Shown here: positions 1-64,000 of the stretch, piece by piece
How the letters are laid out: each line of letters begins with the position of its first letter
How positions within the stretch are numbered: the stretch's first letter is position 1
Assembly (NCBI GenBank): GCA_051294905.1
Contig: CM119374.1
Location: 20,584,001 to 20,648,000, forward strand
Origin: Botryllus schlosseri
Lineage: Eukaryota
Length of the DNA stretch: 64,000 nt
Direction of reading: 5' to 3'
Translations under genes and position numbers: made by a program
The notes under the pieces: generated by a model
Seen by the model: the letters and a program-made list of their open reading frames with translations, nothing else
Databases searched by the model: none
What the model was told of the DNA's origin: nothing

Positions 1-1412
1 CATTTTAAGACATACCATACATCATAATGTCAACACCAGTTCCATGCAAAGGATTCCAGCAAATGCAGAAACAACTTTTTTCTCGAAAATGCAATTTTGT
101 CGATTCATCAGAAATATTACAAAATGATTACTGCTACGTCAAACACTTTTGATGAAGTTCAAAGCCACCTATTGGGATGTAGACCTATCTTCTACACAGG
201 TTGTATTTATTTACAAGCAATCATGACGGATGATCGAATGAGTATGAGCAGAAAATGAATATCTCCAAAAAACAGATCCTCACGGGCAAAACTGGAATGG
301 CAACTCTGGTAGTTGAAAACCGATAATTCACAAATTTGCATCAAGAAGTCACCACATAACATTCACAGTTGACAATCAGCGATGCCTGGTTCGAATAGTC
401 TCATATTTTGGTGTCTCATCAGATAACACACCTACATACATAGGCCTACTACTGATCAGTACAATCATTGCTCATTGTAACTATGTTGGCAAAGACTAAA
501 AATTTTCTGAAAGCTATTATGAAAAAATTATGACAAGAGCAGTGCAGTACAGCAGAGAGACTCGGTAATCAACTCTATAGGACAAGCTGTTTTCAATGTT
601 GACAGCAAGATTACAATGAAATTTACCAACAGATTACTGTATATAAAATTACAAAAATGACCATTCCAAAAGAACAACATAGAAAAAAAAAGAATCTGGA
701 AATTTCAAGTTACAAATATCAATCGTGTCAGGTGTCACAGTACTAAGACCTGTCACCATCCTATGGAAGGTTTCACACACACCATGCCTAGGTGAAATAC
801 ATTGCAATACAGATCACAGCTACATCCACGCCCCAGTAGACATTAGCTATGTTATTGAAAGATTGAATCAGAATTTGTGCTCACTAACTAAATGGTTAGT
901 CAAGAAGTCACTCTTGACTTCGGAAAGTTGAAAATTTGAATGTGATTTGAATCATCAATAAAGAATCAGTATGGTAGAATACCGAAGCATATCCTTTGTA
1001 GTTTCAAGTTGGTCCGGGCTAGCCGGGATCAATAAGATTAGACCCAATGGTAGTACCTAGTATGCGAGCTGAAATTTTTCATTAAAAATAAATTGCATGT
1101 GTTATACATTCTTATTTTCTAATAAATTTGTTTTTCATTCGTTCGGTCGTATGAGATATCTGATTGTGGGTCGCACAAGAAAACTTGGTTTAAAAGTGGT
1201 TCGCTAACTGAAGAAGGTTGGGATGCACCGATCTATAAACATTATCATTACCGGTATCAAGAAAAGAAAATTTCAGAGCGGCAAAATAGTTTCAACCAGT
1301 GAATTTACGCAACATTTAACGAATTTCACAACACATAAACATATTGTAACACACGATAATACTGCAAAGAAGTCAGGAGACGCACAGTACGAGACATTGA
1401 TCGCAGCTGACT

Positions 1413-2669
1413 TCAACTGGCATCCGCTTCCGACTTATATTCCTCGTGACGTTCAGTGTTTTGAAACGCGACGACGTGCACTTCTTCTTTAGTTCGATCT
1501 GCTTCCGGCAAGTTCACGACCTGCGACGTCATTTCACCGCTGGAAATATCATCCTTACCGGGTGCGTCCATACCAGGCATAACACAATGCTGACGCACCA
1601 TGTCGCAGACGCCTCCGGCTTTTGAATCAATATTGAAAATATATACATATCCATCGTAGCACGCTGCGAATATATACGGCACCTTCTGTATGCTTACAAT
1701 TGCACATATGCTTTTTACCCCGAGAATAGGTAATTTAGCAGTAGCGAAAGCACGGTCTTGGTTTAGGACGCTGGATACTTGTGTCGGAAGATAACTAGCA
1801 GACACAGAAACTACTTTATTAAAATATCCCATCCAGCTGCCATTATCATCGGCAGTCGCCATCTCCTTTTCAGAAGCATCCACGAGTTTAAAAATGTGAA
1901 TCGTTTCCGTATTGCTAGACACGCACAGAAAAGTTGATTCCCTGCTGAAAGCGAGGCACGATATCTCAACGCACCTTTTCAGTCCACGCCTCAAATCAAA
2001 CAACGGCTGACCATCAGGGATTGAAAAAACACGTATGACGGTACCCTTCACAGAAGCCGTCGCTAATTTGGTACCCATCAAATCGAATACAAACTGCGCC
2101 AAAGGCCCGTTATGTGCCGAAATATTGACGACAGCTTTGTAATTCGTGATATCAAACACTTGGACCTCTCCGGTTAAAGCACTGCCCGGATAAGCCAAGT
2201 ACGCGGTTTCGTTGTTAGTACTGATGGCACACAGGCCTTTTGGATTCAACGGTGTATCGCGTATCGTGTGCATGAGACTCATGTCTTTAGAGCTGTAAAT
2301 GTACATGCAATCTTCTAGAAGAACCACTAACCGTTGTCGGTTGATTCGAACTGCCAGTATCTGATTGAAGTAACTTTTTGTACAAATCTCGGTGCCTTTT
2401 TTGAAGTAGCACACTTTCAATGTCCTTGGAGAGCTCATACTTACAATCGCGACAAGGCTACTGGAATAAAGTCTTTCTATGATGTATACATCCTTGGTCT
2501 CTCCCTCGTTATCGTACATGGTATCCAAATCCTCGATCGTTGTGAGATCGTATAGGGTGAATCCGGACTTGGTTCCGACATGCAGGCAGGAATGGTCTTG
2601 GTTAAAGCTGACGAACAGGACTTCCGCAGTGCCGCTCGCAGATTCTTGCACACCGACAGGGCTTGACAT
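1413..2669 (-). CDS. WIPI2: WD-repeat phosphoinositide-interacting protein 2 / Atg18 PROPPIN, single coding exon, 418 aa
   Basis: Uninterrupted ORF with WIPI1/2 signatures: VLFVSFNQD, YIIERLYSSSLVAIVS, KKGTEIC, ILAVRINRQRLVVLLE, TKLATASVKGTVIRVFS, (F/L)RRG site LRRG, SSNTETIHIFKL, QDRAFAT. WIPI2 versus WIPI1 is not fully resolvable by eye. Confidence 0.93.
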   Translation of the reverse strand: MSSPVGVQESASGTAEVLFVSFNQDHSCLHVGTKSGFTLYDLTTIEDLDTMYDNEGETKDVYIIERLYSSSLVAIVSMSSPRTLKVCYFKKGTEICTKSYFNQILAVRINRQRLVVLLEDCMYIYSSKDMSLMHTIRDTPLNPKGLCAISTNNETAYLAYPGSALTGEVQVFDITNYKAVVNISAHNGPLAQFVFDLMGTKLATASVKGTVIRVFSIPDGQPLFDLRRGLKRCVEISCLAFSRESTFLCVSSNTETIHIFKLVDASEKEMATADDNGSWMGYFNKVVSVSASYLPTQVSSVLNQDRAFATAKLPILGVKSICAIVSIQKVPYIFAACYDGYVYIFNIDSKAGGVCDMVRQHCVMPGMDAPGKDDISSGEMTSQVVNLPEADRTKEEVHVVAFQNTERHEEYKSEADAS

Positions 2670-3129
2670 TTGTCTTATTTTTCGAGTAACGTAATCTATA
2701 TACGTGAACTGTCAGAAGGCAGAAGTTGAATAAAAATAATTGTGAAATAGGTCGGCCTAAGCCAGACTGGAATCAGTGGTTGTTTTCGTCAATAAGCTGC
2801 GCGTGACAGCAGGGTTTCTTCCATAGAATAATTAAAGAATTGAATGAGAAGTTGCGCGTGACGTTTGCCACCAATTCCACTCTGGGGCCTAAGTGCCTTT
2901 TGAGTTGACTACAAGAAGGAGGAAACTATACATGCTTGCAATAAGAAATAGAATGAAATAGAAAATAGAATAGAAATGCTAGCAATAGAAAATACATACA
3001 ATGAGTAATCTAAAATTAGTAATCAATATGAAATGAACTAATTTGCATCCACAAATTCAACATAAGTTTCATTCATAAAACCGATATTCGTTAGCTCAGG
3101 ACAGGACCAAACACGATCTTCTAAGACAA

Positions 3130-3240
3130 ATGGCCAGAACAAAGTCGTGCGTCGCGCAACGTTGTATCAATGCATTATATGTACAATTCAAATTCCCTTC
3201 CGGGCCGAAATTAATAAAACGTCGCAATGAATTGAGTTAA
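3130..3240 (+). pseudogene. Possible decayed THAP zinc-finger N-terminus (MARTKSCVAQRCIN...FKFP...KRRNE*)
   Basis: C-x4-C-x-N near the Met, then FKFP and RR, as at the start of THAP domains. The frame stops where the conserved Trp is expected. Confidence 0.35.
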
Positions 3241-3756
3241 ACCGGAACGACATCAATGACCGACGCAAAGTTGCATGGGTAATAATAGCTGCGCCTGCAA
3301 TATCTGGGTCATGTGTATACCATAATACTTGCTATCACTGTCACTGGTGCCCTGGCGGCTGGTGCTAGGCTCTGAACGTGTCCCCCTCCTCCTCCCGCCG
3401 GGCCGGGCCGGGTGCTGGGCTGCTGGGTGTCTCAGGTCTCCAGTTGTTGATTGACAGGTATATACAACATATCACGAGGGACTCGCCAGATGGCAGCACG
3501 AAGCCGATTCGCTAACGATTCATGTAATTTTGATGTCGCTCGGTTCGGATGATGTATTTCGAATAGAATGTAGCCTTTCGAATACCGAAGCAGATCGAAA
3601 CGAGACAACCGGAAACAAATGTCTTGATGAATGTCCCTACTCTTCTTATTAGATGTTTAAAATCAAAGGTTCGGGAAGTAGTCAAGTGAACTTCATACTT
3701 CAGGCATTCAATCTATAGATAACTAACCTACCGCAGGTTAGTTATCTATAGACTAC

Positions 3757-4095
3757 CAGAGATGAGCGGATTTGAAATTTCTATGTCCTAATCCAATCCA
3801 AATCCGAACCTTCAAATCCAAATCCTAATCCTAATCCATAACTTTTCATATTCAAGTCCATGTCCAATCCTAATCCGATTCCAACTGGAAAAAATACTAA
3901 TTTATGCAATGGACGGATTTGAAAATTTTCTTTCACAACCAACGATTCACTTGATTCAAGATAACTTAGCAACCATAATTACGTTAATAACTGATCTGAA
4001 TAAAGTTTGTCACCATTCGCCCACGACATTTCAATCTCCCAGAAAATAGGTAAATCCAAATCCTAATCCGTTCTGAAAGGTCAACTGCATCTCTA
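3757..4095. mobile_element. Non-autonomous hAT-like MITE with AATCC(A/T) subterminal repeats
   Basis: Ends CAGAGATG / CATCTCTA; flanks TAGACTAC / TAGACAAC (7/8 TSD). A shorter inverted derivative lies at ~6692-6803. Confidence 0.7.
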
Positions 4096-6092
4096 TAGAC
4101 AACTTTGCGGAATCATGTTCAGAACTTTATTTTATACCTAAATTACCGACTTTCCGTGTTTCTACTCAATCAGAAATTGCCGTAATTTTGACTGAAAGTC
4201 CCAATATTGGCATGTTTACAGAAAAAGCAGAATGTGCATTGTGACGTCAAGTACATGACATCTCTATTCTCACCACAGCGGATATGTGTGATTGTGTGTT
4301 CGCCAAGACGCTAGGCGAATATTCGAGTTAGTTGTATGGCGAAGGACTCGCTTGTATGGTGTTAAAACTGAATCTGAGTACTTGAATGTAAGTATGAAAT
4401 GCGGACGCGCTTCAGGTGGTGATTCGCTCGATCCCACATCAGTGGAACCCCTATCAGCTTCGTATGATGGGTCGGTTGGTAATCTGTAGTGTGATCAGCG
4501 TAAAAGCTAAATGAAATGCAGTATGGTAGCGGCCTATGTATAATTTGGTGGATTACTTCGTTTCAATTAGGAATCTTGCTACAATCAATCACAGGTGTTA
4601 ATATGGAGGTTGCCAGCTTAAATGCCAACTATCAGGGAGAGTTTGTGCTGACAGAATAAGAGTGAATCACAGCATTACCATGATTTCAATCAGCTTGTTG
4701 GGATGGTGATGCATTGAAGATGTCTTACTATAGATATGAACAGGATTATGGCCACAGAATTATAACATCTAGTTTGATGCATGAGTGAATGAGCCTCATT
4801 AAGATGAAACGGCGAGTCCGTTGCCAAGTAATTTCCTAACACTACACTTTTCAGGAAGCCGAGAAACACTGCACAGGAATTTCGTCCGATTGCTATGGGG
4901 ATTCTGCAGAAAACAACACGGAAAATCCTGCCTGCGCATGTCGTTACTGCCATCCGATCAAAAGTCACATCCAGTAGTTTCAAAGGATTTCAATTTTGAA
5001 ATGCTTCATTGCGCATGAAAATAGTTTTATTGAAAATAGTAAATGCAACAAACTAATCCATCAACACTGCTACTGTATCAGGAAGAGAAACATATCGGGT
5101 TTTGTGTCCAGCAATATCATCATCCGAGCTAATTTTGACGATGCCGCTACTCAAATAAAATTGATGAACTCTGCCGTTCCTGGTCGTGTTTTGACGAGTG
5201 CATTGACTTCTTCATTGCAGTAATCTAGAGAAGGCAAAAAAATATCACAAGGTGTTATAACACAGTCAGATTGAAGGCAGTATTCCTTCTCAAGTATCAT
5301 TAAATAAAGGATTGCAAACTGTATCCTACAATGATGCGTGTGGCTTGTGAATATGGTGAAATCTTATAAGGGTTGTTTTGAACAGTTAACAGAGTACTTT
5401 ACGACGGTTATGGTGATACTGGTACTTTCTCATCTCCGCTGAGCTGCCAACATCTTGAGAGGGACATAGATTACGATATAGTAATGGATCATGGGTATTA
5501 TCGTGTTACTTTTGCTGCTTACATGATAAGTAGGCTTCCTGACTCATAGGCTACAGCTTCATCAGTCTATGATTTTATCAGGGTTGTAGCCAAGTGGCAA
5601 ATTTCCGAGTCACAAGTCATCTCACTTCTATATAGTTTTGGCTCGAGTCGCATCCTTTTCAATTATCCACGGAGTCCATAAAAGCCAGGTTGGAATCCCG
5701 GTACGTTTAGCGCAATATCATTGGTGTTCCAAGGCGGTTTTCGGCGTCACACCTGTGTGCAGTCAGTGGAATCTTTGGTGTGCACGAGACACCTATTCCA
5801 TATTGGCATAAAAGAAGGTCAGCGACGTAACCATCAGGTCATGAAGTCAGCTGGTTACATACTCCCTTTTCAGTAACTAATGCCACTACTTCATTCAATG
5901 AGTGAAGTGGCTTAATTTTAGAATACTTCCACTTCAAAAGTTTTTGAAGGCATATACGGTACCGTACTTAATTCTACATGTATATACTTGAGTGCAAACA
6001 ATAACTACTTTCGTTACTACCACAGTCAATACTAATAGAAACGGTTAGTTACAGTCTTATAGTACTAGCTGACTGAATACATTTTCACTTAC

Positions 6093-6454
6093 CGATTTCG
6101 GACAGTACGTAGCTTTAGAGGAGTACCGGTATTCCTCCGTGAAAATAAAGTGTGGACGGGAGTACATGCGATAGTTGCCTTTGTTCGGTAGTCAACTAGC
6201 TTGTGTATCTCGGATACTTCATTGAAGCAAGATGGTTGGAAGTGATCCGCGCATGAATATGATTCTGTGCGCAATTTTGGTCTTCATGGTGTTCCGCACT
6301 GTTCAGCTAATCAGCTATAGGCGTCCGGTCGGCTGACGGCATATGGCTTGTGAAAGCGATGTAAGGACACTTTGAGTACCGCATATTGCGTATTGTAGCA
6401 GCCATACGCGACATAACGTCTACCTCCATTCCTCATCTTCTTAACAGCTTTCAT
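6093..6454 (-). pseudogene. Pseudogenised THAP-domain exon (probable transposon relic)
   Basis: One frame reads MKAVKKMRNGGRRYVAYGCYN...VSLHRFHK...YS*LA...TP*RP...YSCADHFQPSCF...TPVHTLF. First Cys is Tyr and two TGAs fall at Trp-like positions. Bounded by TTTCAG acceptor (exon start 6461) and CG|GTAAGT donor (6092). Confidence 0.7.
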
Positions 6455-6691
6455 GATCACACTGAAATACTCAAATCCACAGCAACAGGGATAACCTTAT
6501 GCAAACCAGGTATCAAGACTTCTGCTGTGTCAGTTACATGACGTCATTTCATGGCTGAATGGTTTCGTTTCCGTTTTTTGACTTTTCGATTTATAATTTA
6601 AATTACTTGAAAACTATAAGGTATTTTCAATTTTCATTATTTTATTCATATTCCTAACCACATAATGTACGAAATAAGGCAAAGTCATTTT

Positions 6692-6803
6692 TGAGATGCA
6701 GTTGACCTTGAAAAAATTGTCTAATCCAAATCCAATCCAAATCCGACATAATTTCACAAATCCTGTTTTTTCAAAACCTAATCCTAATCCATGCTCATCT
6801 CTG
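6692..6803. mobile_element. Short internally deleted relative of the 3757-4095 MITE
   Basis: Starts GAGATGCAGTTGACC (reverse complement of the 4095 end), ends GCTCATCTCTG (reverse complement of the 3757 end), AATCC repeats inside. Confidence 0.6.
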
Positions 6804-7030
6804 CGGACTACTCGAATCTCAGCGTCACCAGCCATAACAAGTATATACAAAGTTCGACTCGGGGCTGAACCATTATTTCTTCTTACATAATCCTAGAAAT
6901 TGAGAATGCCGTCGGTGCCTTACTTGTTGCCTTCCTGTATTGTTAGTATAGTAGTCTTTGGAGCGACGTCCGACTTACAGAAAGGAAAAGTTCTTATTTT
7001 CAAGTCACTATACCTGAGTGTTGAGTCTCT

Positions 7031-8225
7031 GGCCCGTATTCAGAGACACGTCTCTATCTCAAACTCAAGTCGTGCTCGACGGAGCAAAGGCTGAGTCAAG
7101 CTCGATTCTAGAGATCGTTTGGTATTCGGGTAGGATTTCGAGCGTTGCTCGGTTTCGAGTCTTTACTCGATAGATTAGACAGCTTGATGACTGCTTGCAG
7201 ACGTCTGCGGATTTGTTAATTGCTCGCGATCTGGCAATCCGCCGGTTTGGATGTGATGTTGGTTGCCTAGTATTGCCTTCAATTACGTCAACACTTTATA
7301 CTAGAATTATACGCTGGATGTATAGACGAAATAACACCGCTCAATAGCATGACTATTTGACATACTGTAGTAGCCAAAGCAAATATTTTTAAATAATGAA
7401 ACACCAGACTTCATCCTAAAGTTTTCAGGCATAAGCACAAGCTATTTATTGGATTACTGATGAGGGTATTGGTACCGCGTTGTTGATATTTTCGCCATAC
7501 ACAGGGACGGATGGTTTTATCAACTGTATTGCGATGATCTAACATTGCGTACATTCATAAAGCGCCAGGTCATCTACCATCGTGTATTGCATTTGTACGC
7601 ATCACCGAGGATTCAGTTCTTGCTAGGATTGGAGGATCGCTATTGTAGACAACAGCTTGTGTGTGGTTTTTCAGTAACATTCATCCTCCATTCGTTTCTA
7701 CATGTCTTGATGCTACGTTTTATAATAAGTGATAAAACAGAGCGTTGTGAGGAATTAACCGATTTTGCGAATCCATCGGAAACCTTTCTGATGAAAATGT
7801 CCGCCGATTTGGGAATAGCCTACGCAGCCAACGATGAAGCCATACGGCGCTAAAACATGATTTCCTTCTTATAACGATGCTATATATTACAGTTGAAATT
7901 GTGAATTCATCACCAAACATGCTCACAGCGCAATTTCCGCAATATATTCTGGGCCAAACCGTGAAAAAGGGAATGAGTAAGGCCTTGAGTCTGCCCACAG
8001 CTTGACTCGGAAAAGGCTTGCTCAAACGCCGCATTTCGAGATCGACTCCAACCTCAGATCGTCATTGAATACCATAACCACAAAAGTACAACTCGAAAGA
8101 GCTCCAAGTTCGACTCCAGTCGAACTCAAACTCGTTCTCTCGCTTCGCTTTCTGAATACCGATTCTTACGCAATGTTGACGCAAAATGAGTTTGAGCACT
8201 GAGTAAGGTTTCTTGAATACGGGCC
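7031..8225. mobile_element. PIF/Harbinger-like non-autonomous element
   Basis: 12-bp TIR GGCCCGTATTCA / TGAATACGGGCC, 3-bp TCT on both flanks, inverted subterminal ACTCGA/GAGTC-rich blocks (~7060-7180 and ~7990-8130). Confidence 0.65.
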
Positions 8226-9797
8226 TCTGTCTCTGATAGAGTGATAAGTTGGATGAAAGTTGCAGCCTGAATTCAACAAGACCGGTCTTGTCGTATCCGC
8301 TTAGCCTACTTTTAAAAGTTCTCATTATTTTATTACTTTTCTTCAGAAAAATACCATAGTAGTTGAGTATTATTGTCATTTACTTTTGAATTTTGATTGA
8401 TTGATTTGCCTGAACGATATACATGAATCGGTTTCACGCTCCCTGTTATTTCTTATGGTATGGGGCTAATGCGAAATGCCCTCAAATTGATTTATATAGT
8501 ACCATACTGATGTCTCAGAACGATTCAAGTCTAGACTGTCTTAACTCTAGTATAGTAATCCTCCCATAAATTATGTAATGTTTCATCCAGCAATTTTGTA
8601 AATAATTATGCTACTTACTATAGCAGGGGGCAGGGGTGGGCTGTGGGCAACATACGACCAGGACGGGATTTTAAGTGGCCCGCAGAGAGTTACCCTGAAA
8701 GTGAAATTCTAATTTGAAAGTAGTAACAAACTTTATGTGCCACAGAATGATTCCAAGTTTGCCAACCTTAAAAAGATGGTCCTGAAACTCGTTCAGACAA
8801 GGCTGTGTTCCAATGATAATAAGGGATTCTACATCCGACATGTTTACCAAGTTCAAGGAACTGGTTGAAAACTTCCATCAACCACAGATGTCTGATTGAC
8901 TTCAACAGCTATTGAAGTACATATCTATATGAAAGTGCTCGCATCTATTGCCAAGAGTTGGCTGAAAAGTCTCTGTGCCGCTTGAAATACTTATAAAGTA
9001 TCTTTCTGAATGCATAGAGAAATGGTACGGTCTGGAACAGTATAAGATTACCTTGACTTGAGTAGGCATACTCCCTATTTGTATGCCTGGGAATACTATT
9101 GGCAAACAACTGTTATTGTTGACCCTAGCCCCGCCCCTTTTCAATGCTCCTTGTTCAAATTTGAGCAGTTGCGATGCTGGCAGATCATTAATCTCTAAAC
9201 CGGCAATATGTATCGCGATGGATTGCGTACATTGAACTGAGTGAGTTATTTTTGGACACGGTTGACCTCTGGAAATGGGTTCCAAAATGTATAATCCAAA
9301 GAAAGGGAGTGAAGACTCTAATCATGTGCCTGTAATGCGTATGTGGCAATCAGTACGAGTTTTGTCCAGGCAAGAGTTAACATGGATTCTTGTTGATAAT
9401 ATTATTTTGCATCTCAACAACATGCAGCCTTTCAGCAGGCTCGGTAGGCCTACTACTTCAATCAGGTTTTGTCAAATGAGCCTATTAGTCGGGGTACCGT
9501 TTGCTTTGCATTTATGGAATGTATACATGCGGGAATCATAGCTTAGGAGCAGATAGTCAGTTACAATACCATAGCATTGTTAGAACTAATAGGTTAACTA
9601 TAGTGTTTTGAGGATTGCCGATTTTCAATATGCAGTTACAGAATTATAGCTCTGCATGAATTTTTTATCTTCTACAAGTAGTTAGCAGACACCTACAATA
9701 CCTGCGTATTAATTAGAGTATTTCATGCTCATTTTCAGGACATTGGCCAGAGCAGGCTTACTTTTATATATAACGTAACTTTGCAGCTCTTTACAAC

Positions 9798-11492
9798 ATG
9801 ACATCTGACGACATCGCAAAAAAGCTTGGTGAACTTTTTGACTTTGTAACGACCAACGCCAGATTATTATCGCAAAAAATCGACGAAAGTTGCAATGGAT
9901 TACGACCATGGGAGATCATATTTTACACGGTCACAACCACGATGGTGATACTCGCCACAAAATCGTTTTTGTTCAAACGCGATCAAAGCTTGTATCAGAG
10001 ATCGAAAAAGACATTTTTTCGGTACGTGAAACGTATGCCTGTCATTCGCGGAATTATCAAGAAAGAGTTGGGTAAAGTCAAAGAGTTCCTTTCCGCCGAT
10101 AAGCTCTTCAAAATGAAGCCCGGCATGACATACCGAATGCAACTACCTCGACAAGGCTTCACAAGGTCTCAAATCTTGAAAGAAGTCGACGATTACGTTA
10201 GCATGGACCATCCATGGCAGAACGGTAGCGTGTCTGGCGCAGTGTACTACGGTGACCCAGAGCTCACCGAGACAGTTAGCCATGTTTTCAAGAAATTCAC
10301 ATGGTCCAACCCATTACACCCCGATTTATTTCCAGGGCTGCGCAAAATGGAGGCAGAAGTGGCCAGGATGACATGTGACTTGTTCCACGGCGACCCTATC
10401 GAGTCTTCGGGGTCAGTCACTTCGGGCGGTACCGAAAGTATCTTGCTGGCTATAAAAGCTTACCGCGATTGGGCCTATGACAACGGTGTCGAATACCCGG
10501 AGATGATTTGTCCGGTTAGCGCCCACGCTGCTTTTGAAAAGGGGGCCCATTACTTCCGCATCAAGTTGATACAAATTCCTCTCGATCCCAAAACGTACAA
10601 AGTAGACGTTAAAAAGATGAAACGCGCCATCAATAAAAACACATGCATGCTAGTAGGCTCTGCGCCACAATTTCCGCACGGTATAATCGACCCGATTGAA
10701 GAGATTTCAGCTCTAGGCTTGAAATACGGAGTCCCTGTCCATGTAGACGCATGCCTGGGTGGATTTCTGATTGCTTTCATGGACGACGCCGGTTTTCCAC
10801 TGAGACCATTCGATTTCAGACTGCCTGGTGTCACTAGTATTTCAGCGGATACTCATAAGTATGGATTTGCGCCTAAAGGAACGTCATGTGTTTTGTATTC
10901 ATCTGCCAAGTGGCGTAAATACCAGTATTTTGTGACACCAGACTGGCAAGGTGGCATGTACGCTACACCTACGTTAGGTGGTAGCCGTACTGGGACTGTG
11001 ATAGCTGCATGCTGGGCTAGCATGATGAAATTCGGTCGTCAGGGCTACGTGGATTGTACTAGGAAGATCGTAAAAGCTCAAACGTACATCACACAGGAGT
11101 TGCGTAAGATTGAGAATATCTATGTTTTCGGCGAACCGCAAGTTAGCGTTGTCGCTATCGGTAGTTTGGACTTTGATATCTTCTTACTATCATCGGCGCT
11201 GGTGAAAGCAGGCTGGAATTTAAACGCGTTGCAATTCCCGTCTGCTATACATCTGTGTTGTACGATGCTGCATACTGAGCCGGGCGTCGCTGACCGGTTT
11301 GTTTCCGACACTAGAAAATGTGTGGAAGAGATTATGATGCAGCCGAAAAAGAAGAATACCGGCTCCGCTGCTATGTACGGCATGGCGCAAACGATACCGG
11401 ACAGGTCCTTGGTGTCAGAATTAACCACGGCATACTTGGACGCGATCTATGACACGTCTGGAAGTGGTCAAGCGAAGCAAAACGGACACTAA
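9798..11492 (+). CDS. SGPL1: Sphingosine-1-phosphate lyase (PLP-dependent), single coding exon, 564 aa
   Basis: N-terminal membrane anchor ([18 protein letters not shown]), [46 protein letters not shown]-lysine motif [24 protein letters not shown] at 11508-11513. Confidence 0.97.
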
Positions 11493-12765
11493 ATCAGCTG
11501 TGGTTGAAATAAAATTATGCAGATCGTTATTTTTCTTCAAGTTTTAGTAAAATTTAAAGGCTTAATTCTAGTACTTATAATTTATCAGCTGATTAGCAAC
11601 GACAAAGAAACCCAATGTAACGAATTTGTAATGGTACTGGCGTAGTCAAAGTCCTGTTGAGTATCGATGGACGTTGCAATATTGATCCGTGGACTTTGAA
11701 CAGTAATGTTATTATGTCGTAGTCACCATTTCTAGTAATATATAACAATAATTATGCCCGAGCTACCTTCTGTGATTCGTTTTAAATGTTTCATTGTTAT
11801 CCGTAACGTGATGTCGTTGCGAAAATTCACTGTCTTGCATTTCTGTTTGGGAAATGGGCGGGATATTAGTAATCATGACGCAGTCGTTTAGGATGGTTAT
11901 AACGATAGGAATGCTCTGATGCAGTATTTGGTTGATATGATTCAATTCTGGCAATGATATTACGCCCGTGTGACAGGACATGAAGCAGCAAAGTTGAACC
12001 TATGCTTCAATGATTATTATAGGCATGACTGTATAGGCCTGACTGTTGGCATTTCCGATAATACATATTTTAGAGATCGGCAAATCATAACCACAAAACT
12101 AAGCCTAGTCCATACAGCTGACACACATTATTATTATAATTCAGTGATTGCAATATGTGTATTCTCTAATATGGTAGGCGAACGGATTCGATATCTGCTA
12201 GTTCCCATTCTTGTCTGGCGTCAACTCGCACACCTGTTGGCCACTCAGCGTTACCCTAGCAACGAGATCTCAACTGAACCACAGGTATATCCAACCACAA
12301 GTACTAGAAATTCACGAGTCCCAAACACAAAGGCATCTTGTATTGCAATTTTACGTCACAACAGAGACACTGGAGGATCAGACGAACACAACTGAAATCA
12401 CAAGGCTATATGCGTGGTTACAGCCGAACATATTGATATTCAACAGCTTGTATATTGACCTAAAACTATCAACAGTTTACAGCGTATTGTCTTGACATCT
12501 CGATGATTACTCAGCATCACTGTTATTCAGCACCAACACTACATTGGGAGGAATTGTGATTGCATGTACGTACAGTACACTCTACTTTCTATTATGGTCT
12601 AGTAGAATAATGCATAAATTACTGTAAAGCACTCATCGATTTTATTTCATTGCATAGACAAAAAAATGAAGTAATTTGGTGCTATGTCACTTGCAGGAAC
12701 ACACCATAAAATACCTAATCAGTTAGCACATGACATTCCATAAAAGAGATCCTTCATAGTTCATA

Positions 12766-15700
12766 CTATCTAACATCACACCTTCCCACAAAAAGATTAG
12801 AAATTAGACACTGCACTTGGACTGGCAGAGAAATCAATTTTACTACGGTCTTCAGCGAAGAACCTTTTGGGTAGGTAGTTGCGCGCTGTGCACGATCTGC
12901 TGATACAGCGGCTTCAGTCCAAACTCTCCAGGACTCCAGCAAAGCGTCGGTCGGCACAAAATCCTCTCTGTTACCGTTGAAGAGGTTTGCAATCACGTGG
13001 GTGTAAGCGTGTTCGACAGTTGTATTAGGAACAAACGCGCTGCAATGAAATAGGATTAGTCAAAAGCAGTTATTACTGGTACCTTATCTAAACAGATGTC
13101 GTGAATAGGGATAGAAAATTTGAATCGGAGCAGATTCGAATCAGAAATCGAATTTCTACATTTTTATTGATCGAAATTTCGCCATACAGTACCTTTCAGA
13201 GCCCCGATTCTATACTTCTAATTCAGTAGTTTTTATATGCCTTGAAATTCGCGCCTACTACTAGCCGAGTACGATCGATGTCTGCTTCGCCTATGGATGC
13301 AACTCAATCACAAGTACAAGTTACGGCCTCCTAGAGAGGTGGTCAAAGTAGTCAAGAAAGCTACTCAAGTAGAAGTAGGAGCAAAAAATCTACTCAAGTA
13401 CGAGTAGAAGTACTTCTTTCATGAGCAGCCTAAAACTACTTGAAGTAGAAGTCGAATTGACTGACTTTAAATCTACTCAAGTAGGTAGTTGTGAAAGCGA
13501 TCGTAATTCGTTCGCATGGACTGTCAAACGCTGCAAATGGCGCTATGCGGACGGTGTAGAGAGCTTGATTCATATTGATGCATCCCAGGTGTTAATTTTT
13601 GACAGAATATGCAGTCGTCCACATCATGGGATGTAAATCATAGTATTGCGATACTAATCCTTTGTTGACTCGAAAACCCGGTTTTAGGGAACATCATGGC
13701 ATGGCGCCCTCTCCCATATCATAAGGCCCCTAGTTCAGTCGAAGAGCAACACGGAGAAGTTGTGTCGGATACAACTTTAACACTTTCCGCGATTAGTATA
13801 CGTTAATTAAAAGTATGGACGATCGTAAAATACCATATAGTGTATAAGGAAAGTATAAGGCATTACTACACTTGCTTTTATACTTCAACATGTATGTTCT
13901 CCGGACAAAAGAACTGAAACTATAATTAGAACTCAACGCATAATACTCGTAATTGAAAGAAAAAGAAAAATATTTCATGACTTTTGTCCAGAAAGTTTCA
14001 ACGGTGGTCTGCTAAAACAGGTCTAACGATAAAAAAAGTGAAAGCCCACTTATCCAGATTAAGACACGTCATGGGCTGCTAGGTATAATAGGTAATTGCT
14101 AGATTGCGAAACGGTAGTTTCAAACGTTATGGGGGGCCACACTTACTGAGATGAAATATTTGATAATGGCGACAATGCGGTGTGAACGGAACCATGCAAC
14201 CCGGTATCTAAGTTATATTCAGCGATACTTTCGTTAAAACATATCTGTCACTCCACTGTGCGCGAAGCGCAACGAAAATTCTGGGTATGTCATAACTTTT
14301 ATGAAAATTAAATGTTGATACTACTTGAACAGCTTAGAAATTCCTTAGGCTATCTTTCTTATTGGGGGATTACACTACTTCTACTTAACAAACTGATAAG
14401 TAAGCGAGTAGTTCACAAAATATTACAAAGTAGAAATAGTGAAAAAAGATGTACTTGAGTAAGTAACAGTAGAGGAAAACTACTTGAGTACTTCGATAAA
14501 GTAGAAGTACTTCGTTACTGACCACCTGACAAAACCATTTCAAGTAGAAGTAGAAATTAAAATGTCTGAGAAATAATCGAGTAAGTAAAGTTAAGAAGTA
14601 GAAGATGGCCAGACATTTGTAGGTTGATGGGCAGTACCAGTTTTCAAGATTGCCTGGTCCATCTTAGCGACTTAACACAAAATGTGATTCCGGGATGAAA
14701 ACAGGCGAGACCTTGAAATTATAACCTGTCACCTTCATGCAAGGACTTTCTAGTGGAGTTGTCCGACAATTTCGCTCACATACATCACCCGAGTTTATCT
14801 GTATACTTGGTGTTAATGGACAAATTTAAGCTGATGTACTTCGTTACTGAACAATGAACATTCATGGATCACAGATGCTTGGAATTGAAGATGGATCTAG
14901 TTTCGATTTTGACCCCTTTCGGAGTGGAAAGCAAGGTCCGTTAGTCAGTCCACAAGAAATTACTTACACGAAACACTGTCCTTTCTGCCCGAATATTGAT
15001 ACGTTTTCAAATTTTTCCGTTTCAATCCATCCAGGCGGCAAATAACTCTCAGAAACCGGCAGTTCACGGCTTATCAGCAAGGCAGGAGAAGTCATATCGC
15101 CATGACATCTTACAAACACGATCTGTGGTGTCGACCCACAAGCTGAACATGGAAATGAGATTTTGTCGTCGCCTGTACTGCTCAGAATGTTAACAAGAAC
15201 ATACCATCGATTTTCCTGCTATTTGACGCATTTCTTCTGAACACAATACGGACGTAGACGTTCTTTTGCCTCATTTGCTTTCCGGAAGTTAACCAGACTG
15301 GCACGTTTTCCCATTTAGGACCCGTTATGCGTATGCGAGCTCCTAAAATACATGCGGGAATATCAGAGGCGGTCACTAATGAAGTACTTCTACTTTTTCA
15401 GAGCACTCGAGTAGGCTTCGCCTTCTTGTACTACTTACTCAAGTGGTTTTGCATTTAGGCTACTACTGGCTTACTTACACTTTTATGCAAAGTAGAAAGT
15501 AGTTTTAGGATGTGCTTGCATTAGTTTTGCCTGTGAAATTGTCATGACAATTGTGTGAAACAGCCCTCGTGTCATTATATCTGAATATATTTTCAGAACT
15601 TGTGCCTGCTTGTAGTGCCATTACTCGGTCTGCATCAGTCGCAAAGATGCACTCTGCAATTCCTAAAATATCCACCTCCGATCAACTGCTAAAAGCACGC

Positions 15701-18700
15701 AATCCTTGACTAAATCTGATTTTTGGAACTAATAGAGTACTTTTCTTAGTAGCAGGCTCCTTACTTGAGAAATTTTCTACGATAATTCTACTGAAGTGCC
15801 AACGCGATCTACGTTGAACACCTCCGATCGCTTTCTACATTCTGTGTCTTGAGAGGATGAAGATGATAGTGATAGACCCCCACCCCCGGCGATATTGCAT
15901 CGATGAAAGTGACCAGATTGAAACAGATACTGGAATTCTTTTCCAGCGGAACTAATCTGGGTGTTTATCGGGGGAGATAGCGTAGTGGTGAGCATCAGCG
16001 CCATTCAAGCACTAGGCATGGGTTCCATTCCCACCACCGGAGGTTATTCTGGGCTCCTCGTACCCTATGTCCTTGTTCTTACCGCGACAAAAAAGACTTG
16101 ATAAAGAAAGAAAAGGAGCAAGAAATAGCTTCCAATTATAAGACCGACGAAGAAAGAATAACATCGAAGAAGACTGTGATATTGGGCACTAGGTCGAGGT
16201 GGACGCCAGTTCAAAAGACCCCAACTGGAAGGCCGTTCGGCATCCCCCTATCCGTTCATTAAATCGCATTGTAGATTTTGTGTCTTGGGCAGATGAAAAT
16301 ATAATCTGTCCATTGATTGCACTGCATAACCAGAAAATTGGATGTCGATGCCTTTTAGCTTACTTGCAAAAGTAGCGAGAGATGAACCCTTCTTTCTAGT
16401 TTCCATCGAAACTTCCTCGGAGTATCCTGCGAAAGCAATGGAAATTTCCAGAAGCCATTTTACAGGCAAACCCGTTACAACAGATATTCTATTTTGGCAA
16501 CGCCATGATATCATTGTTATCACAGAAAATTGTATATTGATAATTCTGGCATATCAAATCTGATTTGTAAGAAAAGTTGTTACTATCCATTAGGCTTCGA
16601 ATTGGGCTGAAGTAAGTCCTACCTGACTCAGATATGACATGAGCATCGATGCAGGATAAGAGCAAATTTGGACCATGTATGAGATCAACAACGAGTAGGC
16701 CTAACCATCACACACTTGAATACAATTTCGCATAATAACAATCAGGTATTCAATTTGAAAGAAATTACAAACCACTTTATATCAACTCGGTTTATCGCTC
16801 AAAAAAATTAAAATTAATGACACTAGAGCACCAAGACCTACCTTTGTACTGAGCTAGTTGCAGATCTTCCAGAGTCACCGTTGAAATGTTTTTCATCAGT
16901 TGCAATCGAGATTCTTCGCTTGTCATATCTCTCGTCACGAGACAAAGGACTTCCGTAAGATGGTTCTGTAACATGTCCCGCACAACTCCCGATCTGTCAT
17001 AATACGATGTCCTTCCTGCAAAGTATTCAGGTATTTAGACTCAGGAAATATTTTGACTCGGGCACAATAATAGTCCAGCTCGTATTCCGATTCCGGTGGA
17101 GTGAGAATTTTTGACCTCTTGCGACTAATTTTGTTGTAAGTTGTAACCCATTTTTGTTGTGACTTATTTCTGTCCTTGATATTTTTGCGGCATATACACT
17201 GACTCATGATATTCATACACACGATCTGTGCATATGCATACCACGAGTGCATGATGTGCATATGCCGATGGACAAGAAAGATGCAGATATACTTTGTCAA
17301 TGATCGTTACTGTTTTGATACTTTTCTGCCACTTTGTTTGAAAACGTTGGGCGACCGTATCAAAGCATCCAAAACACGTACCGAAATCACACGCTATGCA
17401 TTTTCACAGAAATAACATCTATCAGTGGACTGCGAAGTAGTGAACGACCCTGAGCATTGCCACCTGCAGTTGTAATGTGTGAAATTATTTCTGATCAAGA
17501 GTAACAAGGCAGTATTTTATGGCAGTCCCGTAAAAGATACATGTATACTTGAACTCTCAAATGTTTTTTTGTTTTATTGCATAAGGCAACGTTGAGTAAT
17601 GCTTCAATACTCGACTCACAATCGAACCCCTTGGGCACCCTTATTTTGAGCAGTTCTACTTAGGAAGAAACACTAACATAGGGTTACTATATTCTGGAAT
17701 TCTGAAAAAGAGGACACTTTTTCAAAATTTTCAGACTTACAATTCTGGAGCAAAATCCGAAAAAAGTGGTCGGTTGACTAAAAAAAAGGTAAACTTTCAG
17801 CACCCAATATAGCCGCCAGAGCATTACTATAGTGCTTATTTAATGTACCTCAGTCGAATTTTACCGTATATGCAACCAAAATTCTTAAAAAGAGGACAAA
17901 ATCTCAAAAAGGAGGACATTTGGGTTTTCTACTTCCTACTAGACAAAATTTAAATAGAAGAAGTATTTTGCTTACAAAAATTCAAAATATGAACCGCTTG
18001 ACATAAGAAGTGTTGAGAGGCAAATTATTCAGTACATGCTATCTTTTTACGCGGTTCAACAACATCAATTCATTACTGATCAAGTGATCATCCATAACCA
18101 ACAGGTGACGATAAGCAGGGCTTTGGAGTGGGAGCAAGGAGCAAGATGTTTGTAAATATCTCCGGCTCTGATGTATTTCATAAGATGCGATAATATTACT
18201 ATATTGCCCTTTTTGGGTCACTTTATCTACGTAACCACAGTGCTGTGGATTTGACAGCGGAGCAGTCACATTTCCATAGCTGTAACTGATGTTACTGACT
18301 ATTGAATCACCCATTTGATAGTATTCCCTCAAGTATTTAATCTAGCCGGAGCAGTGGTATCAATGAGCTTCAGAGCCAAATCATTTAACATTTGCACCTT
18401 CTCCAAAGCCCTGAGCCGCCCCCTGACCATACGTGTAGAATTGAATAAAAATACTCGCCTTGACATCCGACTGTTTCAACGGCAGTCACTTCTATACGCT
18501 TCACATAACGCTTGTTCAAAAGACGTTCCAAATCCGGGTTCCTAGCTCGGAAGTCCGAAATCTGACTGATGGTAGCATCCGAAAGGAAGTGGTCAACCCT
18601 GTATAGGTAGATTTCACCAGCTTTCAATGGCAATGGTAGTGGTACCGTGTAGGGATGGTCAGGTCAGTAATGAAACACTTTTATGGAGCACTGAAATTGG

Positions 18701-20455
18701 CTACTTTCACTCCTTACATTTAGACAACTTCCACTATTACTTCAACAGTTTATTTAGGCAAAACGACTTACATTTAACACTTTCGATTTTGAAAATTAGA
18801 CAGTAGTTCTGTGATGACTGTCACGGTAACTGAATATATTTTCGAAAATGGTATCTGGTAGGGTTACCACATTTTGGAATCAGGAAATGAGGACAATTTT
18901 TGAAAATGATAACAGTTAGTTTACCGAAATTGAAAATAGCTGATTTTGAAATGTTTACCGGAAATATTGTGTTGACTAAAAAAGGTCATAACTTTGACTT
19001 GACTCCAGCATTACCCACTTATTTACAATGTTTGTGTTGACTACAAAGAAATAGGTAAAACTTCTGACTCAGCTCCCGAAATACCCGTATTTTACGTTAA
19101 TTTTGTGGTGTTGACTAAAAAAAAAGCTATCATTATGATTCGGCTCCTGAATGACCGACTCGAACGTCCGCATTACCTATTTCCAGTTGACCCTGTCCAT
19201 TAGCCTAGCTGTAAATGCTGTAAAGGAGGACATTTAGGCGTCCTTGGACGACATTTCCAATTCCTGAAAAGGAGGACAAATCAGCCTGATGAAGGACGTA
19301 TGGTAACCCTAGTATCGGGTGTCCATTTGTGGCGTCATTTTTGGCATCCATGAAGACGCATCCTGCAATTCCAAAAATATCCATTTCCGATCAGGTACCC
19401 TACTATTTTTTTAAATAATTTGAGCAGCTCTTAGGCATTCTATAGTTACTACTGTCATTTCAAGGAGTTTTGACATGTCTTTGAAATTGTAATTTGAGTA
19501 TAATTTACCGCGTTACATACATCTACTTGAGTAGCAACGCTGACTACTTTGACCACCGGTGGTGCTGTGATAAATTCATTACATAGGCATATTATATGCA
19601 GGCTACTTTCACAACGTTGAGCAATGATTGTTAATGTAGTAATGTGAATCTGGCAATGTATATTTCACTCAACAGTGAACAGTTTTTTTTAAATTGACCT
19701 GACATGTTACTTAACATGCACAAAGGTTTGGTGATACATGCAGCCACCTCGATGCTGCAAAGGATATTTAGCATTTACAAAGCTACTTCTTCCTAAGCGT
19801 AGCGGAATTTAAACTCTTCTTCACATTGAACAAGCCAAGAATCAAGAATCCAATAGCTGCGGGCTACTTACCTATAAATTTGCTTTTCAGACAGATATTT
19901 TGCCAGTAAATTCGACAGCGACAATGAAGATTGAAAATCTGTTCCAAACGGCTTTTCAAAAGCAAACTTGAAGTTTTTTGACGAGTCTGTGATGTTGCAG
20001 TGGCTCGCAACTGATTGAAGTATCCCTCGATATGCCACAGGCGGGACAGATAGATAGAATATGATGTTTGATGAATTCAAGTTGATCCAAGTACATAGTC
20101 TTTTATAATCAGCGTCATCTTTCAAGACTTCATATTGACACCGTGACACAAATTCACTTCGATACTTTAAGCATTGGCTGTCACTTTTATCACAACGTAT
20201 GGATTCGGTGACAATTTCCTGGAATGCTTGATTAGAAACTTTGGATTTAGCCCCTCCATATAGCGAGATATCTGTGATATTTCTTTCTTTTTGAGCCAAA
20301 ATATACAGGGCATTCCATAAATACCTTTTCGCCAAGTCACCCGTGGCACCAACCACAATGACGTCCAATGTCCGCAAGTCGGCTGCTATTTGTGGTAATG
20401 TCAAGATACATGCAAAGATGGCAAGAAAAATCAATTCTTTAACGCGCATATTCAT
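12766..20455 (-). CDS. H6PD: Hexose-6-phosphate dehydrogenase-like (ER-luminal G6PD paralogue), 7 exons, 515 aa, G6PD domain only. Exons: 20455-19872, 18598-18459, 17015-16842, 16426-16364, 15342-15205, 15142-14968, 13039-12766
   Basis: Signal peptide, GATGDLAK, FEKPFG, RVDHFL, GRTSYYDRSGVVRDMLQNHLTEVL, KWENVPVWLTSGK, HGDMTSPALLIS, LLESWRVWT. Exon lengths sum to 1548 nt in frame. All introns are GT-AG except intron 2 (GC-AG). AATAAA on - strand at 12641-12646. Confidence 0.92.
13336..14528. mobile_element. DNA-transposon-derived element with AAGTAG/CTCAAGTA subterminal repeats (H6PD intron 6)
   Basis: Ends (G)AGGTGGTCA / TGACCACCTG with dense AAGTAG arrays at 13340-13480 and 14380-14520. Related fragments at ~15365-15510 and 19520-19558. 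No clear TSD. Confidence 0.55.
15970..16254 (+). mobile_element. tRNA-derived SINE (H6PD intron 4)
   Basis: Pol III A box TAGCGTAGTGG (15978-15988), degenerate B box GGTTCCATTCC (16021-16031), followed by GGTT.TCTGGGCTCCTC core shared with the copies at 51390 and 52126, then a purine-rich body. Confidence 0.65.
17679..17930 (+). mobile_element. Truncated TAGGGTTAC-family hAT MITE
   Basis: Starts TAGGGTTAC, has GAGGACA subterminal repeats and the TTGACTA(A)nGGT module; similar to 18859, 42863 and 59470 copies. Confidence 0.6.
18859..19311. mobile_element. hAT MITE, TIR TAGGGTTACCA (H6PD intron 1)
   Basis: TAGGGTTACCA / TGGTAACCCTA; flanks GTATCTGG / GTATCGGG (7/8 TSD); GAGGACA repeats. Confidence 0.8.
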
Positions 20456-23400
20456 TCACGTTGTGTTTTAAAACATTGGATAGGTTCCCATTTCAGAGAC
20501 AGACATCACAATACCGATCCCATTCGAGATTGTTTCTGGTTTCCATAAAGTCGAAAACCACAGCTAATCGTACTGTATCGTAACTCGTTTGATGGACAGC
20601 GCAATAAAAGTTCTGACAGAAGAAATTGCCACAATGTTAGGTTTTACTACAACCAAAGTACCTGGATATAAGCATTCTAGCTTGATAAAATCATATTTCA
20701 TCTGAGGACGCAGCAAAACAATGCGATGAATTGCAGCAAAACCTTGCAAAACGATGGTAGATGATGCATAACTAAAAGTGAGCGAAAACGTCCTCTAGTG
20801 ACAGCATTCATAGCAAGATTATAAATGGAAACGGAAACATTTCAGGGTTTTGTATCTAATTCGATATGTTTACTGCGCAACTTAACGCATCAAACTTACT
20901 AAAACTAGCCGGGGCCGGGTGAATAAGATCTATATAGAATGACAAGTTAGTTAAACAAATGCTCCAAGACTTTCACTAAGATAGAAATGCACGCATTTCG
21001 GGCGCGCAGTGGTTGGGTTATAGCTCAGTGGTTTACAGTGGTTCGCACACGTTCCTTCATCTTCATTTTGTCTGTTTTGTGAGGGTGTATTTTCAATTGT
21101 TTCCACTGTTGCGAAAACAAAATGAATTTTATGGAGGCTAAAGAAAACTAAAGAATATTTTCCGTAGCGTCGAAATTGGAGACACAAGAACATATCGGCA
21201 TGCCGACACCGGCAGACGAAATTATAATATATACAGTTGCGAATACATTGGACTAGTTAAGGCCCACGATATCCACTACCCCCCACTGCTACAATATTTG
21301 AGGTGGCACGTTGAAACTTTTGTCCCAGGATCGAGGGACTAGGAGTCTAGGATTACTAGTACTACACCATCAAGTGACTGACTGCGACACTACAATAGAT
21401 AAATCACCATCTGGCCGATCCCGATGTCGTTCCTTGCTGCCCTGTTAATCATTATTTGTCCAAGTCGGATACATGCAGTGCAGAAAACGCAGTAAATTAG
21501 AGTTATCTAGATCGGCATATTTACGACATGCCTATGTTTGCTTTCCAGACTCGATATCGCAATTAGCCGAGACATGGTGGTGATGCGAATCAGATATTAT
21601 ACCCTTCATTTTTCAGGCATCATTGGTAGATAGCAGTCATGTTAAGGTCGAAGGTTAATTATAACTGCGGCACGCTGCGCTACGATAAGAATCAGCTGCT
21701 GAAAACCGGCTACTCTGAAAAGATCATCGAAATGGTGGCTACAATAAATAGCACATCAAAGGTATAGCGAATTACATTCAATCTCACTGACTACGCTTTT
21801 ATTAGTTCATTCAAATCATGTTCAGTCAAATCATTCAAATCATGTTCAGTGTTGCCACAGTGTGACGGATAAGATGCAGAAAAGTGCTTGCTAGTGAATT
21901 TCGCTATATCAAATATATACTTGATGAAAATCGCATCGGTGGGAGCGAGAGTGCCGCAGCTTGAACCAATGAGAGTGTGATCTAAAATCAAGTGTGACAA
22001 TAATGTTGTGGCGACTGCATATAAGAGAGAGCGACTGATTTTTGGGGGATTTTGCTTTTGATAACACCGCAGTACACATCTACACAGTACACAAGTGCAT
22101 TATTTTCGATACAGTGCAGAAGTACATAAGTAACCTACGTAGCGAATGCGATAGCTACGTTCACCGCGTGATAGCGCTATCGTGTCTTACTAATTGTCAT
22201 GTGGCCGACTGACCTACATAACGATGATCTCACAAGTTGCGCGAAGATAGCGTGATTTATAGCGCTCTGGCAGGCCGGCCCGTTTGGACATTCCAACGGC
22301 CAAATTAATGAGATTTCATACGGAATGCTCCATCGCATCAGAACACGCTTTTATACTATCTCGAGTATCTCATAGTATGGAGTAAGGGTTGATCAAGAAA
22401 GGAATATTAATGTAATTCGTTGTACATTGGATCGGTGATTGCAGTGCAAGCGATGAGCATTGAGCATATTTATATATATTTATTATAGGAAACTAGTTCT
22501 AATCAATGTGGCGAACATAATCGTTGATTAATGATCATATGCCCACAGATTTTGAAATCGGCAAGCTGCTTAGCCCTTGCATAAGCTCAAAATCCTTTAC
22601 CATTACTCCGTGTAATACCCGTGTCTCTGTCGTGATACTATTGTGTCTCTTATCTTTATAACATGTTAAATGTTGACGCTGACCCAATAGACGATTGAAG
22701 CTGCCGTGGGTACGAATACCTTTTTGTATTCAATTCAACTGTATACTGTTTCTTCGCGAGAATGGCTGTTTAATTCATTTCGCGAAATACTACGAGATTA
22801 TGGTTCACGTTCGAATTACGTTTTAGACAGATTCAGTCCAACGGCATCATGTTGAATCTTCGATAAAATGCTGAGTGTGAATCGTAGTGAAGTGACCACT
22901 CGCTGCGAGAGGTAATCTGATTTGTATAATCAGAATTGTCAAGACTAACCTTTGGGGTATAGCCGTTCAAGCGGAAACTGTCTGTAACACAAAGTGATAA
23001 CAGTTGGCAAAAGTAGGGCGGTAATATGTTAGCTGCGCTGCAGATATCAGATAGCGTGTAGTGCAATGTGTCGAGTGCGAGTACAGTTGAAGCTTGATGT
23101 ATCTACCTACGTATAGCAGAGCGATTTAAATCGTGACGTCGGTTCGTGGTCATTAGCTGACTCTGGTTCATCATAAGCTCACGAGTAGCAGTTCAGTGTT
23201 GCTACTACAGTAGATCACATCGAGTACGCTCTTCCATCTAATCGATCTTGTGGATCTGATACCGCTACCTATGTTCAAATCATTAGGGAATATTCTGTGC
23301 TTTTTGGGAAACGTAATCGCACCGAATCTAATATAATTTGTGAAGTAATTTGTAACGCCTCCAATTTGGCGACAGGAAACGTAACATCATCGTGGCCAGA

Positions 23401-23590
23401 GGGCATCTTTGGTAGTGGTTATATGCACTCGATTCGTAACTGTGATTACAGCCCGTGTGTGATACTGTTTAGTCCAGACTCGCATAGTCACTAGACCGAA
23501 ACCTTGTCTAAATTAGTGTTTTTTGGCGATACTGTTCGTAATATTTGTAACATATTTCACAGAAACTTGGCTTACAGCGCAAATATTGTA

Positions 23591-26500
23591 ATGAAGGAGC
23601 CTTGTTGGAAATACGCCATATTCTGCTTTCATCCCAAGTTCGACACGGGGACGTGGACTATAACAGCTGCTTTTTCCACAGTGGTGAGTTGGTGTTTTCA
23701 ACAGTGTTGCTATAATTGCTTTCCGCCCTTTGACATGCTTTGGATATGAATGCCTGTGACACCGTGTTCACTTGTAATACTTCACGCTATTGACCGTGAA
23801 TGTGTATCGCTTCAGTGTTGTCAGAGTCATAACTGTCATACGTATGAATGTATTTTATTTACCAGTCTAATCTTAGGCACAAAATAATAATAACAATAAC
23901 GATAAAAAGAGTCATTGATATGAAATATAGAGTTCGTGCCAAATGTATTCGTTGCATGACAAGATTGGATTTCTAATTTCGCTAGCTATAACTTCAATTC
24001 CGACAATAAGATGCGTATAGTGAAATGTAATTTCGATTTATCGAGACGTGGCTGTCGATTTTATGAATTATGACGCAGCAGCCGTACTCCGTCTCAAGGA
24101 TTTATGACGGGCCGTATGAGTAATCATCACCTGCGGGTAAAGTAATGTTGGTTTTAGTAATTTCTCATTCGACCTGTCTCCTTACTTTCGTAAATTATGA
24201 CACACCCCAAGAAGTTTACTTTGCCCACGGTTGATAGCGATATACATGTAGTCACAGCTCAATACCAATAGAGATTTAGGTCATCAGTTCAGTTGTATAG
24301 TTTCATGCAACGCGCACATTATGTTCGTATTTTCAAGAAACCCTTTGTACCATCATGATATCAACTCATCTAAACCATGTGTTGCCCATGGTGTCCTATC
24401 ACTAGCGCAGCCGAGCGCTATTGTCTTGGATTACAATGAACAGCATCCTGGGCAATTGTTTTGGTGTATGGTAACACTGCGATGCCGTTATGTCATGAAA
24501 TATCCGACATTTCTCTGATCACTTCGATTACAAAACGCGGTAACTATTACAAGTTTTGCGCAACTATATTATGTTACCATTACTGAAGAGTAGTTATGTA
24601 TGTCGGCGTTTTGTCTGTACCTGTGGATTGACGCGATTTGCGCCTTCTAATACAATGAATACAACGGAACAGCAATACATTCGATTATTCCAGACTTACA
24701 TTATGATTGTTCAATACTCACGCGCGTGATGACGTACCTCTACTCGTCCGGCGTCCGTGCAATTAGCACTCGAGTAAAACGTTGTTCCACTCGGCCACAT
24801 GACTTTGTGAATGTTGATTATCGTTACATACTTACATTTATATCACGGGAGGTCATATTAAGCTGAAGTGTGTTGTAATTCAATAGACCGTAGTTAACTT
24901 TCATGGAATAATTAAACGTTGTAATTTCTGAACGGAAAATACGTATCACGAGCGCATAATATGGGTCTTATTTCATTACGAAGGTATATTTTTGATTCCC
25001 ATGACCCGGTGTGTAGCATAGCAAGCATACCTGCAGAACACTTCGAAAAGCAGCCAAGCGACGCGCGTTTATAACTGTATAGTACACCTTCAATAAGTTA
25101 TATTCTGCGTTTGCAATACGTATCGGTTTTCGTGTGCGTTTCTGTAATCCTATCTGGCTATGTTAATCGCTTGATTTGTCGCGGCGTTCGGTTCATCAAC
25201 ATCATATTACTAACGAAATTCGTTGTATGTGAACGTAACATTATTGATGTGCTTGGGATTGGAGCTGGCCCGTTTAGTTTTCAGTGGACTTGTTATAAAT
25301 AGGAATAGTAATTCCAAATTATCTGAATGGGAGCTAGTGCTTGAAATACTCATTCAATCAAGTTTGTTCTTGGTTATGCTTTCACATAATCCGTTTCACT
25401 GCGCAAAGTACACCAGCTGGCAGCTATCGCAAGAAATTGCCTTCAATGTCTACTCGGTGATTACCTGATTATCGATATCATGACGCGTGACCGTATCATG
25501 TAAAACGCAGAGACCGAAGGTCATTAAGCGATACGGATTTGAGAAATGTTTGTAAACATTAACACCGCGTGGGAAATTAAATCACGGAGGGCGAGTCATG
25601 TCGCCTTGACTACGCGACTTAGCTCAGCTCTATTCGCCTCGCCGCGTCCGAGTCGGATTTAGGCCATCCAGCAATCAATGCCCAGCGGACTAATTTTTGT
25701 GATTCTAAATCAAGATGTATTTCTCAAATTCCGACGACTTGAGCGTGTTCAGTGAAGTTATTTTGTTACGAATTCCTGTAAGATTTGTTGTGAAATTCCA
25801 CAAGACATGTTTAACATATGAACAGTTCATTCGATTGGGGTCGCAAACTCGTATATTTGGACTATCAATCGTGTACGGAATCAATACCCTTTGCGCCGCC
25901 AATGAATGCAAATTTTTGTACTTGTTTACGACGTTTCGTTCTACACTTGCGCAATCAATTATGACGAAACATTAAACGCAATACATACGCTCCGATGGAT
26001 ATACTGGTAGATGAAAGTCATCTGCTGCCGCTAATATAGTACATCCTGTGAATGAAGCTGTTTATGTTATCATGCTGAATGAGCTGTACAGTGTACAATC
26101 GCTCGATGTAGAATGGCCCGAGGACAATTGATCCGTGAAATTAGCAGTCAACATGGCCCTGCTAAGATTTCGTGACTTACCAGCCTATTAATAACGTACA
26201 GAAATTTCCTGTTCGCATCCTAATTAATACTTGGTGTAAAAAGTCAAGGTCGTAAAGACGGTCCAGAACAGCTACAATCAAAATGATACATTTTAATTAT
26301 ATGGGCGGCGTGGAAATGATTTCCACTGTACTGTACTGTGCCGATGTCGTACATAGAATATTTTTGAACATCATTGATTTTGCGAGTGGTACTGGTCTTG
26401 TTACCATTGTCTATGTATCGTACCTCGGAATTCGCAGCATTTGTTTTATGGCGTTAGTCAAAATGTTCAAATATGCTATCCACATTCGAATACATCTCGA

Positions 26501-29500
26501 GATACTATGTTACATATTTACGCGATCCATATTCATTTACGACGTGGGCTAAGCGTTATTCGTCACTTGGCAACCTTATATTACTTTCAACGCTTCGCTT
26601 AACGGATTAATATCAAACCCTGCCCGTGTGTGTATTAGGGCGTTCACGATCGCTCGAAAAAGCTACTTATGTCAATAATCTTTGACAGCCGTCTCCCAAT
26701 TGCTGGTTACAATCGTTCATCATAACTTGCTATAACACTTAACACTGCTGTCGTACTGACTGCTATTATGCAATTTTTGTGAGAATTTATCTGGGTAAAC
26801 ACTTGACAATCTTGACTGCCGTGTATATATCAGACATGAGATGTTGATACACCGGGGCCTACGATAACTTAATTAAGTTAATTAATTAATTAATTTTGCT
26901 GATGTAAATAGTACATTCGAGATATATCAAACGACCAAACTTATTGATGCTACGAAAGTTTATAGAGATAGATATACTCCCAGACATCGAGGTTTTCAGA
27001 AATGTTAACTGCCAATATCACAAAAATGCATTCATTTTCGCCACATTTCGATGGAGTGTTTTGAAAACAAATTGAGTACAAAGGAAATGAGTTTTCGTAA
27101 AAACGCGGTCCTTCATTTAATATCGCTCACTTTGTACCACACAAATGGACTAACATCGACGAGATATTTGTATCGGACCGAAATTTGAATATCGACCGAT
27201 TCCCAATGTACATCAAATTGCTATTTTTGGCTTCATTTCCTAGGCAAGACTATAATTCTCGATATATTACATATTTCAGCATGGGCACCGAAGTTAACGG
27301 TTATATTATTCGGATTCGGTATTCCGGGAAACGAAATTGCAATTTTAATTTGACCATACATTTTATATTCACCAGATTTGGGTATGATGCAGATATAATA
27401 TTTGGCAGTATCAATCGCGATTTGGATTCGAATTCGAGCATATTTAATCCTCGCCAAAGTTCCATTTCGTAAGGTTTATATCATTCGTCACAAAGGTGGC
27501 GAGTGGCGACAGGTCGATTTAACTCCTGGACTGTATTTTGCAACCAGCCATGTAATCTATACTTGGATACCTGCCTGATACGCTACTTCCGGCCATCGTG
27601 ATCAGACTTTGGTGATACGTTGTGAAAATATATCTTCATCTCGACGGACAGGAAATCCGTACATTGAACTCAGTATGCAATGCCGCAAATTGCAATCGAA
27701 GATAGGTTTCGCTTATACGATGGTTGCCTGATCGTTATCATTTACTGTTATATTCCGCATCACGCATCTGGTTATACCAGCCACCAACCTAACGGTCAGC
27801 ATTCTGCATTTCCTTCTATTCGGTTAGGCTATTTGGTGGCGCAAATAGACTCGATGTTTTAAGTGGACAATGTTGGTTACGCGTTTCCATCCATGATTCT
27901 GTCTGAATCTGATCTGAAGCGGAGGAATATTATTTGCGATTATGTGAATCCTAATCCGTTCCGACCTGTCAAGAGCTGACCTCGCCAGCGACAGTTTAAC
28001 ACGCAAAACTGCCATTCGTCTATGATTAAATATGGCGAAATGCCAACCTTAATTTGGATCATTGAGCGGATATATGCCCAAGTTGGGTATTGTACTCGAG
28101 ACGTAGCACTGAAATCGAATAAAATCGTAATTTGAGTCCGCGAACATGTAGAATATAAATGCCCCGAAGTTGCTTGCCCTCTGTCGCTAGTTCGATTTTT
28201 ATCTTCAGATCAAGTATGCGTCGTATTTTCAAAATTAGATTTTAATAAACTTACTAATGCGGCCCGCTTAATGCACACTGCTCCGATAAATTATGCATGA
28301 GAATCGGTGCCGAGGAAAGAAATTCCAGACTGTACTTAAACATTCGGTTCTGAACGACATCCCATGCGCTCACCAAGTATTTTATATTTTATAGGAAGAC
28401 TTTAGTAGGACTGTATGGTCAGTAGTAAAGTGGAGGCTGCAGAATTTCAATGATGGACACATGCACGCCATTGCTACATTGTGACGTCACAACATTTTGA
28501 ATTCGAATTAAGGGGATGCTGTGCCTCTTTTCCAGTCCAGTTAAATCCGTGGAAAGTTGCATTTATTTTTGAAAAAAGTTGCAGAAGTTGCAATTTCACC
28601 ACGTTTTGCTCGGTTGACTAGCAAAAAAAAATTCAACTTCCCAGATTGACTAAAAAAAAAGGTCAATTTTCCGGCTCAGCTCCCGAAATACCCGTAAAAG
28701 CGTTACTTCGGTGCTGATTTACGGTGTTTCAGTCGAATTTGGTCGTGTATTTCTCCAAAATCGAAATTACTTTCATGAAAAATCGAAAAAGTTGCAAAAT
28801 GTTGCAAAAAGTTGCATGAAAAAAATGGTCAAAAGTTGCAAAAATTTGCACTATAAGATTCCTTCAAACAGCTTAAAACAGCATTCTACATATCTTACGA
28901 GTATTTAGGAAGCTGCCGGAAGCTGTAAAAAAAAGTTGCAAAAGTTGCGAAAACTTGCCCTACTTATTACTTATGCATAACGTACCACATACTAATGGCA
29001 TTTTGTCGTGTGTGTTCAAAGGTGTTATGCTTGATAAGGGTTGGATTCGTGTCCGACCGTCATTGACCGAACATTGAATTTGTTTGATCACCTATAGTGA
29101 AAAAGACGCGCTGTTCGTAATCCTGTTACATAAATATGCCTCCCTGTAAAAATCTGTCAGCACATACCGGCTGATATGAAACCTATTCTGCTTGAAAATA
29201 AAGCTTTATACTCCAACCCGCTTCCCAAAATAGTCTTGCTTTGATAAGGTTCAGAAAAGTATGTCATCGCTCGGTCAAATAAATGTTATTCCGAGCGGTT
29301 TTCGAAGCAATACGCACCGACTCAACTTGTTTATCTTTGTCATTGTGCGAGTATACAAGAGTTAGTGACCTGTTGTAGCTGTGTGGAACAGCTGAAAGGC
29401 TATCGTGGCGAAATAACTGGATTGTGAACTCGCAAAGATAACCCCAAATTCAGGCCACGTCATTGCTTACGACTGTAGGGAATCAACATGTTATTAGATA

Positions 29501-32500
29501 TGTCACGGACCACAGTAACCCATATTGGAATCAGTAACTCGTGGTAACTTTACTGTCGTTTCGATGACTCCGACAGTGATTTGTAATCGTATTTTAAACC
29601 TGAAATGTTGCACAATTCAAAATCAATCGGACTTGTTCGATTTGGTATCGCGTGATCTAACAGTAATACCGTACCTCTGGCGCAGATTACTTTGTCACTG
29701 ATAATTTCTTATCCAATCCACATTTTAATTAGACATATCCCCTATAGGCACGGTCATCATTGCTCCATCTCGCCACGGCTAGTTGTGTTTGAAAGCTTGT
29801 CAGATAGTTGTGCGAGTGTAAAACTAATCTTTCACCGCGACTATTCGTATTCTGGTGGTCTGCCGCAAGATGGTATCGGATAATATCGCCATATTAACAG
29901 CGATAGAAATCTACGAGATGGTTTTTGTTGGACCCCAATCTTCGCCATCTGCTACTAATGATACGTTGACTTTGATGTTCAATAGGGCCTCGTGAACCGG
30001 GGTTACTGACACTGAGATATTAACAAATAAAGAGACTCTTGGACGTGCAGAACCGCAGAATTGAATAATAACATTTAATCACGCCGGGCACTTTGATTTT
30101 GAGGTTGTTCTAACCTTTGTCACGTTGAGAAAAGTCTGGAGGTTACGTATATAGTCATATACACTAGACCACATCTATGTCCAAACTCCCGTCGACCTCC
30201 GCCCTATAGTTCAGCAAATTCCAACAAAGAACCGAATTCTTTTCAAAATTTGTGAATAGCTCAGGCTATAGTAAACATTGACAATCCCAACTATTATGAA
30301 TAGGTTCAACGCTCGATACAGCAATATGTGTTGTCAATGTCTGGACAGTACGAATTGATTACATTTTCGCTGAATCGAACCATCGGACAACAGTGATGGG
30401 AATTATTACATGTCACGTGATGAATCACGAGACTTTCCCGCTTGAGACAACTCATGCCGTGAGCGTAATAAACTGGACCGTGTGTTGCGTGTATCTGTGG
30501 AGTTTTCGCCGAAAAGTCCCGTTCGTACTCGATGGTTGTATCGCGGTGTGTTTGCCAGATATTTTTGTTCGAATCGCTTCGCTCTCGCGGAAAGATGCTA
30601 TCTCGATCTTTGTACATTTCGGAAACGCGGATCTTTTGTTCAACGATTAGACACTTCCTCGACAATATCCTATTTCTACGCCCTGCTGTGTTACAGATTT
30701 TTCTCGTGCGCTCACGTCTTGGATAGCGACATGGAATTGATGTTGGCCTTTTTCTTTGCAGATTATTTTCGGTGCTTTATTTTTCATCACGCTCGCCTTC
30801 TCGGCGCCAAAATGTTTTTGTCCGGAGATCTACGAACACATCGACGCACTTTCGCCAAGTAAGTTTTGGTGTGACGCCATCTGATTCTTGACAGATTGCT
30901 GACCCGTCTTTGTAAATATCGTGTTGGGCCCATCTTGGCATCGGCATTAGTTATACTGAGATTCACAGTGCCGCTCTCCTTATGGCTATTTACTATTTCT
31001 GCAGCATACATCTGCGATTTATCACCGTTCCATACCTTTTCTTTGTTTGCAGTGGGCTCTTGACTAGGGTTGGGCTCAATGATACGAGTACCCGTTACCC
31101 GAGCCAGTTACATTCTCTAGTACTGAATCTATACCGCTCTTGCGACTACCAAATATTTATCGATGATGATAATTATTATTGTTTTCATAATTCTTCCTCA
31201 TCACATACGAAATGATTCTTGATGTAGTTGATCTCATAATGTCTTGTTTGCGGTCGAGTGAAGGGTACATATTTTAGCTTTTTGGGCTATAGGCCGAAGC
31301 TATATATCTTGTCATGATGTACATTGTACAGTTACACAGTAGCATACACATGTATCTATATGCGGCATCAGCCCCGTTACCATTTCCGCAAAAATATCAA
31401 ACCATATCATTTGTCACATTATCGAAATTATAACGTTACAAACGTATCGAGGGATTCATCGATATCGCTGAGACATTTGCCCCTGTCGTATACCCAATGC
31501 TTGAAACTCACTGACACGTTGATCAACGATTGGGAACGCATATTTACGCATGAGATCATCACCTATACACACTTTCCATCCGCTGCAGGCTGAAAACTAT
31601 GTTTAGCCAACTTTTAATTGCCCCCTGGCCCCACGCATAGGGATTAGCCACGCGTTTCGGGGCGGTGTAAATCAATTTCTTTCGTGCGTTGTGCATGGGA
31701 TTAATAATGGGAAGAAATCACCCTTTTATTTTGCAAATGTGCAGTGTGCATTGTGCATTTGTGCAATGGATCGCTATTCAATGTTCGTAGTTCGCTAATT
31801 GCTATCGTAACTAGCCTTCTTTTCCTTTCGCAGCTTTCAAAGCGATATACGCCATCGCCGTGCTGGTACTCCTGGGCGTCGTCATAGTCTCAGTACTGTG
31901 TATGTACGGGACGTTTAAAGTAGGACATTTTCTTCTGATACTTTCAGCGCTTACTATGGTCTTGCGCTGTGCAGTCCATTATTGTTGAAACTACGTGTCG
32001 GAGAGACTAAATTTGTTAAAGATAATGCCATTACAAGTTAGCGACTTATTGATCTCGGGTAATACGGTTAGGCCTACATACGTAACACGGTTTTGGTCTC
32101 AAAGAGATTCGATTACGTCTAATTGCTCTGCGTTCGCGTGACTGCCGTGGCCAAACCCAGAGACACAAAATATTAACTGTTCATATTTCCTAGGGTTGCA
32201 TTTAAAACAAACGGTGTTTTAAAACACTTAGTTTTAAACATGTTTTAAACAGTGTTTTAAAATAGGCCTTTCAAAAAAAATTGTGTTTTTTTCAAGTTGT
32301 AAAATTATGCCATAATTGTGTAAATACTTTACAAAAAAACATGTTGTATGAGCCTACGGACGATCACCACCCGATGTAGCCGACGTATATCGATATGGGA
32401 TGGTTGGACTTGGAACCCTCAAAATAGTCCGTTCAAGTGCAATAGTACATATATTTAGTCAACGGAGTTATTTTTACCCTATATTTCAATTGTCAAAGCC

Positions 32501-35500
32501 AATTCACTATGACGTCACAATTCAATATTCGTGACGTCATGGCTTAAAATAAAACATAAAAAAACAATAAAAACATGTTTTAAATTACGGCCGTGTTTTA
32601 AACATGTTTGTTTTAAATTGATTTTTGTTTTAAATGCAACCCTAATCTCTCCCATTCAATTTCGATAACGTGACGTCACACGTAACGTCAGGTCATCGCG
32701 GAAAATGTTTTCGCCTCATCAAGTTCCATCGCAGATATTATGCTTCAATACTCTCCCGTTAGAATACCGTACGACTAACCACACTAGCGTAATGGTACGG
32801 ATACTATCAGTATCAGCAATTTGATTTTTTGCCTTTATTATTGTGTTTCTATTTTAGGCAAGGGCGTGGATGCTTTTGCCATACGTGATAACACTGGGAT
32901 TTGTGTCTGTGGCTACTTTTGCCGGTTCCATATTCATATTTATTCAACTGGCGTATATCGATCAGTACTTGCTATTCGATAACAGCACGTATTGGAATCT
33001 AGCGAAAATGGTAAGTCCAGCGTTCAGCATTACGCTTCTACATGAAACGGTGGTAGTGTTTCGCGTATATTAGCCCGGTATTTTCACTATGCGTGAATAT
33101 TGTTTTAGTGACGGATTTGCTTTCGTATCGAACTTTTCTGCTCTGGTGCGTGATGAGGTGATTCCTAATTAACAATCCTCAGTTACGAAATATGGATTTT
33201 GCGTTGATGACAGAAATACGCACTGCTTAATTAGCCTGGTTTCCGAATGTGACGTCATAATCTTCGGAACAGGAATTTGACAACTGATTGGTACACTGTC
33301 TCGTCTATCGCGCGCTTATACACGAAATTTTGATGTCTCGATATCCATATGGATTCATGCATTCAACGTCACGTGTAGTCGATATCACCTGTATCCGAAG
33401 TCAGCAAACTTGAATTCATGTGATCAGTCGTGTTTTCTAATTCGTCATATTGCTACCACACAGCACGAATTTGCGCGTGACTCCGAAACAGTGGTCGGAC
33501 CTATGATAGAGCCCTTGTTCGAAGACCCCCAAAATTCCGTAAGGCGTGTGTGCACCGGGTACTTTTGCAGCGACAATTGTGTGCCTCAATTATTACTCTT
33601 CCTCCGTACTTGTGGAGTCAATTGCTGTAAAACTTGAAGATGTTGGTAAACGGTTGATGTGATTCACGCTGTCTAGATTCCCAGCACTTACAATGCAAGG
33701 AACCAATCACAATGCCTGTGTGACACTGCTAGCAGTCATATCGCCGGGAATTAGGCGTAATGTTTAGAGCAAATTTAGTTCGATAATGATGTTCAGGCAG
33801 AAGTAGGCTTCATATTGGGACTTTGAATCCTCGTAATTATTGTATAGTATTCGAATAGCTAGCCCTAGCGATCGGGGAAATCAGATATCCGGGTTGGTTT
33901 GCATTTGTCAAAATCTGCTGTAGTCTCAGCTGGCGGTTACACGCATGGAGCCCTATGCACTACACTGTGAATTTCCTTCACCCTTCACGAGTGCCGAGTC
34001 GTTTTTGCTTTCTGTCACAGCCGTCGCTTCGCCTTCGAGAAGCTTCATTTTCTCTTAATTTTTGCATGTTGCTATTCCGACAGTTGAGCGAATTTGCGTA
34101 CCGCTCTGAACAAGCATTCGGACCTATCGTAGGACCGTTGTTCGAAGACCCGCCCAATTCCGTAAGAGACGTGTGAAGCCGGGTATTTTGTGGAAGCTAG
34201 CGGGGTGTTTTTGACTTGATCTCTGTCGACCTAATCGGAAACATCAGTAGAGACATAGGTCGCCGAACAGAAACGAAAAATCTGGCTTTGGAAGTCGCGC
34301 ACGCGCAAACACGAAGCGGACGACACTTTCGCGAATTTTGATGGTCTCTAGATTTAACCTGGTTTGGAAATGCCGGCCGGGCCGGTCCAACCTGGTTACA
34401 AAATCGTGGCGTATCATTCGAATACCAACCACAACCACTAACTAGTACGGTTAGAACGCCATTTTGAAGCGACTGGATTACTTCACAATACAAATCGCTG
34501 TGATTTAAAATAAATCTATCCGAATTCGATAATGCGAGCCGATCAGAACTTAATCTTATTCCAAAAAAAGACTACTGTTTATATTGAATCCCGAATCAAT
34601 ATCAATCAAACTTGGCAATAGTGGTAACTGCAGCATTTATGAAGAGAGCCGGGGAATCACCACGCTCCAGTGTCGCATTATGAAGTAAAAAGCAGATTGT
34701 GACGTCATATGAGTACAGTGACGTTGACAGCCAAAGTACAATGCAGATGGAATGTTTTTAAGCTGGACCAGTCATTTCAGCTAAAGAGAAAAATTTATTG
34801 CTTGGTCAACCAACATTAACAACAAATTGAACTGTAAAAATACCTAAAACCTATAACACACACAAAGAGTTTATAGACAATAATATTAATAATAGCAAGT
34901 AGAATCTGCGTTACAGTACCGACGGGTCCGGCGATACGATCCTTATGATCTTCACGACCAACCGGAATTCAGCAGATTATAAGTAAAGATATACACAATT
35001 CTCCGGGTAACTAGTGAATGACTTTACGCAACCTATCTCTTTATTTCAATAATACAACAGCCAATGGAGATTCCATGGAATTGACATCTACTCGCGAGTA
35101 AGTCGAGTAAGTCCTAGGTTTTCATGATGTGACGCAGAATCAAAACCTTTGATTTCGCTATACGCGGACTCGTCTATAGACGTTCCTGTAGTGTAGTATA
35201 TTTATTACACACAGTTGTCATGAGACAGACAAGGGCGTGGAAACCGCTCTCGTAAAAATCTGGTGTTCGAATCACTAACGTATTTGATAAAAGTTTGAAG
35301 TGCGTCCTTCTCGCTACTTGGGATTCCTGCTGCTCGCGACTAGGAGTTGAAATGACTGACCCTTCGAAAGATTGCCTTTGAAAGGCTTGAGCCAAACAAA
35401 ACATTTTGGATGACAGTCAGGTCGCCTGTCCTCTCTTCTGATTTCACCAGTCAATCAAACTCGGCTGGAAATATAGCCAATCTATTCAATAGTACATCGG

Positions 35501-38500
35501 GAATGTAGTTTATACGGCTTGGTTCGACACAGATCGCCAGCAAGTGTTGAAACAAAATTTAACACTCTTTCGATGCGAGTGGTGAATTTCACCGAGTTCG
35601 CTCGCCCCTGTCATACTATGTGCGCACAGTATGGTTTCATATGTCCTGGGCTCGTGGCACTTCAGCACGAATCGTGCGCGCTTTGGTTGCAGTGTGGTAA
35701 TTTACGATTATCCACAACCTCGGATTGGTCGTGTTTCGACATCCATAATATTAGTACAAAGCCGCGTACGTTCATGGAAATAACATTAAGGTGGTATCAA
35801 CTATCAACCCAGAGCATTGTCACATAAAGCAATTAAATACGCATGGTCTAAGTCGAAATAAGTCCAAATTATCTTCATATGGTATATTATCTTCATATGG
35901 TATAGAACTGCCATTATTTTGTTTGCGGTCGTATGAGAGGTACATGTTTGACCTTTTCGCACCATCTCTACTGCTTATTGCGTCATAGCGAGTGGTAGGC
36001 CACTAGATTTTGCACAGGCCTACTAGTAACTGCTAGTTCGTCATATTACCTTTGTTTGTTTTCGCCTGGGAGAAAAGTCCCTTTATGGGTCATCATAATC
36101 TTACGATGTTACGTGTAAGTTGATGACATAAACATCTGAGTTCGGTACTTTCTCGCCAGCGATTAGCAGCTCTTTTGGGAAAAACATATCCTATTCGTGC
36201 GTGGAAATTGCGCCAGTGCTCCAAAACCAGATTTTTATTTTACGAATAGCTAGTGGAACGGACTTGAATGTCGTCTCAAAGTACCGTAGCGGTTGAACCT
36301 AAATTTTAGCCCGCGTGTTGGTGCATCTCCGCGGTCGCTAGGTGACAATGGCCGCGTGTCTACAGCGTGAAAATACAAAATGGAACTGATTCGCATGACC
36401 GCTAAAATCGAGAACTAATCGGTTACTTGATCGAGTGTATGGAAATTTCAAACCCGATTAGACGTTGATTAGTCCCTTCTTACATGCTATTTGTTTGGTG
36501 ATGTTGCTATTGGGTGGCGTGGCGGTGCATTACTATTCCTATACGATGGTAGCCTACTAGAACTAATCTATCGTCAATACGCATTATCACAGTGATCGGT
36601 GTTGCGGTGTTAACGTATGCCTTGTTTTATTAATCGTTAACAGGTGACATAGAATAGAAATTAGTATGCATGAGCTCTTATCATAGTAGGCTATTTATTC
36701 ACCTGTAGTATTTTCGTTGTTAATTGTAGTTAGGTATTAGTATTCGTAGAGGGTGAAACAGAACTTTTGCTGTACAATGTGCATAGTTTGTATTTTCGTG
36801 CCATAGTTCGGTAATTATCGTGTTCACAAACCCACTAACGGTACCCCTACATGTCGCTTTACTGTAACATAAATTTCGTATCGCCGAATTTCGATGCCTC
36901 AGCAACTATTTACACCCTATCCTTCCTGATTACATTTGGCTATTTGTGTAACTACCGATATTGCTAACCTAAAACGCCGCAAAGAGATACCCGTTTTTCA
37001 GAAACGCTGCATAAGCCCAATTTATGCTCACCTGTGATGCATACCAGTATATTATCTGCTATTCTACCACTACGTAAAATTCGCGGTACCACTTCGTGTT
37101 CCTATTTATCAGGTATTGAAAGACGATCTGATAGCACAACTTGAAGGAATGTGGGCTTCTATCAACGTGCTTCTGAAACAGTTCTTGAGCATGGACATGG
37201 GAGACGAACTGAATCTTAACATGCTGCTGGATCGGGTACGTATCATATTTTATCGTAAGCGCGACACAGGCCAGTCGCTAGGAATAATAAATATACACCC
37301 GGGCGTAGTAGCTAAATAGCATGAGCACATTTAAAGTGCCACAGGTAAAGTTTGAACTCTCTGCGTGTGTTCGCTGTTCGTTGATCACGCTCAGTGTAAG
37401 TAGAAGTACTTGACGACGATATAGAAAACGACATGGTTCGAAAATATACGAGGGAGAAGGGTGGCGATTAGGTGCATGTGTAATGTGGGTAATCTTTTAG
37501 TTTAACAGAGTAGGGCGCACAGATTTTCTTTCTGGCACTGTTACTGCACATTGTACAAGACTACAAGGATGAGATTTTTTGCCCTCTCAATTAGTCTGTT
37601 TTTATTTCCTGGTCTGAAACTGTCTGTGATGGAAATTATGTCCGATAGTTTGGTGTCTAATTCGTATTATCAATCGTGACGTTTTCTAAGCCATAGGATA
37701 TAAGTTTTGCCCGTGTATATCTTGGAGCATCCTTCGAATTTTAGGCGCTTAAAGACGAAGTGATCATTTTGATGGGAGCCAGCAAGAGAGTCATGAAGAT
37801 GTCGGCGGTTTTTCTGCTGCTGGGATTGAATTGGCTTTTCGTAAGTGTCTATTGCAGCAGATTTTTGCACGCTGACTATATTCGCCTCGGTTACTTGCAG
37901 TAATGCAGTTAGGTTTGCTATGTAACCATATAGAATTTTACAATATGTAGTCAGTTGGGAAAAAAACACGTACAACGATAAACTGAAGTGATCTGATAAA
38001 CCACTGACACCGCACCGTCTTACTTTCACACCGAGAGTAGTTGTCTTCCCATTCACTCAGGACTCATCTAACGAATCAGGGTCTGCTTTGTTATTCACTG
38101 CAAGATGGCGCCAGATAGCGAACTTTATCTTGTCCGTATTCCCAGCAACGTAGCTGCCTAATCCAAATCAAATCGCAATTCGCCAGCACACGTAAGTGCT
38201 GTACTGAAAGTTTCAAGCTTTTCCACATTAGATTAGGATTAGAACTATAACTACCCAGTTTATTACAAATTAGATTAGAAGTACGGAGTTCACATAAATT
38301 TAGAAATTGAATTAAATTCCGAATTAGCAAGAAATACAATGATAACCATGTTAATTCCATGTCAAACGTGGCGACGTTTAACGTGCCCGATAGCCTGCGA
38401 TAGTATACGGCAAGTGCGTGGTCTACGGATAGCAGCTTTACAATATAACTAACTTGCAATAGCTGATACGAACGTCCTGAGTGAATCCTTGACTGACAGT

Positions 38501-40167
38501 TCAACAGATTACAGTTGCCTTTTGCAGATATATTGTACGGATGGTTATTAATTCATGTAATTTAAGCAGTAGGTTACAGCATAAATGAGTCTCTCCGAGT
38601 CGATGTGCGCTTGGTTTTATACCAAGGGCGAATATAAGTCGCGTGATGTGGTATTGTTTCATAACGGATAGGAGAGAGAGAATCGGGGCTCTCCATACAA
38701 ATCAGTTCATTCTGATGATCATGAGAATAGCAAGCGTCTGTACACCAAGCTTGGCTCGCTTCGCACGGTACAGCTCTTTTATAGCATTTTTAGGAAAACC
38801 AGAATTTTGATCACAATTAGATTACCGACATCTCTCTCTAATCTCTAATTTATCAACCACAATTGTCAAATTGTTCTAGTTTGCCTGTACTACCGAAGTA
38901 GCCTAAGCTGTGCAACCCGTACCTTACAGGTGTCGTCAATGGTCGTCGCACTATCACATTGGTTCAGGCTGCGCTCGAAGATGGTGAGTCACTTCACGCC
39001 CGTCCCGAACATGATCCTGAGCCAGAGGATAGCCACCGAAACCACCCGGAGTTCGGGCTCGATTTCCATGAGCGACGACTACAGCGGTTTGTCACTTCGT
39101 GAGTTGAAGCGTATGAAGTCCAAATCATACAAGAAGTCTCCTGGCTCCGTTGTCTACTCCAGTACCGTTAAGAGCTCGAAGAAACTTTACGAGATCAGTA
39201 GGCTTGAAGTTGAGGGTAAATTTCCGCGGGACTCGTTTCTTTAGGATGCCGCCGGGATCTATGGCATCACCGGAATCGCCGTCTATCCATGTCCGAATGT
39301 ATTCCGCTCAATAGGTCGGCGCGGGGTCCGATCAAAACGCAATTGAAGGAAGCTACCTTTTTGATAGCGTATTTTCTTCGTAATCGCTTGAATATTGTGA
39401 TTTTTGCACCGTAGCTGTAGTATCATATTGTACACCTTTACCGCTGCTGCTGCAAAAATGCTTGATTCCGGATACGAAGTCCGGACCCGGAATGTAATCA
39501 CCCGGCCTATCGGAACTTGCTGCTAGACACTTTCACTAATATTAGTTTATATTTATATCCGCACGAAACGTACACAGTGTCAGGCGCGTAGTAAATTGCA
39601 TTTGACGACTGTTACCCGCAATGTTAGTGTGACGTCACAAAACCCGCTGCGACGTCACAAAACCCGCTAACTCCGCGTCTGTTTGCTCTAGTTGCAGCTA
39701 TACAAAAGTGTACATTGTACATCTGATGCGAATCGTTGTAGATCAAATAACCCAAAATGCGGTGCAATAATGACGAAATACTCGCCCGTACAAGCCATTG
39801 GGTATGATGCTAGTGATCACACACACGTCTTGAAAGTGCCGAAAATCATAATTTATCCAAATACTTCGAACTAGTGTTGATACGAAATGTGCCAAATGCG
39901 TCATTCTGTAGTTGTCCAGAATATTTTACATTTATACCGTCTCGCTTGTCACTCTTTCCTAATCACGTTATAGATCTTCTTTCTACTACACTTTTATGTC
40001 ACAGAGCCCGTGAACCTGCGAGATATATGTCTTCCAGTCCTTTCGCGTTAGTTAACTTCTTTATATCATTTCAGCTGAAGCCAGAAGGCGTTGAGATTCG
40101 CTCTGACGTTGTGATAGGGGCAAGTTACAAAGTCAGTACGAGTGTGTTGGGTTGTGTTGATGATTAG
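23591..40167 (+). CDS. LAPTM4-like four-TM protein, paralogue A. Exons 23591-23683, 30762-30858, 31834-31919, 32858-33010, [33464-33538 and/or 34084-34161], 37113-37235, 37745-37840, 38930-38983, 40075-40167 (or exon read-through 38930-39244); about 289-371 aa depending on isoform
   Basis: All exons have AG acceptors and GT donors, and phases join. Peptides FCFHPKFDTGTWTITAAFSTV|, IYAIAVLVLLGVVIVSVLCMYGTFK|, ARAWMLLPYV, ALKDEVI...LNWLF| align by eye with vertebrate LAPTM4 (CCHVRTGTILLGVWYL|, IAIAISLLMILICAMATYGAYK|, QRAAWIIPF, YRDDVM). The join across the 7-kb first intron is inferred. Confidence 0.78.
28539..28962 (-). mobile_element. TAGGGCAAGT-family hAT MITE, one end lost
   Basis: Reverse-complement copy of 60701-61102 (AAGTTGCA repeats, ends AAAACTTGCCCTA). 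Confidence 0.75.
32191..32644 (+). mobile_element. hAT MITE, 21-bp perfect TIR TAGGGTTGCATTTAAAACAAA (paralogue A intron 3)
   Basis: TIRs read directly; flanks ATATTTCC / ATCTCTCC (6/8); TTTTAAAC subterminal repeats; inverted copy at 41823-42226. Confidence 0.85.
33464..33538 (+). CDS. Cassette exon 4a of paralogue A (HEFARDSETVVGPMIEPLFEDPQNS, phase 0/0)
   Basis: CACACAG acceptor, TCC|GTAAGG donor, 75 nt; protein-level duplicate of 34084-34161. Confidence 0.75.
34084..34161 (+). CDS. Cassette exon 4b of paralogue A (LSEFAYRSEQAFGPIVGPLFEDPPNS, phase 0/0)
   Basis: CCGACAG acceptor, TCC|GTAAGA donor, 78 nt; protein-level duplicate of 33464-33538. Confidence 0.75.
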
Positions 40168-41822
40168 GTGTGTCACATTCGAGTAGGCTGGCTGACATTT
40201 GCCGTGGTATTCGTTGTGACTCTTGAAGAGTGTGTTGCGATTCTTTGGCTTGACACACTCCTAGATGGGCTTCCCGTGCAAGTATCATGTAGCAGTGCAA
40301 TTGAATTACTTCCTGTTTACCTGTATAGTAGATAGAACGCCGGCGCCCGTCTACCGATGCGTGACTGTGCCTGTGACGCGACAACCCTCTGGCCTGCTGC
40401 GACCGATCTTGATATCGTGGATTTTTACATGTTCTAGCGAATATGAAATGTATTATTTATGTTCTTCTTTATTATTTCACACTATCAATTCGAATGTTTC
40501 TTATTTTGAGTAGAATTTCTTTTATGATGCCTTCGACGCGTTACTTTTTGCTATTGAATAAATCTTGCTGGAAGGTCGAATTCGCTGCTGTGAATGATTG
40601 TTCTGTCATGCATCTTCCAGTAGAACTGATGTCCCGACGTCTGTATTACAAGAATTGGTTTATTGTCGTTATAAGATCTGTCTAAGATTGGTTTCTCTGG
40701 AAATATTCAATTTGCGCGGGTAATACTCTGAACGCACAACTACATAATTGAATCTAACTGAATAGGTCGATTTGAAAGAATTCCTAGTAAAGAAAGTATA
40801 TTCCTTCCTGTCATGGTATATTCCTAGAATGGCTTCGCTGTGACAGAAAGTTAGCGTGATCTAGTCTGGCGGTGTGCAACGCGCGAAACTAATCTACACG
40901 TGCATTTCGGGATCGACCGTTTCCGCGCCGGCACACATGAAGCATGCGGCTGCGCAAAGTGCGGTGCCCAAAAGATTGACGGCGTTAAATCCTTTGCTCA
41001 AAATGACCGTGGCATGCTGTCCGACACCCTCGATATTGATATGTCAAGGCGCCGATTCGTCTTGTCCTTGCAATGGAGAATGCGGTCCACAGAGGAACAT
41101 AGCTCTCTCCATCGAATAAATATTACTATGAAAGATAAATTCCATGTAATATCAACATCACTGAACCAAACACCAATGCGTTTCATAGAACTGCGTTGCG
41201 TTCAACAAACTGCACCTTTTCTAAGGTGTGGGGGAGGAAAATCTTTTCAGGATGAGATTTTTTTTCAGCCAAATTGACCGTAAACTAGTGGTTTCACAAA
41301 GTTTTATGAGATCATCGAACCGGTTAGCATTACTGGTTTCTGTCAATCACCTTTTGTAACAGAACTATGCCTGAAGAAATTTGGAATTTGCGAGAAAATA
41401 ATTGAATCCGACCACTGCCGTAAACCCCATACGCATACCGCACCCGCAATTATAATACACTACGGACGATTCAGCTTTAAAGCACTTCATACATATTTAG
41501 CACTAGAGAAGGTAACCCAATCAAGAGACAGACGGCTTTATGTAGCCATCGGAAGATGTATCCCAAACAATAGATCGCAGTATGTAGGAATCTTTATGTA
41601 GCCACTACCAATCACAGTAAACATGATCTTGTTACGAGGGGATATCAAATATTCTTTTTTAAATTTCGGTTATGCTAAAACTAAATTTGTCATATCATCG
41701 ATTGCTATTGCCGAAAATTAAATGCGGTTACTGTGAACATTTATACATCCAGGGGCTTCTTCGCTACTTATTGAGATTTTTGAATAATGAAAAGATAAGA
41801 GAGTGCCGAAATGACATGTAGT

Positions 41823-42226
41823 TGGGGTTGCAAAACAAAAATCAATTAAAAACAAACATGTTTAAAACAGATTCTAATTTAAAACATGTTTTTTTTCAGC
41901 CATGGCGTCACGGATATTCAATTGTGACGTCATAATGGATTGACAGTATAGGGTAAATATAGCTCCTTTGACGAAATGCTGGCTGTTGAATCGACTATTT
42001 TTAGGGTTCCAACCATCCCATATCGATATATGTCGACTAAATCGGGTGGTACCTGTCCGTAGGCTCAGATAACATGTTTTTTTCGAAAGTATTTACAGAA
42101 TTATGGCATAATTTTACAACTTGAAAAAAAAATTGTTCTTTCCAAAAGGCCTTTTTTTAAAACACTGTTTAAAACATGCTTTAAACAAAGTGTTTTAAAA
42201 CACCGTTTGTTTTAAATGGAACCCTA
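41823..42226 (-). mobile_element. Inverted copy of the 32191-32644 hAT MITE
   Basis: Colinear reverse-complement similarity along its length; flanks CATGTAGT / ACTGTAGT (6/8). Confidence 0.8.
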
Positions 42227-42642
42227 ACTGTAGTAGTAACTGTAGTAGTCTTTTAATCTAGCGTTACCGATGCTGCCATATGTCCTCTTTTAAGAGGATT
42301 TGTTCTCTTTTTTTCAATAAATTGAAATGTCCTCTTTTTTGGGAATTTGTCCTCGACGCAGCGAACGCCGGAGCTGGCAAGACAATCTACGAAAAATACG
42401 GCGCAAAGGGTATTTCGGGAGTAGAGATGAGAAAGATGACTTTTTTTAGTCAACACCGCGAGAGTAACTTAAAAAGCGGGTAATTCGGGAGCCGAGTAAA
42501 AGTGATGACCTTTTTGTTAGTAAGCACAGAACTAGAGGTAGAAAATTTTTCAAAATGACCAGTTTTCTTTCGCGGTACTGTAGTTTTCATAATTTGAAAA
42601 TTTTCCTCTTTTCCGGTTCTCAAAATATTTAATTGAACAGTA

Positions 42643-42782
42643 AATTCATACTGAAATGAGCCCGAATATTTTCGGCTGACACTCGTCAGGGGTAATCGTC
42701 AGCAATCGTAGAGAATTGGTGACGATTAGCCTACACCTGACGAGTGCAGCCGAAAATATTCGGGTTCATTTCAATATGAATT
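42643..42782. repeat. ~140-bp palindromic (hairpin) MITE
   Basis: Left arm AATTCATACTGAAATGAGCCCGAATATTTTCGGCTG..ACTCGTCAGG is near-perfectly complementary to the right arm ending CATTTCAATATGAATT. Confidence 0.8.
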
Positions 42783-42862
42783 ACTAGTCAATTGGGTATT
42801 GAAGTTCTGTACCTCCAAGAAGCTCTTCTAACCCTATTTAATCAGACACCGTTGACCGACAA

Positions 42863-43225
42863 TAGGGTTGCCATATTTTGGAAATATGAAAAGAGGACAC
42901 TTTTTCCAAATTTTCAGACTTGCAATAACGGAGCAAAATACCGAAAAATTGGTATAATTTTTGCACTTCGTGGTCGGTTGACGAAGAAGGTCAACTTTCT
43001 GGCTCAGCTCCCAAAATACAGTTTTTCTTTCAGTTTATCAGTTGGTTGACTAAAAAAAGGTCAACTTTCTGGCTCAGCTCCCGAAAAAGCCGTCGGAGCG
43101 TTACTTCGGTGGTGATCCACTGTATATCAGTCGAATTTTGCCCTATATTTAACCAAAATTCTCAAAAACGATGACAAAATCTCAAAATAGAGGACATTTG
43201 TGCGTCCAGAGGGGACGTAACCCTA
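42863..43225 (+). mobile_element. TAGGGTT(A/G)CC-family hAT MITE (an inverted fragment of the same family lies at ~42274-42640)
   Basis: Ends TAGGGTTGCC / GTAACCCTA, GAGGACA repeats, two TTGAC..AGGTCAACTTTCTGGCTCAGCTCC modules. Confidence 0.7.
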
Positions 43226-44259
43226 GCCTACGTGCATGTAAAGGCGTAGCATACTAGCAATAGAAATGCGTTCATTTCGATATGTGAGGCTTGGGTCGCG
43301 AAATGCCAATAAAACTAACGATTTAGGAAGCGGGCTGGCAAACCGAAAGGCCAGAAGAAAAGATGCTGCAATTGCTGCATGTTATCGTTTGAACGTAAAC
43401 AACACAAGCGATAATCCATCTTGATTGCGGACAATACTTAATTAATTAATTACTGAAACCTGCATGTGACCAGCAGTCAAGTCTGTAGCAACCGCCGGGC
43501 CAATTATGAGCTAAAATGGCGCGAACATGCCTCGCACACTGCAGCACGAGAGAGACAAGATCATATTTCAATGTCATTGTTCACCGAGCCCTTCTAGTCC
43601 CTCTTTTCTTTCTTTTGGAAAGGTTGCAGCGGAAAATCAAAGAAGAGAGCGTCATAAAATCGTGATTCCAAATTACCGCCTTATGTAGCTTTAATGCTTC
43701 ATATTGCGCTGGAGGAAGGTAGCTCGGTCGATATGCTTGCAGCCGTTTCGTATTCGAACCTAACCGCACCTGCCATATCGGTTATTTTGATATCTATTGT
43801 GCTAAAAAAGCTCAGACCTGTAACTGTAACAATGTTGTGAAAATGGGTGGCGGCATGTTCGATATGCGAGCCTATTCGGAGCGTAGAATGGTCATTGGTC
43901 AAGTCATGGAAGTAGATATGGCACTTTCCATTCCAATTTCACGTTAACTGTAGACTGTAAACTGTATAATGATCGCGTACTTTCTGATAGCTCTCGTAGA
44001 GCCTTTCCAGTATTGGAGCGCGGCTAGGAACCGAGTCAATATATGTAGCTAGGATGAGAATTTTGCAGGCAGCGAAACATTTTCAGCCGTTGGTTACGTT
44101 ATTGATGACAGCTAGAACGCGACATAAGTATATATTTCGCCTACCGACAAATGTCACTTCATTTTCATGGCTAGTTCTTTTTTTGTTGCCTTCTGTTGAT
44201 TCAGTGCACAGCTGTGCTGTAGTGCAGGTGTGTGTGTACTGTGTAGTCTACCTTACGAC

Positions 44260-44787
44260 TAGGGCTGGGCAAAATCGAGTACCTGAGTGATTCGATTCTG
44301 AATCACGTAAAATGCTTCGAGTCGAGTCGAGTAATCGAGTATCACTCATTATGACGTCATAGCAGAATATTATTTGTCAAAGTTCAAATATGTACCTTTT
44401 AAGCGACCACAAAGAATATAATGCCTGTTATCCATCATATTAAGGATACTTTGTTATATTTTCGACCATACCGATTTCATTGCACTTGGTGACAATATTG
44501 TGGGATGATCATGACTTCAGAAATGTGCTATTTCCAGTAACGTTCGTAGCTTTGTACTTCATGTTTCGTATGCTACGATACGGCCAATCAAGGTTTCAAG
44601 GCTTCAACAGTGAAATTAGCATAAACTCGTTGATCGTTGATAAACTCCTCGTTGATAAATCAACTTTCAGTGGCGAGGAGCGTATCATTTCAGTACTCGA
44701 AAAAATCGTCTTTTACTACTCGACTCGAATCATTAAAATTAATACTCGAATCAGATTCGAGTACTCGAATCATTGTGCCCAGCCCTA
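44260..44787. mobile_element. hAT MITE with ACTCGA/GAATC subterminal repeats
   Basis: 12-bp TIR TAGGGCTGGGCA / TGCCCAGCCCTA; perfect 8-bp TSD CTTACGAC (44252-44259, 44788-44795). Confidence 0.9.
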
Positions 44788-45357
44788 CTTACGACACGGG
44801 TCCGCGAACTGGTTCCAAGGCTGGTACAAACCTCCTTGTTTTGTAATGTGATTGCTGTTGGTATGTAATTTTAACAGAAAGTGTGATTGGCTGCGTTGAG
44901 CGAAAGCTGCGTGCGCGTTAATTGCAAATCGCCTATATTCATGCTGCGGAGTATATATTTTTAAGATAACATGGAGCCAATGTCTGTATCTACTTGATTG
45001 TCACGAAACACACCTCGCGGAATAAGGTTTTCCTGTATTTGCGTCCATACAAACGGAGTATCGCCAACGCCTTCAACGCGAACCGGCATGTCTGTTCCCT
45101 CGCCACCCTAACACAGAGACCACAGCCGTGCTATACTAATGCGCAATGAAATATTATTATTAGTTGCAATATGTTGCCTATTTATTTGTTGCCTTTGTAT
45201 TGTTTCTGACATTACTTCAGTATTTGTGTAGTCGGCGAAGCAACAGTCTTTACTACGCGGAGGCTTCGATTTTGAGTCGTGGCAACAAAAGGCTAAGGAC
45301 CATGGCTTTAGGCAACTACAGCTTATAGATAGACCTATATTTCACAATAACCTATAA

Positions 45358-47338
45358 CGGTGCTTTTCAACCTGTGTGACGGTTCGCACTTGTGCGAATG
45401 AAAAAAAAATTGCAATGCGAATGACGAAGGAGGTGCGAATGAAAATCCGAACCAAGTGCGAATGAAAATCGTGAATAATTGGTAATTTTTTTTGTGACGT
45501 GGATAATTCAAATAAACCTAATAGGTAATTTAAGATCAGTGTAACTTTCGTAGTTGCGACGCAATTGTAAAAACTTGTTTAACTTACGACGCGCCACTAT
45601 AATCGTAGCTCTCACAAGCTGTATAGTGAATTAATATTTTCACATTATAATTATTACCTAACCAAAAGCCTGGTTTGGAAGCTGGTGTAGTGGTAGATGT
45701 ACTGTACAGTGTACACCATGCAGTACAGTATAGCAGCCCATTTGAGCCTGCGACAGGCTGAAGAAATGACGTCAAATTGTCTTTCTGCTTTCTTTCGCTA
45801 AACAATCATCAATTTCGTTCGTGTTCGTTTAGCGCAGTGGTTCCCAACCTTTTTCGATTCATCACCCCCTTTTCAAGCTCGACGCCGATCATCGCCCCCC
45901 AGATTTTGTGTACCGAAAAATCGGTATACAAACTGTAATGATCGGCGGGTTGACTAAAAAAAAAAAAAAAAAGGTCAACTTTTCAGCTAATTGTCGAATT
46001 TTGCACTTTTGCAACGAAATTTCCGTGGGTTGACTAAAAAAAAAAGGTAATTTCTCCGACTTGACTCCAATATAGCCGTTTTAACGCGTCATCGCCCCCC
46101 TATCGCCCCCTTCGCTATTGTCGCCCCCTTTGTCCATTTTCGCCCCCCTATCGCCCCCTTCGTCATTTTCGCCCCCCTAGGCCGCCAAATCGCCCACGTT
46201 GGGAACCAACCACTGGTTTAGCGCGAGGCACGAGGATGGTAGAAAATACCATCATTACAGATACAGACTCACATTTGCAAGTTACTGTAACGCAAATTTT
46301 TAACCCTTCAAGAGTTATTAAAGTATGCACCGCAAAGGGTATAATTCTTGGTCGACACGGTGCCAGAGCTATGTGTTAATATGTATGCAATATTTGTTGA
46401 TTTTATTGCAAAAAATCCTGCGATAGTTTTTACATATCCAAGGTCACTGTGTTGTGTACTGTAGCCAATAAGCGAGACACGCAGAAAATATGGCTTTATC
46501 ATGAGAATCCATGATAAGAGTTGTCCGACTGGTTTTTCTGGAAAACATGGTCGAAGACCGTTGGGATGAACTATAGTGTAGGGGTCTGCAACGAGCGAGT
46601 TCAGGCCTATGAGACCCTTCAATTTCGAGGCCAGCCCCTTCTGCGTCGGGGCACATGAAGACGTAAAGTTTTGGTCAAAAAACCGCTGATACAATGCGAG
46701 GCCAAAACATAAGCGGCGACAAGACCTTGGTCTAAAAATGACCGACGCTGGATGGCCAAATCTTCCGATATGGATTAGATATGCTCCGTTGTCGGCACGG
46801 AATAGTACAGTTCTTGCAATCTGAGTAGACAGTGGTACAACTGCGACACGCAGAGGAATTTAATTCGCCCTAATTTGAAATCGCGTGCTGTGTTGGGTAG
46901 AATTGTGGTGTGCCCGTTCTGTATGTCATACATGTCCGTAAAATTGTAGCATACAACTAATATTAAAAATGAATTCATTTTCATGAGTGAGGCTCGGGTC
47001 GCGAGATGCCACAAAACTAAGATTTTCGTGGTAGTTTAAAAGCTGCTTTACCGTTATTACACTGTTATGAATTTTCAAGTTTGATTGAGCTAAAGAGCAG
47101 ATCACACAGTATCGTGAGTTCTTGTACAAAACCCAACTACATTGTTTGTCCGAGAAGGGTTTTAGTGAAATAGTTGATACCTTAAGCTACATAGTAGCCA
47201 ATTTGTTGCACATCTGAACAAAATGTTGTTAAGTATCTTCATCTTCTTTTTGTATAACAATTTTCGATTAGTTTGTGCGAATGAAATTTATTTTACAAAA
47301 AAAGTGCGAATGGAGCTCAAAAAGGTTGAAAAGCACTG
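45358..47338. mobile_element. Non-autonomous hAT element (1981 bp) with GTGCGAATG subterminal repeats
   Basis: TIR C(G/A)GTGCTTTTCAACC / GGTTGAAAAGCACTG; perfect TSD ACCTATAA (45350-45357, 47339-47346). Its right end is repeated, inverted, at 63579-63830. Confidence 0.9.
45835..46215. mobile_element. hAT MITE nested in the 45358-47338 element, TCGCCCCC repeats
   Basis: Ends CAGTGGTTCCCAAC / GTTGGGAACCAACCACTG; perfect TSD GTTTAGCG (45827-45834, 46216-46223). Confidence 0.9.
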
Positions 47339-47473
47339 ACCTATAATATATATAGCCCTCTGCCACATGATCAGCAATCCCCCACGCAATACGTAGCACG
47401 TTTCTTCCGTTTGTTAGAAGAGTGATCAACCAGAAATATATATTCAGTTATTATACTCGTGGCAAAATCAAAG

Positions 47474-50400
47474 ATGCAATACACGAGCTGTAGCAGACCG
47501 TCGGCTTTCGGCTGTGCCTACACAACGCTGGTGAGTTATTCATGCGAATTGCAATTCTCTGCTGTCCGCACATTTCTTCGTACGTTCATATATATATTTT
47601 CGTGCCAAGATATTACACAATTGCAGTGCGCACATTGGGTTTTTCACATGTTCCATCAATGAAGAAATATCCATTCGACATGGGTTTGATATTCGTATCG
47701 TTACCGTACTTTTCCATTACTGGTAGTAAGTGACATAGAAGCGAATATCCGAAGCAATTGATTTACATTACATCCTACATGTAGTACACAGTACACACTG
47801 CGTGAATAGTTGGTTTCTTGTCACCATTAACCAGGTTAATGATTTGATTTAGCTGAGACAAAGATGCTTTATGCGCGGACTCTTTGCTAACGAATGGATG
47901 ACCTCTCTTCCAATATAGTAATTTTTTTGCAGATGATATTTGGCTCGCTATTTCTGTTCTTCATCCCATTCGTGTTCCACCCTGGAATGTTTGTCGACAC
48001 AATCAACCTGCGGGGTGGTGAGTATACCGCTGTACTTGTAATGCGAATTACTATAGCCACATGAATTGGTAACCAACTTGGATATCGGTTTCGCGAGCAG
48101 CACGTATCACTGAACAATGAACATTTCATGTTTTTCAGTACGATTTCCTCATGAAAATACCGAAGCACACACATGTTAATAATTCGAGAATCGAAAATCC
48201 TTTAGTATATAGTGAGATAAAGGTAACTGAAATGTGGCGAAACACACGCTGTGTCCTGAAATAGATCTTTTGGTACTCGCAATACCATTTTAACGTGTTC
48301 GTCAGTTATTCTGGAAGAAGAAAAAAACGACATTTTGTGAGATTCAACTCACGGCAGCTTCCCATGAGCGACAAAAATTTGAAACCATGCTTCCGCAATC
48401 CGCATAGGCTACTATATAGGATTATCTTCAGCATTGATACATAATGTCGATAAAATGTATGTATCATCAGACTGAAACTGATTTATCTCATGTTGGAAAT
48501 TGCCAGAAACATCAAGACATACATTGAATTGAAGGCGATGGCAAAATTAATCAACTCCAGTCGCGTCCTGGAATCTTCCAATGGTTGTCTCTCCTCATAC
48601 ATAGGCACTAGGCCAGGAGTGGGCAAACTTTTGAGCCCGCGGGCCGCATACAACATCTGAATCCATTCGCGGGCCGCACTACGTAAAATTGGGATTATAA
48701 ACCAAAACGCAATATTGGTATTTGATTATATAGTGATGACATGGAGTTAATATATATGCTTATTTAAAACAAACCAAACATTGCTTCGATGATATCGTAC
48801 ACGTGTCAGAAACAGTGGCGAGATTTCATAGGCTGGTCGACCTCAATAACCAATTTTTCAAAACTCTAGAGATAAAAGTCGGTTGTCCCGATTCTTAGAA
48901 CAGGATTGAAATTTAAATTTGTGAGCATCGATCTGCTCATAGATTTACTAATCGCACTTATGGTTCAGTTCCAGGACACGCAATGCTGACAGCATCATAA
49001 CCATGTTAGCTTCAAGCACACTTCTACTATGTGTAGATAAAATACAAGTATCCAATTCTACGCATACAGAGAACGAATCTACCTAAGACGAGCGCGAATC
49101 GATTTTTATAAGCACATCACTGAGATAATTAAAACTGGAGTTGTAAATCTGATCCGAATAATGTCAATCTCGTTTAGGATTTCTTTGATGTTTAGCAGTT
49201 GAAACCTTTCAAACTGGGTGGGCCTTTAGATCGGGCTGTCGCTCCCGACATTAAACATAAAAAAATAATATAGGAAGTATTTACCTTAGAACAATGGTTC
49301 TCAAACTTTTGAAGACACGACCCCATCCCCCCTTATGATGGTGAAAGACTTCGCGTACCCCATATCGTCATATCACAAAACGTAACCAGGACGCTAGCAA
49401 ACCTAACGGGTATAGTTTCATGGCATGGAAGATTACCACTGTGGATGAGAGATTTTTAAATATGAAATTCCGACTCAATACAGAGGAGCAATTATGAATT
49501 ACATTTACACATAATGAAAATTTGTCCAGTAGAGTCGTGATGTTAATTCAATTCGTCCCCATCAACAAATTTTCAAATGACGTTTTCATTCAGTCCATGC
49601 CCCGGCGTACGAGAACAAGGATGTAAACAAGGAAGTGCGAAGACGCAATGATTGAAATTCGAATTGACGATCAAGTCATTACTAAACCATTAAAAACTTA
49701 TCATACTTTTTAGATTTACTGGTGGATGCCGAAACGCAGTACACGTCAATATGTATCGTATGCTTTGGATCGCTATTCCTCGCCATTCTCTCTGTCTTGT
49801 GCGTTACTGGAATACAGATGGTACGTTTGCAGTCATGTCCAGAGGCTAGATCTGCTATGAGTTCTAAATTTCCCGGTGTCAATTATTCGTTGACGAGAGC
49901 GATAAGGTGGATCCGTATGGAAGACATACTGTATTTTCGTTGCAGGACCGCGGTGGGTTGTTGGTTCCATATTTGATAGCCGAGAGTCTCCTCGCCTTAC
50001 TCGTCATCACTGCTTCATGCATCATCATCTTTTACATCAGCGCGATTGATTATTTGCTACGGAATATAGGCTTAGTACCTAATGCGGTTGGTATATTCAC
50101 TTCGATTACACTAGCAAGTATGCCGATTGCCGGCCGAAGGATTCAAACGCTCATTTTTCCAGGAAAGGATTGTGGTTATCAAAGCGGTTGTGGTCCTGAT
50201 GATATTGATGATCAACTGGATATTTGTGAGTATTTGTTTGTTTGGTATTCATGGTGTTGGCCCACTTCTACGCATTTTGTAAGACACCGTGGGCGTATGA
50301 GTCGAAAAAAAATTGAAGGGAAGGGGGTAATTTTTTACGAATTTAGCGGAATCCCCCATATCCATCGAGCCTTTAATTTCAACACCACCCTTTACACACG

Positions 50401-51784
50401 ATTCATAGACGCACACACACCCTTCCGTAGCGACCTAAATCCGGTATTAGACAATCGATTCACGAACAAGCCTCAAACCATTGAGAATCTGATTTGTAGT
50501 CGCGCGAACCGCGAACATTTTTTGTGATAAATAATTGAAATTATCAATAATGAAAGTACTTGTAAATGCATTGCAGATGATCACTGATCAAGTGGTGCCT
50601 TCGAAAGTTAAGGAACGTAATAATAAATCTTGAGCATATGAGCAATTTTCACGCCGCACGCGGTTAACAGGTTTCAGGAAGTTCTAGCAGGTTGACTTTG
50701 GCTGGGTCCATTATTATTTATTGCTTCCTTTAAGCACGTTCCTACTTAGTGACCTCTGGTACAGATTGTTGCTACTCTAAGGGTATTGGAATAGATCACA
50801 TGCACCAGACCAAACAAAGAAATACTTCATTGGTCAGACTCGTGCGATTTCAAATTCGCACTTATTCACGGGGACAATATTTTAATGTGCGAGTTGCATT
50901 CCTACCGCGGAGGTCTGATTGCAAGGACAGTACTATATTCGGCGTCAGCAATTGAAGGCTCCATCAAACACGCGGCGATTTTTATCGCCGTCAATCATTC
51001 TGGGAGCGCACTTCGTGGAGTCGCATTTCGAGGGTAAAGGCCGATACCTAATAGTCCCCGATTCGCATTCTACACACCACTACACTAAAGCATCCAACTG
51101 TCTCACGCAATGCTAGGAAGATCCCTTTCGCTCATGATTATAAAATTATGCGCATTTTTTTGAAAAAAATGAGTCGGGAGGGTTTACCATAATAAAACTA
51201 GAAAATACAGCTATCTAAATCACGAGACGAACAATTTTTGGTTGAATTCACCTGCCCAAAAATACTCTATATTGATTTACGAAAATTCACAAAAAATGTG
51301 GGGATGACCACTTTCGCCCCCTGGCTATGCCAATGCTGTCACTATGCACTGTTTAATGCGGATATCCCAATGAATACGCGTTTGTCAGTGGCGAGATAGC
51401 GCAGTGGCATAATCCGCGGCTGCAACACCAATGGTTTGCGGGTTCGAGTCCGACCGGGGGTCGACTTCAGAATTCCTATACCTAAGTGTTGCAGGTTTAT
51501 CTGGGCTCCTCCTCGCCAACTCATCGGCGTAAGCGGTGTCTTACAAAAAGCCTAGAAGCGGGCCGTACTATAAGTCGGCAGTTACGGAATTAAAATGAAT
51601 GATATCGGCCTGGTGTAAATGACCGTAGTAGTCGACAAACACCATGAATACCCCAAAACAAACAAACGTGTTCGTTGTTTTTCAGATCACGCCCGTAATC
51701 ATGGTGAGCATCCACTGCCACCATATTTTTTCGGGAACCGTCGGGCAAGGCAGACAGCACCAACTGCCTTTCAACAGCTACTGA
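47474..51784 (+). CDS. LAPTM4-like four-TM protein, paralogue B, 183 aa. Exons 47474-47530, 47933-48017, 49714-49820, 49946-50086, 50163-50225, 51686-51784
   Basis: Canonical splice sites, phases 0-1-0-0-0, 552 nt in frame. Exon-by-exon homology to paralogue C (CAYTTL|, IPFVFHPG, GSLFLAILSVLCVTGIQM|, GLLVPYLI, NWIF|, ITPVIMVSIHC). Confidence 0.82.
48614..48690. mobile_element. Terminus of a Charlie/Buster-type hAT element (paralogue B intron 2)
   Basis: CAGGAGTGGGCAAAC followed by two GCGGGCCGCA motifs. Related termini at ~58615, ~62670 and ~63211. Possible decayed transposase C-terminus on - strand around 48950-49200 (weak). Confidence 0.5.
51390..51667 (+). mobile_element. tRNA-derived SINE (paralogue B intron 5)
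   Basis: A box TAGCGCAGTGG (51397-51407), B box GGTTCGAGTCC (51441-51451), GGTTTATCTGGGCTCCTC core, CAAA-repeat tail. No tRNA acceptor stem. Confidence 0.75.
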
Positions 51785-52089
51785 ACTACAATATTCACTA
51801 AGAGTACTATGGGGTGAATTCGCTGTCGAGTCTGAAATCTCTTAATGAACAGTCTGCAGTATGTGTTTTGTGGTGAACAAGTTTACAATGCCTGATCTTT
51901 TAGGTTCGTTGGATGGTTATTTCGTTCCAGTAATCGATTCTTTTTTGGTGTCTTTATGTAACGCCTCAGAACGCGTACTTTTCATGGTGCTTTGAGTTAA
52001 CATGCGAGTGGTCGCAGGGCGTCTGGATTCGTAGTTTCTCTCAATTCTCTCTTGATTAAGTTGAGGTCACAGAAATCTGAAAAAAGTTA

Positions 52090-52330
52090 ATGGTGACGAT
52101 AAGCGCCTACCAATTCGGCGGAACTGGTTCGATTCCCGTCGGAGGTTTATCTGGGCTCCTCTTCCCCCGCCGTCGCCGTTCCTAGGGCGGCAAAAAAAGA
52201 CCCGAGAGAAGAATGAAAGCACTCACAAGGAATGGAAAGAGCTATTAGAAAGGGCCGCGGCGTCAAAAAGATCAACAACGAAAAGAATTGTGAAAAACTT
52301 GAAAAAAAAAAGACAACAGTGGGCGCCATG
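52090..52330 (+). mobile_element. tRNA-derived SINE, third copy
   Basis: B box GGTTCGATTCC (52126-52136), CGGAGGTTTATCTGGGCTCCTC core, GCGGCAAAAAAAGAC plus purine-rich body like the 15970 copy. Confidence 0.65.
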
Positions 52331-53825
52331 GAGATGTACGACAACTTGATTAAATTTTTAGTTCCGTTACAAATGCGATCTCTGGTGAGTGGTGATGTGC
52401 GTCGTGGGGAGCCAGTCGATTATAGACGAGCCGTATAGGGCCTACTTAACAATAACATCGAGATGTAAGATGTAACCCATGGTCGCTAACTATGTGTCAA
52501 ACGTTTTGGATTTTCATTAGCTCGCGGTACGTTAATTAATTGTAGGCCAGTCAGTAACTTTTGCGGAAGAATGCAGTATGGTTTTAAGATGCCTATATGT
52601 AAAGAGCTGATGTAGTAGTTCTCAACCGAGGTATCATTTGGAATGATCGAGGGGCACTTCGACAGCCCCTCCCCAAATGTTGGACTTGGGCTTCCAAGAA
52701 GGTGATCAATTGAGCTCCTGGGGAATTCGCCCTCAAACCCCCTTTTACGATTGGCGTGTATACCATAGCTAGAAGTCGGGTGTTTCTTTATATCAGAAGC
52801 CAGTGTGTATCTGCTGTCTAGTCGCGCCAGGCGCACAACTTTTTCCAGTCATGACTGAATTTTGCCAATAACATTGGTAATTGTAAATATAACTATTAAT
52901 ATTTGATCCAATCAGGTACGTGAACAGATTTACTGGTAGAGCTGAGGGAGGTGGTGTCTTTGAAAATTTAGGCCACCGAATTAATTACATACAACTTCTC
53001 CTGGGCCGTTGTTGCATGGATACTTTCTTTCGTATTAATTACTTTGTTGCATGTTGTCATTTGTGGCCGCTCGTCTGCTATATTAGAGTCAAAAGATAGG
53101 TTACGGCCAAAATGTCGTGGACATTTTCGGCCTACATTTCCTCGCGGCCGATAACCATATAAAAATCATAACATATCTGGCGACTACAAATCGCGCGAAG
53201 CTCGAAGAGCATTTTCAAGTTGAATAAGTTTCTCTAAAAATGCTTTGTATTTTATGTTGATTGACAGAAGAATTTTGGGCTTCCTTCTAGCTCACCCACC
53301 AATTAGGGGGTGGTCATGGCCGTGGGTGTTGCAAGGCTGCGTTTTAGTACTTCATGTAGCTTAAAACCGATAGCAGCTGGTTTTATGTATTTAGAACCCG
53401 GTGACGTTGCGGTTTCTGGTCAGAAAAGCGCGTCTGCGTTAACGCACGCAAAATTCGTCAAGAGGCACCCGAATACGGCGCATCACAAACCAGGTGTACC
53501 GTTGTGATACAATAGACAGCGCATTGTTTCGCTAATTTGCGATTATTCGAACACAAGGCGAGTTTGTAATACAGTGCGATATTGGAGGGGTACTGATGCC
53601 CTGACCAAGTCTTATAACTCGATACTAGAACGGCCGAAACAGGCATTTCATTGTAACTTCGAAGAATAGTAAAAGTTTACAACATTATTGGCGTTTGGCC
53701 TATCAGTCCAGGGCCATAAACTGTTAACAGTGAGGAAAATTGATATATTAGGAATGCGAGGCAATCGATATCAACCAAGCATAGTTGTAATAAAATGGGT
53801 TGAATTTTGAATATGACTTCACTAT

Positions 53826-54420
53826 CACTATGACTCGGAGTGTCGGACTTGACCCTCTGCATCTCGAATTGAAGTGAATTGAAAATGACTCGAGTCAAAC
53901 ACTAGGGCCTACGTAATTGAGATTGCGTCGGAACCTTGTGACTTGGTTAAAAACCAGCGATGAGCATCGGAGTGGATTTGGAGCGGAGTTTTGCCGATTT
54001 TGTGACAGTCGGAGTTTACTACAGATATTTTTTCGGAGAATTTCGGAGTATTGTGACTTAAGTCTCCGATATCTTTGGATAGCTCTGACCAAAATACACT
54101 ATTGATTATGATTACAAACCAAAACACAGACAGTTGACACCTTCGTAAATTCGTAATATGACGGGTAACATGCAAAAATGATTGCCAAGTGCATAAAAGT
54201 CAGCCATCTGCACTGCAACTGGGGACTGGAGAGTAAACAATACTATTAGGCCAACCATATTATCACATGTACCATGTTGTACCATGTACCATGCTTGCCA
54301 CTGTTTCGGATACTTGACGAGATTCATCTGAGTATCTCGGAGTCTGAGATTGAGCTCTTCGGAGTCGGAGGGAGTTTTCCTCAGACACTAAAGTTGTCGG
54401 AGGGATTCGGAGTCTCGAAA
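53826..54420. mobile_element. Degenerate element with CGGAGT(C) subterminal repeats, just upstream of paralogue C
   Basis: About ten CGGAGT motifs in two clusters (53830-54065 and 54335-54415). Ends not resolved. Confidence 0.45.
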
Positions 54421-54574
54421 AGCACTATCCGCTCATCACTGTTACAATCCCTCCCTATACACATCTAGCAATCCGTAATCAGCCGCATGATCACGACGTT
54501 TCGCCCGTTGATAGAATATTTAATCGATCGATCATATTGAATTAATTACTCTGACACCCTCGCCGGCAGTGAAG

Positions 54575-57500
54575 ATGCTGTGCTGCCCGAAGAGTTTCGA
54601 TAGCAGGTCGTGGGCTGTAGCTTGTGCCTACACAACACTGGTAAGTATGTCTCATAAATTTATATTCTGCTCTCCGTACATTCGTCGCTTGTTTTATATG
54701 CTACGAAACAACCACGCTAAATGCGTTGAACGTATCCCAACCGAGCTATATCTAGAAATATTGCATTGTGATATTGTTGCCCTTTGTTTTGAAAGAGTCT
54801 TCCTTGTTAGTTCGACATTCGTACCATCGCTATCACAGGAGCAGTGTGCTCTAAATATGAGGTGGTGTCAAATTAAAGTAGAATGCGTGAACAACTTTTT
54901 AGCAGCAGCCATTTTCTTCAGGAATCCATCGTATTCGAACTAAAGCTAGAATATTTTCACGATTTTACCATTCTGCTCTATCTGTGTGGTAGCGTCGTAT
55001 ATACCTTCTCAACCCTATATGAAAAATTTCAGAAACGCATTTACTTGCTTTTGCACTTTCCCAACGCGATCCATATAGGGATATATGGAATTTTAGACTG
55101 TTGTCAGACGGTATTATAAAAGCAGTGCGTTTCAATCTTGTTGAGTACCATCCGTATACTCATTTGTGGGCGAATATTTCATCCACACATACCAACTGAT
55201 AATAATCATACAAAACGAAAATGAAGGCTCTTAACACTTTTCTATTCAAACGTCCAGCAAGTAGGCTACCGGTTTATCAGTGACTCTGTTGCTGCTGAAT
55301 CTTTCTGGCAATTTCAAACCAGCTCACCGGGTTAGGTCAACGGTTGTCTCTTCAAGGAGACATCTCTTTTTCTCGCCTTTGATACCATCCAGTACATTAG
55401 AGTAGAGAAGTACTGAGTGTAATGGAGCTATTCCACGCCAGAAAAAGTTGAAAACATGCACAATTGTCATCCACACAAGTGTGTATCCTCCCACAGGTTC
55501 AAAAGCACTGTTATAAAAGAACTGCGTCCTAACACAAGGTTCTAATTACGGATTACGGTACGTAGGCGACCAGGCGTATGGTGCCTGCGCCTGGTTCGAT
55601 GAAAAAATAAAGACTCTCTCAACGGACGATAACTTTTAGCCAGGTATATAAGGCTAATTGTGTGTGAAGCAGACTCTCATTACGACTTGCAATATCGATG
55701 CATCACTATTACGAAACGTAATGAGCCTGTCAAGCATTACACTTCTCTAGGATACTGGTGTGCAAAATGAAATGTGCATCATCAACAGTGTTATAAGAAC
55801 AAAAGAATTAAAACATTATTATAACCTGTACAAAAAGATTTTGAATAATATTAATTGTAAATCAGTGTAACTCTTGCTTAAACCTTTCGGTGCCCAGTCC
55901 AGAAACGCGAGATGTCACCTAGGAAAGTATGGTATTCCGAAATATTTACTTGGGAATGGAGGATTCCTTTTTTCATATGTGCAATATTTGCAGCTGGTGT
56001 ATGGCACCGCCTTCCTGATATTTATCCCATTTGTGTTCCACCCTGGAGTGTTCAACTGCGTGCCCAACGAATCAAGTAGCCAACTGAGCCTCCGTGAGTA
56101 CTGATATTGAAGTTATAGCTATATGTCGCAAACTACTAATCTGTAGTACGAGAGTTCCCAACCTGTGGGCTTTGCGGATTTTTCAAGGCCGGCATGAAAA
56201 CTGTATCATCTTCAAGTGTACTCCACTAAAATAAAAGTATTACATTGAAATTCAATAAAAATACTAGTACAGCAATAAAGCTACGAATTGAACTTGGGTT
56301 TACTTTCTTTGTTTTACATTCGGATTTTTTATCGTTAATATTTTGAGATTTGCGCTATGGCTACCCTGATAAATAGGAAAAGGGAAATATAATATTAATA
56401 ATCCTAAGCTTGCATGGCTTTAACATATAGCTATTTATACAGTATACATGTACTGTACAATAGGGCTCTTCAAAAATGACTTTTTTTCTCAAATCGTACT
56501 GGCTACTTGATGAAATTGATAGGTTACCTAATTTAAGCCTACACACCAAATTTGGTTTAATTCCAGCCAGTAACCGCTTTGCTACACGAGATGAAAGTTT
56601 CTATTTATTATTAAAAATAAATAATAAAAAATACGAAAATTTTCTGTTCACCCCATGAAAGTGTTAGGCTGTCTGTATAAACTATGCTCACCAAATTTGG
56701 TTCAATTCCAACCAGTAGAAGCGGAGTTATTGCCGTCGAAAAATTTGGATTTTAATAAAATAGTATTTACGGTGACCGATTCTTTGTTTATTTATTATAG
56801 TTCTGCTCACCGTAAATACTATTTTATTCAACTCTAAATTTTTCGACTTCAGTAACTCCGCTTCCACTGGTTGGAATTGAACCAAACTTGGTGAGCATAG
56901 TTTCTATAGACAGCCTAACACTTTCATGGGTTGAACAGAAAATGTTCAAATTTTTTATTAGTTATTTTTATATAATAAATAGAAACTTTCATCTCGTGTA
57001 GCAAGCAGTTACTGGCTGGAATTGAACCAAATTTGGTGTGTAGGCTTAAATTAGGTAACCTATCAATTTCATCAAGTAGCCAGTACGATTTGAGAAAAAA
57101 AGTCATTTTTGAAGAGCCTGTACAATGTATGCTACATGAAAAAGGAGCGTGCAAGCCACATTGTGTTTTAGGTTCAACACTCTAGACCACCAGTTACTGT
57201 AAATGTAAAGCTACTATTTAATCAAAATAATGTTACCTAATTTTTTCAGTTTTAGTTTTCAGACAGTTTAGATATAATTTTTTCAGAGACGGTGCTATAT
57301 CACGCAATTCCGGTGTACGAGGCTACCTGTAGTCTTTGCATTGGATCATTCCTCGTCGCCCTTCTGTCTCTATTGTGCATTGTAGGGATACATAAGGTTC
57401 GGTTTTAGTAGAGGAAAAATCTCGCATGGGCTGGGCTTGTGGTAAATTCCTCTATTTTTTTAATCATAGGAAAGCAGCGGTTTTTTGACTCCGTATTTGA

Positions 57501-58277
57501 TATTAATGAGTATCTTAGCTCTTCTGTCTGTTGTCAAACCATATTTCGCTTTCAATAATCTCCGTCTTCTGGATGAATTTGCAATGAATGAAGATTCGGA
57601 GAATATGGGGCCATATACGGTTGGTAGTCACTTTGATTTCGAGCGGATCTGCAGTGAAAGGATTGTAGCGTGGTCATTTTCAGGAAATGAATGAAGTTAT
57701 CAATTCGATGAGAGTTTTAATGACGCTGCTGTCGTACTGGGTATTTGTAAGTATTATTTTCATCATCATTGAGGTTATTCAACTATATGCTTCAAGTCTT
57801 GATCTGAATGTTATTTTACTATGTTATATCGTGTCGGTGTCATATTCCAACGAATAGTGAGTGTTAGCTATTCTTGAAGTAGGCCTATATCAGTCATTAT
57901 TCGGACGACAAAAGCTTTTGCTCCTTGGTTCGCATCTATAATATTGACTGCATTGGAATACTGACGTCATAGCCAATTTAGAATTAAGAATCACACGCAT
58001 TGGATTTTCATGATGTAATTACAGACTCTCTCGGATGCAAACCGCAGTCGGTACTAGGTATAGTTACTTCCTTAGTGTTTTCAACGAATTTTCAGGTTTA
58101 GTTTACCAATGGATTTTCTATCTGCAGATTACACCCATCGCCGTGGTGGGCAGACACTGCAACCGACTGATGACACGCAACGCTAGCGGATATGCCAGAG
58201 TGCCTTTTATAGAGGGGCCGCCCACTCAAGAATCTCAGCCACGCGGATTTTCTGTGGCCTCGGCTGGCGGGGTTTGA
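54575..58277 (+). CDS. LAPTM4-like four-TM protein, paralogue C, 212 aa. Exons 54575-54640, 55994-56093, 57287-57396, 57470-57619, 57684-57746, 58128-58277
   Basis: Canonical splice sites, phases 0-1-0-0-0, 639 nt in frame. Four hydrophobic segments; GIHK|ESSGFLTPYL matches the LAPTM GAYK|QRAAWIIPF junction; tail has GYARV (GYxxPhi). AATAAA at 58563. Confidence 0.85.
56458..57120. mobile_element. Foldback / long-TIR MITE (Tc1/mariner-like, TA flanks) in paralogue C intron 2
   Basis: Arms 56458-56775 and 56807-57120 are near-perfect reverse complements around a 31-nt spacer; the ORF track gives almost the same peptide on + (56476) and - (inside 56924..57154). Confidence 0.9.
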
Positions 58278-59469
58278 GTTGTCTTTTGGAACGGGATGTA
58301 TATTGTATGCCTATATATTGTACAGTAAAGAAGATTCCAATACTAAGTTTTTGCGAAGTTCAGAAGTTCGTTATGGTCTCTATCGGCCTAGTTTGTATCC
58401 CATCACGACGAGCGACACTTCATTATCTAGTAGCGTGGGGCAGATCGAAATATTCGCTGGTACGACTCCGATCCTGTTTCTTCAAAACTGAATCCGGGTC
58501 CGATGCGATTTCGGCTGTTTCCGAAATAGTATGAATCCGCATTCAATCAGGCTCCGCCCAAAAATAAAATAAATCCTGCCAATATCCATCCAAGGAACTT
58601 ATTATATCCTGTACACCCAGAGGTGTCAAACTCAAATTGCGTCGCGGGCCGGATTCAAACCATCAAATACTTTGTTATCAGGTGTATATAGATAGATAAA
58701 TAGTGTATTACATTGTACCACGGATCATGGTCGTGGTTATATTCTAGCAAGCAGCGACACCTTTATTCGCGAACAACGGCATTGGCAAAAACACGATCAT
58801 TGAATGAATATAGATATAAACCAAACCGCTAAAATATGGCTCTAACGACGACATAAGTATGAGCATATTTCTATGCTCATTCGCTTTAGTCGTATAGTCT
58901 GGCGCATGAGGTCCTGCGTATGAGGTTGTTAATAATATTAAAATATTTCAGTGGTCTCGTCATCTTGTGTGCCACGGACGCAATTAAATTCAGGAAAATT
59001 CATGAAAACGGCACTCAGATGAATATACTACTGGATAGAACAAATTCAGCAACAGCGGGCGATAGGGCGGGGGTCACACGACTTATCAAACAGAGTAAAA
59101 TGAAGGTTGAGCCTAGTATACACTCATCGGGCAGACTGCGTATGAGGCGTGAAGAATGCAAGAGATTTAACTGCAAACACGATTGTAGTGTTTTTTTAAT
59201 ATTATTTATTCGCGATTCGGGTATGTATGGAGTACGGAGACTTTATGAGATGGAATGACACCGCAGTGCGACCACAGATATTTTAATTATATTACTTGTA
59301 AAACTAATATTTTCTTCATTTAAACTGCATATAATAGTTCTGCATTGGCATTCTCGCTTTTGTGAATAACTACGTTTTGATCCATTTCCCCACGAAGTCC
59401 GTGTTCACTTTTTGCTCTCTCAAAATTCGGTGCAATGTCACCGACTTGTTTCTAGATGTAACTATAGAG

Positions 59470-59809
59470 TAGGGTTACCATAGTCCCGTTCTAAGAGGAT
59501 TTGTCCTCCTTTTTGAGAATTTCGGTTAAATGTACGTGGAAGTTGGCAGATATATAGGAGCCAAGTAACGGACCGACGTGGTTTTCGGGATTTGAGCCAG
59601 AAAAACGACATTTTTTAGCCAACCAACGGTAAATCTCATAGAAAGCCAGTGATTCGGGATATGAGCTGAAAAGATGACCTTTTTTTAGTAAACCGACCAC
59701 TAAGTCGGGAAAAATTTTCCAATTTTTTCACGAATTTACTCCAGTATTGTAAGTCAGAAAATTTTGAAAAAGTGTCCACTTTTCAGATCTCCAAAATATG
59801 ATAACCCTA
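59470..59809 (-). mobile_element. TAGGGTTACC-family hAT MITE
   Basis: TAGGGTTACCATA / TATGATAACCCTA, TGTCCTC repeats, reverse-complement relative of 17679 and 42863; flanks share TAGAG. Confidence 0.75.
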
Positions 59810-60700
59810 AACTAGAGTGACACACCAACGCCGTAGTCGGGTGGTAAAAACGTGTCCTGTGGACTGGATATGCTCAATATTTGTTGTTTTGAGGGATTAT
59901 TTATAATTGAAGTACAGAAAATCGCAACATTCGTTACAAATGCGCTGGATAATATATAGCAAGTTTCAATTTACTCAGAATTGCTTCGCTGGCCGTATGA
60001 TGTACACTATATTCTCTAGTAGTCCGACCGTATAAGTAAAAGTATGAATCCGACTCCGGCGAAAAAAATTCAGTGGAAATCCAGTCCATGGACTATCCAT
60101 GTCCAGCTCTTACCCATGTAAGCTGAAAGCTTTTGTTTCGTTTAAACAGCAAATGGATCTTTACAAGAAATATATTATTGTAATATGCATCTATCTCATA
60201 ATGTGCAGCCGAAAGTAAAGTTAACGTAGCTGATGTTGAATTTCCCCAAAAGTGTGGTATGTTTGCCTATATAGCGGCCTAGAGAGGCCAACTGTAATTC
60301 CCCGCGCAAAGTTCTTTATCCGGAGTTGAAGTGTAACGAACGTGATGAAATATAAGCGTATGTCCAATCTATCAGCTTCAGGGCTCTAAAGGTAATCTGC
60401 CGCCCTACGAATTGTACGGTTCACTAAATTGGTGCAGCTCATATTTGATACCTGTCTTATGTAAACATAATCCTCCGTTCAACATTATTATATATTCTGA
60501 TAGAATAAAGACAAGTATTCAGTACTTTCCCCTTTCGCGCTGAGAACAGGAAGTATACCCTACGCCATGGGATTAACACAGGAATTTAAACGACATGATA
60601 GTCCCCAATAAACTAATAAATTTGTGAAGCGAATCATTGTACGGCATCATTTGTTGTTTGCGTGATTCCGAGGGAACGTTCGGATTGGAAGTATTATCAT

Positions 60701-61102
60701 TAGGGCAAGTTTTTGCAACTTTTTTTTACAGCTTCCGGCAGCTTCCTACATACTCGTAAGATATGTAGAATGCTGTTTTAAGCTGTTTGAAGGAATCTTA
60801 TTGTGCAACTTTTTGCAACTTTTGTCCGTTTTTTTCGTGCAACTCTTCGCAACATTTTGCAACTTTTTCGATTTTTCATGAAAGTATTTTCGGTTTTGGA
60901 GAAATACACGGCCAAATTCGACTGAAACACCGTAAATCAGCCCCGAAGTACGGGTATTTTGGGAGCTGAGCCGGTAAATTGACCTTTTTTTTAGTCAACC
61001 GAGCAAAATGTGGTCTTTTAGTGCAACTTTTGCAACTTTTGTCAAAAATAAATAAGTAAACGCAACTTTCCGCGGATTTAACTGCAACAAAAACTTGCCC
61101 TA
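60701..61102 (+). mobile_element. hAT MITE, 15-bp TIR TAGGGCAAGTTTTTG
   Basis: Perfect TIR and perfect 8-bp TSD ATTATCAT (60693-60700, 61103-61110); TGCAACTT subterminal repeats. Confidence 0.92.
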
Positions 61103-61623
61103 ATTATCATTGTTTATTTCGTCAACTATAAAAATGCAGAAGGCAGCAATAATAACCATGCGTACAATAAAACGAAATATATTTTTTAAATTTTCAAACA
61201 AACGTTAGTGGTTAGATTGTATTGACAGGGAGACCCATACATGTTTTAATGTAATAACCAATTTCTCCCACACTTGAGTAAAAAAATAAAATGAACGGAG
61301 AAACGGACACAAAATCACGTAAATATAACAGAGAGACACTATAGGATAAAGGGACAGATACTGATATTGATAGTGCGAATTTTCGTGCAGCTAACAATGA
61401 AAATTCCACCAAAGTACACAGTGCGGATGTTGATGTAACATATATGAACCAAAACAAGAACTACATTACGCAATGGTCATATGATATATTCTTAGTAATT
61501 GGCAAAGACCTATATTGATTCAGTTGGGTCATGAATCTAAAAATACTAACCGGGTACAGCCACTCGGCTAACCGAATCAGTTGTTCCTAAACTTTTTAGA
61601 CCGCGACCCAAATCTGAGTTTTG

Positions 61624-62961
61624 TAGGGTTGTCATACGTCCGGAATTTCACTAAAAAACTCCGTCCGAGAGGAAATTCTAGAATACGCTTTTTAATGTCC
61701 GGAATTTTGAAGGCTTGAAGTAGGCTAAAAATGTATTCGTAAATCAACATAGACAACAGATTTGTGGTATTTGAAATTTTTCTTCGCGCCTGGCGCGATT
61801 TAATACTTAACTTATGTTGATATTAATATGGGAACGACGGACGGACGGAAAATGCAAATGCGATCAAAAATAAATGGAAATAGCCATCATTTACCGATAT
61901 AAGTGTAATGGTAATCGCAATTATAAGATAACGGGATATTCCGGGCAGTGGCGTACGAGCATATGCTACCGCCTCTGGCTTTCGCTGAAAATGCCGCCCA
62001 AATTTTGAAAGGTCTTGTTGTGTTGAATAAAAAAAAGACCATCACTTCACCTCGACTCACGCATTACCCACCTTTTTCGGTACTTCTGTAGTGTTTAATA
62101 ATAAAATAAAAGTTGATCACCTTACGTTTGCCGCCCCCTTGCAGCCTGCCGCCCCTTGTGCAGGTTCACAACTACCAAGTGACTGCTACGCCACTGATTC
62201 CGAGAGTAGTCTCAGGCCGTTTGGATGCTTATAGTTTAGCCAAAGACAATTGTTCTAAACCTGGGGCTCGTTTTCCTTTATTATGGGGATCGCGAAGATG
62301 TTGGACGTCATCTGCTTCCAAAACAGGCCGTGAATAATTCTGGGCAAGCGGAATTCTTTATTAATCAGCCTGTAATTTTTTGAGCTGGACCGCGGAATTG
62401 CGGCCGTAAATTGTTGGAAACCACCGGATTGGCATGTGCAATCTACTGGTGTATTTTACAGTAATATATGAAAGAACCAATATTATTGACAAAATTCAGT
62501 CACAAATTTTAACAAGCAGATGCATATAGTAAGCCCGCAAGAAGTTGCATCGATTACCCTATGGTGGGCCCAAGATTAGTGCTTTTATGGGCGGAAGGGG
62601 GTTGAAAAAATGTTGTTTCGGACCTGGCTACAACACACAATCAGATAACCGCACAGACCTAGCAGTATAGCAGGGCTGTCAAACACACAACCGGCGGACC
62701 GGGTAAGGTCCACCAGACGATTTCATCTGGCCCGTGACGAAATCTGTTGCCGACCCAAGCAATCATACCAGAGCTCACATTAGAGAGGGCTCAATTCAAA
62801 ACCTATGTTTCACTTTCACTCCACTCCTGTGTACAGTCGATAGGCGAAGCTTTGCTAGTGTGACGTCACATTGACTGACTGTGTTGAAATTTTATTGTAA
62901 AATCCGCTAGTGGGCGCTAAAGAATGTCCGGAATTTTATCTACAAAAATATGGTAACCCTA
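61624..62961. mobile_element. Composite hAT-like element (TAGGGTTGTCATA ... TATGGTAACCCTA, GTCCGGAATTT repeats) holding nested insertions
   Basis: Matching ends and subterminal motifs. It appears to interrupt a GCGACCCAA-type MITE (61577-61623 | 62962-62995) and contains 61946-62196. No TSD seen. Confidence 0.6.
61946..62196. mobile_element. hAT MITE, TIR CAGTGGCGTA, GCCGCCCC repeats
   Basis: CAGTGGCGTA / TACGCCACTG; flanks ATTCCGGG / ATTCCGAG (7/8). Confidence 0.82.
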
Positions 62962-63578
62962 TTTTAGTGGCATCTCGCGACCCAAGCCTCACACATCAAA
63001 AGGCATGTATTTATAATATTAGTTAAATCAGGGATATCTAGACTCGGGGATATCTAGATATGCTACGTGTTTTTCCGGGAACGTCTGACATGGAATGTCG
63101 CCCGAACAACAATTGTACGCAACGCAACTCTATGAAAGATGTCTGGCGCACGCGATTTCAAAATGGGGTGCTTTATTTTCCTCTGGGGTCGCATTTGTAC
63201 TACTGTCTACCCAGTGGTGTCAAACATACGGCCCGCGGACCGGATGAAATGGTCTGGCGGGTCGGAGGTCATTCTGAGTAAATTGTAACATTATTGTATT
63301 ATACAGCACATTTCCAATGGGAGTAAATGTCGAACATGTTTATCGGCCACATTATAACCATCTATCGACAGTGTTGAGTTCTCACTCAGGTAACAATCAG
63401 GAACAAGGTGGTGACATTGACACTGCATTATGGGGAGGCAAAAAGTGCACACTCAGTTCAGAGTTTTCTGGGAAAATGGACCATATCTTAGGTATTCAAA
63501 GAGGCGGAAACGACAATTCGAAACTGTTGCATGTGAAATACACCCACTGCACACACTGCTGCTTGCATTACCATGACC

Positions 63579-64000
63579 CAGTGCTTTTCCACCTTTTTGA
63601 GCTCCATCCGCACTTTCTTTGTAAAATAAATTTCATTCGCACAAAATAATCGAAAATTGTTATACAAAAAGAAGATGAAGATACTTGACAACATTTTGTT
63701 CAGATGTGCAACAAATTGGCTACTATGTAGAAAAGCTATCAAGCTATCAAGACATTTGATTTCAACTATTTCTCCATGACCCTTATCGACCAAAGAATAT
63801 TGTTGGGTTTTCTACAAGAACATCTACTAGTGCTCGGGTGGCCAGGTCTTAAAATCTGTTGTGTACTCCTATCCAAAGTACAGCGTATTTTTCACGAGTG
63901 AAAAATGATTTCTGGTGGAATCCTTTTTGAGAGCTGACACAAAGGTCGCGGAGGATCCAGTTTGTCGAAAAACCCACATGTTTGTGTTGAGGCTTCTCCC
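63579..64000. mobile_element. Second copy of the 45358-47338 hAT family, runs off the window; possible decayed transposase C-terminus at 63904-63999 (+)
   Basis: CAGTGCTTTTCCACC end and ~250 bp reverse-complement similarity to 47110-47338. Frame DFWW...PTCLC*GFS weakly resembles the hAT dimerisation motif FW...TYLCExGFS. Confidence 0.75.

Follow-up and report, generated by a model that had tools for sequence, protein, structure and literature searches.

The H6PD-like locus and its relatives

The window, a stretch of 64,000 nt from Botryllus schlosseri (contig CM119374.1), carries an H6PD-like gene on the minus strand (20455..12766), with seven exons encoding a protein of 515 aa. We built the exon model from spliced RNA contigs of two runs, X1 and X2, together with homology to the Styela protein P0002; the junction of exon 7 was placed by reading frame and homology only. 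The gene and its main features, all on the minus strand, are as follows.

12766..20455, minus strand: whole coding region, stop codon included (spliced RNA contigs and homology to Styela P0002)
19872..20455, minus strand: exon 1 (Pfam G6PD_N, 4e-30; joint 19872/18598 in contig 11 of run X2)
20455-20381, minus strand: signal-peptide-like N-terminus, aa 1-25, in exon 1
20350-20327, minus strand: GATGDLAK, aa 36-43, in exon 1
19957-19943, minus strand: EKPFG, aa 167-171, in exon 1
18459..18598, minus strand: exon 2 (RNA joints; alignment to L. mesenteroides G6PD)
18597-18577, minus strand: VDHFLSD, in exon 2, after the last base of the Arg195 codon
18577..18588, minus strand: codons F199 L200 S201 D202 (TTC CTT TCG GAT), in place of Y L G K
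18480-18466, minus strand: VETVG with Glu236 (equivalent of human Glu239), in exon 2
16842..17015, minus strand: exon 3 (Pfam G6PD_C, 1.4e-10; joints 18459/17015 and 16842/16426)
16980-16960, minus strand: RDMLQNH, aa 254-260, with the equivalents of Asp258 and catalytic His263, in exon 3 (alignment)
16364..16426, minus strand: exon 4, 63 nt (joints in X1 and X2 contigs)
15205..15342, minus strand: exon 5 (RNA contigs and alignment)
15286-15260, minus strand: SGKQMRQKN, in exon 5; Lys342 corresponds to human Lys360, Lys347 to human Arg365 and L. mesenteroides Lys343
14968..15142, minus strand: exon 6 (joint 15205/15142; the contig piece ends at 14968; donor GT/GTAAGT)
12766..13039, minus strand: exon 7, C-terminal G6PD_C part to the stop codon (Pfam G6PD_C, 1.4e-5)

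The donor of exon 1 is TATAG/GTAAGT, the intron after exon 2 is of the GC-AG type, and the intron between exons 5 and 6 measures only 62 nt. Exon 1 matches PF00479 (G6PD_N) at 4.3e-30, with GATGDLAK as the GxxGDLA fingerprint. Matched exon by exon, PF02781 (G6PD_C) is covered from profile position 3 to 279 of 296, with exons 3 and 5 above the 27-bit cut-off. No match to the 6PGL domain, PF01182, was found in the window, and the coding sequence stops at aa 515. Looking for a 6PGL that might have detached from H6PD, we found PF01182 matches elsewhere in the genome in three genes: two GNPDA genes without introns and, on contig C13, a separate 6PGL gene of the ordinary multi-exon kind.

In an IQ-TREE quick tree, the window protein falls inside the H6PD clade (SH-aLRT 100), where it forms a tunicate subclade with Styela clava XP_039250911 and the Logan transcript L017 (SH-aLRT 99). 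A PDB search with exon 1 likewise placed human H6PD (8em2, 1e-20) above all G6PDs (2e-12), so the earlier note's identification of the gene as an H6PD is upheld by both tree and structure match. No second H6PD gene was found in the genome. The only other locus, on contig C13, is the genome's own cytosolic G6PD, which is canonical (RIDHYLGKEMVQNL) and was rejected as an H6PD paralogue with YLGK. We conclude that the window gene is the only H6PD-clade gene of this genome and that it is dehydrogenase-only, consisting of G6PD_N and G6PD_C. The H6PD gene has been reported lost in Ciona (PMC3148214), and our literature search found no paper on tunicate H6PD.

The N-terminus of the protein, MNMRVKELIFLAIFACILTLPQIAA, combines a basic start with a hydrophobic core (mean Kyte-Doolittle value 2.7 over aa 8-21), and the protein contains seven N-x-S/T N-glycosylation sequons. 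On these two features, the protein may be a resident of the ER.

The RVDHFLSD peptide

The lysine of RIDHYLGK is among the most invariant residues of G6PD and H6PD, from bacteria to humans, and is held to be essential for sugar-phosphate binding. In human G6PD, His201, Tyr202 and Lys205 are ligands of the G6P phosphate (review PMC11448927). The window protein reads RVDHFLSD where G6PD and H6PD enzymes carry R[IV]DHYLGK: Arg, Asp, His and Leu are retained, and Tyr, Gly and Lys are substituted. The codons at 18597..18577 of the minus strand are GTT GAC CAC TTC CTT TCG GAT (V D H F L S D), and the codon of the preceding Arg195 is split by intron 1, with AG at the end of exon 1 (19873-19872) and G at the start of exon 2 (18598). 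The earlier note speaks of neither the strand nor this intron. When aligned to L. mesenteroides G6PD, F lies over Y179, S over G181 and D over K182. The earlier note had claimed that the phosphate-binding Tyr and Lys are lost from this motif while GATGDLAK, EKPFG and the catalytic QNH survive in an unbroken frame. Our re-reading of the minus-strand letters bears this out in every part: F and D stand at the two aligned positions, GATGDLAK, EKPFG and RDMLQNH are all present, and the 515-aa frame is whole across all seven exons.

The departure from the family motif is well beyond chance. Among 203 aligned homologues with a length of 440 aa or more, 200 end the motif in K and none in D, and the three sequences lacking K are misaligned or exon-skipped models. 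The motif Tyr is F in only 3/203, and this change alone is present in otherwise canonical G6PDs. Compared with the codons of another tunicate (TAC, GGC, AAG), at least five nucleotide changes separate three of the four adjacent codons. The FLSD variant, which would have spoken against the earlier note's claim if widespread in G6P-active orthologues, had no match in ~210 homologues, the two nearest tunicates with a known exon 2 among them; both Styela clava XP_039250911 and L017 keep R[VI]DHYLGK. By exon 1, two relatives are closer: P0278, an orthologue with 86% identity there, and P0001, with 55%. Both come from Logan sample SRR25569784, and a search with the exon-2 ORF for the exon 2 of these nearest relatives gave no match. 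A metagenome scan for further tunicate loci returned cnidarian-like H6PDs only, all canonical, and no deviation from the canonical motif was seen at eight coral H6PD loci. Thus, among the homologues compared, the rebuilding of the 6-phosphate clamp helix by Tyr to Phe, Gly to Ser and Lys to Asp is confined to this lineage.

An alternative or mutually exclusive exon 2 carrying the canonical motif was considered and rejected: neither a six-frame scan for DH[YFW][LIVM] nor a tblastn search of Styela and frog exon-2 peptides against the window turned up any exon other than the known one.

Expression and constraint

In spliced contigs of X1 and X2, 19872 is followed directly by 18598 and 18459 by 17015, and the reading frame is kept exactly. 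At 18577-18598 there are no differing letters in X1, X2 or the raw RNA run X22, whose reads cover part of exon 2. The same exon contains four polymorphisms elsewhere, at 18520, 18534, 18550 and 18567. Because spliced contigs of two runs and raw RNA match the genome at the motif codons, and because the contigs carry other polymorphisms yet none there, an assembly error is excluded, as is the sequencing error that the earlier note had allowed for. The RNA data likewise give no sign of editing at the motif, where no letters differ. The gene is expressed at a low level: among the raw RNA runs, one covers it at a depth of 1-3, and another had no depth in the bins containing exons.

The haplotypes differ by 14 synonymous nucleotide changes over 285 sites and by 14 non-synonymous ones over 990. 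The resulting pN/pS of ~0.29 (binomial p ~0.001 against neutrality) is based on only 28 differences and reports constraint on the protein, not on catalysis. We conclude that purifying selection acts on the H6PD-like gene. The terminal branch of the protein, 1.09 compared with 0.93 for Styela, is not exceptional in length, and an exon-1 orthologue at 86% identity is present in another sample; both are further signs of a working protein.

These data bear on the idea that the locus is a transcribed gene in early decay (a unitary pseudogene) or an artefact of assembly or sequencing. The low depth of raw RNA reads and the several unusual substitutions would fit such an origin. However, the 515-aa frame is intact over seven correctly spliced exons, the same motif recurs in independent RNA data sets and haplotypes, pN/pS is ~0.29, and the branch is not accelerated. 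We regard this explanation as largely refuted and very improbable.

A predicted shift in substrate

Apart from the clamp, the Rossmann coenzyme site and catalytic machinery are intact in the predicted protein. Asp197 and His260 align with the catalytic dyad (human Asp200 and His263), and Glu236, Asp255 and the SGK lysine, Lys342, are retained. The window protein keeps 47 of the 55 columns that are conserved at 90% or more, all catalytic ones included, and breaks the other eight, compared with 0-3 in other H6PDs. The broken columns could also mean relaxed catalytic constraint.

From this pattern we propose, with a probability of roughly 40%, that the gene product is an NAD(P)-dependent hexose dehydrogenase with a signal peptide, whose substrate range has moved away from hexose-6-phosphates and towards hexoses without charge. 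The earlier note had raised a non-phosphorylated sugar as the substrate, alongside a pseudo-enzyme. H6PD is known to act on free glucose in addition to hexose-6-phosphates (PMC3148214). Loss of the invariant Lys, with a carboxylate in its place, would be expected to cost several kcal/mol in the binding of sugars that are anionic at C6. Hexose 1-dehydrogenase activity with NAD(P)+ would most likely be kept, and because the Lys to Asp change should weaken binding of C6-anionic sugars, preference would move to hexoses that lack a charge, glucose among them; what is known as a "glucose dehydrogenase" side activity in H6PD would then become the main one. The enzyme probably no longer prefers phosphorylated sugars. 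More tentatively, we suggest that an H6PD has here been naturally converted to a dehydrogenase of the ER or secretory pathway that acts on free glucose or on some other hexose without charge, and in which the carboxylate of Asp202, with Ser201, would fill the phosphate pocket and supply negative charge; the two residues might hydrogen-bond the free 6-OH or replace the charge of the missing phosphate.

The same substitution could instead mark a pseudo-enzyme, retained for something other than catalysis: to bind or buffer NADP(H), for instance, or to serve as a scaffold or chaperone-like partner in the secretory pathway, with no useful oxidation of sugars. The most invariant substrate residue is lost with reversal of its charge, acylation of Lys205 abolishes the activity of human G6PD (bioRxiv 10.64898/2026.10.29.762733), and the excess of broken columns and the low expression point the same way. 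However, all residues for hydride transfer and coenzyme binding are kept (GATGDLAK, EKPFG, Asp197, His260, Asp255, Glu236), which would be unexpected on a branch of about Styela's length if catalysis were dispensable, and the changes cluster in the phosphate clamp rather than being spread over the active site. Taking both sides together, we consider a pseudo-enzyme rather unlikely.

Three other G6P ligands survive in the window protein, His198 (human His201), Lys342 (Lys360) and Lys347, so some use of G6P may persist. In a stronger form of this idea, the protein would still be a hexose-6-phosphate dehydrogenase in which these three residues and a more basic 342-347 loop compensate for Lys to Asp. 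The loop, within SGKQMRQKN, has a net charge of +3 in both haplotypes; in the alternative one, Q343R and R345G co-occur in X1/X2 contigs and the charge is preserved. Lys347 lies at the position of human Arg365 and L. mesenteroides Lys343, and purifying selection on the gene would agree with a retained function. Yet no genuine homologue among the 203, from bacteria to vertebrates, has lost the Lys, and an Asp at its position would repel phosphate. Moreover, the loop charge of +3 is weak evidence for compensation because this charge differs widely among normal enzymes (+2 in Styela, 0 in vertebrate H6PD). We judge this reading unlikely.

The enzyme could also have acquired specificity for a different sugar, either cationic or modified at C6, such as an amino sugar or some other hexose derivative, with Asp202 as its specific ligand. 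This would account for a charge reversal exactly at the site of the C6 substituent, and H6PD already accepts several hexose derivatives. The proposal is purely inferential, however, and no candidate substrate or pathway neighbour was found; it seems to us improbable.

An expressed gene under purifying selection, with intact catalytic residues and a Lys to Asp change, amounts to a natural experiment on the substrate specificity of the family. If free hexoses are in fact oxidised by the enzyme, the gene would show how the "glucose dehydrogenase" side activity of H6PD can turn into the main one, and it would give a tunicate a supply of NAD(P)H in the secretory pathway that is independent of G6P import. 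An inactive protein would instead be a pseudo-enzyme of H6PD origin. Despite the reported loss in Ciona, a dehydrogenase-only H6PD without 6PGL persists in styelid-type tunicates.

The closest full-length relative is the Styela clava "GDH/6PGL endoplasmic bifunctional protein-like" (XP_039250911, 514 aa; P0002), with 40% identity over 491 columns. Like the window protein, it is dehydrogenase-only, lacks a 6PGL domain and begins with a hydrophobic segment; the two share near-identical blocks such as ETxGCxGRTxYYDxSGVxRDMLQNHLTE. Styela, however, has RVDHYLGK and the Arg of GKRLNER, whereas the window protein has RVDHFLSD and GKQMRQK, and CQGR for CKGR. Vertebrate H6PD belongs to the same clade and has in common the signal-like N-terminus, GATGDLAK, EKPFG and the catalytic dyad, but it is ~790 aa long, with a fused C-terminal 6PGL and RVDHYLGK, compared with 515 aa and no 6PGL here. 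Cytosolic G6PD (human 2bhl/6e08; L. mesenteroides 1dpg/1e77), to whose chains the alignments that give our residue equivalences were made, has its fold, family and catalytic mechanism in common with the window protein but forms a separate paralogue clade.

Gene model and evidence for the RVDHFLSD motif

Exons of the H6PD-clade gene (20455..12766, minus strand) were derived over 14900-20500 from spliced transcript contigs of X1 and X2, two older runs from the same organism. E7 was chosen as the sole in-frame combination using the contig end at 14968.

Exons of the window gene
20455-19872, minus strand, exon E1 (spliced X1/X2 contigs)
18598-18459, minus strand, exon E2 (spliced X1/X2 contigs)
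17015-16842, minus strand, exon E3 (spliced X1/X2 contigs)
16426-16364, minus strand, exon E4 (spliced X1/X2 contigs)
15342-15205, minus strand, exon E5 (spliced X1/X2 contigs)
15142-14968, minus strand, exon E6 (spliced X1/X2 contigs; contig end at 14968)
13039-12766, minus strand, exon E7 (reading frame and Styela homology)

Because the X1 and X2 contigs are spliced, we deduced that they derive from RNA; a single 1007-nt X2 contig joins E1, E2 and E3 directly, and genome-wide searches revealed no processed copy of the gene. In the raw RNA runs, depth was low (about 1-3) in X22 and zero in X24 in the bins containing the exons. The gene encodes 515 aa without an internal stop, in agreement with the unbroken frame described in the earlier note. 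Every intron is GT-AG, including a very short one of 62 nt between E5 and E6 (15143-15204, minus strand) confirmed by spliced contigs, except intron 2 (17016-18458, minus strand), which is GC-AG (CAAG/GCGAGT...TTTGCAG/GA) and whose use was confirmed by spliced contigs from two runs.

Inside intron 2, RNA contig/read depth at 17144-17330 and 17705-18078 reached hundreds to thousands, whereas on the exons it was about 20; loose ends were numerous in these two stretches, and joints led to 19068 and 19293. Both stretches are probably expressed fragments of transposable elements or dispersed repeats that do not belong to the gene.

The sequence GTT GAC CAC TTC CTT TCG GAT (18597..18577, minus strand) encodes VDHFLSD. 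An intron interrupts the preceding Arg codon: E1 ends ...ATT TAT AG/gtaagt at 19872, and the G that opens E2 at 18598 directly follows ...ctacctatacag. Since the codon is completed across E1/E2, the peptide is RVDHFLSD (aa 195-202), whereas the G6PD/H6PD family consensus is R[IV]DHYLGK; the earlier note had thus read the substitution for RVDHYLGK correctly. The intron dividing this codon (19872/18598) seems to be tunicate-specific. The open reading frames of P0001 and P0278, exon-1 homologues from Logan sample SRR25569784, end directly after ...QIYR, and coral H6PD loci (L025-L032) cross the motif without an intron.

Sequencing error, raised in the earlier note as a way the observation could fail, was excluded, as the motif codons carried no variant letters in X22, X2 or either haplotype contig of X1. 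Elsewhere in exon 2, four polymorphisms separated the RNA contigs from the assembly: 18520 and 18550 (synonymous), 18534 (D217H) and 18567 (S206G). We conclude that the motif change is real. Over the whole gene, 28 coding differences separated the RNA contigs from the assembly, 14 synonymous and 14 non-synonymous (12 codons). Normalised to about 285 and 990 sites of the two kinds, respectively, pN/pS is about 0.29 (binomial p about 0.001 against neutrality, in a small sample), indicating that the gene is constrained as a protein; the figure does not bear on catalysis specifically. Decay of the gene, or an artefact, is highly improbable.

Rarity of the motif change

Among 203 homologues aligned with MAFFT, none shorter than 440 aa, the last motif position is K in 200 and D in none, and the three non-K sequences are misaligned or exon-skipped models. 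FLSD is not widespread among homologues; its wide occurrence in G6P-active orthologues was another outcome that would have spoken against the earlier note. The Y is replaced by F in three of the aligned homologues, and occasionally A, H, S, Q or P takes the place of the G. All eight coral H6PD loci from metagenomes have the canonical motif. The Styela clava protein reads RVDHYLGK and L017, a Logan transcript from a second tunicate, RIDHYLGK; between its codons TAC, GGC and AAG and the TTC, TCG and GAT found here there are at least five nucleotide differences, which affect three codons in a run of four. The change is lineage-specific and, because invariance of the lysine is near-absolute, moderately surprising for specialists.

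The substrate site and its possible function

In alignment with L. mesenteroides G6PD, the F, S and D fall on Y179, G181 and K182. Mutagenesis of Lys182 and Lys343 in that enzyme by Vought et al. in 2000 reportedly assigned about 4 kcal/mol of phosphate binding to each. Of 55 columns with at least 90% conservation, the window protein keeps 47, among them Asp197, His198, Glu236, Asp255 and Lys342 as well as Lys168 of EKPFG and the catalytic His260, both intact as the earlier note had maintained. The eight broken columns, compared with 0-3 in other H6PDs, comprise three within the motif and A177S, K278R, G296A, T316L and L344M; in addition, Gln takes the place of Lys in the H6PD-typical xKGR (CQGR). 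In human G6PD, the substrate phosphate is bound by His201, Tyr202 and Lys205, the last two as named in the earlier note, and the catalytic dyad consists of Asp200 and His263 (2024 structural review, PMC11448927). Acylation of Lys205 abolished activity and left oligomerisation unchanged (2026 preprint, bioRxiv 10.64898/2026.10.29.762733).

The change thus centres on the phosphate clamp, in an expressed gene under purifying selection, and leaves the hydride-transfer machinery untouched. Judging from sequence, the enzyme may now prefer uncharged hexoses, a reading to which we assign a probability of about 0.4. Most economically, preference for sugars with an anionic C6 group would have been lost and uncharged hexoses, on which canonical H6PD already has weak activity, would be oxidised instead. 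There are two serious rivals. A pseudo-enzyme, with eight conserved columns broken and 47 kept, is fairly unlikely. Retained use of G6P is unlikely; it would require a site compensated by the remaining His198, Lys342 and Lys347, the last at the position of human Arg365/L. mesenteroides Lys343, together with a basic loop. This loop, SGKQMRQKN, is more basic than those of relatives, and in the second haplotype (X1, X2; 15260-15286, minus strand, aa 340-348) Q343R accompanies R345G, so that Arg is shifted two positions and the net positive charge is preserved. Another substrate altogether is quite improbable.

Relatives, copy number and architecture

Searches of the full 495-Mb genome with PF00479, PF02781, Styela H6PD and P0001 revealed only the window locus and one other gene, a canonical cytosolic G6PD on contig C13 encoding EKPFGKD...YRIDHYLGKEMVQNL. 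A six-frame scan and tblastn detected no alternative exon 2 in the window. A full HMMER scan with exon 1 gave 1837 matches among 1.84 billion representatives. Sample SRR25569784 contains two different homologues of exon 1, P0278 (86% identity, an orthologue) and P0001 (55%), in contrast to the single copy in the window's genome; either two species are present in that sample, or a relative has two paralogues.

The nearest full-length match is the Styela clava 'GDH/6PGL endoplasmic bifunctional protein-like' (XP_039250911, 514 aa). L017, from another sample, represents a third tunicate-type protein with identical exon boundaries; its retained intron 2 begins GT, unlike the GC-AG intron 2 here. 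In a 32-sequence tree, the three tunicate proteins group together (SH-aLRT 99) within the H6PD clade, apart from G6PD (SH-aLRT 100). The terminal branch of the window protein (1.09) is near that of Styela (0.93), so it shows no special acceleration. The new feature of this H6PD-clade enzyme is its rebuilt substrate site.

Pfam places G6PD_N on E1 (4e-30) and G6PD_C in pieces on E2, E3, E5 and E7, and among solved structures human H6PD 8em2 is the closest in sequence (1e-20), ahead of every G6PD (2e-12). An N-terminus with a basic start followed by a hydrophobic core of 14 residues, and seven N-x-S/T sequons, are compatible with a predicted secretory or ER protein.

No 6PGL domain follows the dehydrogenase. 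A PF01182 search had no match in the window; its matches in the genome were two intronless GNPDA(-like) genes (MRLVILDDY...; C1:29.38 Mb and C4:28.28 Mb) and a multi-exon 6PGL gene on a different chromosome (C13:11.81 Mb). The Styela orthologue is likewise unfused. Since the H6PD-6PGL fusion is inferred to predate sponge divergence (Stover et al. 2011, PMC3148214), tunicate H6PD appears to be a secondarily unfused form. The same study reported loss of H6PD in Ciona; because this styelid-like tunicate has and expresses an H6PD-clade gene, that loss is not ascidian-wide.

Follow-up and report, generated by a model that had tools for sequence, protein, structure and literature searches.

A tandem array of three four-pass membrane protein genes in Botryllus schlosseri, probably from a tunicate family near the LAPTM and pasiflora proteins

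Three paralogous genes in tandem

We confirmed three paralogous spliced genes, all on the + strand and all encoding four-pass membrane proteins, in the window analyzed here, a 64,000-nucleotide stretch of the Botryllus schlosseri genome (assembly GCA_051294905.1, contig CM119374.1, positions 20,584,001 to 20,648,000). Gene A occupies 23591-39244, gene B 47474-51784, and gene C 54575-58277, so that the array begins with the ATG of A at 23591 and ends with the final base of the C stop codon at 58277. With a probability of roughly 0.6, we read A, B, and C as expressed paralogues, standing in tandem in a stolidobranch ascidian genome and all members of one four-pass family, and the family itself as one that is unclassified by Pfam, is known so far from tunicates only, and belongs to the tetraspanin-like 4TM clan CL0347, with the LAPTM and pasiflora proteins (Mtp and DUF4728) as its nearest relatives.

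An earlier note on this DNA, made from the sequence alone, had claimed three multi-exon genes on one strand, each with four transmembrane segments, and the exon models bear this out. The reading frames are open, every intron is of the GT-AG type, and A, B, and C each contain four hydrophobic segments. Six core exons with intron phases 0-1-0-0-0 are common to the three genes. A profile of A orthologues matches C at an E value of 2.7e-10 and B at 3e-5 (in a search space of 20,000 proteins), matches weak enough that B and C are paralogues lying outside the A orthologue group. In the reverse direction, a profile of B and C finds exon 4 of A at an E value of 0.011, with the remaining exons of A among the weak matches and in the correct order. 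The strong divergence described in the note also stood, as identity is 40% between B and C and 27% between either of them and A. Ten long open reading frames between and inside the genes, taken from both strands, had no match in Pfam, and there is thus no sign of further coding genes or transposon proteins in them.

The array has the same overall protein design throughout. Basic residues flanking the N terminus, the TM2-TM3 turn, and the tail, together with sequons in the loops, suggest a topology in which both termini are cytosolic. The [LP]PxY motif is absent throughout A, B, and C, in agreement with the note's statement that a PY tail is missing, and the TM3-TM4 loops of all three proteins are free of cysteine.

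Gene A is conserved among ascidians

Gene A consists of seven constitutive exons and two optional cassettes, and its product is 320 aa long. Exon 1 (23591..23683) carries the ATG, the N-terminal motif FCFHPKFDTGTW, and the start of TM1 and ends in phase 0 at a GTGAGT donor; its peptide is 94% identical to the N termini of P0009 and P0008. TM1 and loop 1, with a conserved PKCxC, are encoded by exon 2 (30762..30858), which ends in phase 1. Exon 3 (31834..31919) encodes TM2 and ends with YGTFK in phase 0, and exon 4 (32858..33010), which also ends in phase 0, encodes LLPY, TM3, and the start of the large loop with an NST sequon. The homologue of B and C exon 5 (37745..37840) provides the first half of TM4 and ends with NWLF in phase 0. 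The last exon (38930..39244) completes TM4 and adds a Ser-rich, predicted cytosolic tail of about 90 aa with SDDYSGLSLRELKRMKS, a C-terminal KFPR..FL, and the stop codon. An internal GTGAGT follows position 38983 in this exon, and the orthologues read through it.

To these core junctions, A adds extra phase-0 exons, just as the note had described. Cassette a (33464..33538; 25 aa; AG..GTAAGG; phase 0/0) and cassette b (34084..34161; 26 aa; AG..GTAAGA; phase 0/0) are tandem copies within a repeat that is 72% identical in DNA, and cassette a corresponds to an insert, likewise of 25 aa, in isoform X1 from Styela (P0008). The extra constitutive exon (37113..37235; 41 aa; AG..GTACGT; phase 0/0) supplies the helical part of the large loop; it is present in all A orthologues and has no counterpart in B or C. 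Overall, the small loop of A contains a CxC motif, and the large loop is about 75 aa long, helical, and cysteine-free, with a sequon that is kept in 7 of 10 orthologues.

Over its full length, A is 81% identical to P0009, which comes from a related species and is a continuous 320-aa reading frame on a transcript contig of 1,415 nt, 75% identical to P0006, 72% identical to the product of Styela clava LOC120327744 (P0007), and 46% identical to that of Ciona LOC100180589 (P0003). The entry to this family was a full-library search with an exon-4 profile, which gave three matches, with P0003 as the sole full-length protein. The family as used in the Pfam and motif comparisons comprises 10 proteins, and A matches its profile at an E value of 1.6e-158. 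With a pN of 0.108 versus a pS of 0.82, A is under strong purifying selection and is the slowly evolving orthologue of an unnamed ascidian gene. The note's description of the family as lineage specific therefore fails for A, a conserved ascidian gene under purifying selection, while for B and C it stands within the range of our searches. A literature search with the Ciona and Styela locus names returned nothing.

Genes B and C are trimmed and divergent

Genes B and C have six exons each, with open frames and intact splice sites, and encode 183 and 212 aa, respectively. A tblastx comparison of the two genes gave six colinear, exon-sized matches (group E value of 6e-22) with nothing alignable between them. 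The note had claimed homologous junctions and phases of 0-1-0-0-0 for this pair, and our exon models yield the same junction peptides, namely, AYTTL, GIQM in B and GIHK in C, LxPY at the start of exon 4, WIF in B and WVF in C, and ITPxxxVxxHC. In B, exon 1 (47474..47530) runs from the ATG to AYTTL and is followed by a GTGAGT donor, exon 2 (47933..48017) encodes TM1 and loop 1 and ends in phase 1, and exon 3 (49714..49820) encodes TM2 and ends with GIQM. Exon 4 (49946..50086) encodes LVPY and TM3 and has the weak donor GTTGGT, which is the same in C. The first half of TM4, ending with NWIF, lies in exon 5 (50163..50225), and exon 6 (51686..51784) encodes ITPVIMVSIHC and a short tail up to the stop codon. 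Contigs from RNA runs contain up to 13% of the sequence words sampled from the B region, which is approximately the share taken up by exons.

For gene C, the junctions could be checked against RNA, and all five were found spliced as GT..AG joints in contigs from RNA runs (five in X2, two of them also in X1). Exon 1 (54575..54640; ATG to AYTTL) is joined to exon 2 in X2 (54640/55994). Exon 2 (55994..56093) encodes TM1 and loop 1 with an NES sequon, ends in phase 1, and has RNA joints on both sides. Exon 3 (57287..57396) encodes TM2, ends with GIHK at a GTTCGG donor, and takes part in the joints 56093/57287 and 57396/57470. Exon 4 (57470..57619) encodes LTPY, TM3, and loop 2 and uses the GTTGGT donor; its joint to exon 5 (57619/57684) is present in both X1 and X2, as is the joint from exon 5 to exon 6 (57746/58128). 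The first half of TM4, ending with YWVF, is encoded by exon 5 (57684..57746), and exon 6 (58128..58277) encodes ITPIAVVGRHC, a tail with GYARV, and the stop codon. The last junction is also found in nine raw reads of X11, whose loose ends carry the sequence of the end of exon 5. At the joint 56093/57287, the RNA contig reads AT where the window has AG. The consensus of the reads differs from the window at 57741 (G>A, Val to Ile).

Outside the array, the sole relative that we found for B and C is a B-like open reading frame fragment from another species (P0002), which agrees with B at 24/29 positions in TM3, at the start of exon 4, and at 16/21 in TM4. Word-indexed protein searches with the open reading frame of B exon 4 and with P0002 returned no relatives, and our searches gave no annotated relative for B or C. 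Between B and C, dN is 0.55 and dS is 1.09. B and C are fast-evolving, trimmed duplicates that lack the extra loop exon and the long tail of A.

Placement of the family

Across the Pfam families compared, the A/B/C family appears to reach no described family's threshold. No Pfam family reached its own cutoff among the 10 A-family proteins, and Mtp (PF03821) was not listed for any of them at an E-value limit of 10. Exon-by-exon searches for A, B, and C likewise gave no Mtp match and returned only chance-level matches to unrelated short transmembrane families. The weak matches that were obtained are to Tetraspanin (PF00335), to DUF4728 (PF15860; 14.6 bits and an E value of 0.053 over TM2-TM3 in 2 of 10 members, with a cutoff of 26.7), and to DUF7027. 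A protein language model, applied to two A orthologues that are 42% identical to each other, placed LAPTM4B/LAPTM5 (Mtp), DUF7807/DUF7027, and DUF4728 as neighbors at scores of 0.88 to 0.89 with 182 to 194 shared features, which the tool itself treats as leads only, being below 0.9. Tetraspanin, Mtp, and CD20 are grouped within one Pfam clan, CL0347 (PMC13539156). The pasiflora/Ikebana family, for which a link to LAPTM4A/B has been described, contains both Mtp and DUF4728 (bioRxiv 10.1101/2024.04.13.589362). We tie DUF4728 to clan CL0347 solely through Mtp.

Structural comparison did not refine this picture. Two AlphaFold2 models, of the full-length protein and of the transmembrane core, were poor (pLDDT of 53 and 59). 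Foldseek searches with them against Swiss-Prot models, AFDB clusters, and the PDB gave weak matches to MS4A and CD81 (TM scores of 0.3 to 0.48) and none to LAPTM, and the matches from two ESM-Atlas shape searches all had TM scores below 0.5. Because the predicted models were poor, the fold searches decided nothing, and we treat them as uninformative.

Alternative readings

The family could instead represent aberrant tetraspanins that have lost CCG and the other large-loop cysteines and would act in cell surface membrane microdomains of the tetraspanin type, a reading that we consider unlikely. Tetraspanin is both the commonest and the best of the weak Pfam matches, covering TM1-TM3 in 7 of 10 members with a best E value of 0.0045, and UniProt automatically names the Ciona savignyi orthologue "Tetraspanin"; however, the best score is 17.1 bits against a cutoff of 32.1. 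In the low-confidence models, the helical loop of A, about 75 aa long, sits between extended TM3 and TM4 helices, and CD81, which occurs among the Swiss-Prot matches as well, stands alone in the top PDB matches as a four-pass membrane protein; yet all of these fold matches have TM scores below 0.5 and come from poor models, and the TM3-TM4 loop is without cysteine in every A-family member as well as in B and C. The A-family profile also failed to find anything among sequences of solved structures at E values up to 10, solved tetraspanins included, and by language-model features Tetraspanin stands at rank 38 (0.75, 131 shared features) once the Mtp, DUF7807, DUF7027, and DUF4728 families are left out, far behind Mtp and DUF4728. 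Tetraspanin genes have ancestral phase-0 introns and derived phase-1 and phase-2 introns in the small loop (PMC2650405), and the present genes, whose introns are mostly in phase 0 and whose small loop holds a single phase-1 intron, match this pattern too. The phase pattern is therefore nondiscriminating, and the earlier argument from gene structure to LAPTM4 stays no more than a lead. A true LAPTM4 identity, in which A, B, and C would be endolysosomal orthologues or co-orthologues diverged beyond recognition in tunicates, seems distinctly improbable. LAPTM4B and LAPTM5 are the top language-model clusters, and the proteins share four transmembrane helices, a similar size, and short Cys/His-rich N-terminal motifs with the LAPTMs. 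By the language-model neighbors, LAPTM affinity is still the best lead, and this much of the note's "LAPTM4-like" label survives. Membership in LAPTM4 itself is not supported, given the absence of Mtp matches in 10 orthologues and of PY motifs, which in LAPTM4/5 bind Nedd4 and help sorting (PMC3214061). The large loop of A, which is helical, and its Ser-rich tail of 90 aa are also unlike LAPTMs, and in LAPTM5 the large loop is reported to be shorter than in tetraspanins (PMC13539156). The YxxPhi-type sorting motifs noted earlier do occur, as YARV in C and YSGL in A, but the Tyr of YSGL is variable among orthologues (CSGT in Ciona and Clavelina, WSGM in P0010), and the proposed endolysosomal location found no support.

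The divergence of B and C raises two further alternatives. One or both could be decaying duplicates, transcribed pseudogenes in the making with no protein function, as might be suggested by a dN/dS of about 0.5 between them, the low depth of C in the RNA runs examined, the codon differences that set C in the window apart from the RNA contigs and reads (seven amino-acid-changing versus three silent), and the lack of an annotated relative. We regard this as very improbable indeed, considering that the six-exon frames are open and all splice sites intact in both genes, that C is correctly spliced, that the likeness of B to C is confined to exons while the introns are unalignable at a dS of about 1.1, that the B orthologue elsewhere retains TM3 and TM4, and that the four-helix hydrophobic pattern is preserved. 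Alternatively, B and C could be young, lineage-restricted, and highly polymorphic genes under diversifying selection, with the products serving a colonial or solitary ascidian as receptors for recognition or of an immune type, at the surface or in endosomes. This would be a long shot; the hints toward it are the same dN/dS and the same excess of changing over silent differences between C alleles.

Possible function and significance

Under the preferred reading, a Pfam-unclassified tunicate family close to LAPTM and pasiflora proteins, the products of A, B, and C may be nonenzymatic and serve as adaptors or scaffolds in the membrane, with the N and C termini both cytosolic. By analogy to LAPTMs, pasifloras, and tetraspanins, they might associate with other membrane proteins inside the bilayer and direct the trafficking or stability of those partners. 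Sorting would then proceed through the phosphorylatable acidic tail of A rather than through PY motifs and NEDD4. Since A is conserved in every ascidian sampled, a basic cell-biological role is to be expected, which is testable in Ciona.

The array resolves no long-standing question, and its function is one that we infer. It would add to the tetraspanin/LAPTM/CD20 clan a family that Pfam does not recognize and that is so far known from tunicates only. B and C are apparently missing from public protein sets; in ascidian genomes, it is easy to overlook membrane genes that are short, split into several exons, and dependent on weak donors (GTTGGT and GTTCGG, for example). The array also offers a compact case of duplicates that lost a domain (loop exon plus tail) and diverged fast.

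Comparison with known systems

Among described proteins, LAPTM4A, LAPTM4B, and LAPTM5 (PF03821) are the nearest by language-model features, and they resemble the A/B/C family as small four-pass proteins with short Cys/His-containing N termini. They may also share with it a short TM2-TM3 turn of the YG...LxP(Y/F) type. In contrast to them, A, B, and C have neither an Mtp match nor L/PPxY, and A has a much longer TM3-TM4 helical loop and the Ser-rich tail. Pasiflora proteins act at cell junctions. The insect proteins Pasiflora, Fire exit, and Ikebana (DUF4728; also DUF7027) are likewise four-pass and LAPTM related (bioRxiv 10.1101/2024.04.13.589362), and the A family approaches them through its weak TM2-TM3 Pfam match and high language-model rank, although its score stays under the DUF4728 cutoff. 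Tetraspanins (PF00335) would share clan CL0347 with the family, and likeness to them lies in the weak TM1-TM3 match, the helical second loop of A, and the mostly phase-0 introns; unlike tetraspanins, A, B, and C lack the CCG motif and any large-loop cysteine, and they are far from them by language-model features.

The closest counterparts are the uncharacterized A orthologues Ciona intestinalis LOC100180589, Styela clava LOC120327744, and Clavelina lepadiformis LOC143450829, which have the same length and motifs as A. These are single annotated genes, unlike the three-gene array in the window, and a search of the 10 kb that follow the Styela gene downstream turned up no B- or C-like exons. The Styela gene has the exon layout of A, including one cassette exon, whereas the window has two cassettes in tandem.

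Exon organization of genes A, B, and C

The window has the AT-rich base composition of animal DNA (~40% G+C), and long open reading frames are absent from the region. Motif searches located the landmark peptides of the earlier note at 47.5, 51.7, 54.6, and 58.1 kb on the + strand, and a tblastx comparison of 47.0-52.2 kb with 54.0-58.6 kb returned six co-linear exon-sized matches (group E of 6e-22) with no alignable sequence between them. By reading the flanks of these pieces and splicing them, we obtained + strand models for gene B (exons 47474-47530, 47933-48017, 49714-49820, 49946-50086, 50163-50225, and 51686-51784; 183 aa) and gene C (exons 54575-54640, 55994-56093, 57287-57396, 57470-57619, 57684-57746, and 58128-58277; 212 aa). 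Both have GT..AG at all introns and phases 0-1-0-0-0, and in each of them exon 4 is followed by GTTGGT, an unusual donor. Exon 4 of gene A was recovered with a B-plus-C profile (E of 0.011), and the remaining A exons were among its weak matches in the correct order. The core exons of A (23591-23683, 30762-30858, 31834-31919, 32858-33010, 37745-37840, and 38930-39244, + strand) follow the same six-exon plan and phases as those of B and C. The junction peptides listed in the earlier note were recovered at the spliced B and C junctions, and its observation of three same-strand multi-exon genes with homologous junctions is confirmed.

The extra phase-0 exons proposed for A were also borne out. Mapping relatives onto the window recovered a constitutive + strand exon at 37113-37235 (41 aa, phase 0/0), with which the A product is 320 aa, and two tandem + strand cassette exons, 33464-33538 and 34084-34161, are each bounded by AG..GT in phase 0/0. 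These cassettes correspond to the 25-aa insert of isoform X1 of the Styela clava orthologue and lie in a 102-nt repeat with 72% DNA identity between copies, whereas the Styela gene has a single cassette exon (positions 19823-19897 of the sequence carrying that gene, L001). The last exon of A contains a consensus donor, AAG ATG|GTGAGT (38981-38989, with GTGAGT after 38983). Every A orthologue reads in frame through this internal GTGAGT, so the long reading is the conserved form, and any short isoform would be minor at most. The YSGL motif noted in the long form is present, but its tyrosine is not conserved (CSGT in Ciona and Clavelina; WSGM in P0010, another A-family member). In the tail, orthologues retain SDDxSG with a basic KRM(K/R)S after it.

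Conservation of A and divergence of B and C

An exon-4 profile searched against a library of 1.84 billion proteins gave three matches, P0001, P0002, and P0003. The last is a 312-aa protein of Ciona intestinalis (LOC100180589), related to several transcript-derived proteins and to unnamed proteins from Ciona savignyi, Clavelina lepadiformis, and, in two isoforms, Styela clava (LOC120327744). A is 81% identical to P0009, 75% to P0006, 72% to the Styela protein, and 46% to that of Ciona. P0009 is a continuous ORF on a 1,415-nt transcript contig of a related species (L002), and A is under strong purifying selection (against L002, pN of 0.108 and pS of 0.82, the latter saturated). A is an ascidian gene that is already annotated yet uncharacterized. 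The Ciona savignyi orthologue (P0004, H2ZHQ7) carries the automatic UniProt name "Tetraspanin" without a Pfam match at threshold. The other two matches are protein-like in appearance and are not gene products: P0001 is an ORF call on A exon 4 of a relative, and P0002 is a B-like fragment in which B exons 4 and 5 are read through the intron. The public collection contains prokaryote-style ORF calls on ascidian contigs, which begin in an exon and continue into the intron.

B and C are 40% identical to each other and 27% to A. The A-family profile matches both (E of 2.7e-10 for C and 3e-5 for B, search space of 20,000 proteins), which identifies them as paralogues of A; they differ from it in having no extra loop exon, small-loop CxC, or long tail. 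Between B and C, dN is 0.55 and dS is 1.09. P0002 is identical to B at 24 of 29 residues in TM3 and 16 of 21 in exon 5, and reveals a B orthologue in another species. No annotated protein resembling B or C came up in word-indexed searches, and no B/C-like exons lie within 10 kb downstream of the Styela A gene. Both genes appear to be duplicates that evolve fast and have escaped annotation.

Transcript support

Contigs from same-species RNA runs contain ~12% of sampled words of the C region and up to 13% of those of the B region, shares close to the exon share. Alignment of RNA contigs and reads covered 53800-58800. All five C junctions occur as GT..AG joints in contigs of one RNA run (X2), two of them also in X1, and nine raw reads of a 2026 bulk RNA-seq run (X11) stop at 58128, their loose ends carrying the last bases of exon 5. 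These joints show that C is a real spliced gene. RNA depth over its exons is low, and some contigs continue unspliced into its introns, which means that the runs also contain pre-mRNA or DNA. The predicted splicing of B rests on homology with C, together with the word share.

RNA sequences over the C region are 95-99% identical to the window. Within 56035-58184 they differ from C at 10 codons, three silent and seven amino-acid changing (G40E, Q56H, E67G, T69M, M131T, N132A, and V162I), in a small sample that may mix individuals. This suggests that the protein is highly polymorphic or that another allele or strain was sampled.

C intron 2 also holds a large foldback element (56464-57118) with outer arms at 56464-56579 and 57003-57118 (98% complementary) and inner arms at 56612-56775 and 56807-56970 (91%). 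It has the same peptide-like ORFs on both strands and is multicopy; contigs from RNA runs contain it in great abundance, its summed word depth running to thousands. Two further stretches that flank C, 53967-54467 and 58476-58800, have contig depths in RNA runs that sum to between hundreds and thousands, with many reads continuing into unlike sequence, and are probably dispersed repeats transcribed elsewhere.

Topology and family placement

Each protein has four hydrophobic segments. Basic residues lie beside the N terminus, beside the TM2-TM3 turn, and where the tail begins; an NxT sequon in the large loop of A is kept in 7 of 10 orthologues (NDA in P0010, P0011, and P0013), and the small loop of C has an NES sequon. 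From the basic flanks and loop sequons we infer an N-in, C-in topology for all three. By analogy with the clan discussed below, they may be noncatalytic adaptors or scaffolds whose association with partner membrane proteins would set the partners' trafficking or stability. The conserved acidic, Ser-rich tail of A would be the likely regulatory handle, and the short-tailed B and C may modulate or compete. The YARV signal reported for C is present; the endolysosomal location that the note suggested for the family is unsupported.

Several tetraspan families compete for these proteins. Pfam Tetraspanin is matched below threshold by 7 of 10 A-family members (best E of 0.0045, 17.1 bits against a cutoff of 32.1); other sub-threshold matches are to DUF4728 (E of 0.053, 14.6 bits against 26.7) and DUF7027. 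No match to Mtp, the LAPTM family, is listed for any of the ten. Classical tetraspanins are ruled out by the lack of cysteine in the large loop of A, B, C, and the A orthologues. Intron phases do not separate the candidates, since the ancestral introns of tetraspanin genes are likewise in phase 0, those of phase 1 or 2 in the small loop being derived (PMC2650405). The A-family profile had no match among sequences of solved structures, and structure models, which are poor (pLDDT of 53 and 59) and did not aid the placement, gave MS4A and CD81 as best fold matches at TM of 0.3-0.48. Language-model neighbors of two A orthologues, themselves only 42% identical, were clusters of LAPTM4B/LAPTM5 (Mtp), nematode "putative LAPTM" (DUF7807/DUF7027), and DUF4728, with scores of 0.88-0.89 and 182-194 shared features; with these left out, the first tetraspanin clusters came at rank 38 (0.75, 131 shared features).

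Tetraspanin, Mtp, and CD20 belong to one Pfam clan, CL0347 (PMC13539156), and in insects the pasiflora/Ikebana family, for which a link to LAPTM4A/B is described, combines Mtp with DUF4728 (bioRxiv 10.1101/2024.04.13.589362). Taken with the weak Pfam and language-model signals, this points to the same clan as the probable place of the family. The LAPTM4-like reading of the earlier note is partly supported, at the clan level but not as LAPTM4 membership, given the missing Mtp match and PY motifs: the NEDD4-binding L/PPxY motifs that define LAPTM proteins (PMC3214061) are, as the note had stated, absent from all three. Among the known families, the LAPTM/pasiflora branch is probably the nearest.

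Follow-up and report, generated by a model that had tools for sequence, protein, structure and literature searches.

The intron that follows the third transmembrane (TM3) exon of a membrane-protein gene in Botryllus schlosseri contains two short, similar, exon-like segments, 4a and 4b. The first-pass annotation of this DNA named them as a candidate mutually exclusive pair. We therefore asked whether the two segments are used as an either/or switch, as optional exons, or, for one of them, not at all. The analysis covered a stretch of 64,000 nt (the window), and all features described below are on the + strand.

The gene probably spans 23591-39244, and its predicted product has about 320 residues and crosses the membrane four times. 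Coding exon 1 (MKEPCWKYAIFCFHPKFDTGTW...; 23591-23683) was found by tblastn with the Ciona homolog P0002 (E = 1.6e-7), and a GTGAGT donor was read at 23684. Exon 2 (30762-30858) covers TM1 and, with KCFCP, the beginning of the first exoplasmic loop; it was located by tblastn with P0002 and P0010, and its AG and GT were read. Exon 3 (31834-31919; TM2) was detected by tblastn, and its junction with exon 4 corresponds to the loose ends of nine reads and two contigs at 32858. Exon 4 (32858-33010) carries TM3 and opens the large loop (...LLFDNSTYWNLAKM). It was identified by phmmer and tblastn homology and by RNA depth (45-78 for transcript contigs, about 9 for raw RNA reads), and ends in the strong donor ATG/GTAAGT. 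The remainder of the large loop is encoded by exon 5 (37113-37235), which is joined straight to exon 4 in the main mRNA. Exon 6 (37745-37840; loop end and first half of TM4) was found by tblastn, and the loose ends past 37236 in two contigs read into it. The last coding exon (38930-39244) carries the second half of TM4, the tail and the stop in an open frame. Its tblastn match to P0002 (E = 2.8e-18) extends to the final residue of that protein. The Ser-rich C-terminal tail has about 95 residues and ends with ...KFPRDSFL.

Both segments lie within the TM3-TM4 loop, which is long (about 85 residues) and has no cysteine in any member of alignment A2. Three observations suggest that this loop is luminal or extracellular: where a low-confidence model places the helices, an N-x-T sequon that is conserved immediately upstream, and agreement with the positive-inside rule. 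The first-pass placing of the segments in a second luminal loop stands as a presumption on these same grounds.

Segment 4a (33464-33538, 75 nt) encodes 25 codons (HEFARDSETVVGPMIEPLFEDPQNS) and 4b (34084-34161, 78 nt) encodes 26 codons (LSEFAYRSEQAFGPIVGPLFEDPPNS). The intron that follows the TM3 exon holds both, with 545 nt between them. Each is preceded by AG, followed by a U2-type GTAAG donor and open in frame 0. This confirmed the description of two phase 0/0 exons, and the peptides quoted for them are exactly encoded. The two peptides match each other in the window by tblastn (E = 5.5e-7), and the core residues EF..SE...GP...PLFEDP.NS are kept in both. Protein and DNA searches of the 495-Mb assembly detected only these two copies, and neither a third cassette copy nor a dispersed repeat was found in the window or the genome. 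The cassette acceptors are no poorer in pyrimidines than those of constitutive exons; thus, the idea of obviously weak 3′ splice sites was dropped.

It had been argued that the peptide is conserved while the DNA has diverged. However, identity between 4a and 4b is 62% for the peptides and 74% for the DNA. The 19 DNA differences are spread evenly over codon positions 1, 2 and 3 (5/6/8), and the NG86 omega is 0.46. Thus, the pair alone says little on coding selection, and the argument was not confirmed in this form.

In a transcript contig from run X5 (depth 80.9), 33009/10 was joined to 37112/13 with GT..AG borders, and both copies were skipped. The exon 4 contig of run X4 continues with GTA and two letters that are not those of the intron; this continuation agrees with the beginning of exon 5 and with neither 4a nor 4b. 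Among the raw reads of run X21, the depth was about 9 on exon 4, about 6 on exon 5 and 0.8 on 4b, and 0 reads were found on 4a. These reads cover exons 4 and 5 but list no joint between them, and therefore the assignment of the main isoform is based on the contigs. We conclude that the main mRNA joins exon 4 directly to exon 5, without 4a and 4b.

A splice from 34161 to 37113 was detected in four raw X21 reads, all from one chimeric cDNA molecule. The odd sequence before 34133 in these reads proved to be histone H3 mRNA, which belongs to another contig; an internal 3′ splice site and a paralog were excluded. The 4b molecule is thus a chimera from the library. In the RNA sampled, no splice into the 4b acceptor was detected. 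For 4a, no spliced read or contig was present in the same RNA, and the segment appears in one unspliced contig of depth 8, near the intron background of 2.5-5.6. Raw run X23 gave zero reads on the stretch. The RNA sample is thin, consisting of two contig sets (in which rare variants are dropped) and about 6% of one raw run, and it leaves room for a tissue or stage with high cassette inclusion. The evidence for both forms in B. schlosseri is likewise thin, namely the contig that skips both copies and one junction of 4b with exon 5.

Exons are called mutually exclusive when one and only one member of the array appears in the mature mRNA (PMC6071210). This can be enforced by U2/U12 incompatibility, by a donor-branch-point distance of <50 nt, or by NMD when joint inclusion shifts the frame (PMC5740500). 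As in the Dscam exon clusters and the human atlas of such exons (PMC6071210, PMC5740500), the exon was duplicated in tandem with its splice signals. Furthermore, 4a and 4b have the formal features of such clusters: they are neighbours in frame 0, with similar lengths (75 and 78 nt) and similar peptides (62% identity). They differ from these clusters in that the depth-80.9 contig breaks the one-and-only-one rule and in that none of the three enforcing mechanisms was found. The donors of both copies belong to the U2 type, and 545 nt separate one copy from the other. As 75 and 78 nt are multiples of 3, joint inclusion stays in frame, and the 4a-4b join creates no stop. The fourth known mechanism is competition between RNA structures, in which a docking site pairs with a selector beside each exon. 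The search for such docking/selector complementarity, suggested for checking in the first-pass annotation, gave no support. Only short and weak inverted repeats at chance level (74-86% complementarity) were present, and the shared GCCGGGTATTTT motif has no reverse-strand (docking) copy within the gene. Strict mutual exclusivity of 4a and 4b is therefore refuted. Since the common mRNA skips both copies, this is ordinary duplication of a cassette exon rather than a strict either/or switch.

The family list gives two isoforms for Styela clava LOC120327744, X1 (342 aa, with the cassette) and X2 (317 aa, without it); both are database annotations. In alignment A2, the X1-only insert LSEFKYRTQVVGGLINPLFVDPPNS of 25 residues lies exactly between ...WNLAKM and VLKEDL. 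The intron position is that of 4a and 4b, after ...WNLAKM and before VLK(E/D)DL in phase 0/0. The S. clava exon has 25 codons, as compared with 25 and 26 in B. schlosseri, and its peptide is 62% identical to that of 4b. The donor TC(C/T)/GTAAGA is the same, and the intron sequence is similar on both sides. Homology to this annotated alternative exon (X1 versus X2) bears out the first-pass reading of 4a and 4b as tandem-duplicated cassette exons.

The S. clava locus has a single cassette copy, 608 nt past the TM3 exon (L006), and one copy was also found in a third stolidobranch species (Logan contig L008). Both species differ in this respect from B. schlosseri with its two copies. A second match after the cassette of the third species (5535-5582) was rejected as chance, with a stop inside, no donor and E of at least 0.69. 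The cassette is absent from the corresponding Clavelina intron, which measures about 420 nt. The insert is missing from seven of nine homologous proteins, the exceptions being S. clava X1 and P0019, whose insert cannot be aligned. A protein-database search for short cassette-bearing fragments (query P0017:120-200) returned one unspliced fragment only, and the whole-family profile search yielded no additional cassette isoform.

The cassettes are 75, 78, 75 and 75 nt long, all divisible by 3. Between the S. clava and third-species cassettes, the differences by codon position are 5/3/13 and omega is 0.12. Between 4b and S. clava they are 7/5/17, with synonymous sites saturated. Judged from these comparisons, the cassette is under purifying selection between species (omega about 0.12). 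Isoforms with and without the exon, a length that is a multiple of 3 with coding constraint, and intron conservation above that of constitutive exons, the features of a conserved alternative cassette exon, are all found here.

Since 4a and 4b are nearer to each other (74% of nucleotides) than to the S. clava exon, the duplication appears to be lineage-specific. On the sequence evidence, the cassette predates the duplication, and copying was seen only in B. schlosseri among the genomes checked. The distance to S. clava is larger for 4a (dN 0.45, about 19 nonsynonymous differences) than for 4b (dN 0.31, 14.7). Because S. clava and the third species have one copy each, and only the intron after 4b aligns with that of S. 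clava, 4b is taken as the ortholog-like copy and 4a as a lineage-specific, faster-evolving extra copy.

The extent of the duplicated segment was delimited by local alignment. Similarity between 33428-33567 and 34045-34190 runs from -36 to +29 around the exons and ends abruptly, and the wider flanks of 4a and 4b showed no similarity past these limits. The upstream part at 4a (33428-33463), which is the region of the branch point and the 3′ splice site, aligns with the flank of 4b (34045-34083; ..TTG.TAT...ACAG), and the latter also resembles the flanks of the S. clava and third-species cassettes. The downstream part at 4a (33539-33567; GTAAG..GTGTG..CCGGGTA.TTTTG) is common to 4b. Conservation of the intron just after each donor, which the first-pass annotation had noted, was thus reproduced up to +29, with a downstream flank similarity of z 4.1 against shuffles.

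The intron after the 4b donor contains an element (34162-34221; GGGTAT..TTGTG..TAGYGGKG.TTGA..TGAT) that is kept in S. clava and partly in the third species. Its similarity to S. clava gave z 3.7 (4/500 shuffles), whereas the flanks of five constitutive exons gave z -1.2 to 1.2 and the intron after 4a gave z -1.1; among the 14 comparisons of this test, one was significant. Inclusion of the cassette may be regulated through this conserved G-rich/U-rich element after the donor. A third copy of the GCCSGGTATTTT motif is located 63 nt past the exon 4 donor (33073-33084) and differs from the 4b motif at one position. The window has nine matches to the motif, as compared with 4.1 expected over its whole length; four of the nine fall within 33073-34211, all of them on the + strand.

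Based on these results, our preferred reading, to which we assign a probability of roughly 0.7, is that an optional stolidobranch cassette, skipped by default, was duplicated once in B. schlosseri. The stolidobranch intron after the TM3 exon would house an optional cassette of 25 codons, which default splicing skips. Its inclusion would place an acidic, proline-rich peptide (EF..R.....G....PLF.DP.NS) in the large TM3-TM4 loop. A segment of about 140 nt, made up of the cassette with about 36 nt of the intron before it and about 29 nt of the intron after it, has been copied once. Copy 4b retains the ancestral features, namely the LSEF.YR start and the conserved intron element past the donor, and 4a is the extra copy, which has changed about twice as fast at the protein level. 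Copy 4a may be a rarely used second cassette or a decaying copy.

Read in this manner, the locus offers a clean and datable case of how an exon array may originate, in which a conserved optional exon was copied with its immediate splice signals only (about 140 nt). The outcome would be two candidate alternative inserts for one loop; no new splicing principle is revealed. For annotation, the default product should be given without both segments, 4b as an alternative exon, and 4a as an exon only if reads support it.

The strongest competitor is that 4b is the sole functional optional exon and that 4a is a young duplicate which is never spliced in and is drifting. We regard this as plausible, at somewhat less than even odds. 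The zero raw reads on 4a and the depth of its unspliced piece (8, near the background of 2.5-5.6) agree with it, as do the larger dN to S. clava (0.45 versus 0.31), the even distribution of the substitutions over codon positions, and the fact that 4a has kept neither the LSEF start nor the intron element conserved across species (z -1.1 versus S. clava). However, 4a still has an intact frame, two intact splice sites and the intron motifs next to them, and omega between the copies (0.46) is below 1. Moreover, the RNA sample is too small for calling absence.

The intact state of both copies, with open frames, AG/GT sites, the GTAAG donor, shared flank motifs and the kept core EF..SE...GP...PLFEDP.NS, could also be explained by a three-way choice. 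Here mRNAs would skip the cassettes, include 4a only or include 4b only, never 4a with 4b, and two alternative loop inserts would be regulated by tissue or stage. The related motif past the exon 4 donor could mark a common regulator. In contrast, 4a is in no spliced read or contig. The U2-type donors, the 545-nt spacing and the in-frame 75 and 78 nt fit no mechanism described in PMC5740500; the shared motif lacks a reverse-complement copy that could act as a docking site, and the inverted repeats are at chance level. The differences between 4a and 4b are even by codon position (5/6/8), and a 25-codon open frame survives by chance in about 30% of cases. We consider this choice unlikely. The narrower version, in which the three states (none, 4a, 4b) are controlled by a shared GGGUAUUUU-type intron element past the donors of exon 4, 4a and 4b, seems slightly less likely still. 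If a three-state switch were true, the mutually exclusive pair would be of very recent origin, seen soon after an exon that was already alternative had been duplicated.

That every mRNA contains one or both of 4a and 4b, as a strict pair or as constitutive exons, is highly improbable, because it is favoured by formal features only (the exons are adjacent and alike, with a shared frame and comparable lengths), whereas exon 4 is joined directly to exon 5 at depth 80.9, raw depth is nil on 4a and almost nil on 4b versus 6-9 on the neighbouring exons, the insert is absent in 7/9 homologous proteins, and an S. clava form without the exon is annotated.

The preferred reading, a default-skipped cassette duplicated once, concerns a gene whose family was also analyzed. 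A phmmer search with exon 4 returned full-length ascidian proteins, a family profile search added one divergent member, and homologs of the four-pass protein were found in ascidians only by the sequence searches. Single exons had no match in Pfam, and the family profile had 0 matches among PDB sequences. Structure-based assignment was dropped, since the AlphaFold2 model has a mean pLDDT of 50 and all Foldseek rows are weak; the top row is mouse LAPTM5, but with E 0.046 and TM 0.16-0.20.

The protein had been called LAPTM-like. PF03821 (Mtp) was unlisted for all eight family members tested, even at E up to 10. Since no significant Pfam match was obtained, the label stays a weak lead. Clusters of LAPTM4B and LAPTM5 are among the protein-language-model neighbours (0.84-0.85), and the ascidian N-terminal C.H..(K/R)..TGT and YG....L.P(F/Y) resemble LAPTM motifs; both are leads only. 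The ascidian protein shares four predicted membrane helices and a similar size with the lysosomal LAPTM4/5 proteins. LAPTM C-terminal PY (L/PPxY) motifs recruit Nedd4-type ligases. Unlike LAPTM4/5, the ascidian protein has a long TM3-TM4 loop, and neither PPxY nor LPxY occurs in the tail that 38930-39244 encodes or in any tail of alignment A2.

The first loop is small and the second large, a topology similar to that of tetraspanins (PF00335). PF00335 matches were weak in seven of eight family members (best E 0.0045), and the scores of the two members for which they were tabulated (7-12 bits) are far under the 32.1-bit gathering cut-off. Since the large loop in alignment A2 has no cysteine, it has no CCG motif, and the tetraspanin cysteine pattern is absent. 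The locus draws attention to an uncharacterised membrane-protein family, ascidian-only so far, in which one loop site repeatedly takes insertions. In UniProt, a Ciona savignyi member bears the automatically assigned name 'Tetraspanin'.

Two exon-like segments lie on the plus strand in the intron between exons 4 and 5: 4a (33464-33538, 75 nt) and 4b (34084-34161, 78 nt). Both are preceded by AG, followed by GTAAG and open in frame 0, and the coordinates, flanks and peptides reported in the first-pass annotation were all reproduced. When every exon of the gene was searched against the window by tblastn, 4a and 4b matched each other reciprocally (E 5.5e-7, 62% over 24 residues), and no third sequence of this kind was detected in the 64 kb. 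The whole 495-Mb assembly, searched with both protein and DNA, yielded these two places only. Thus, the pair is not a dispersed repeat. The DNA likeness runs from 36 nt upstream of the acceptor to 29 nt past the donor (33428-33567 against 34045-34190) and ends sharply, the wider flanks scoring no better than shuffles. The pair is best explained by a single duplication of a conserved optional cassette exon along with the splice signals directly next to it.

The same exon was found in other ascidians. In the family protein alignment, 25 residues (LSEFKYRTQVVGGLINPLFVDPPNS) are present in Styela clava isoform X1 and absent from X2; they fall precisely where 4a and 4b do, with ...WNLAKM before them and VLKEDL after. 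The S. clava locus contains just one cassette exon, located 608 nt past the TM3 exon, and a Logan genomic contig from a third stolidobranch species (L008) also carries one copy, LSEFKYRTEVVATIIQPLFVDPPTS. The Ciona and Clavelina proteins are without the insert in the alignment, and the corresponding Clavelina intron, only about 420 nt long, has nothing cassette-like inside. Between S. clava and L008 the cassettes differ at 5, 3 and 13 sites by codon position (omega 0.12), and between 4b and S. clava at 7, 5 and 17, with synonymous sites saturated. This pattern marks the cassette as a translated exon on which purifying selection has acted between species. The cassette predates the duplication. 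The first-pass annotation had seen coding selection in the pair itself, as a conserved peptide on diverged DNA. The identities of 4a and 4b are 74% in DNA and 62% in peptide, and the 19 differences fall 5, 6 and 8 at codon positions 1, 2 and 3 (omega about 0.46); therefore, the pair alone gives little information on coding selection.

A faint cassette-like stretch (..LFQDFNNS) was observed at 5535-5582 of L008, 168 nt past the real cassette, with a stop inside, no donor and E values of 0.69-4.6. It is probably a chance match, and possibly a decayed second copy. In P0019, a Logan transcript that comes from another species and represents a more distant family member, a different insert of 17 residues, rich in proline (VSDTPHTPPPSTGPISM), occupies precisely the same exon junction, flanked by ...TKM and VLKAD. 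The P0019 tail is much longer, and no clear homology links this insert to the cassette. Insertions seem to have been accepted repeatedly at the junction after TM3.

Regulated alternative exons are expected to have conserved flanks. For every exon, the adjoining 80 nt of intron on both sides were aligned locally between B. schlosseri and S. clava, with 500 shuffles for comparison. The flanks of five constitutive exons gave z scores from -1.2 to 1.2; the intron past 4b gave 3.7 (4 of 500 shuffles). The likeness of the introns after the 4a and 4b donors, reported earlier, was confirmed up to +29 nt (z 4.1), and 4a against S. clava gave -1.1. In a three-species alignment, the sequence past the donor retained GGGTAT, TTGTG and TAGYGGKG.TTGA..TGAT, and that ahead of the acceptor ..TTG.TAT...ACAG. 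The motif proposed earlier, CCGGGTA.TTTTG, is common to 4a and 4b and partly present in S. clava; in L008 it is deleted. G-runs and U-rich tracts directly past a donor are classic intronic enhancers. A copy of GCCGGGTATTTT with one mismatch, GCCCGGTATTTT, occurs at 33073-33084, 63 nt past the exon-4 donor, and is not conserved in S. clava; a further G-rich/U-rich copy, GCGGGGTGTTTT, is at 34200-34211, 39 nt past the 4b donor. The window holds nine matches (4.1 expected), four of them within 33073-34211, so that the copies associated with exon 4, 4a and 4b number four on the plus strand in 1.1 kb.

RNA reads or contigs from four runs were mapped on 32700-37400 of the window. In transcript contig set X5, a 748-nt contig (depth 80.9) joins 33009/10 to 37112/13 (GT..AG); therefore, both copies are skipped. 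The exon-4 contig of set X4 (depth 45) runs on as GTA plus two letters that mismatch the intron, which agrees with exon 5, whose first letters are GTATT, and not with 4a or 4b. Over 4a, X4 contained only an unspliced 176-nt piece at depth 8, little above the intron background of 2.5-5.6. In the raw run X21, of which about 6% was read, the depth was about 9 on exon 4 and about 6 on exon 5, with none on 4a. Four X21 reads span 34133-34161 and then enter exon 5 for its first 16 nt. On the 5' side they consist of mRNA of a histone H3 gene on another contig (G000:C15:7399332-7402361, minus strand). They represent one chimeric library molecule, which still records a precise 34161>37113 splice; trans-splicing of histone H3 to 4b was rejected. 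No exon 4-exon 5 joint was listed in X21 despite coverage of both exons, and its reads may be short inserts running into adapter. Raw run X23 gave 0 reads on this interval.

Since 4a and 4b are closer to each other than either is to S. clava, the duplication is placed in the B. schlosseri lineage. Copy 4b still starts with LSEF.YR at the protein level and with TTRAGCGAATT at the DNA level, both lost in 4a, and dN to S. clava is 0.45 for 4a versus 0.31 for 4b. Under the duplication reading, 4b is the ortholog-like copy and 4a a younger, faster-changing copy and putative cassette. That 4a, open in frame between its AG and GTAAG, is a second functional cassette we put at about 0.4-0.5. That 4a, with its lost start and only unspliced RNA over it, is a decaying copy is a tentative alternative, somewhat short of even odds.

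A mutually exclusive cluster places one and only one exon in each mRNA (PMC6071210). The first-pass annotation had proposed 4a and 4b as such a pair. In the sampled runs, mRNA that skips both is the dominant form; S. clava has it as an annotated isoform, and most other homologs recovered show no other. Because this form exists, strict exclusivity is contradicted. Exclusivity can be enforced by U2/U12 incompatibility, by a donor too near the branch point, by a frame-shift with NMD on joint inclusion or by competing RNA structures (PMC5740500). At 4a and 4b the first three are absent, and the suggested check for docking/selector complementarity revealed no convincing pairing. A true three-way switch, in which 4a and 4b avoid each other when included, is unlikely.

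Homologs mapped onto the window placed the exons of the gene, all on the plus strand, at 23591-23683 (exon 1), 30762-30858 (exon 2), 31834-31919 (exon 3), 32858-33010 (exon 4, the TM3 exon), 37113-37235 (exon 5), 37745-37840 (exon 6) and 38930-39244 (last exon). The intron preceding exon 4 carries an insert of about 450 nt (32191-32644) that resembles a MITE. Its 48-nt inverted ends show 77% complementarity overall, which becomes almost complete at the tips (TAGGGTTGCATTTAAAACAAA / TTTGTTTTAAATGCAACCCTA), and its AT-rich interior is packed with GTTTTAAA repeats. The gene encodes about 320 residues with four predicted membrane helices; the first loop is short and contains two cysteines, and the tail is serine-rich. 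The TM3-TM4 loop (about 85 residues) begins with a conserved N-x-T sequon, and the cassette enters 12 residues past it; the positive-inside rule, taken with this sequon, would have the loop face the lumen or the cell exterior.

Single exons gave no Pfam match. With the 51-residue TM3 exon as query, phmmer against 1.84 billion representatives recovered two full-length homologs (312 and 315 residues), and word-indexed searches from these gave nine related proteins in total. Every named relative is ascidian (Ciona intestinalis LOC100180589, a C. savignyi protein, one from Clavelina lepadiformis and S. clava LOC120327744 isoforms X1 and X2); the other four are unnamed transcriptome or metagenome entries. 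The earlier name "LAPTM-like" was not borne out. No family member reached the Pfam cut-offs, the LAPTM model (Mtp) was listed for none, and tetraspanin matches, in seven of eight members, were weak (best E 0.0045). A language-model neighbour search gave LAPTM4B and LAPTM5 clusters at 0.84-0.85, scores graded by the tool as a lead only. The AlphaFold2 model was of low quality, with a mean pLDDT of 50; LAPTM5 headed its Foldseek rows (E 0.046, TM about 0.2), and searching PDB sequences with the profile of the family gave nothing. Compared with tetraspanins and LAPTM proteins, the TM3-TM4 loop here is without cysteine and the tail without a PY motif. We conclude that the product is a four-pass protein so far known from ascidians only; a distant LAPTM or tetraspanin kinship is possible.

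Tandem exon duplication leading to alternative exons is a well-known process; what is new here is this particular instance, together with a gene family restricted to ascidians and a conserved element in the intron. The TM1 and TM3 exons also have weak matches at 47894-50527, one example being RGGLLVPYLIAESLL...IIFYISAIDYLL at 49949-50059 (E 0.02), and outside the window at G000:C4:20690953-20691069, about 43 kb past its end (E 0.2). All of these may be diverged tandem paralogs (the former "LAPTM-like B"), and no cassette-like sequence occurs in them.
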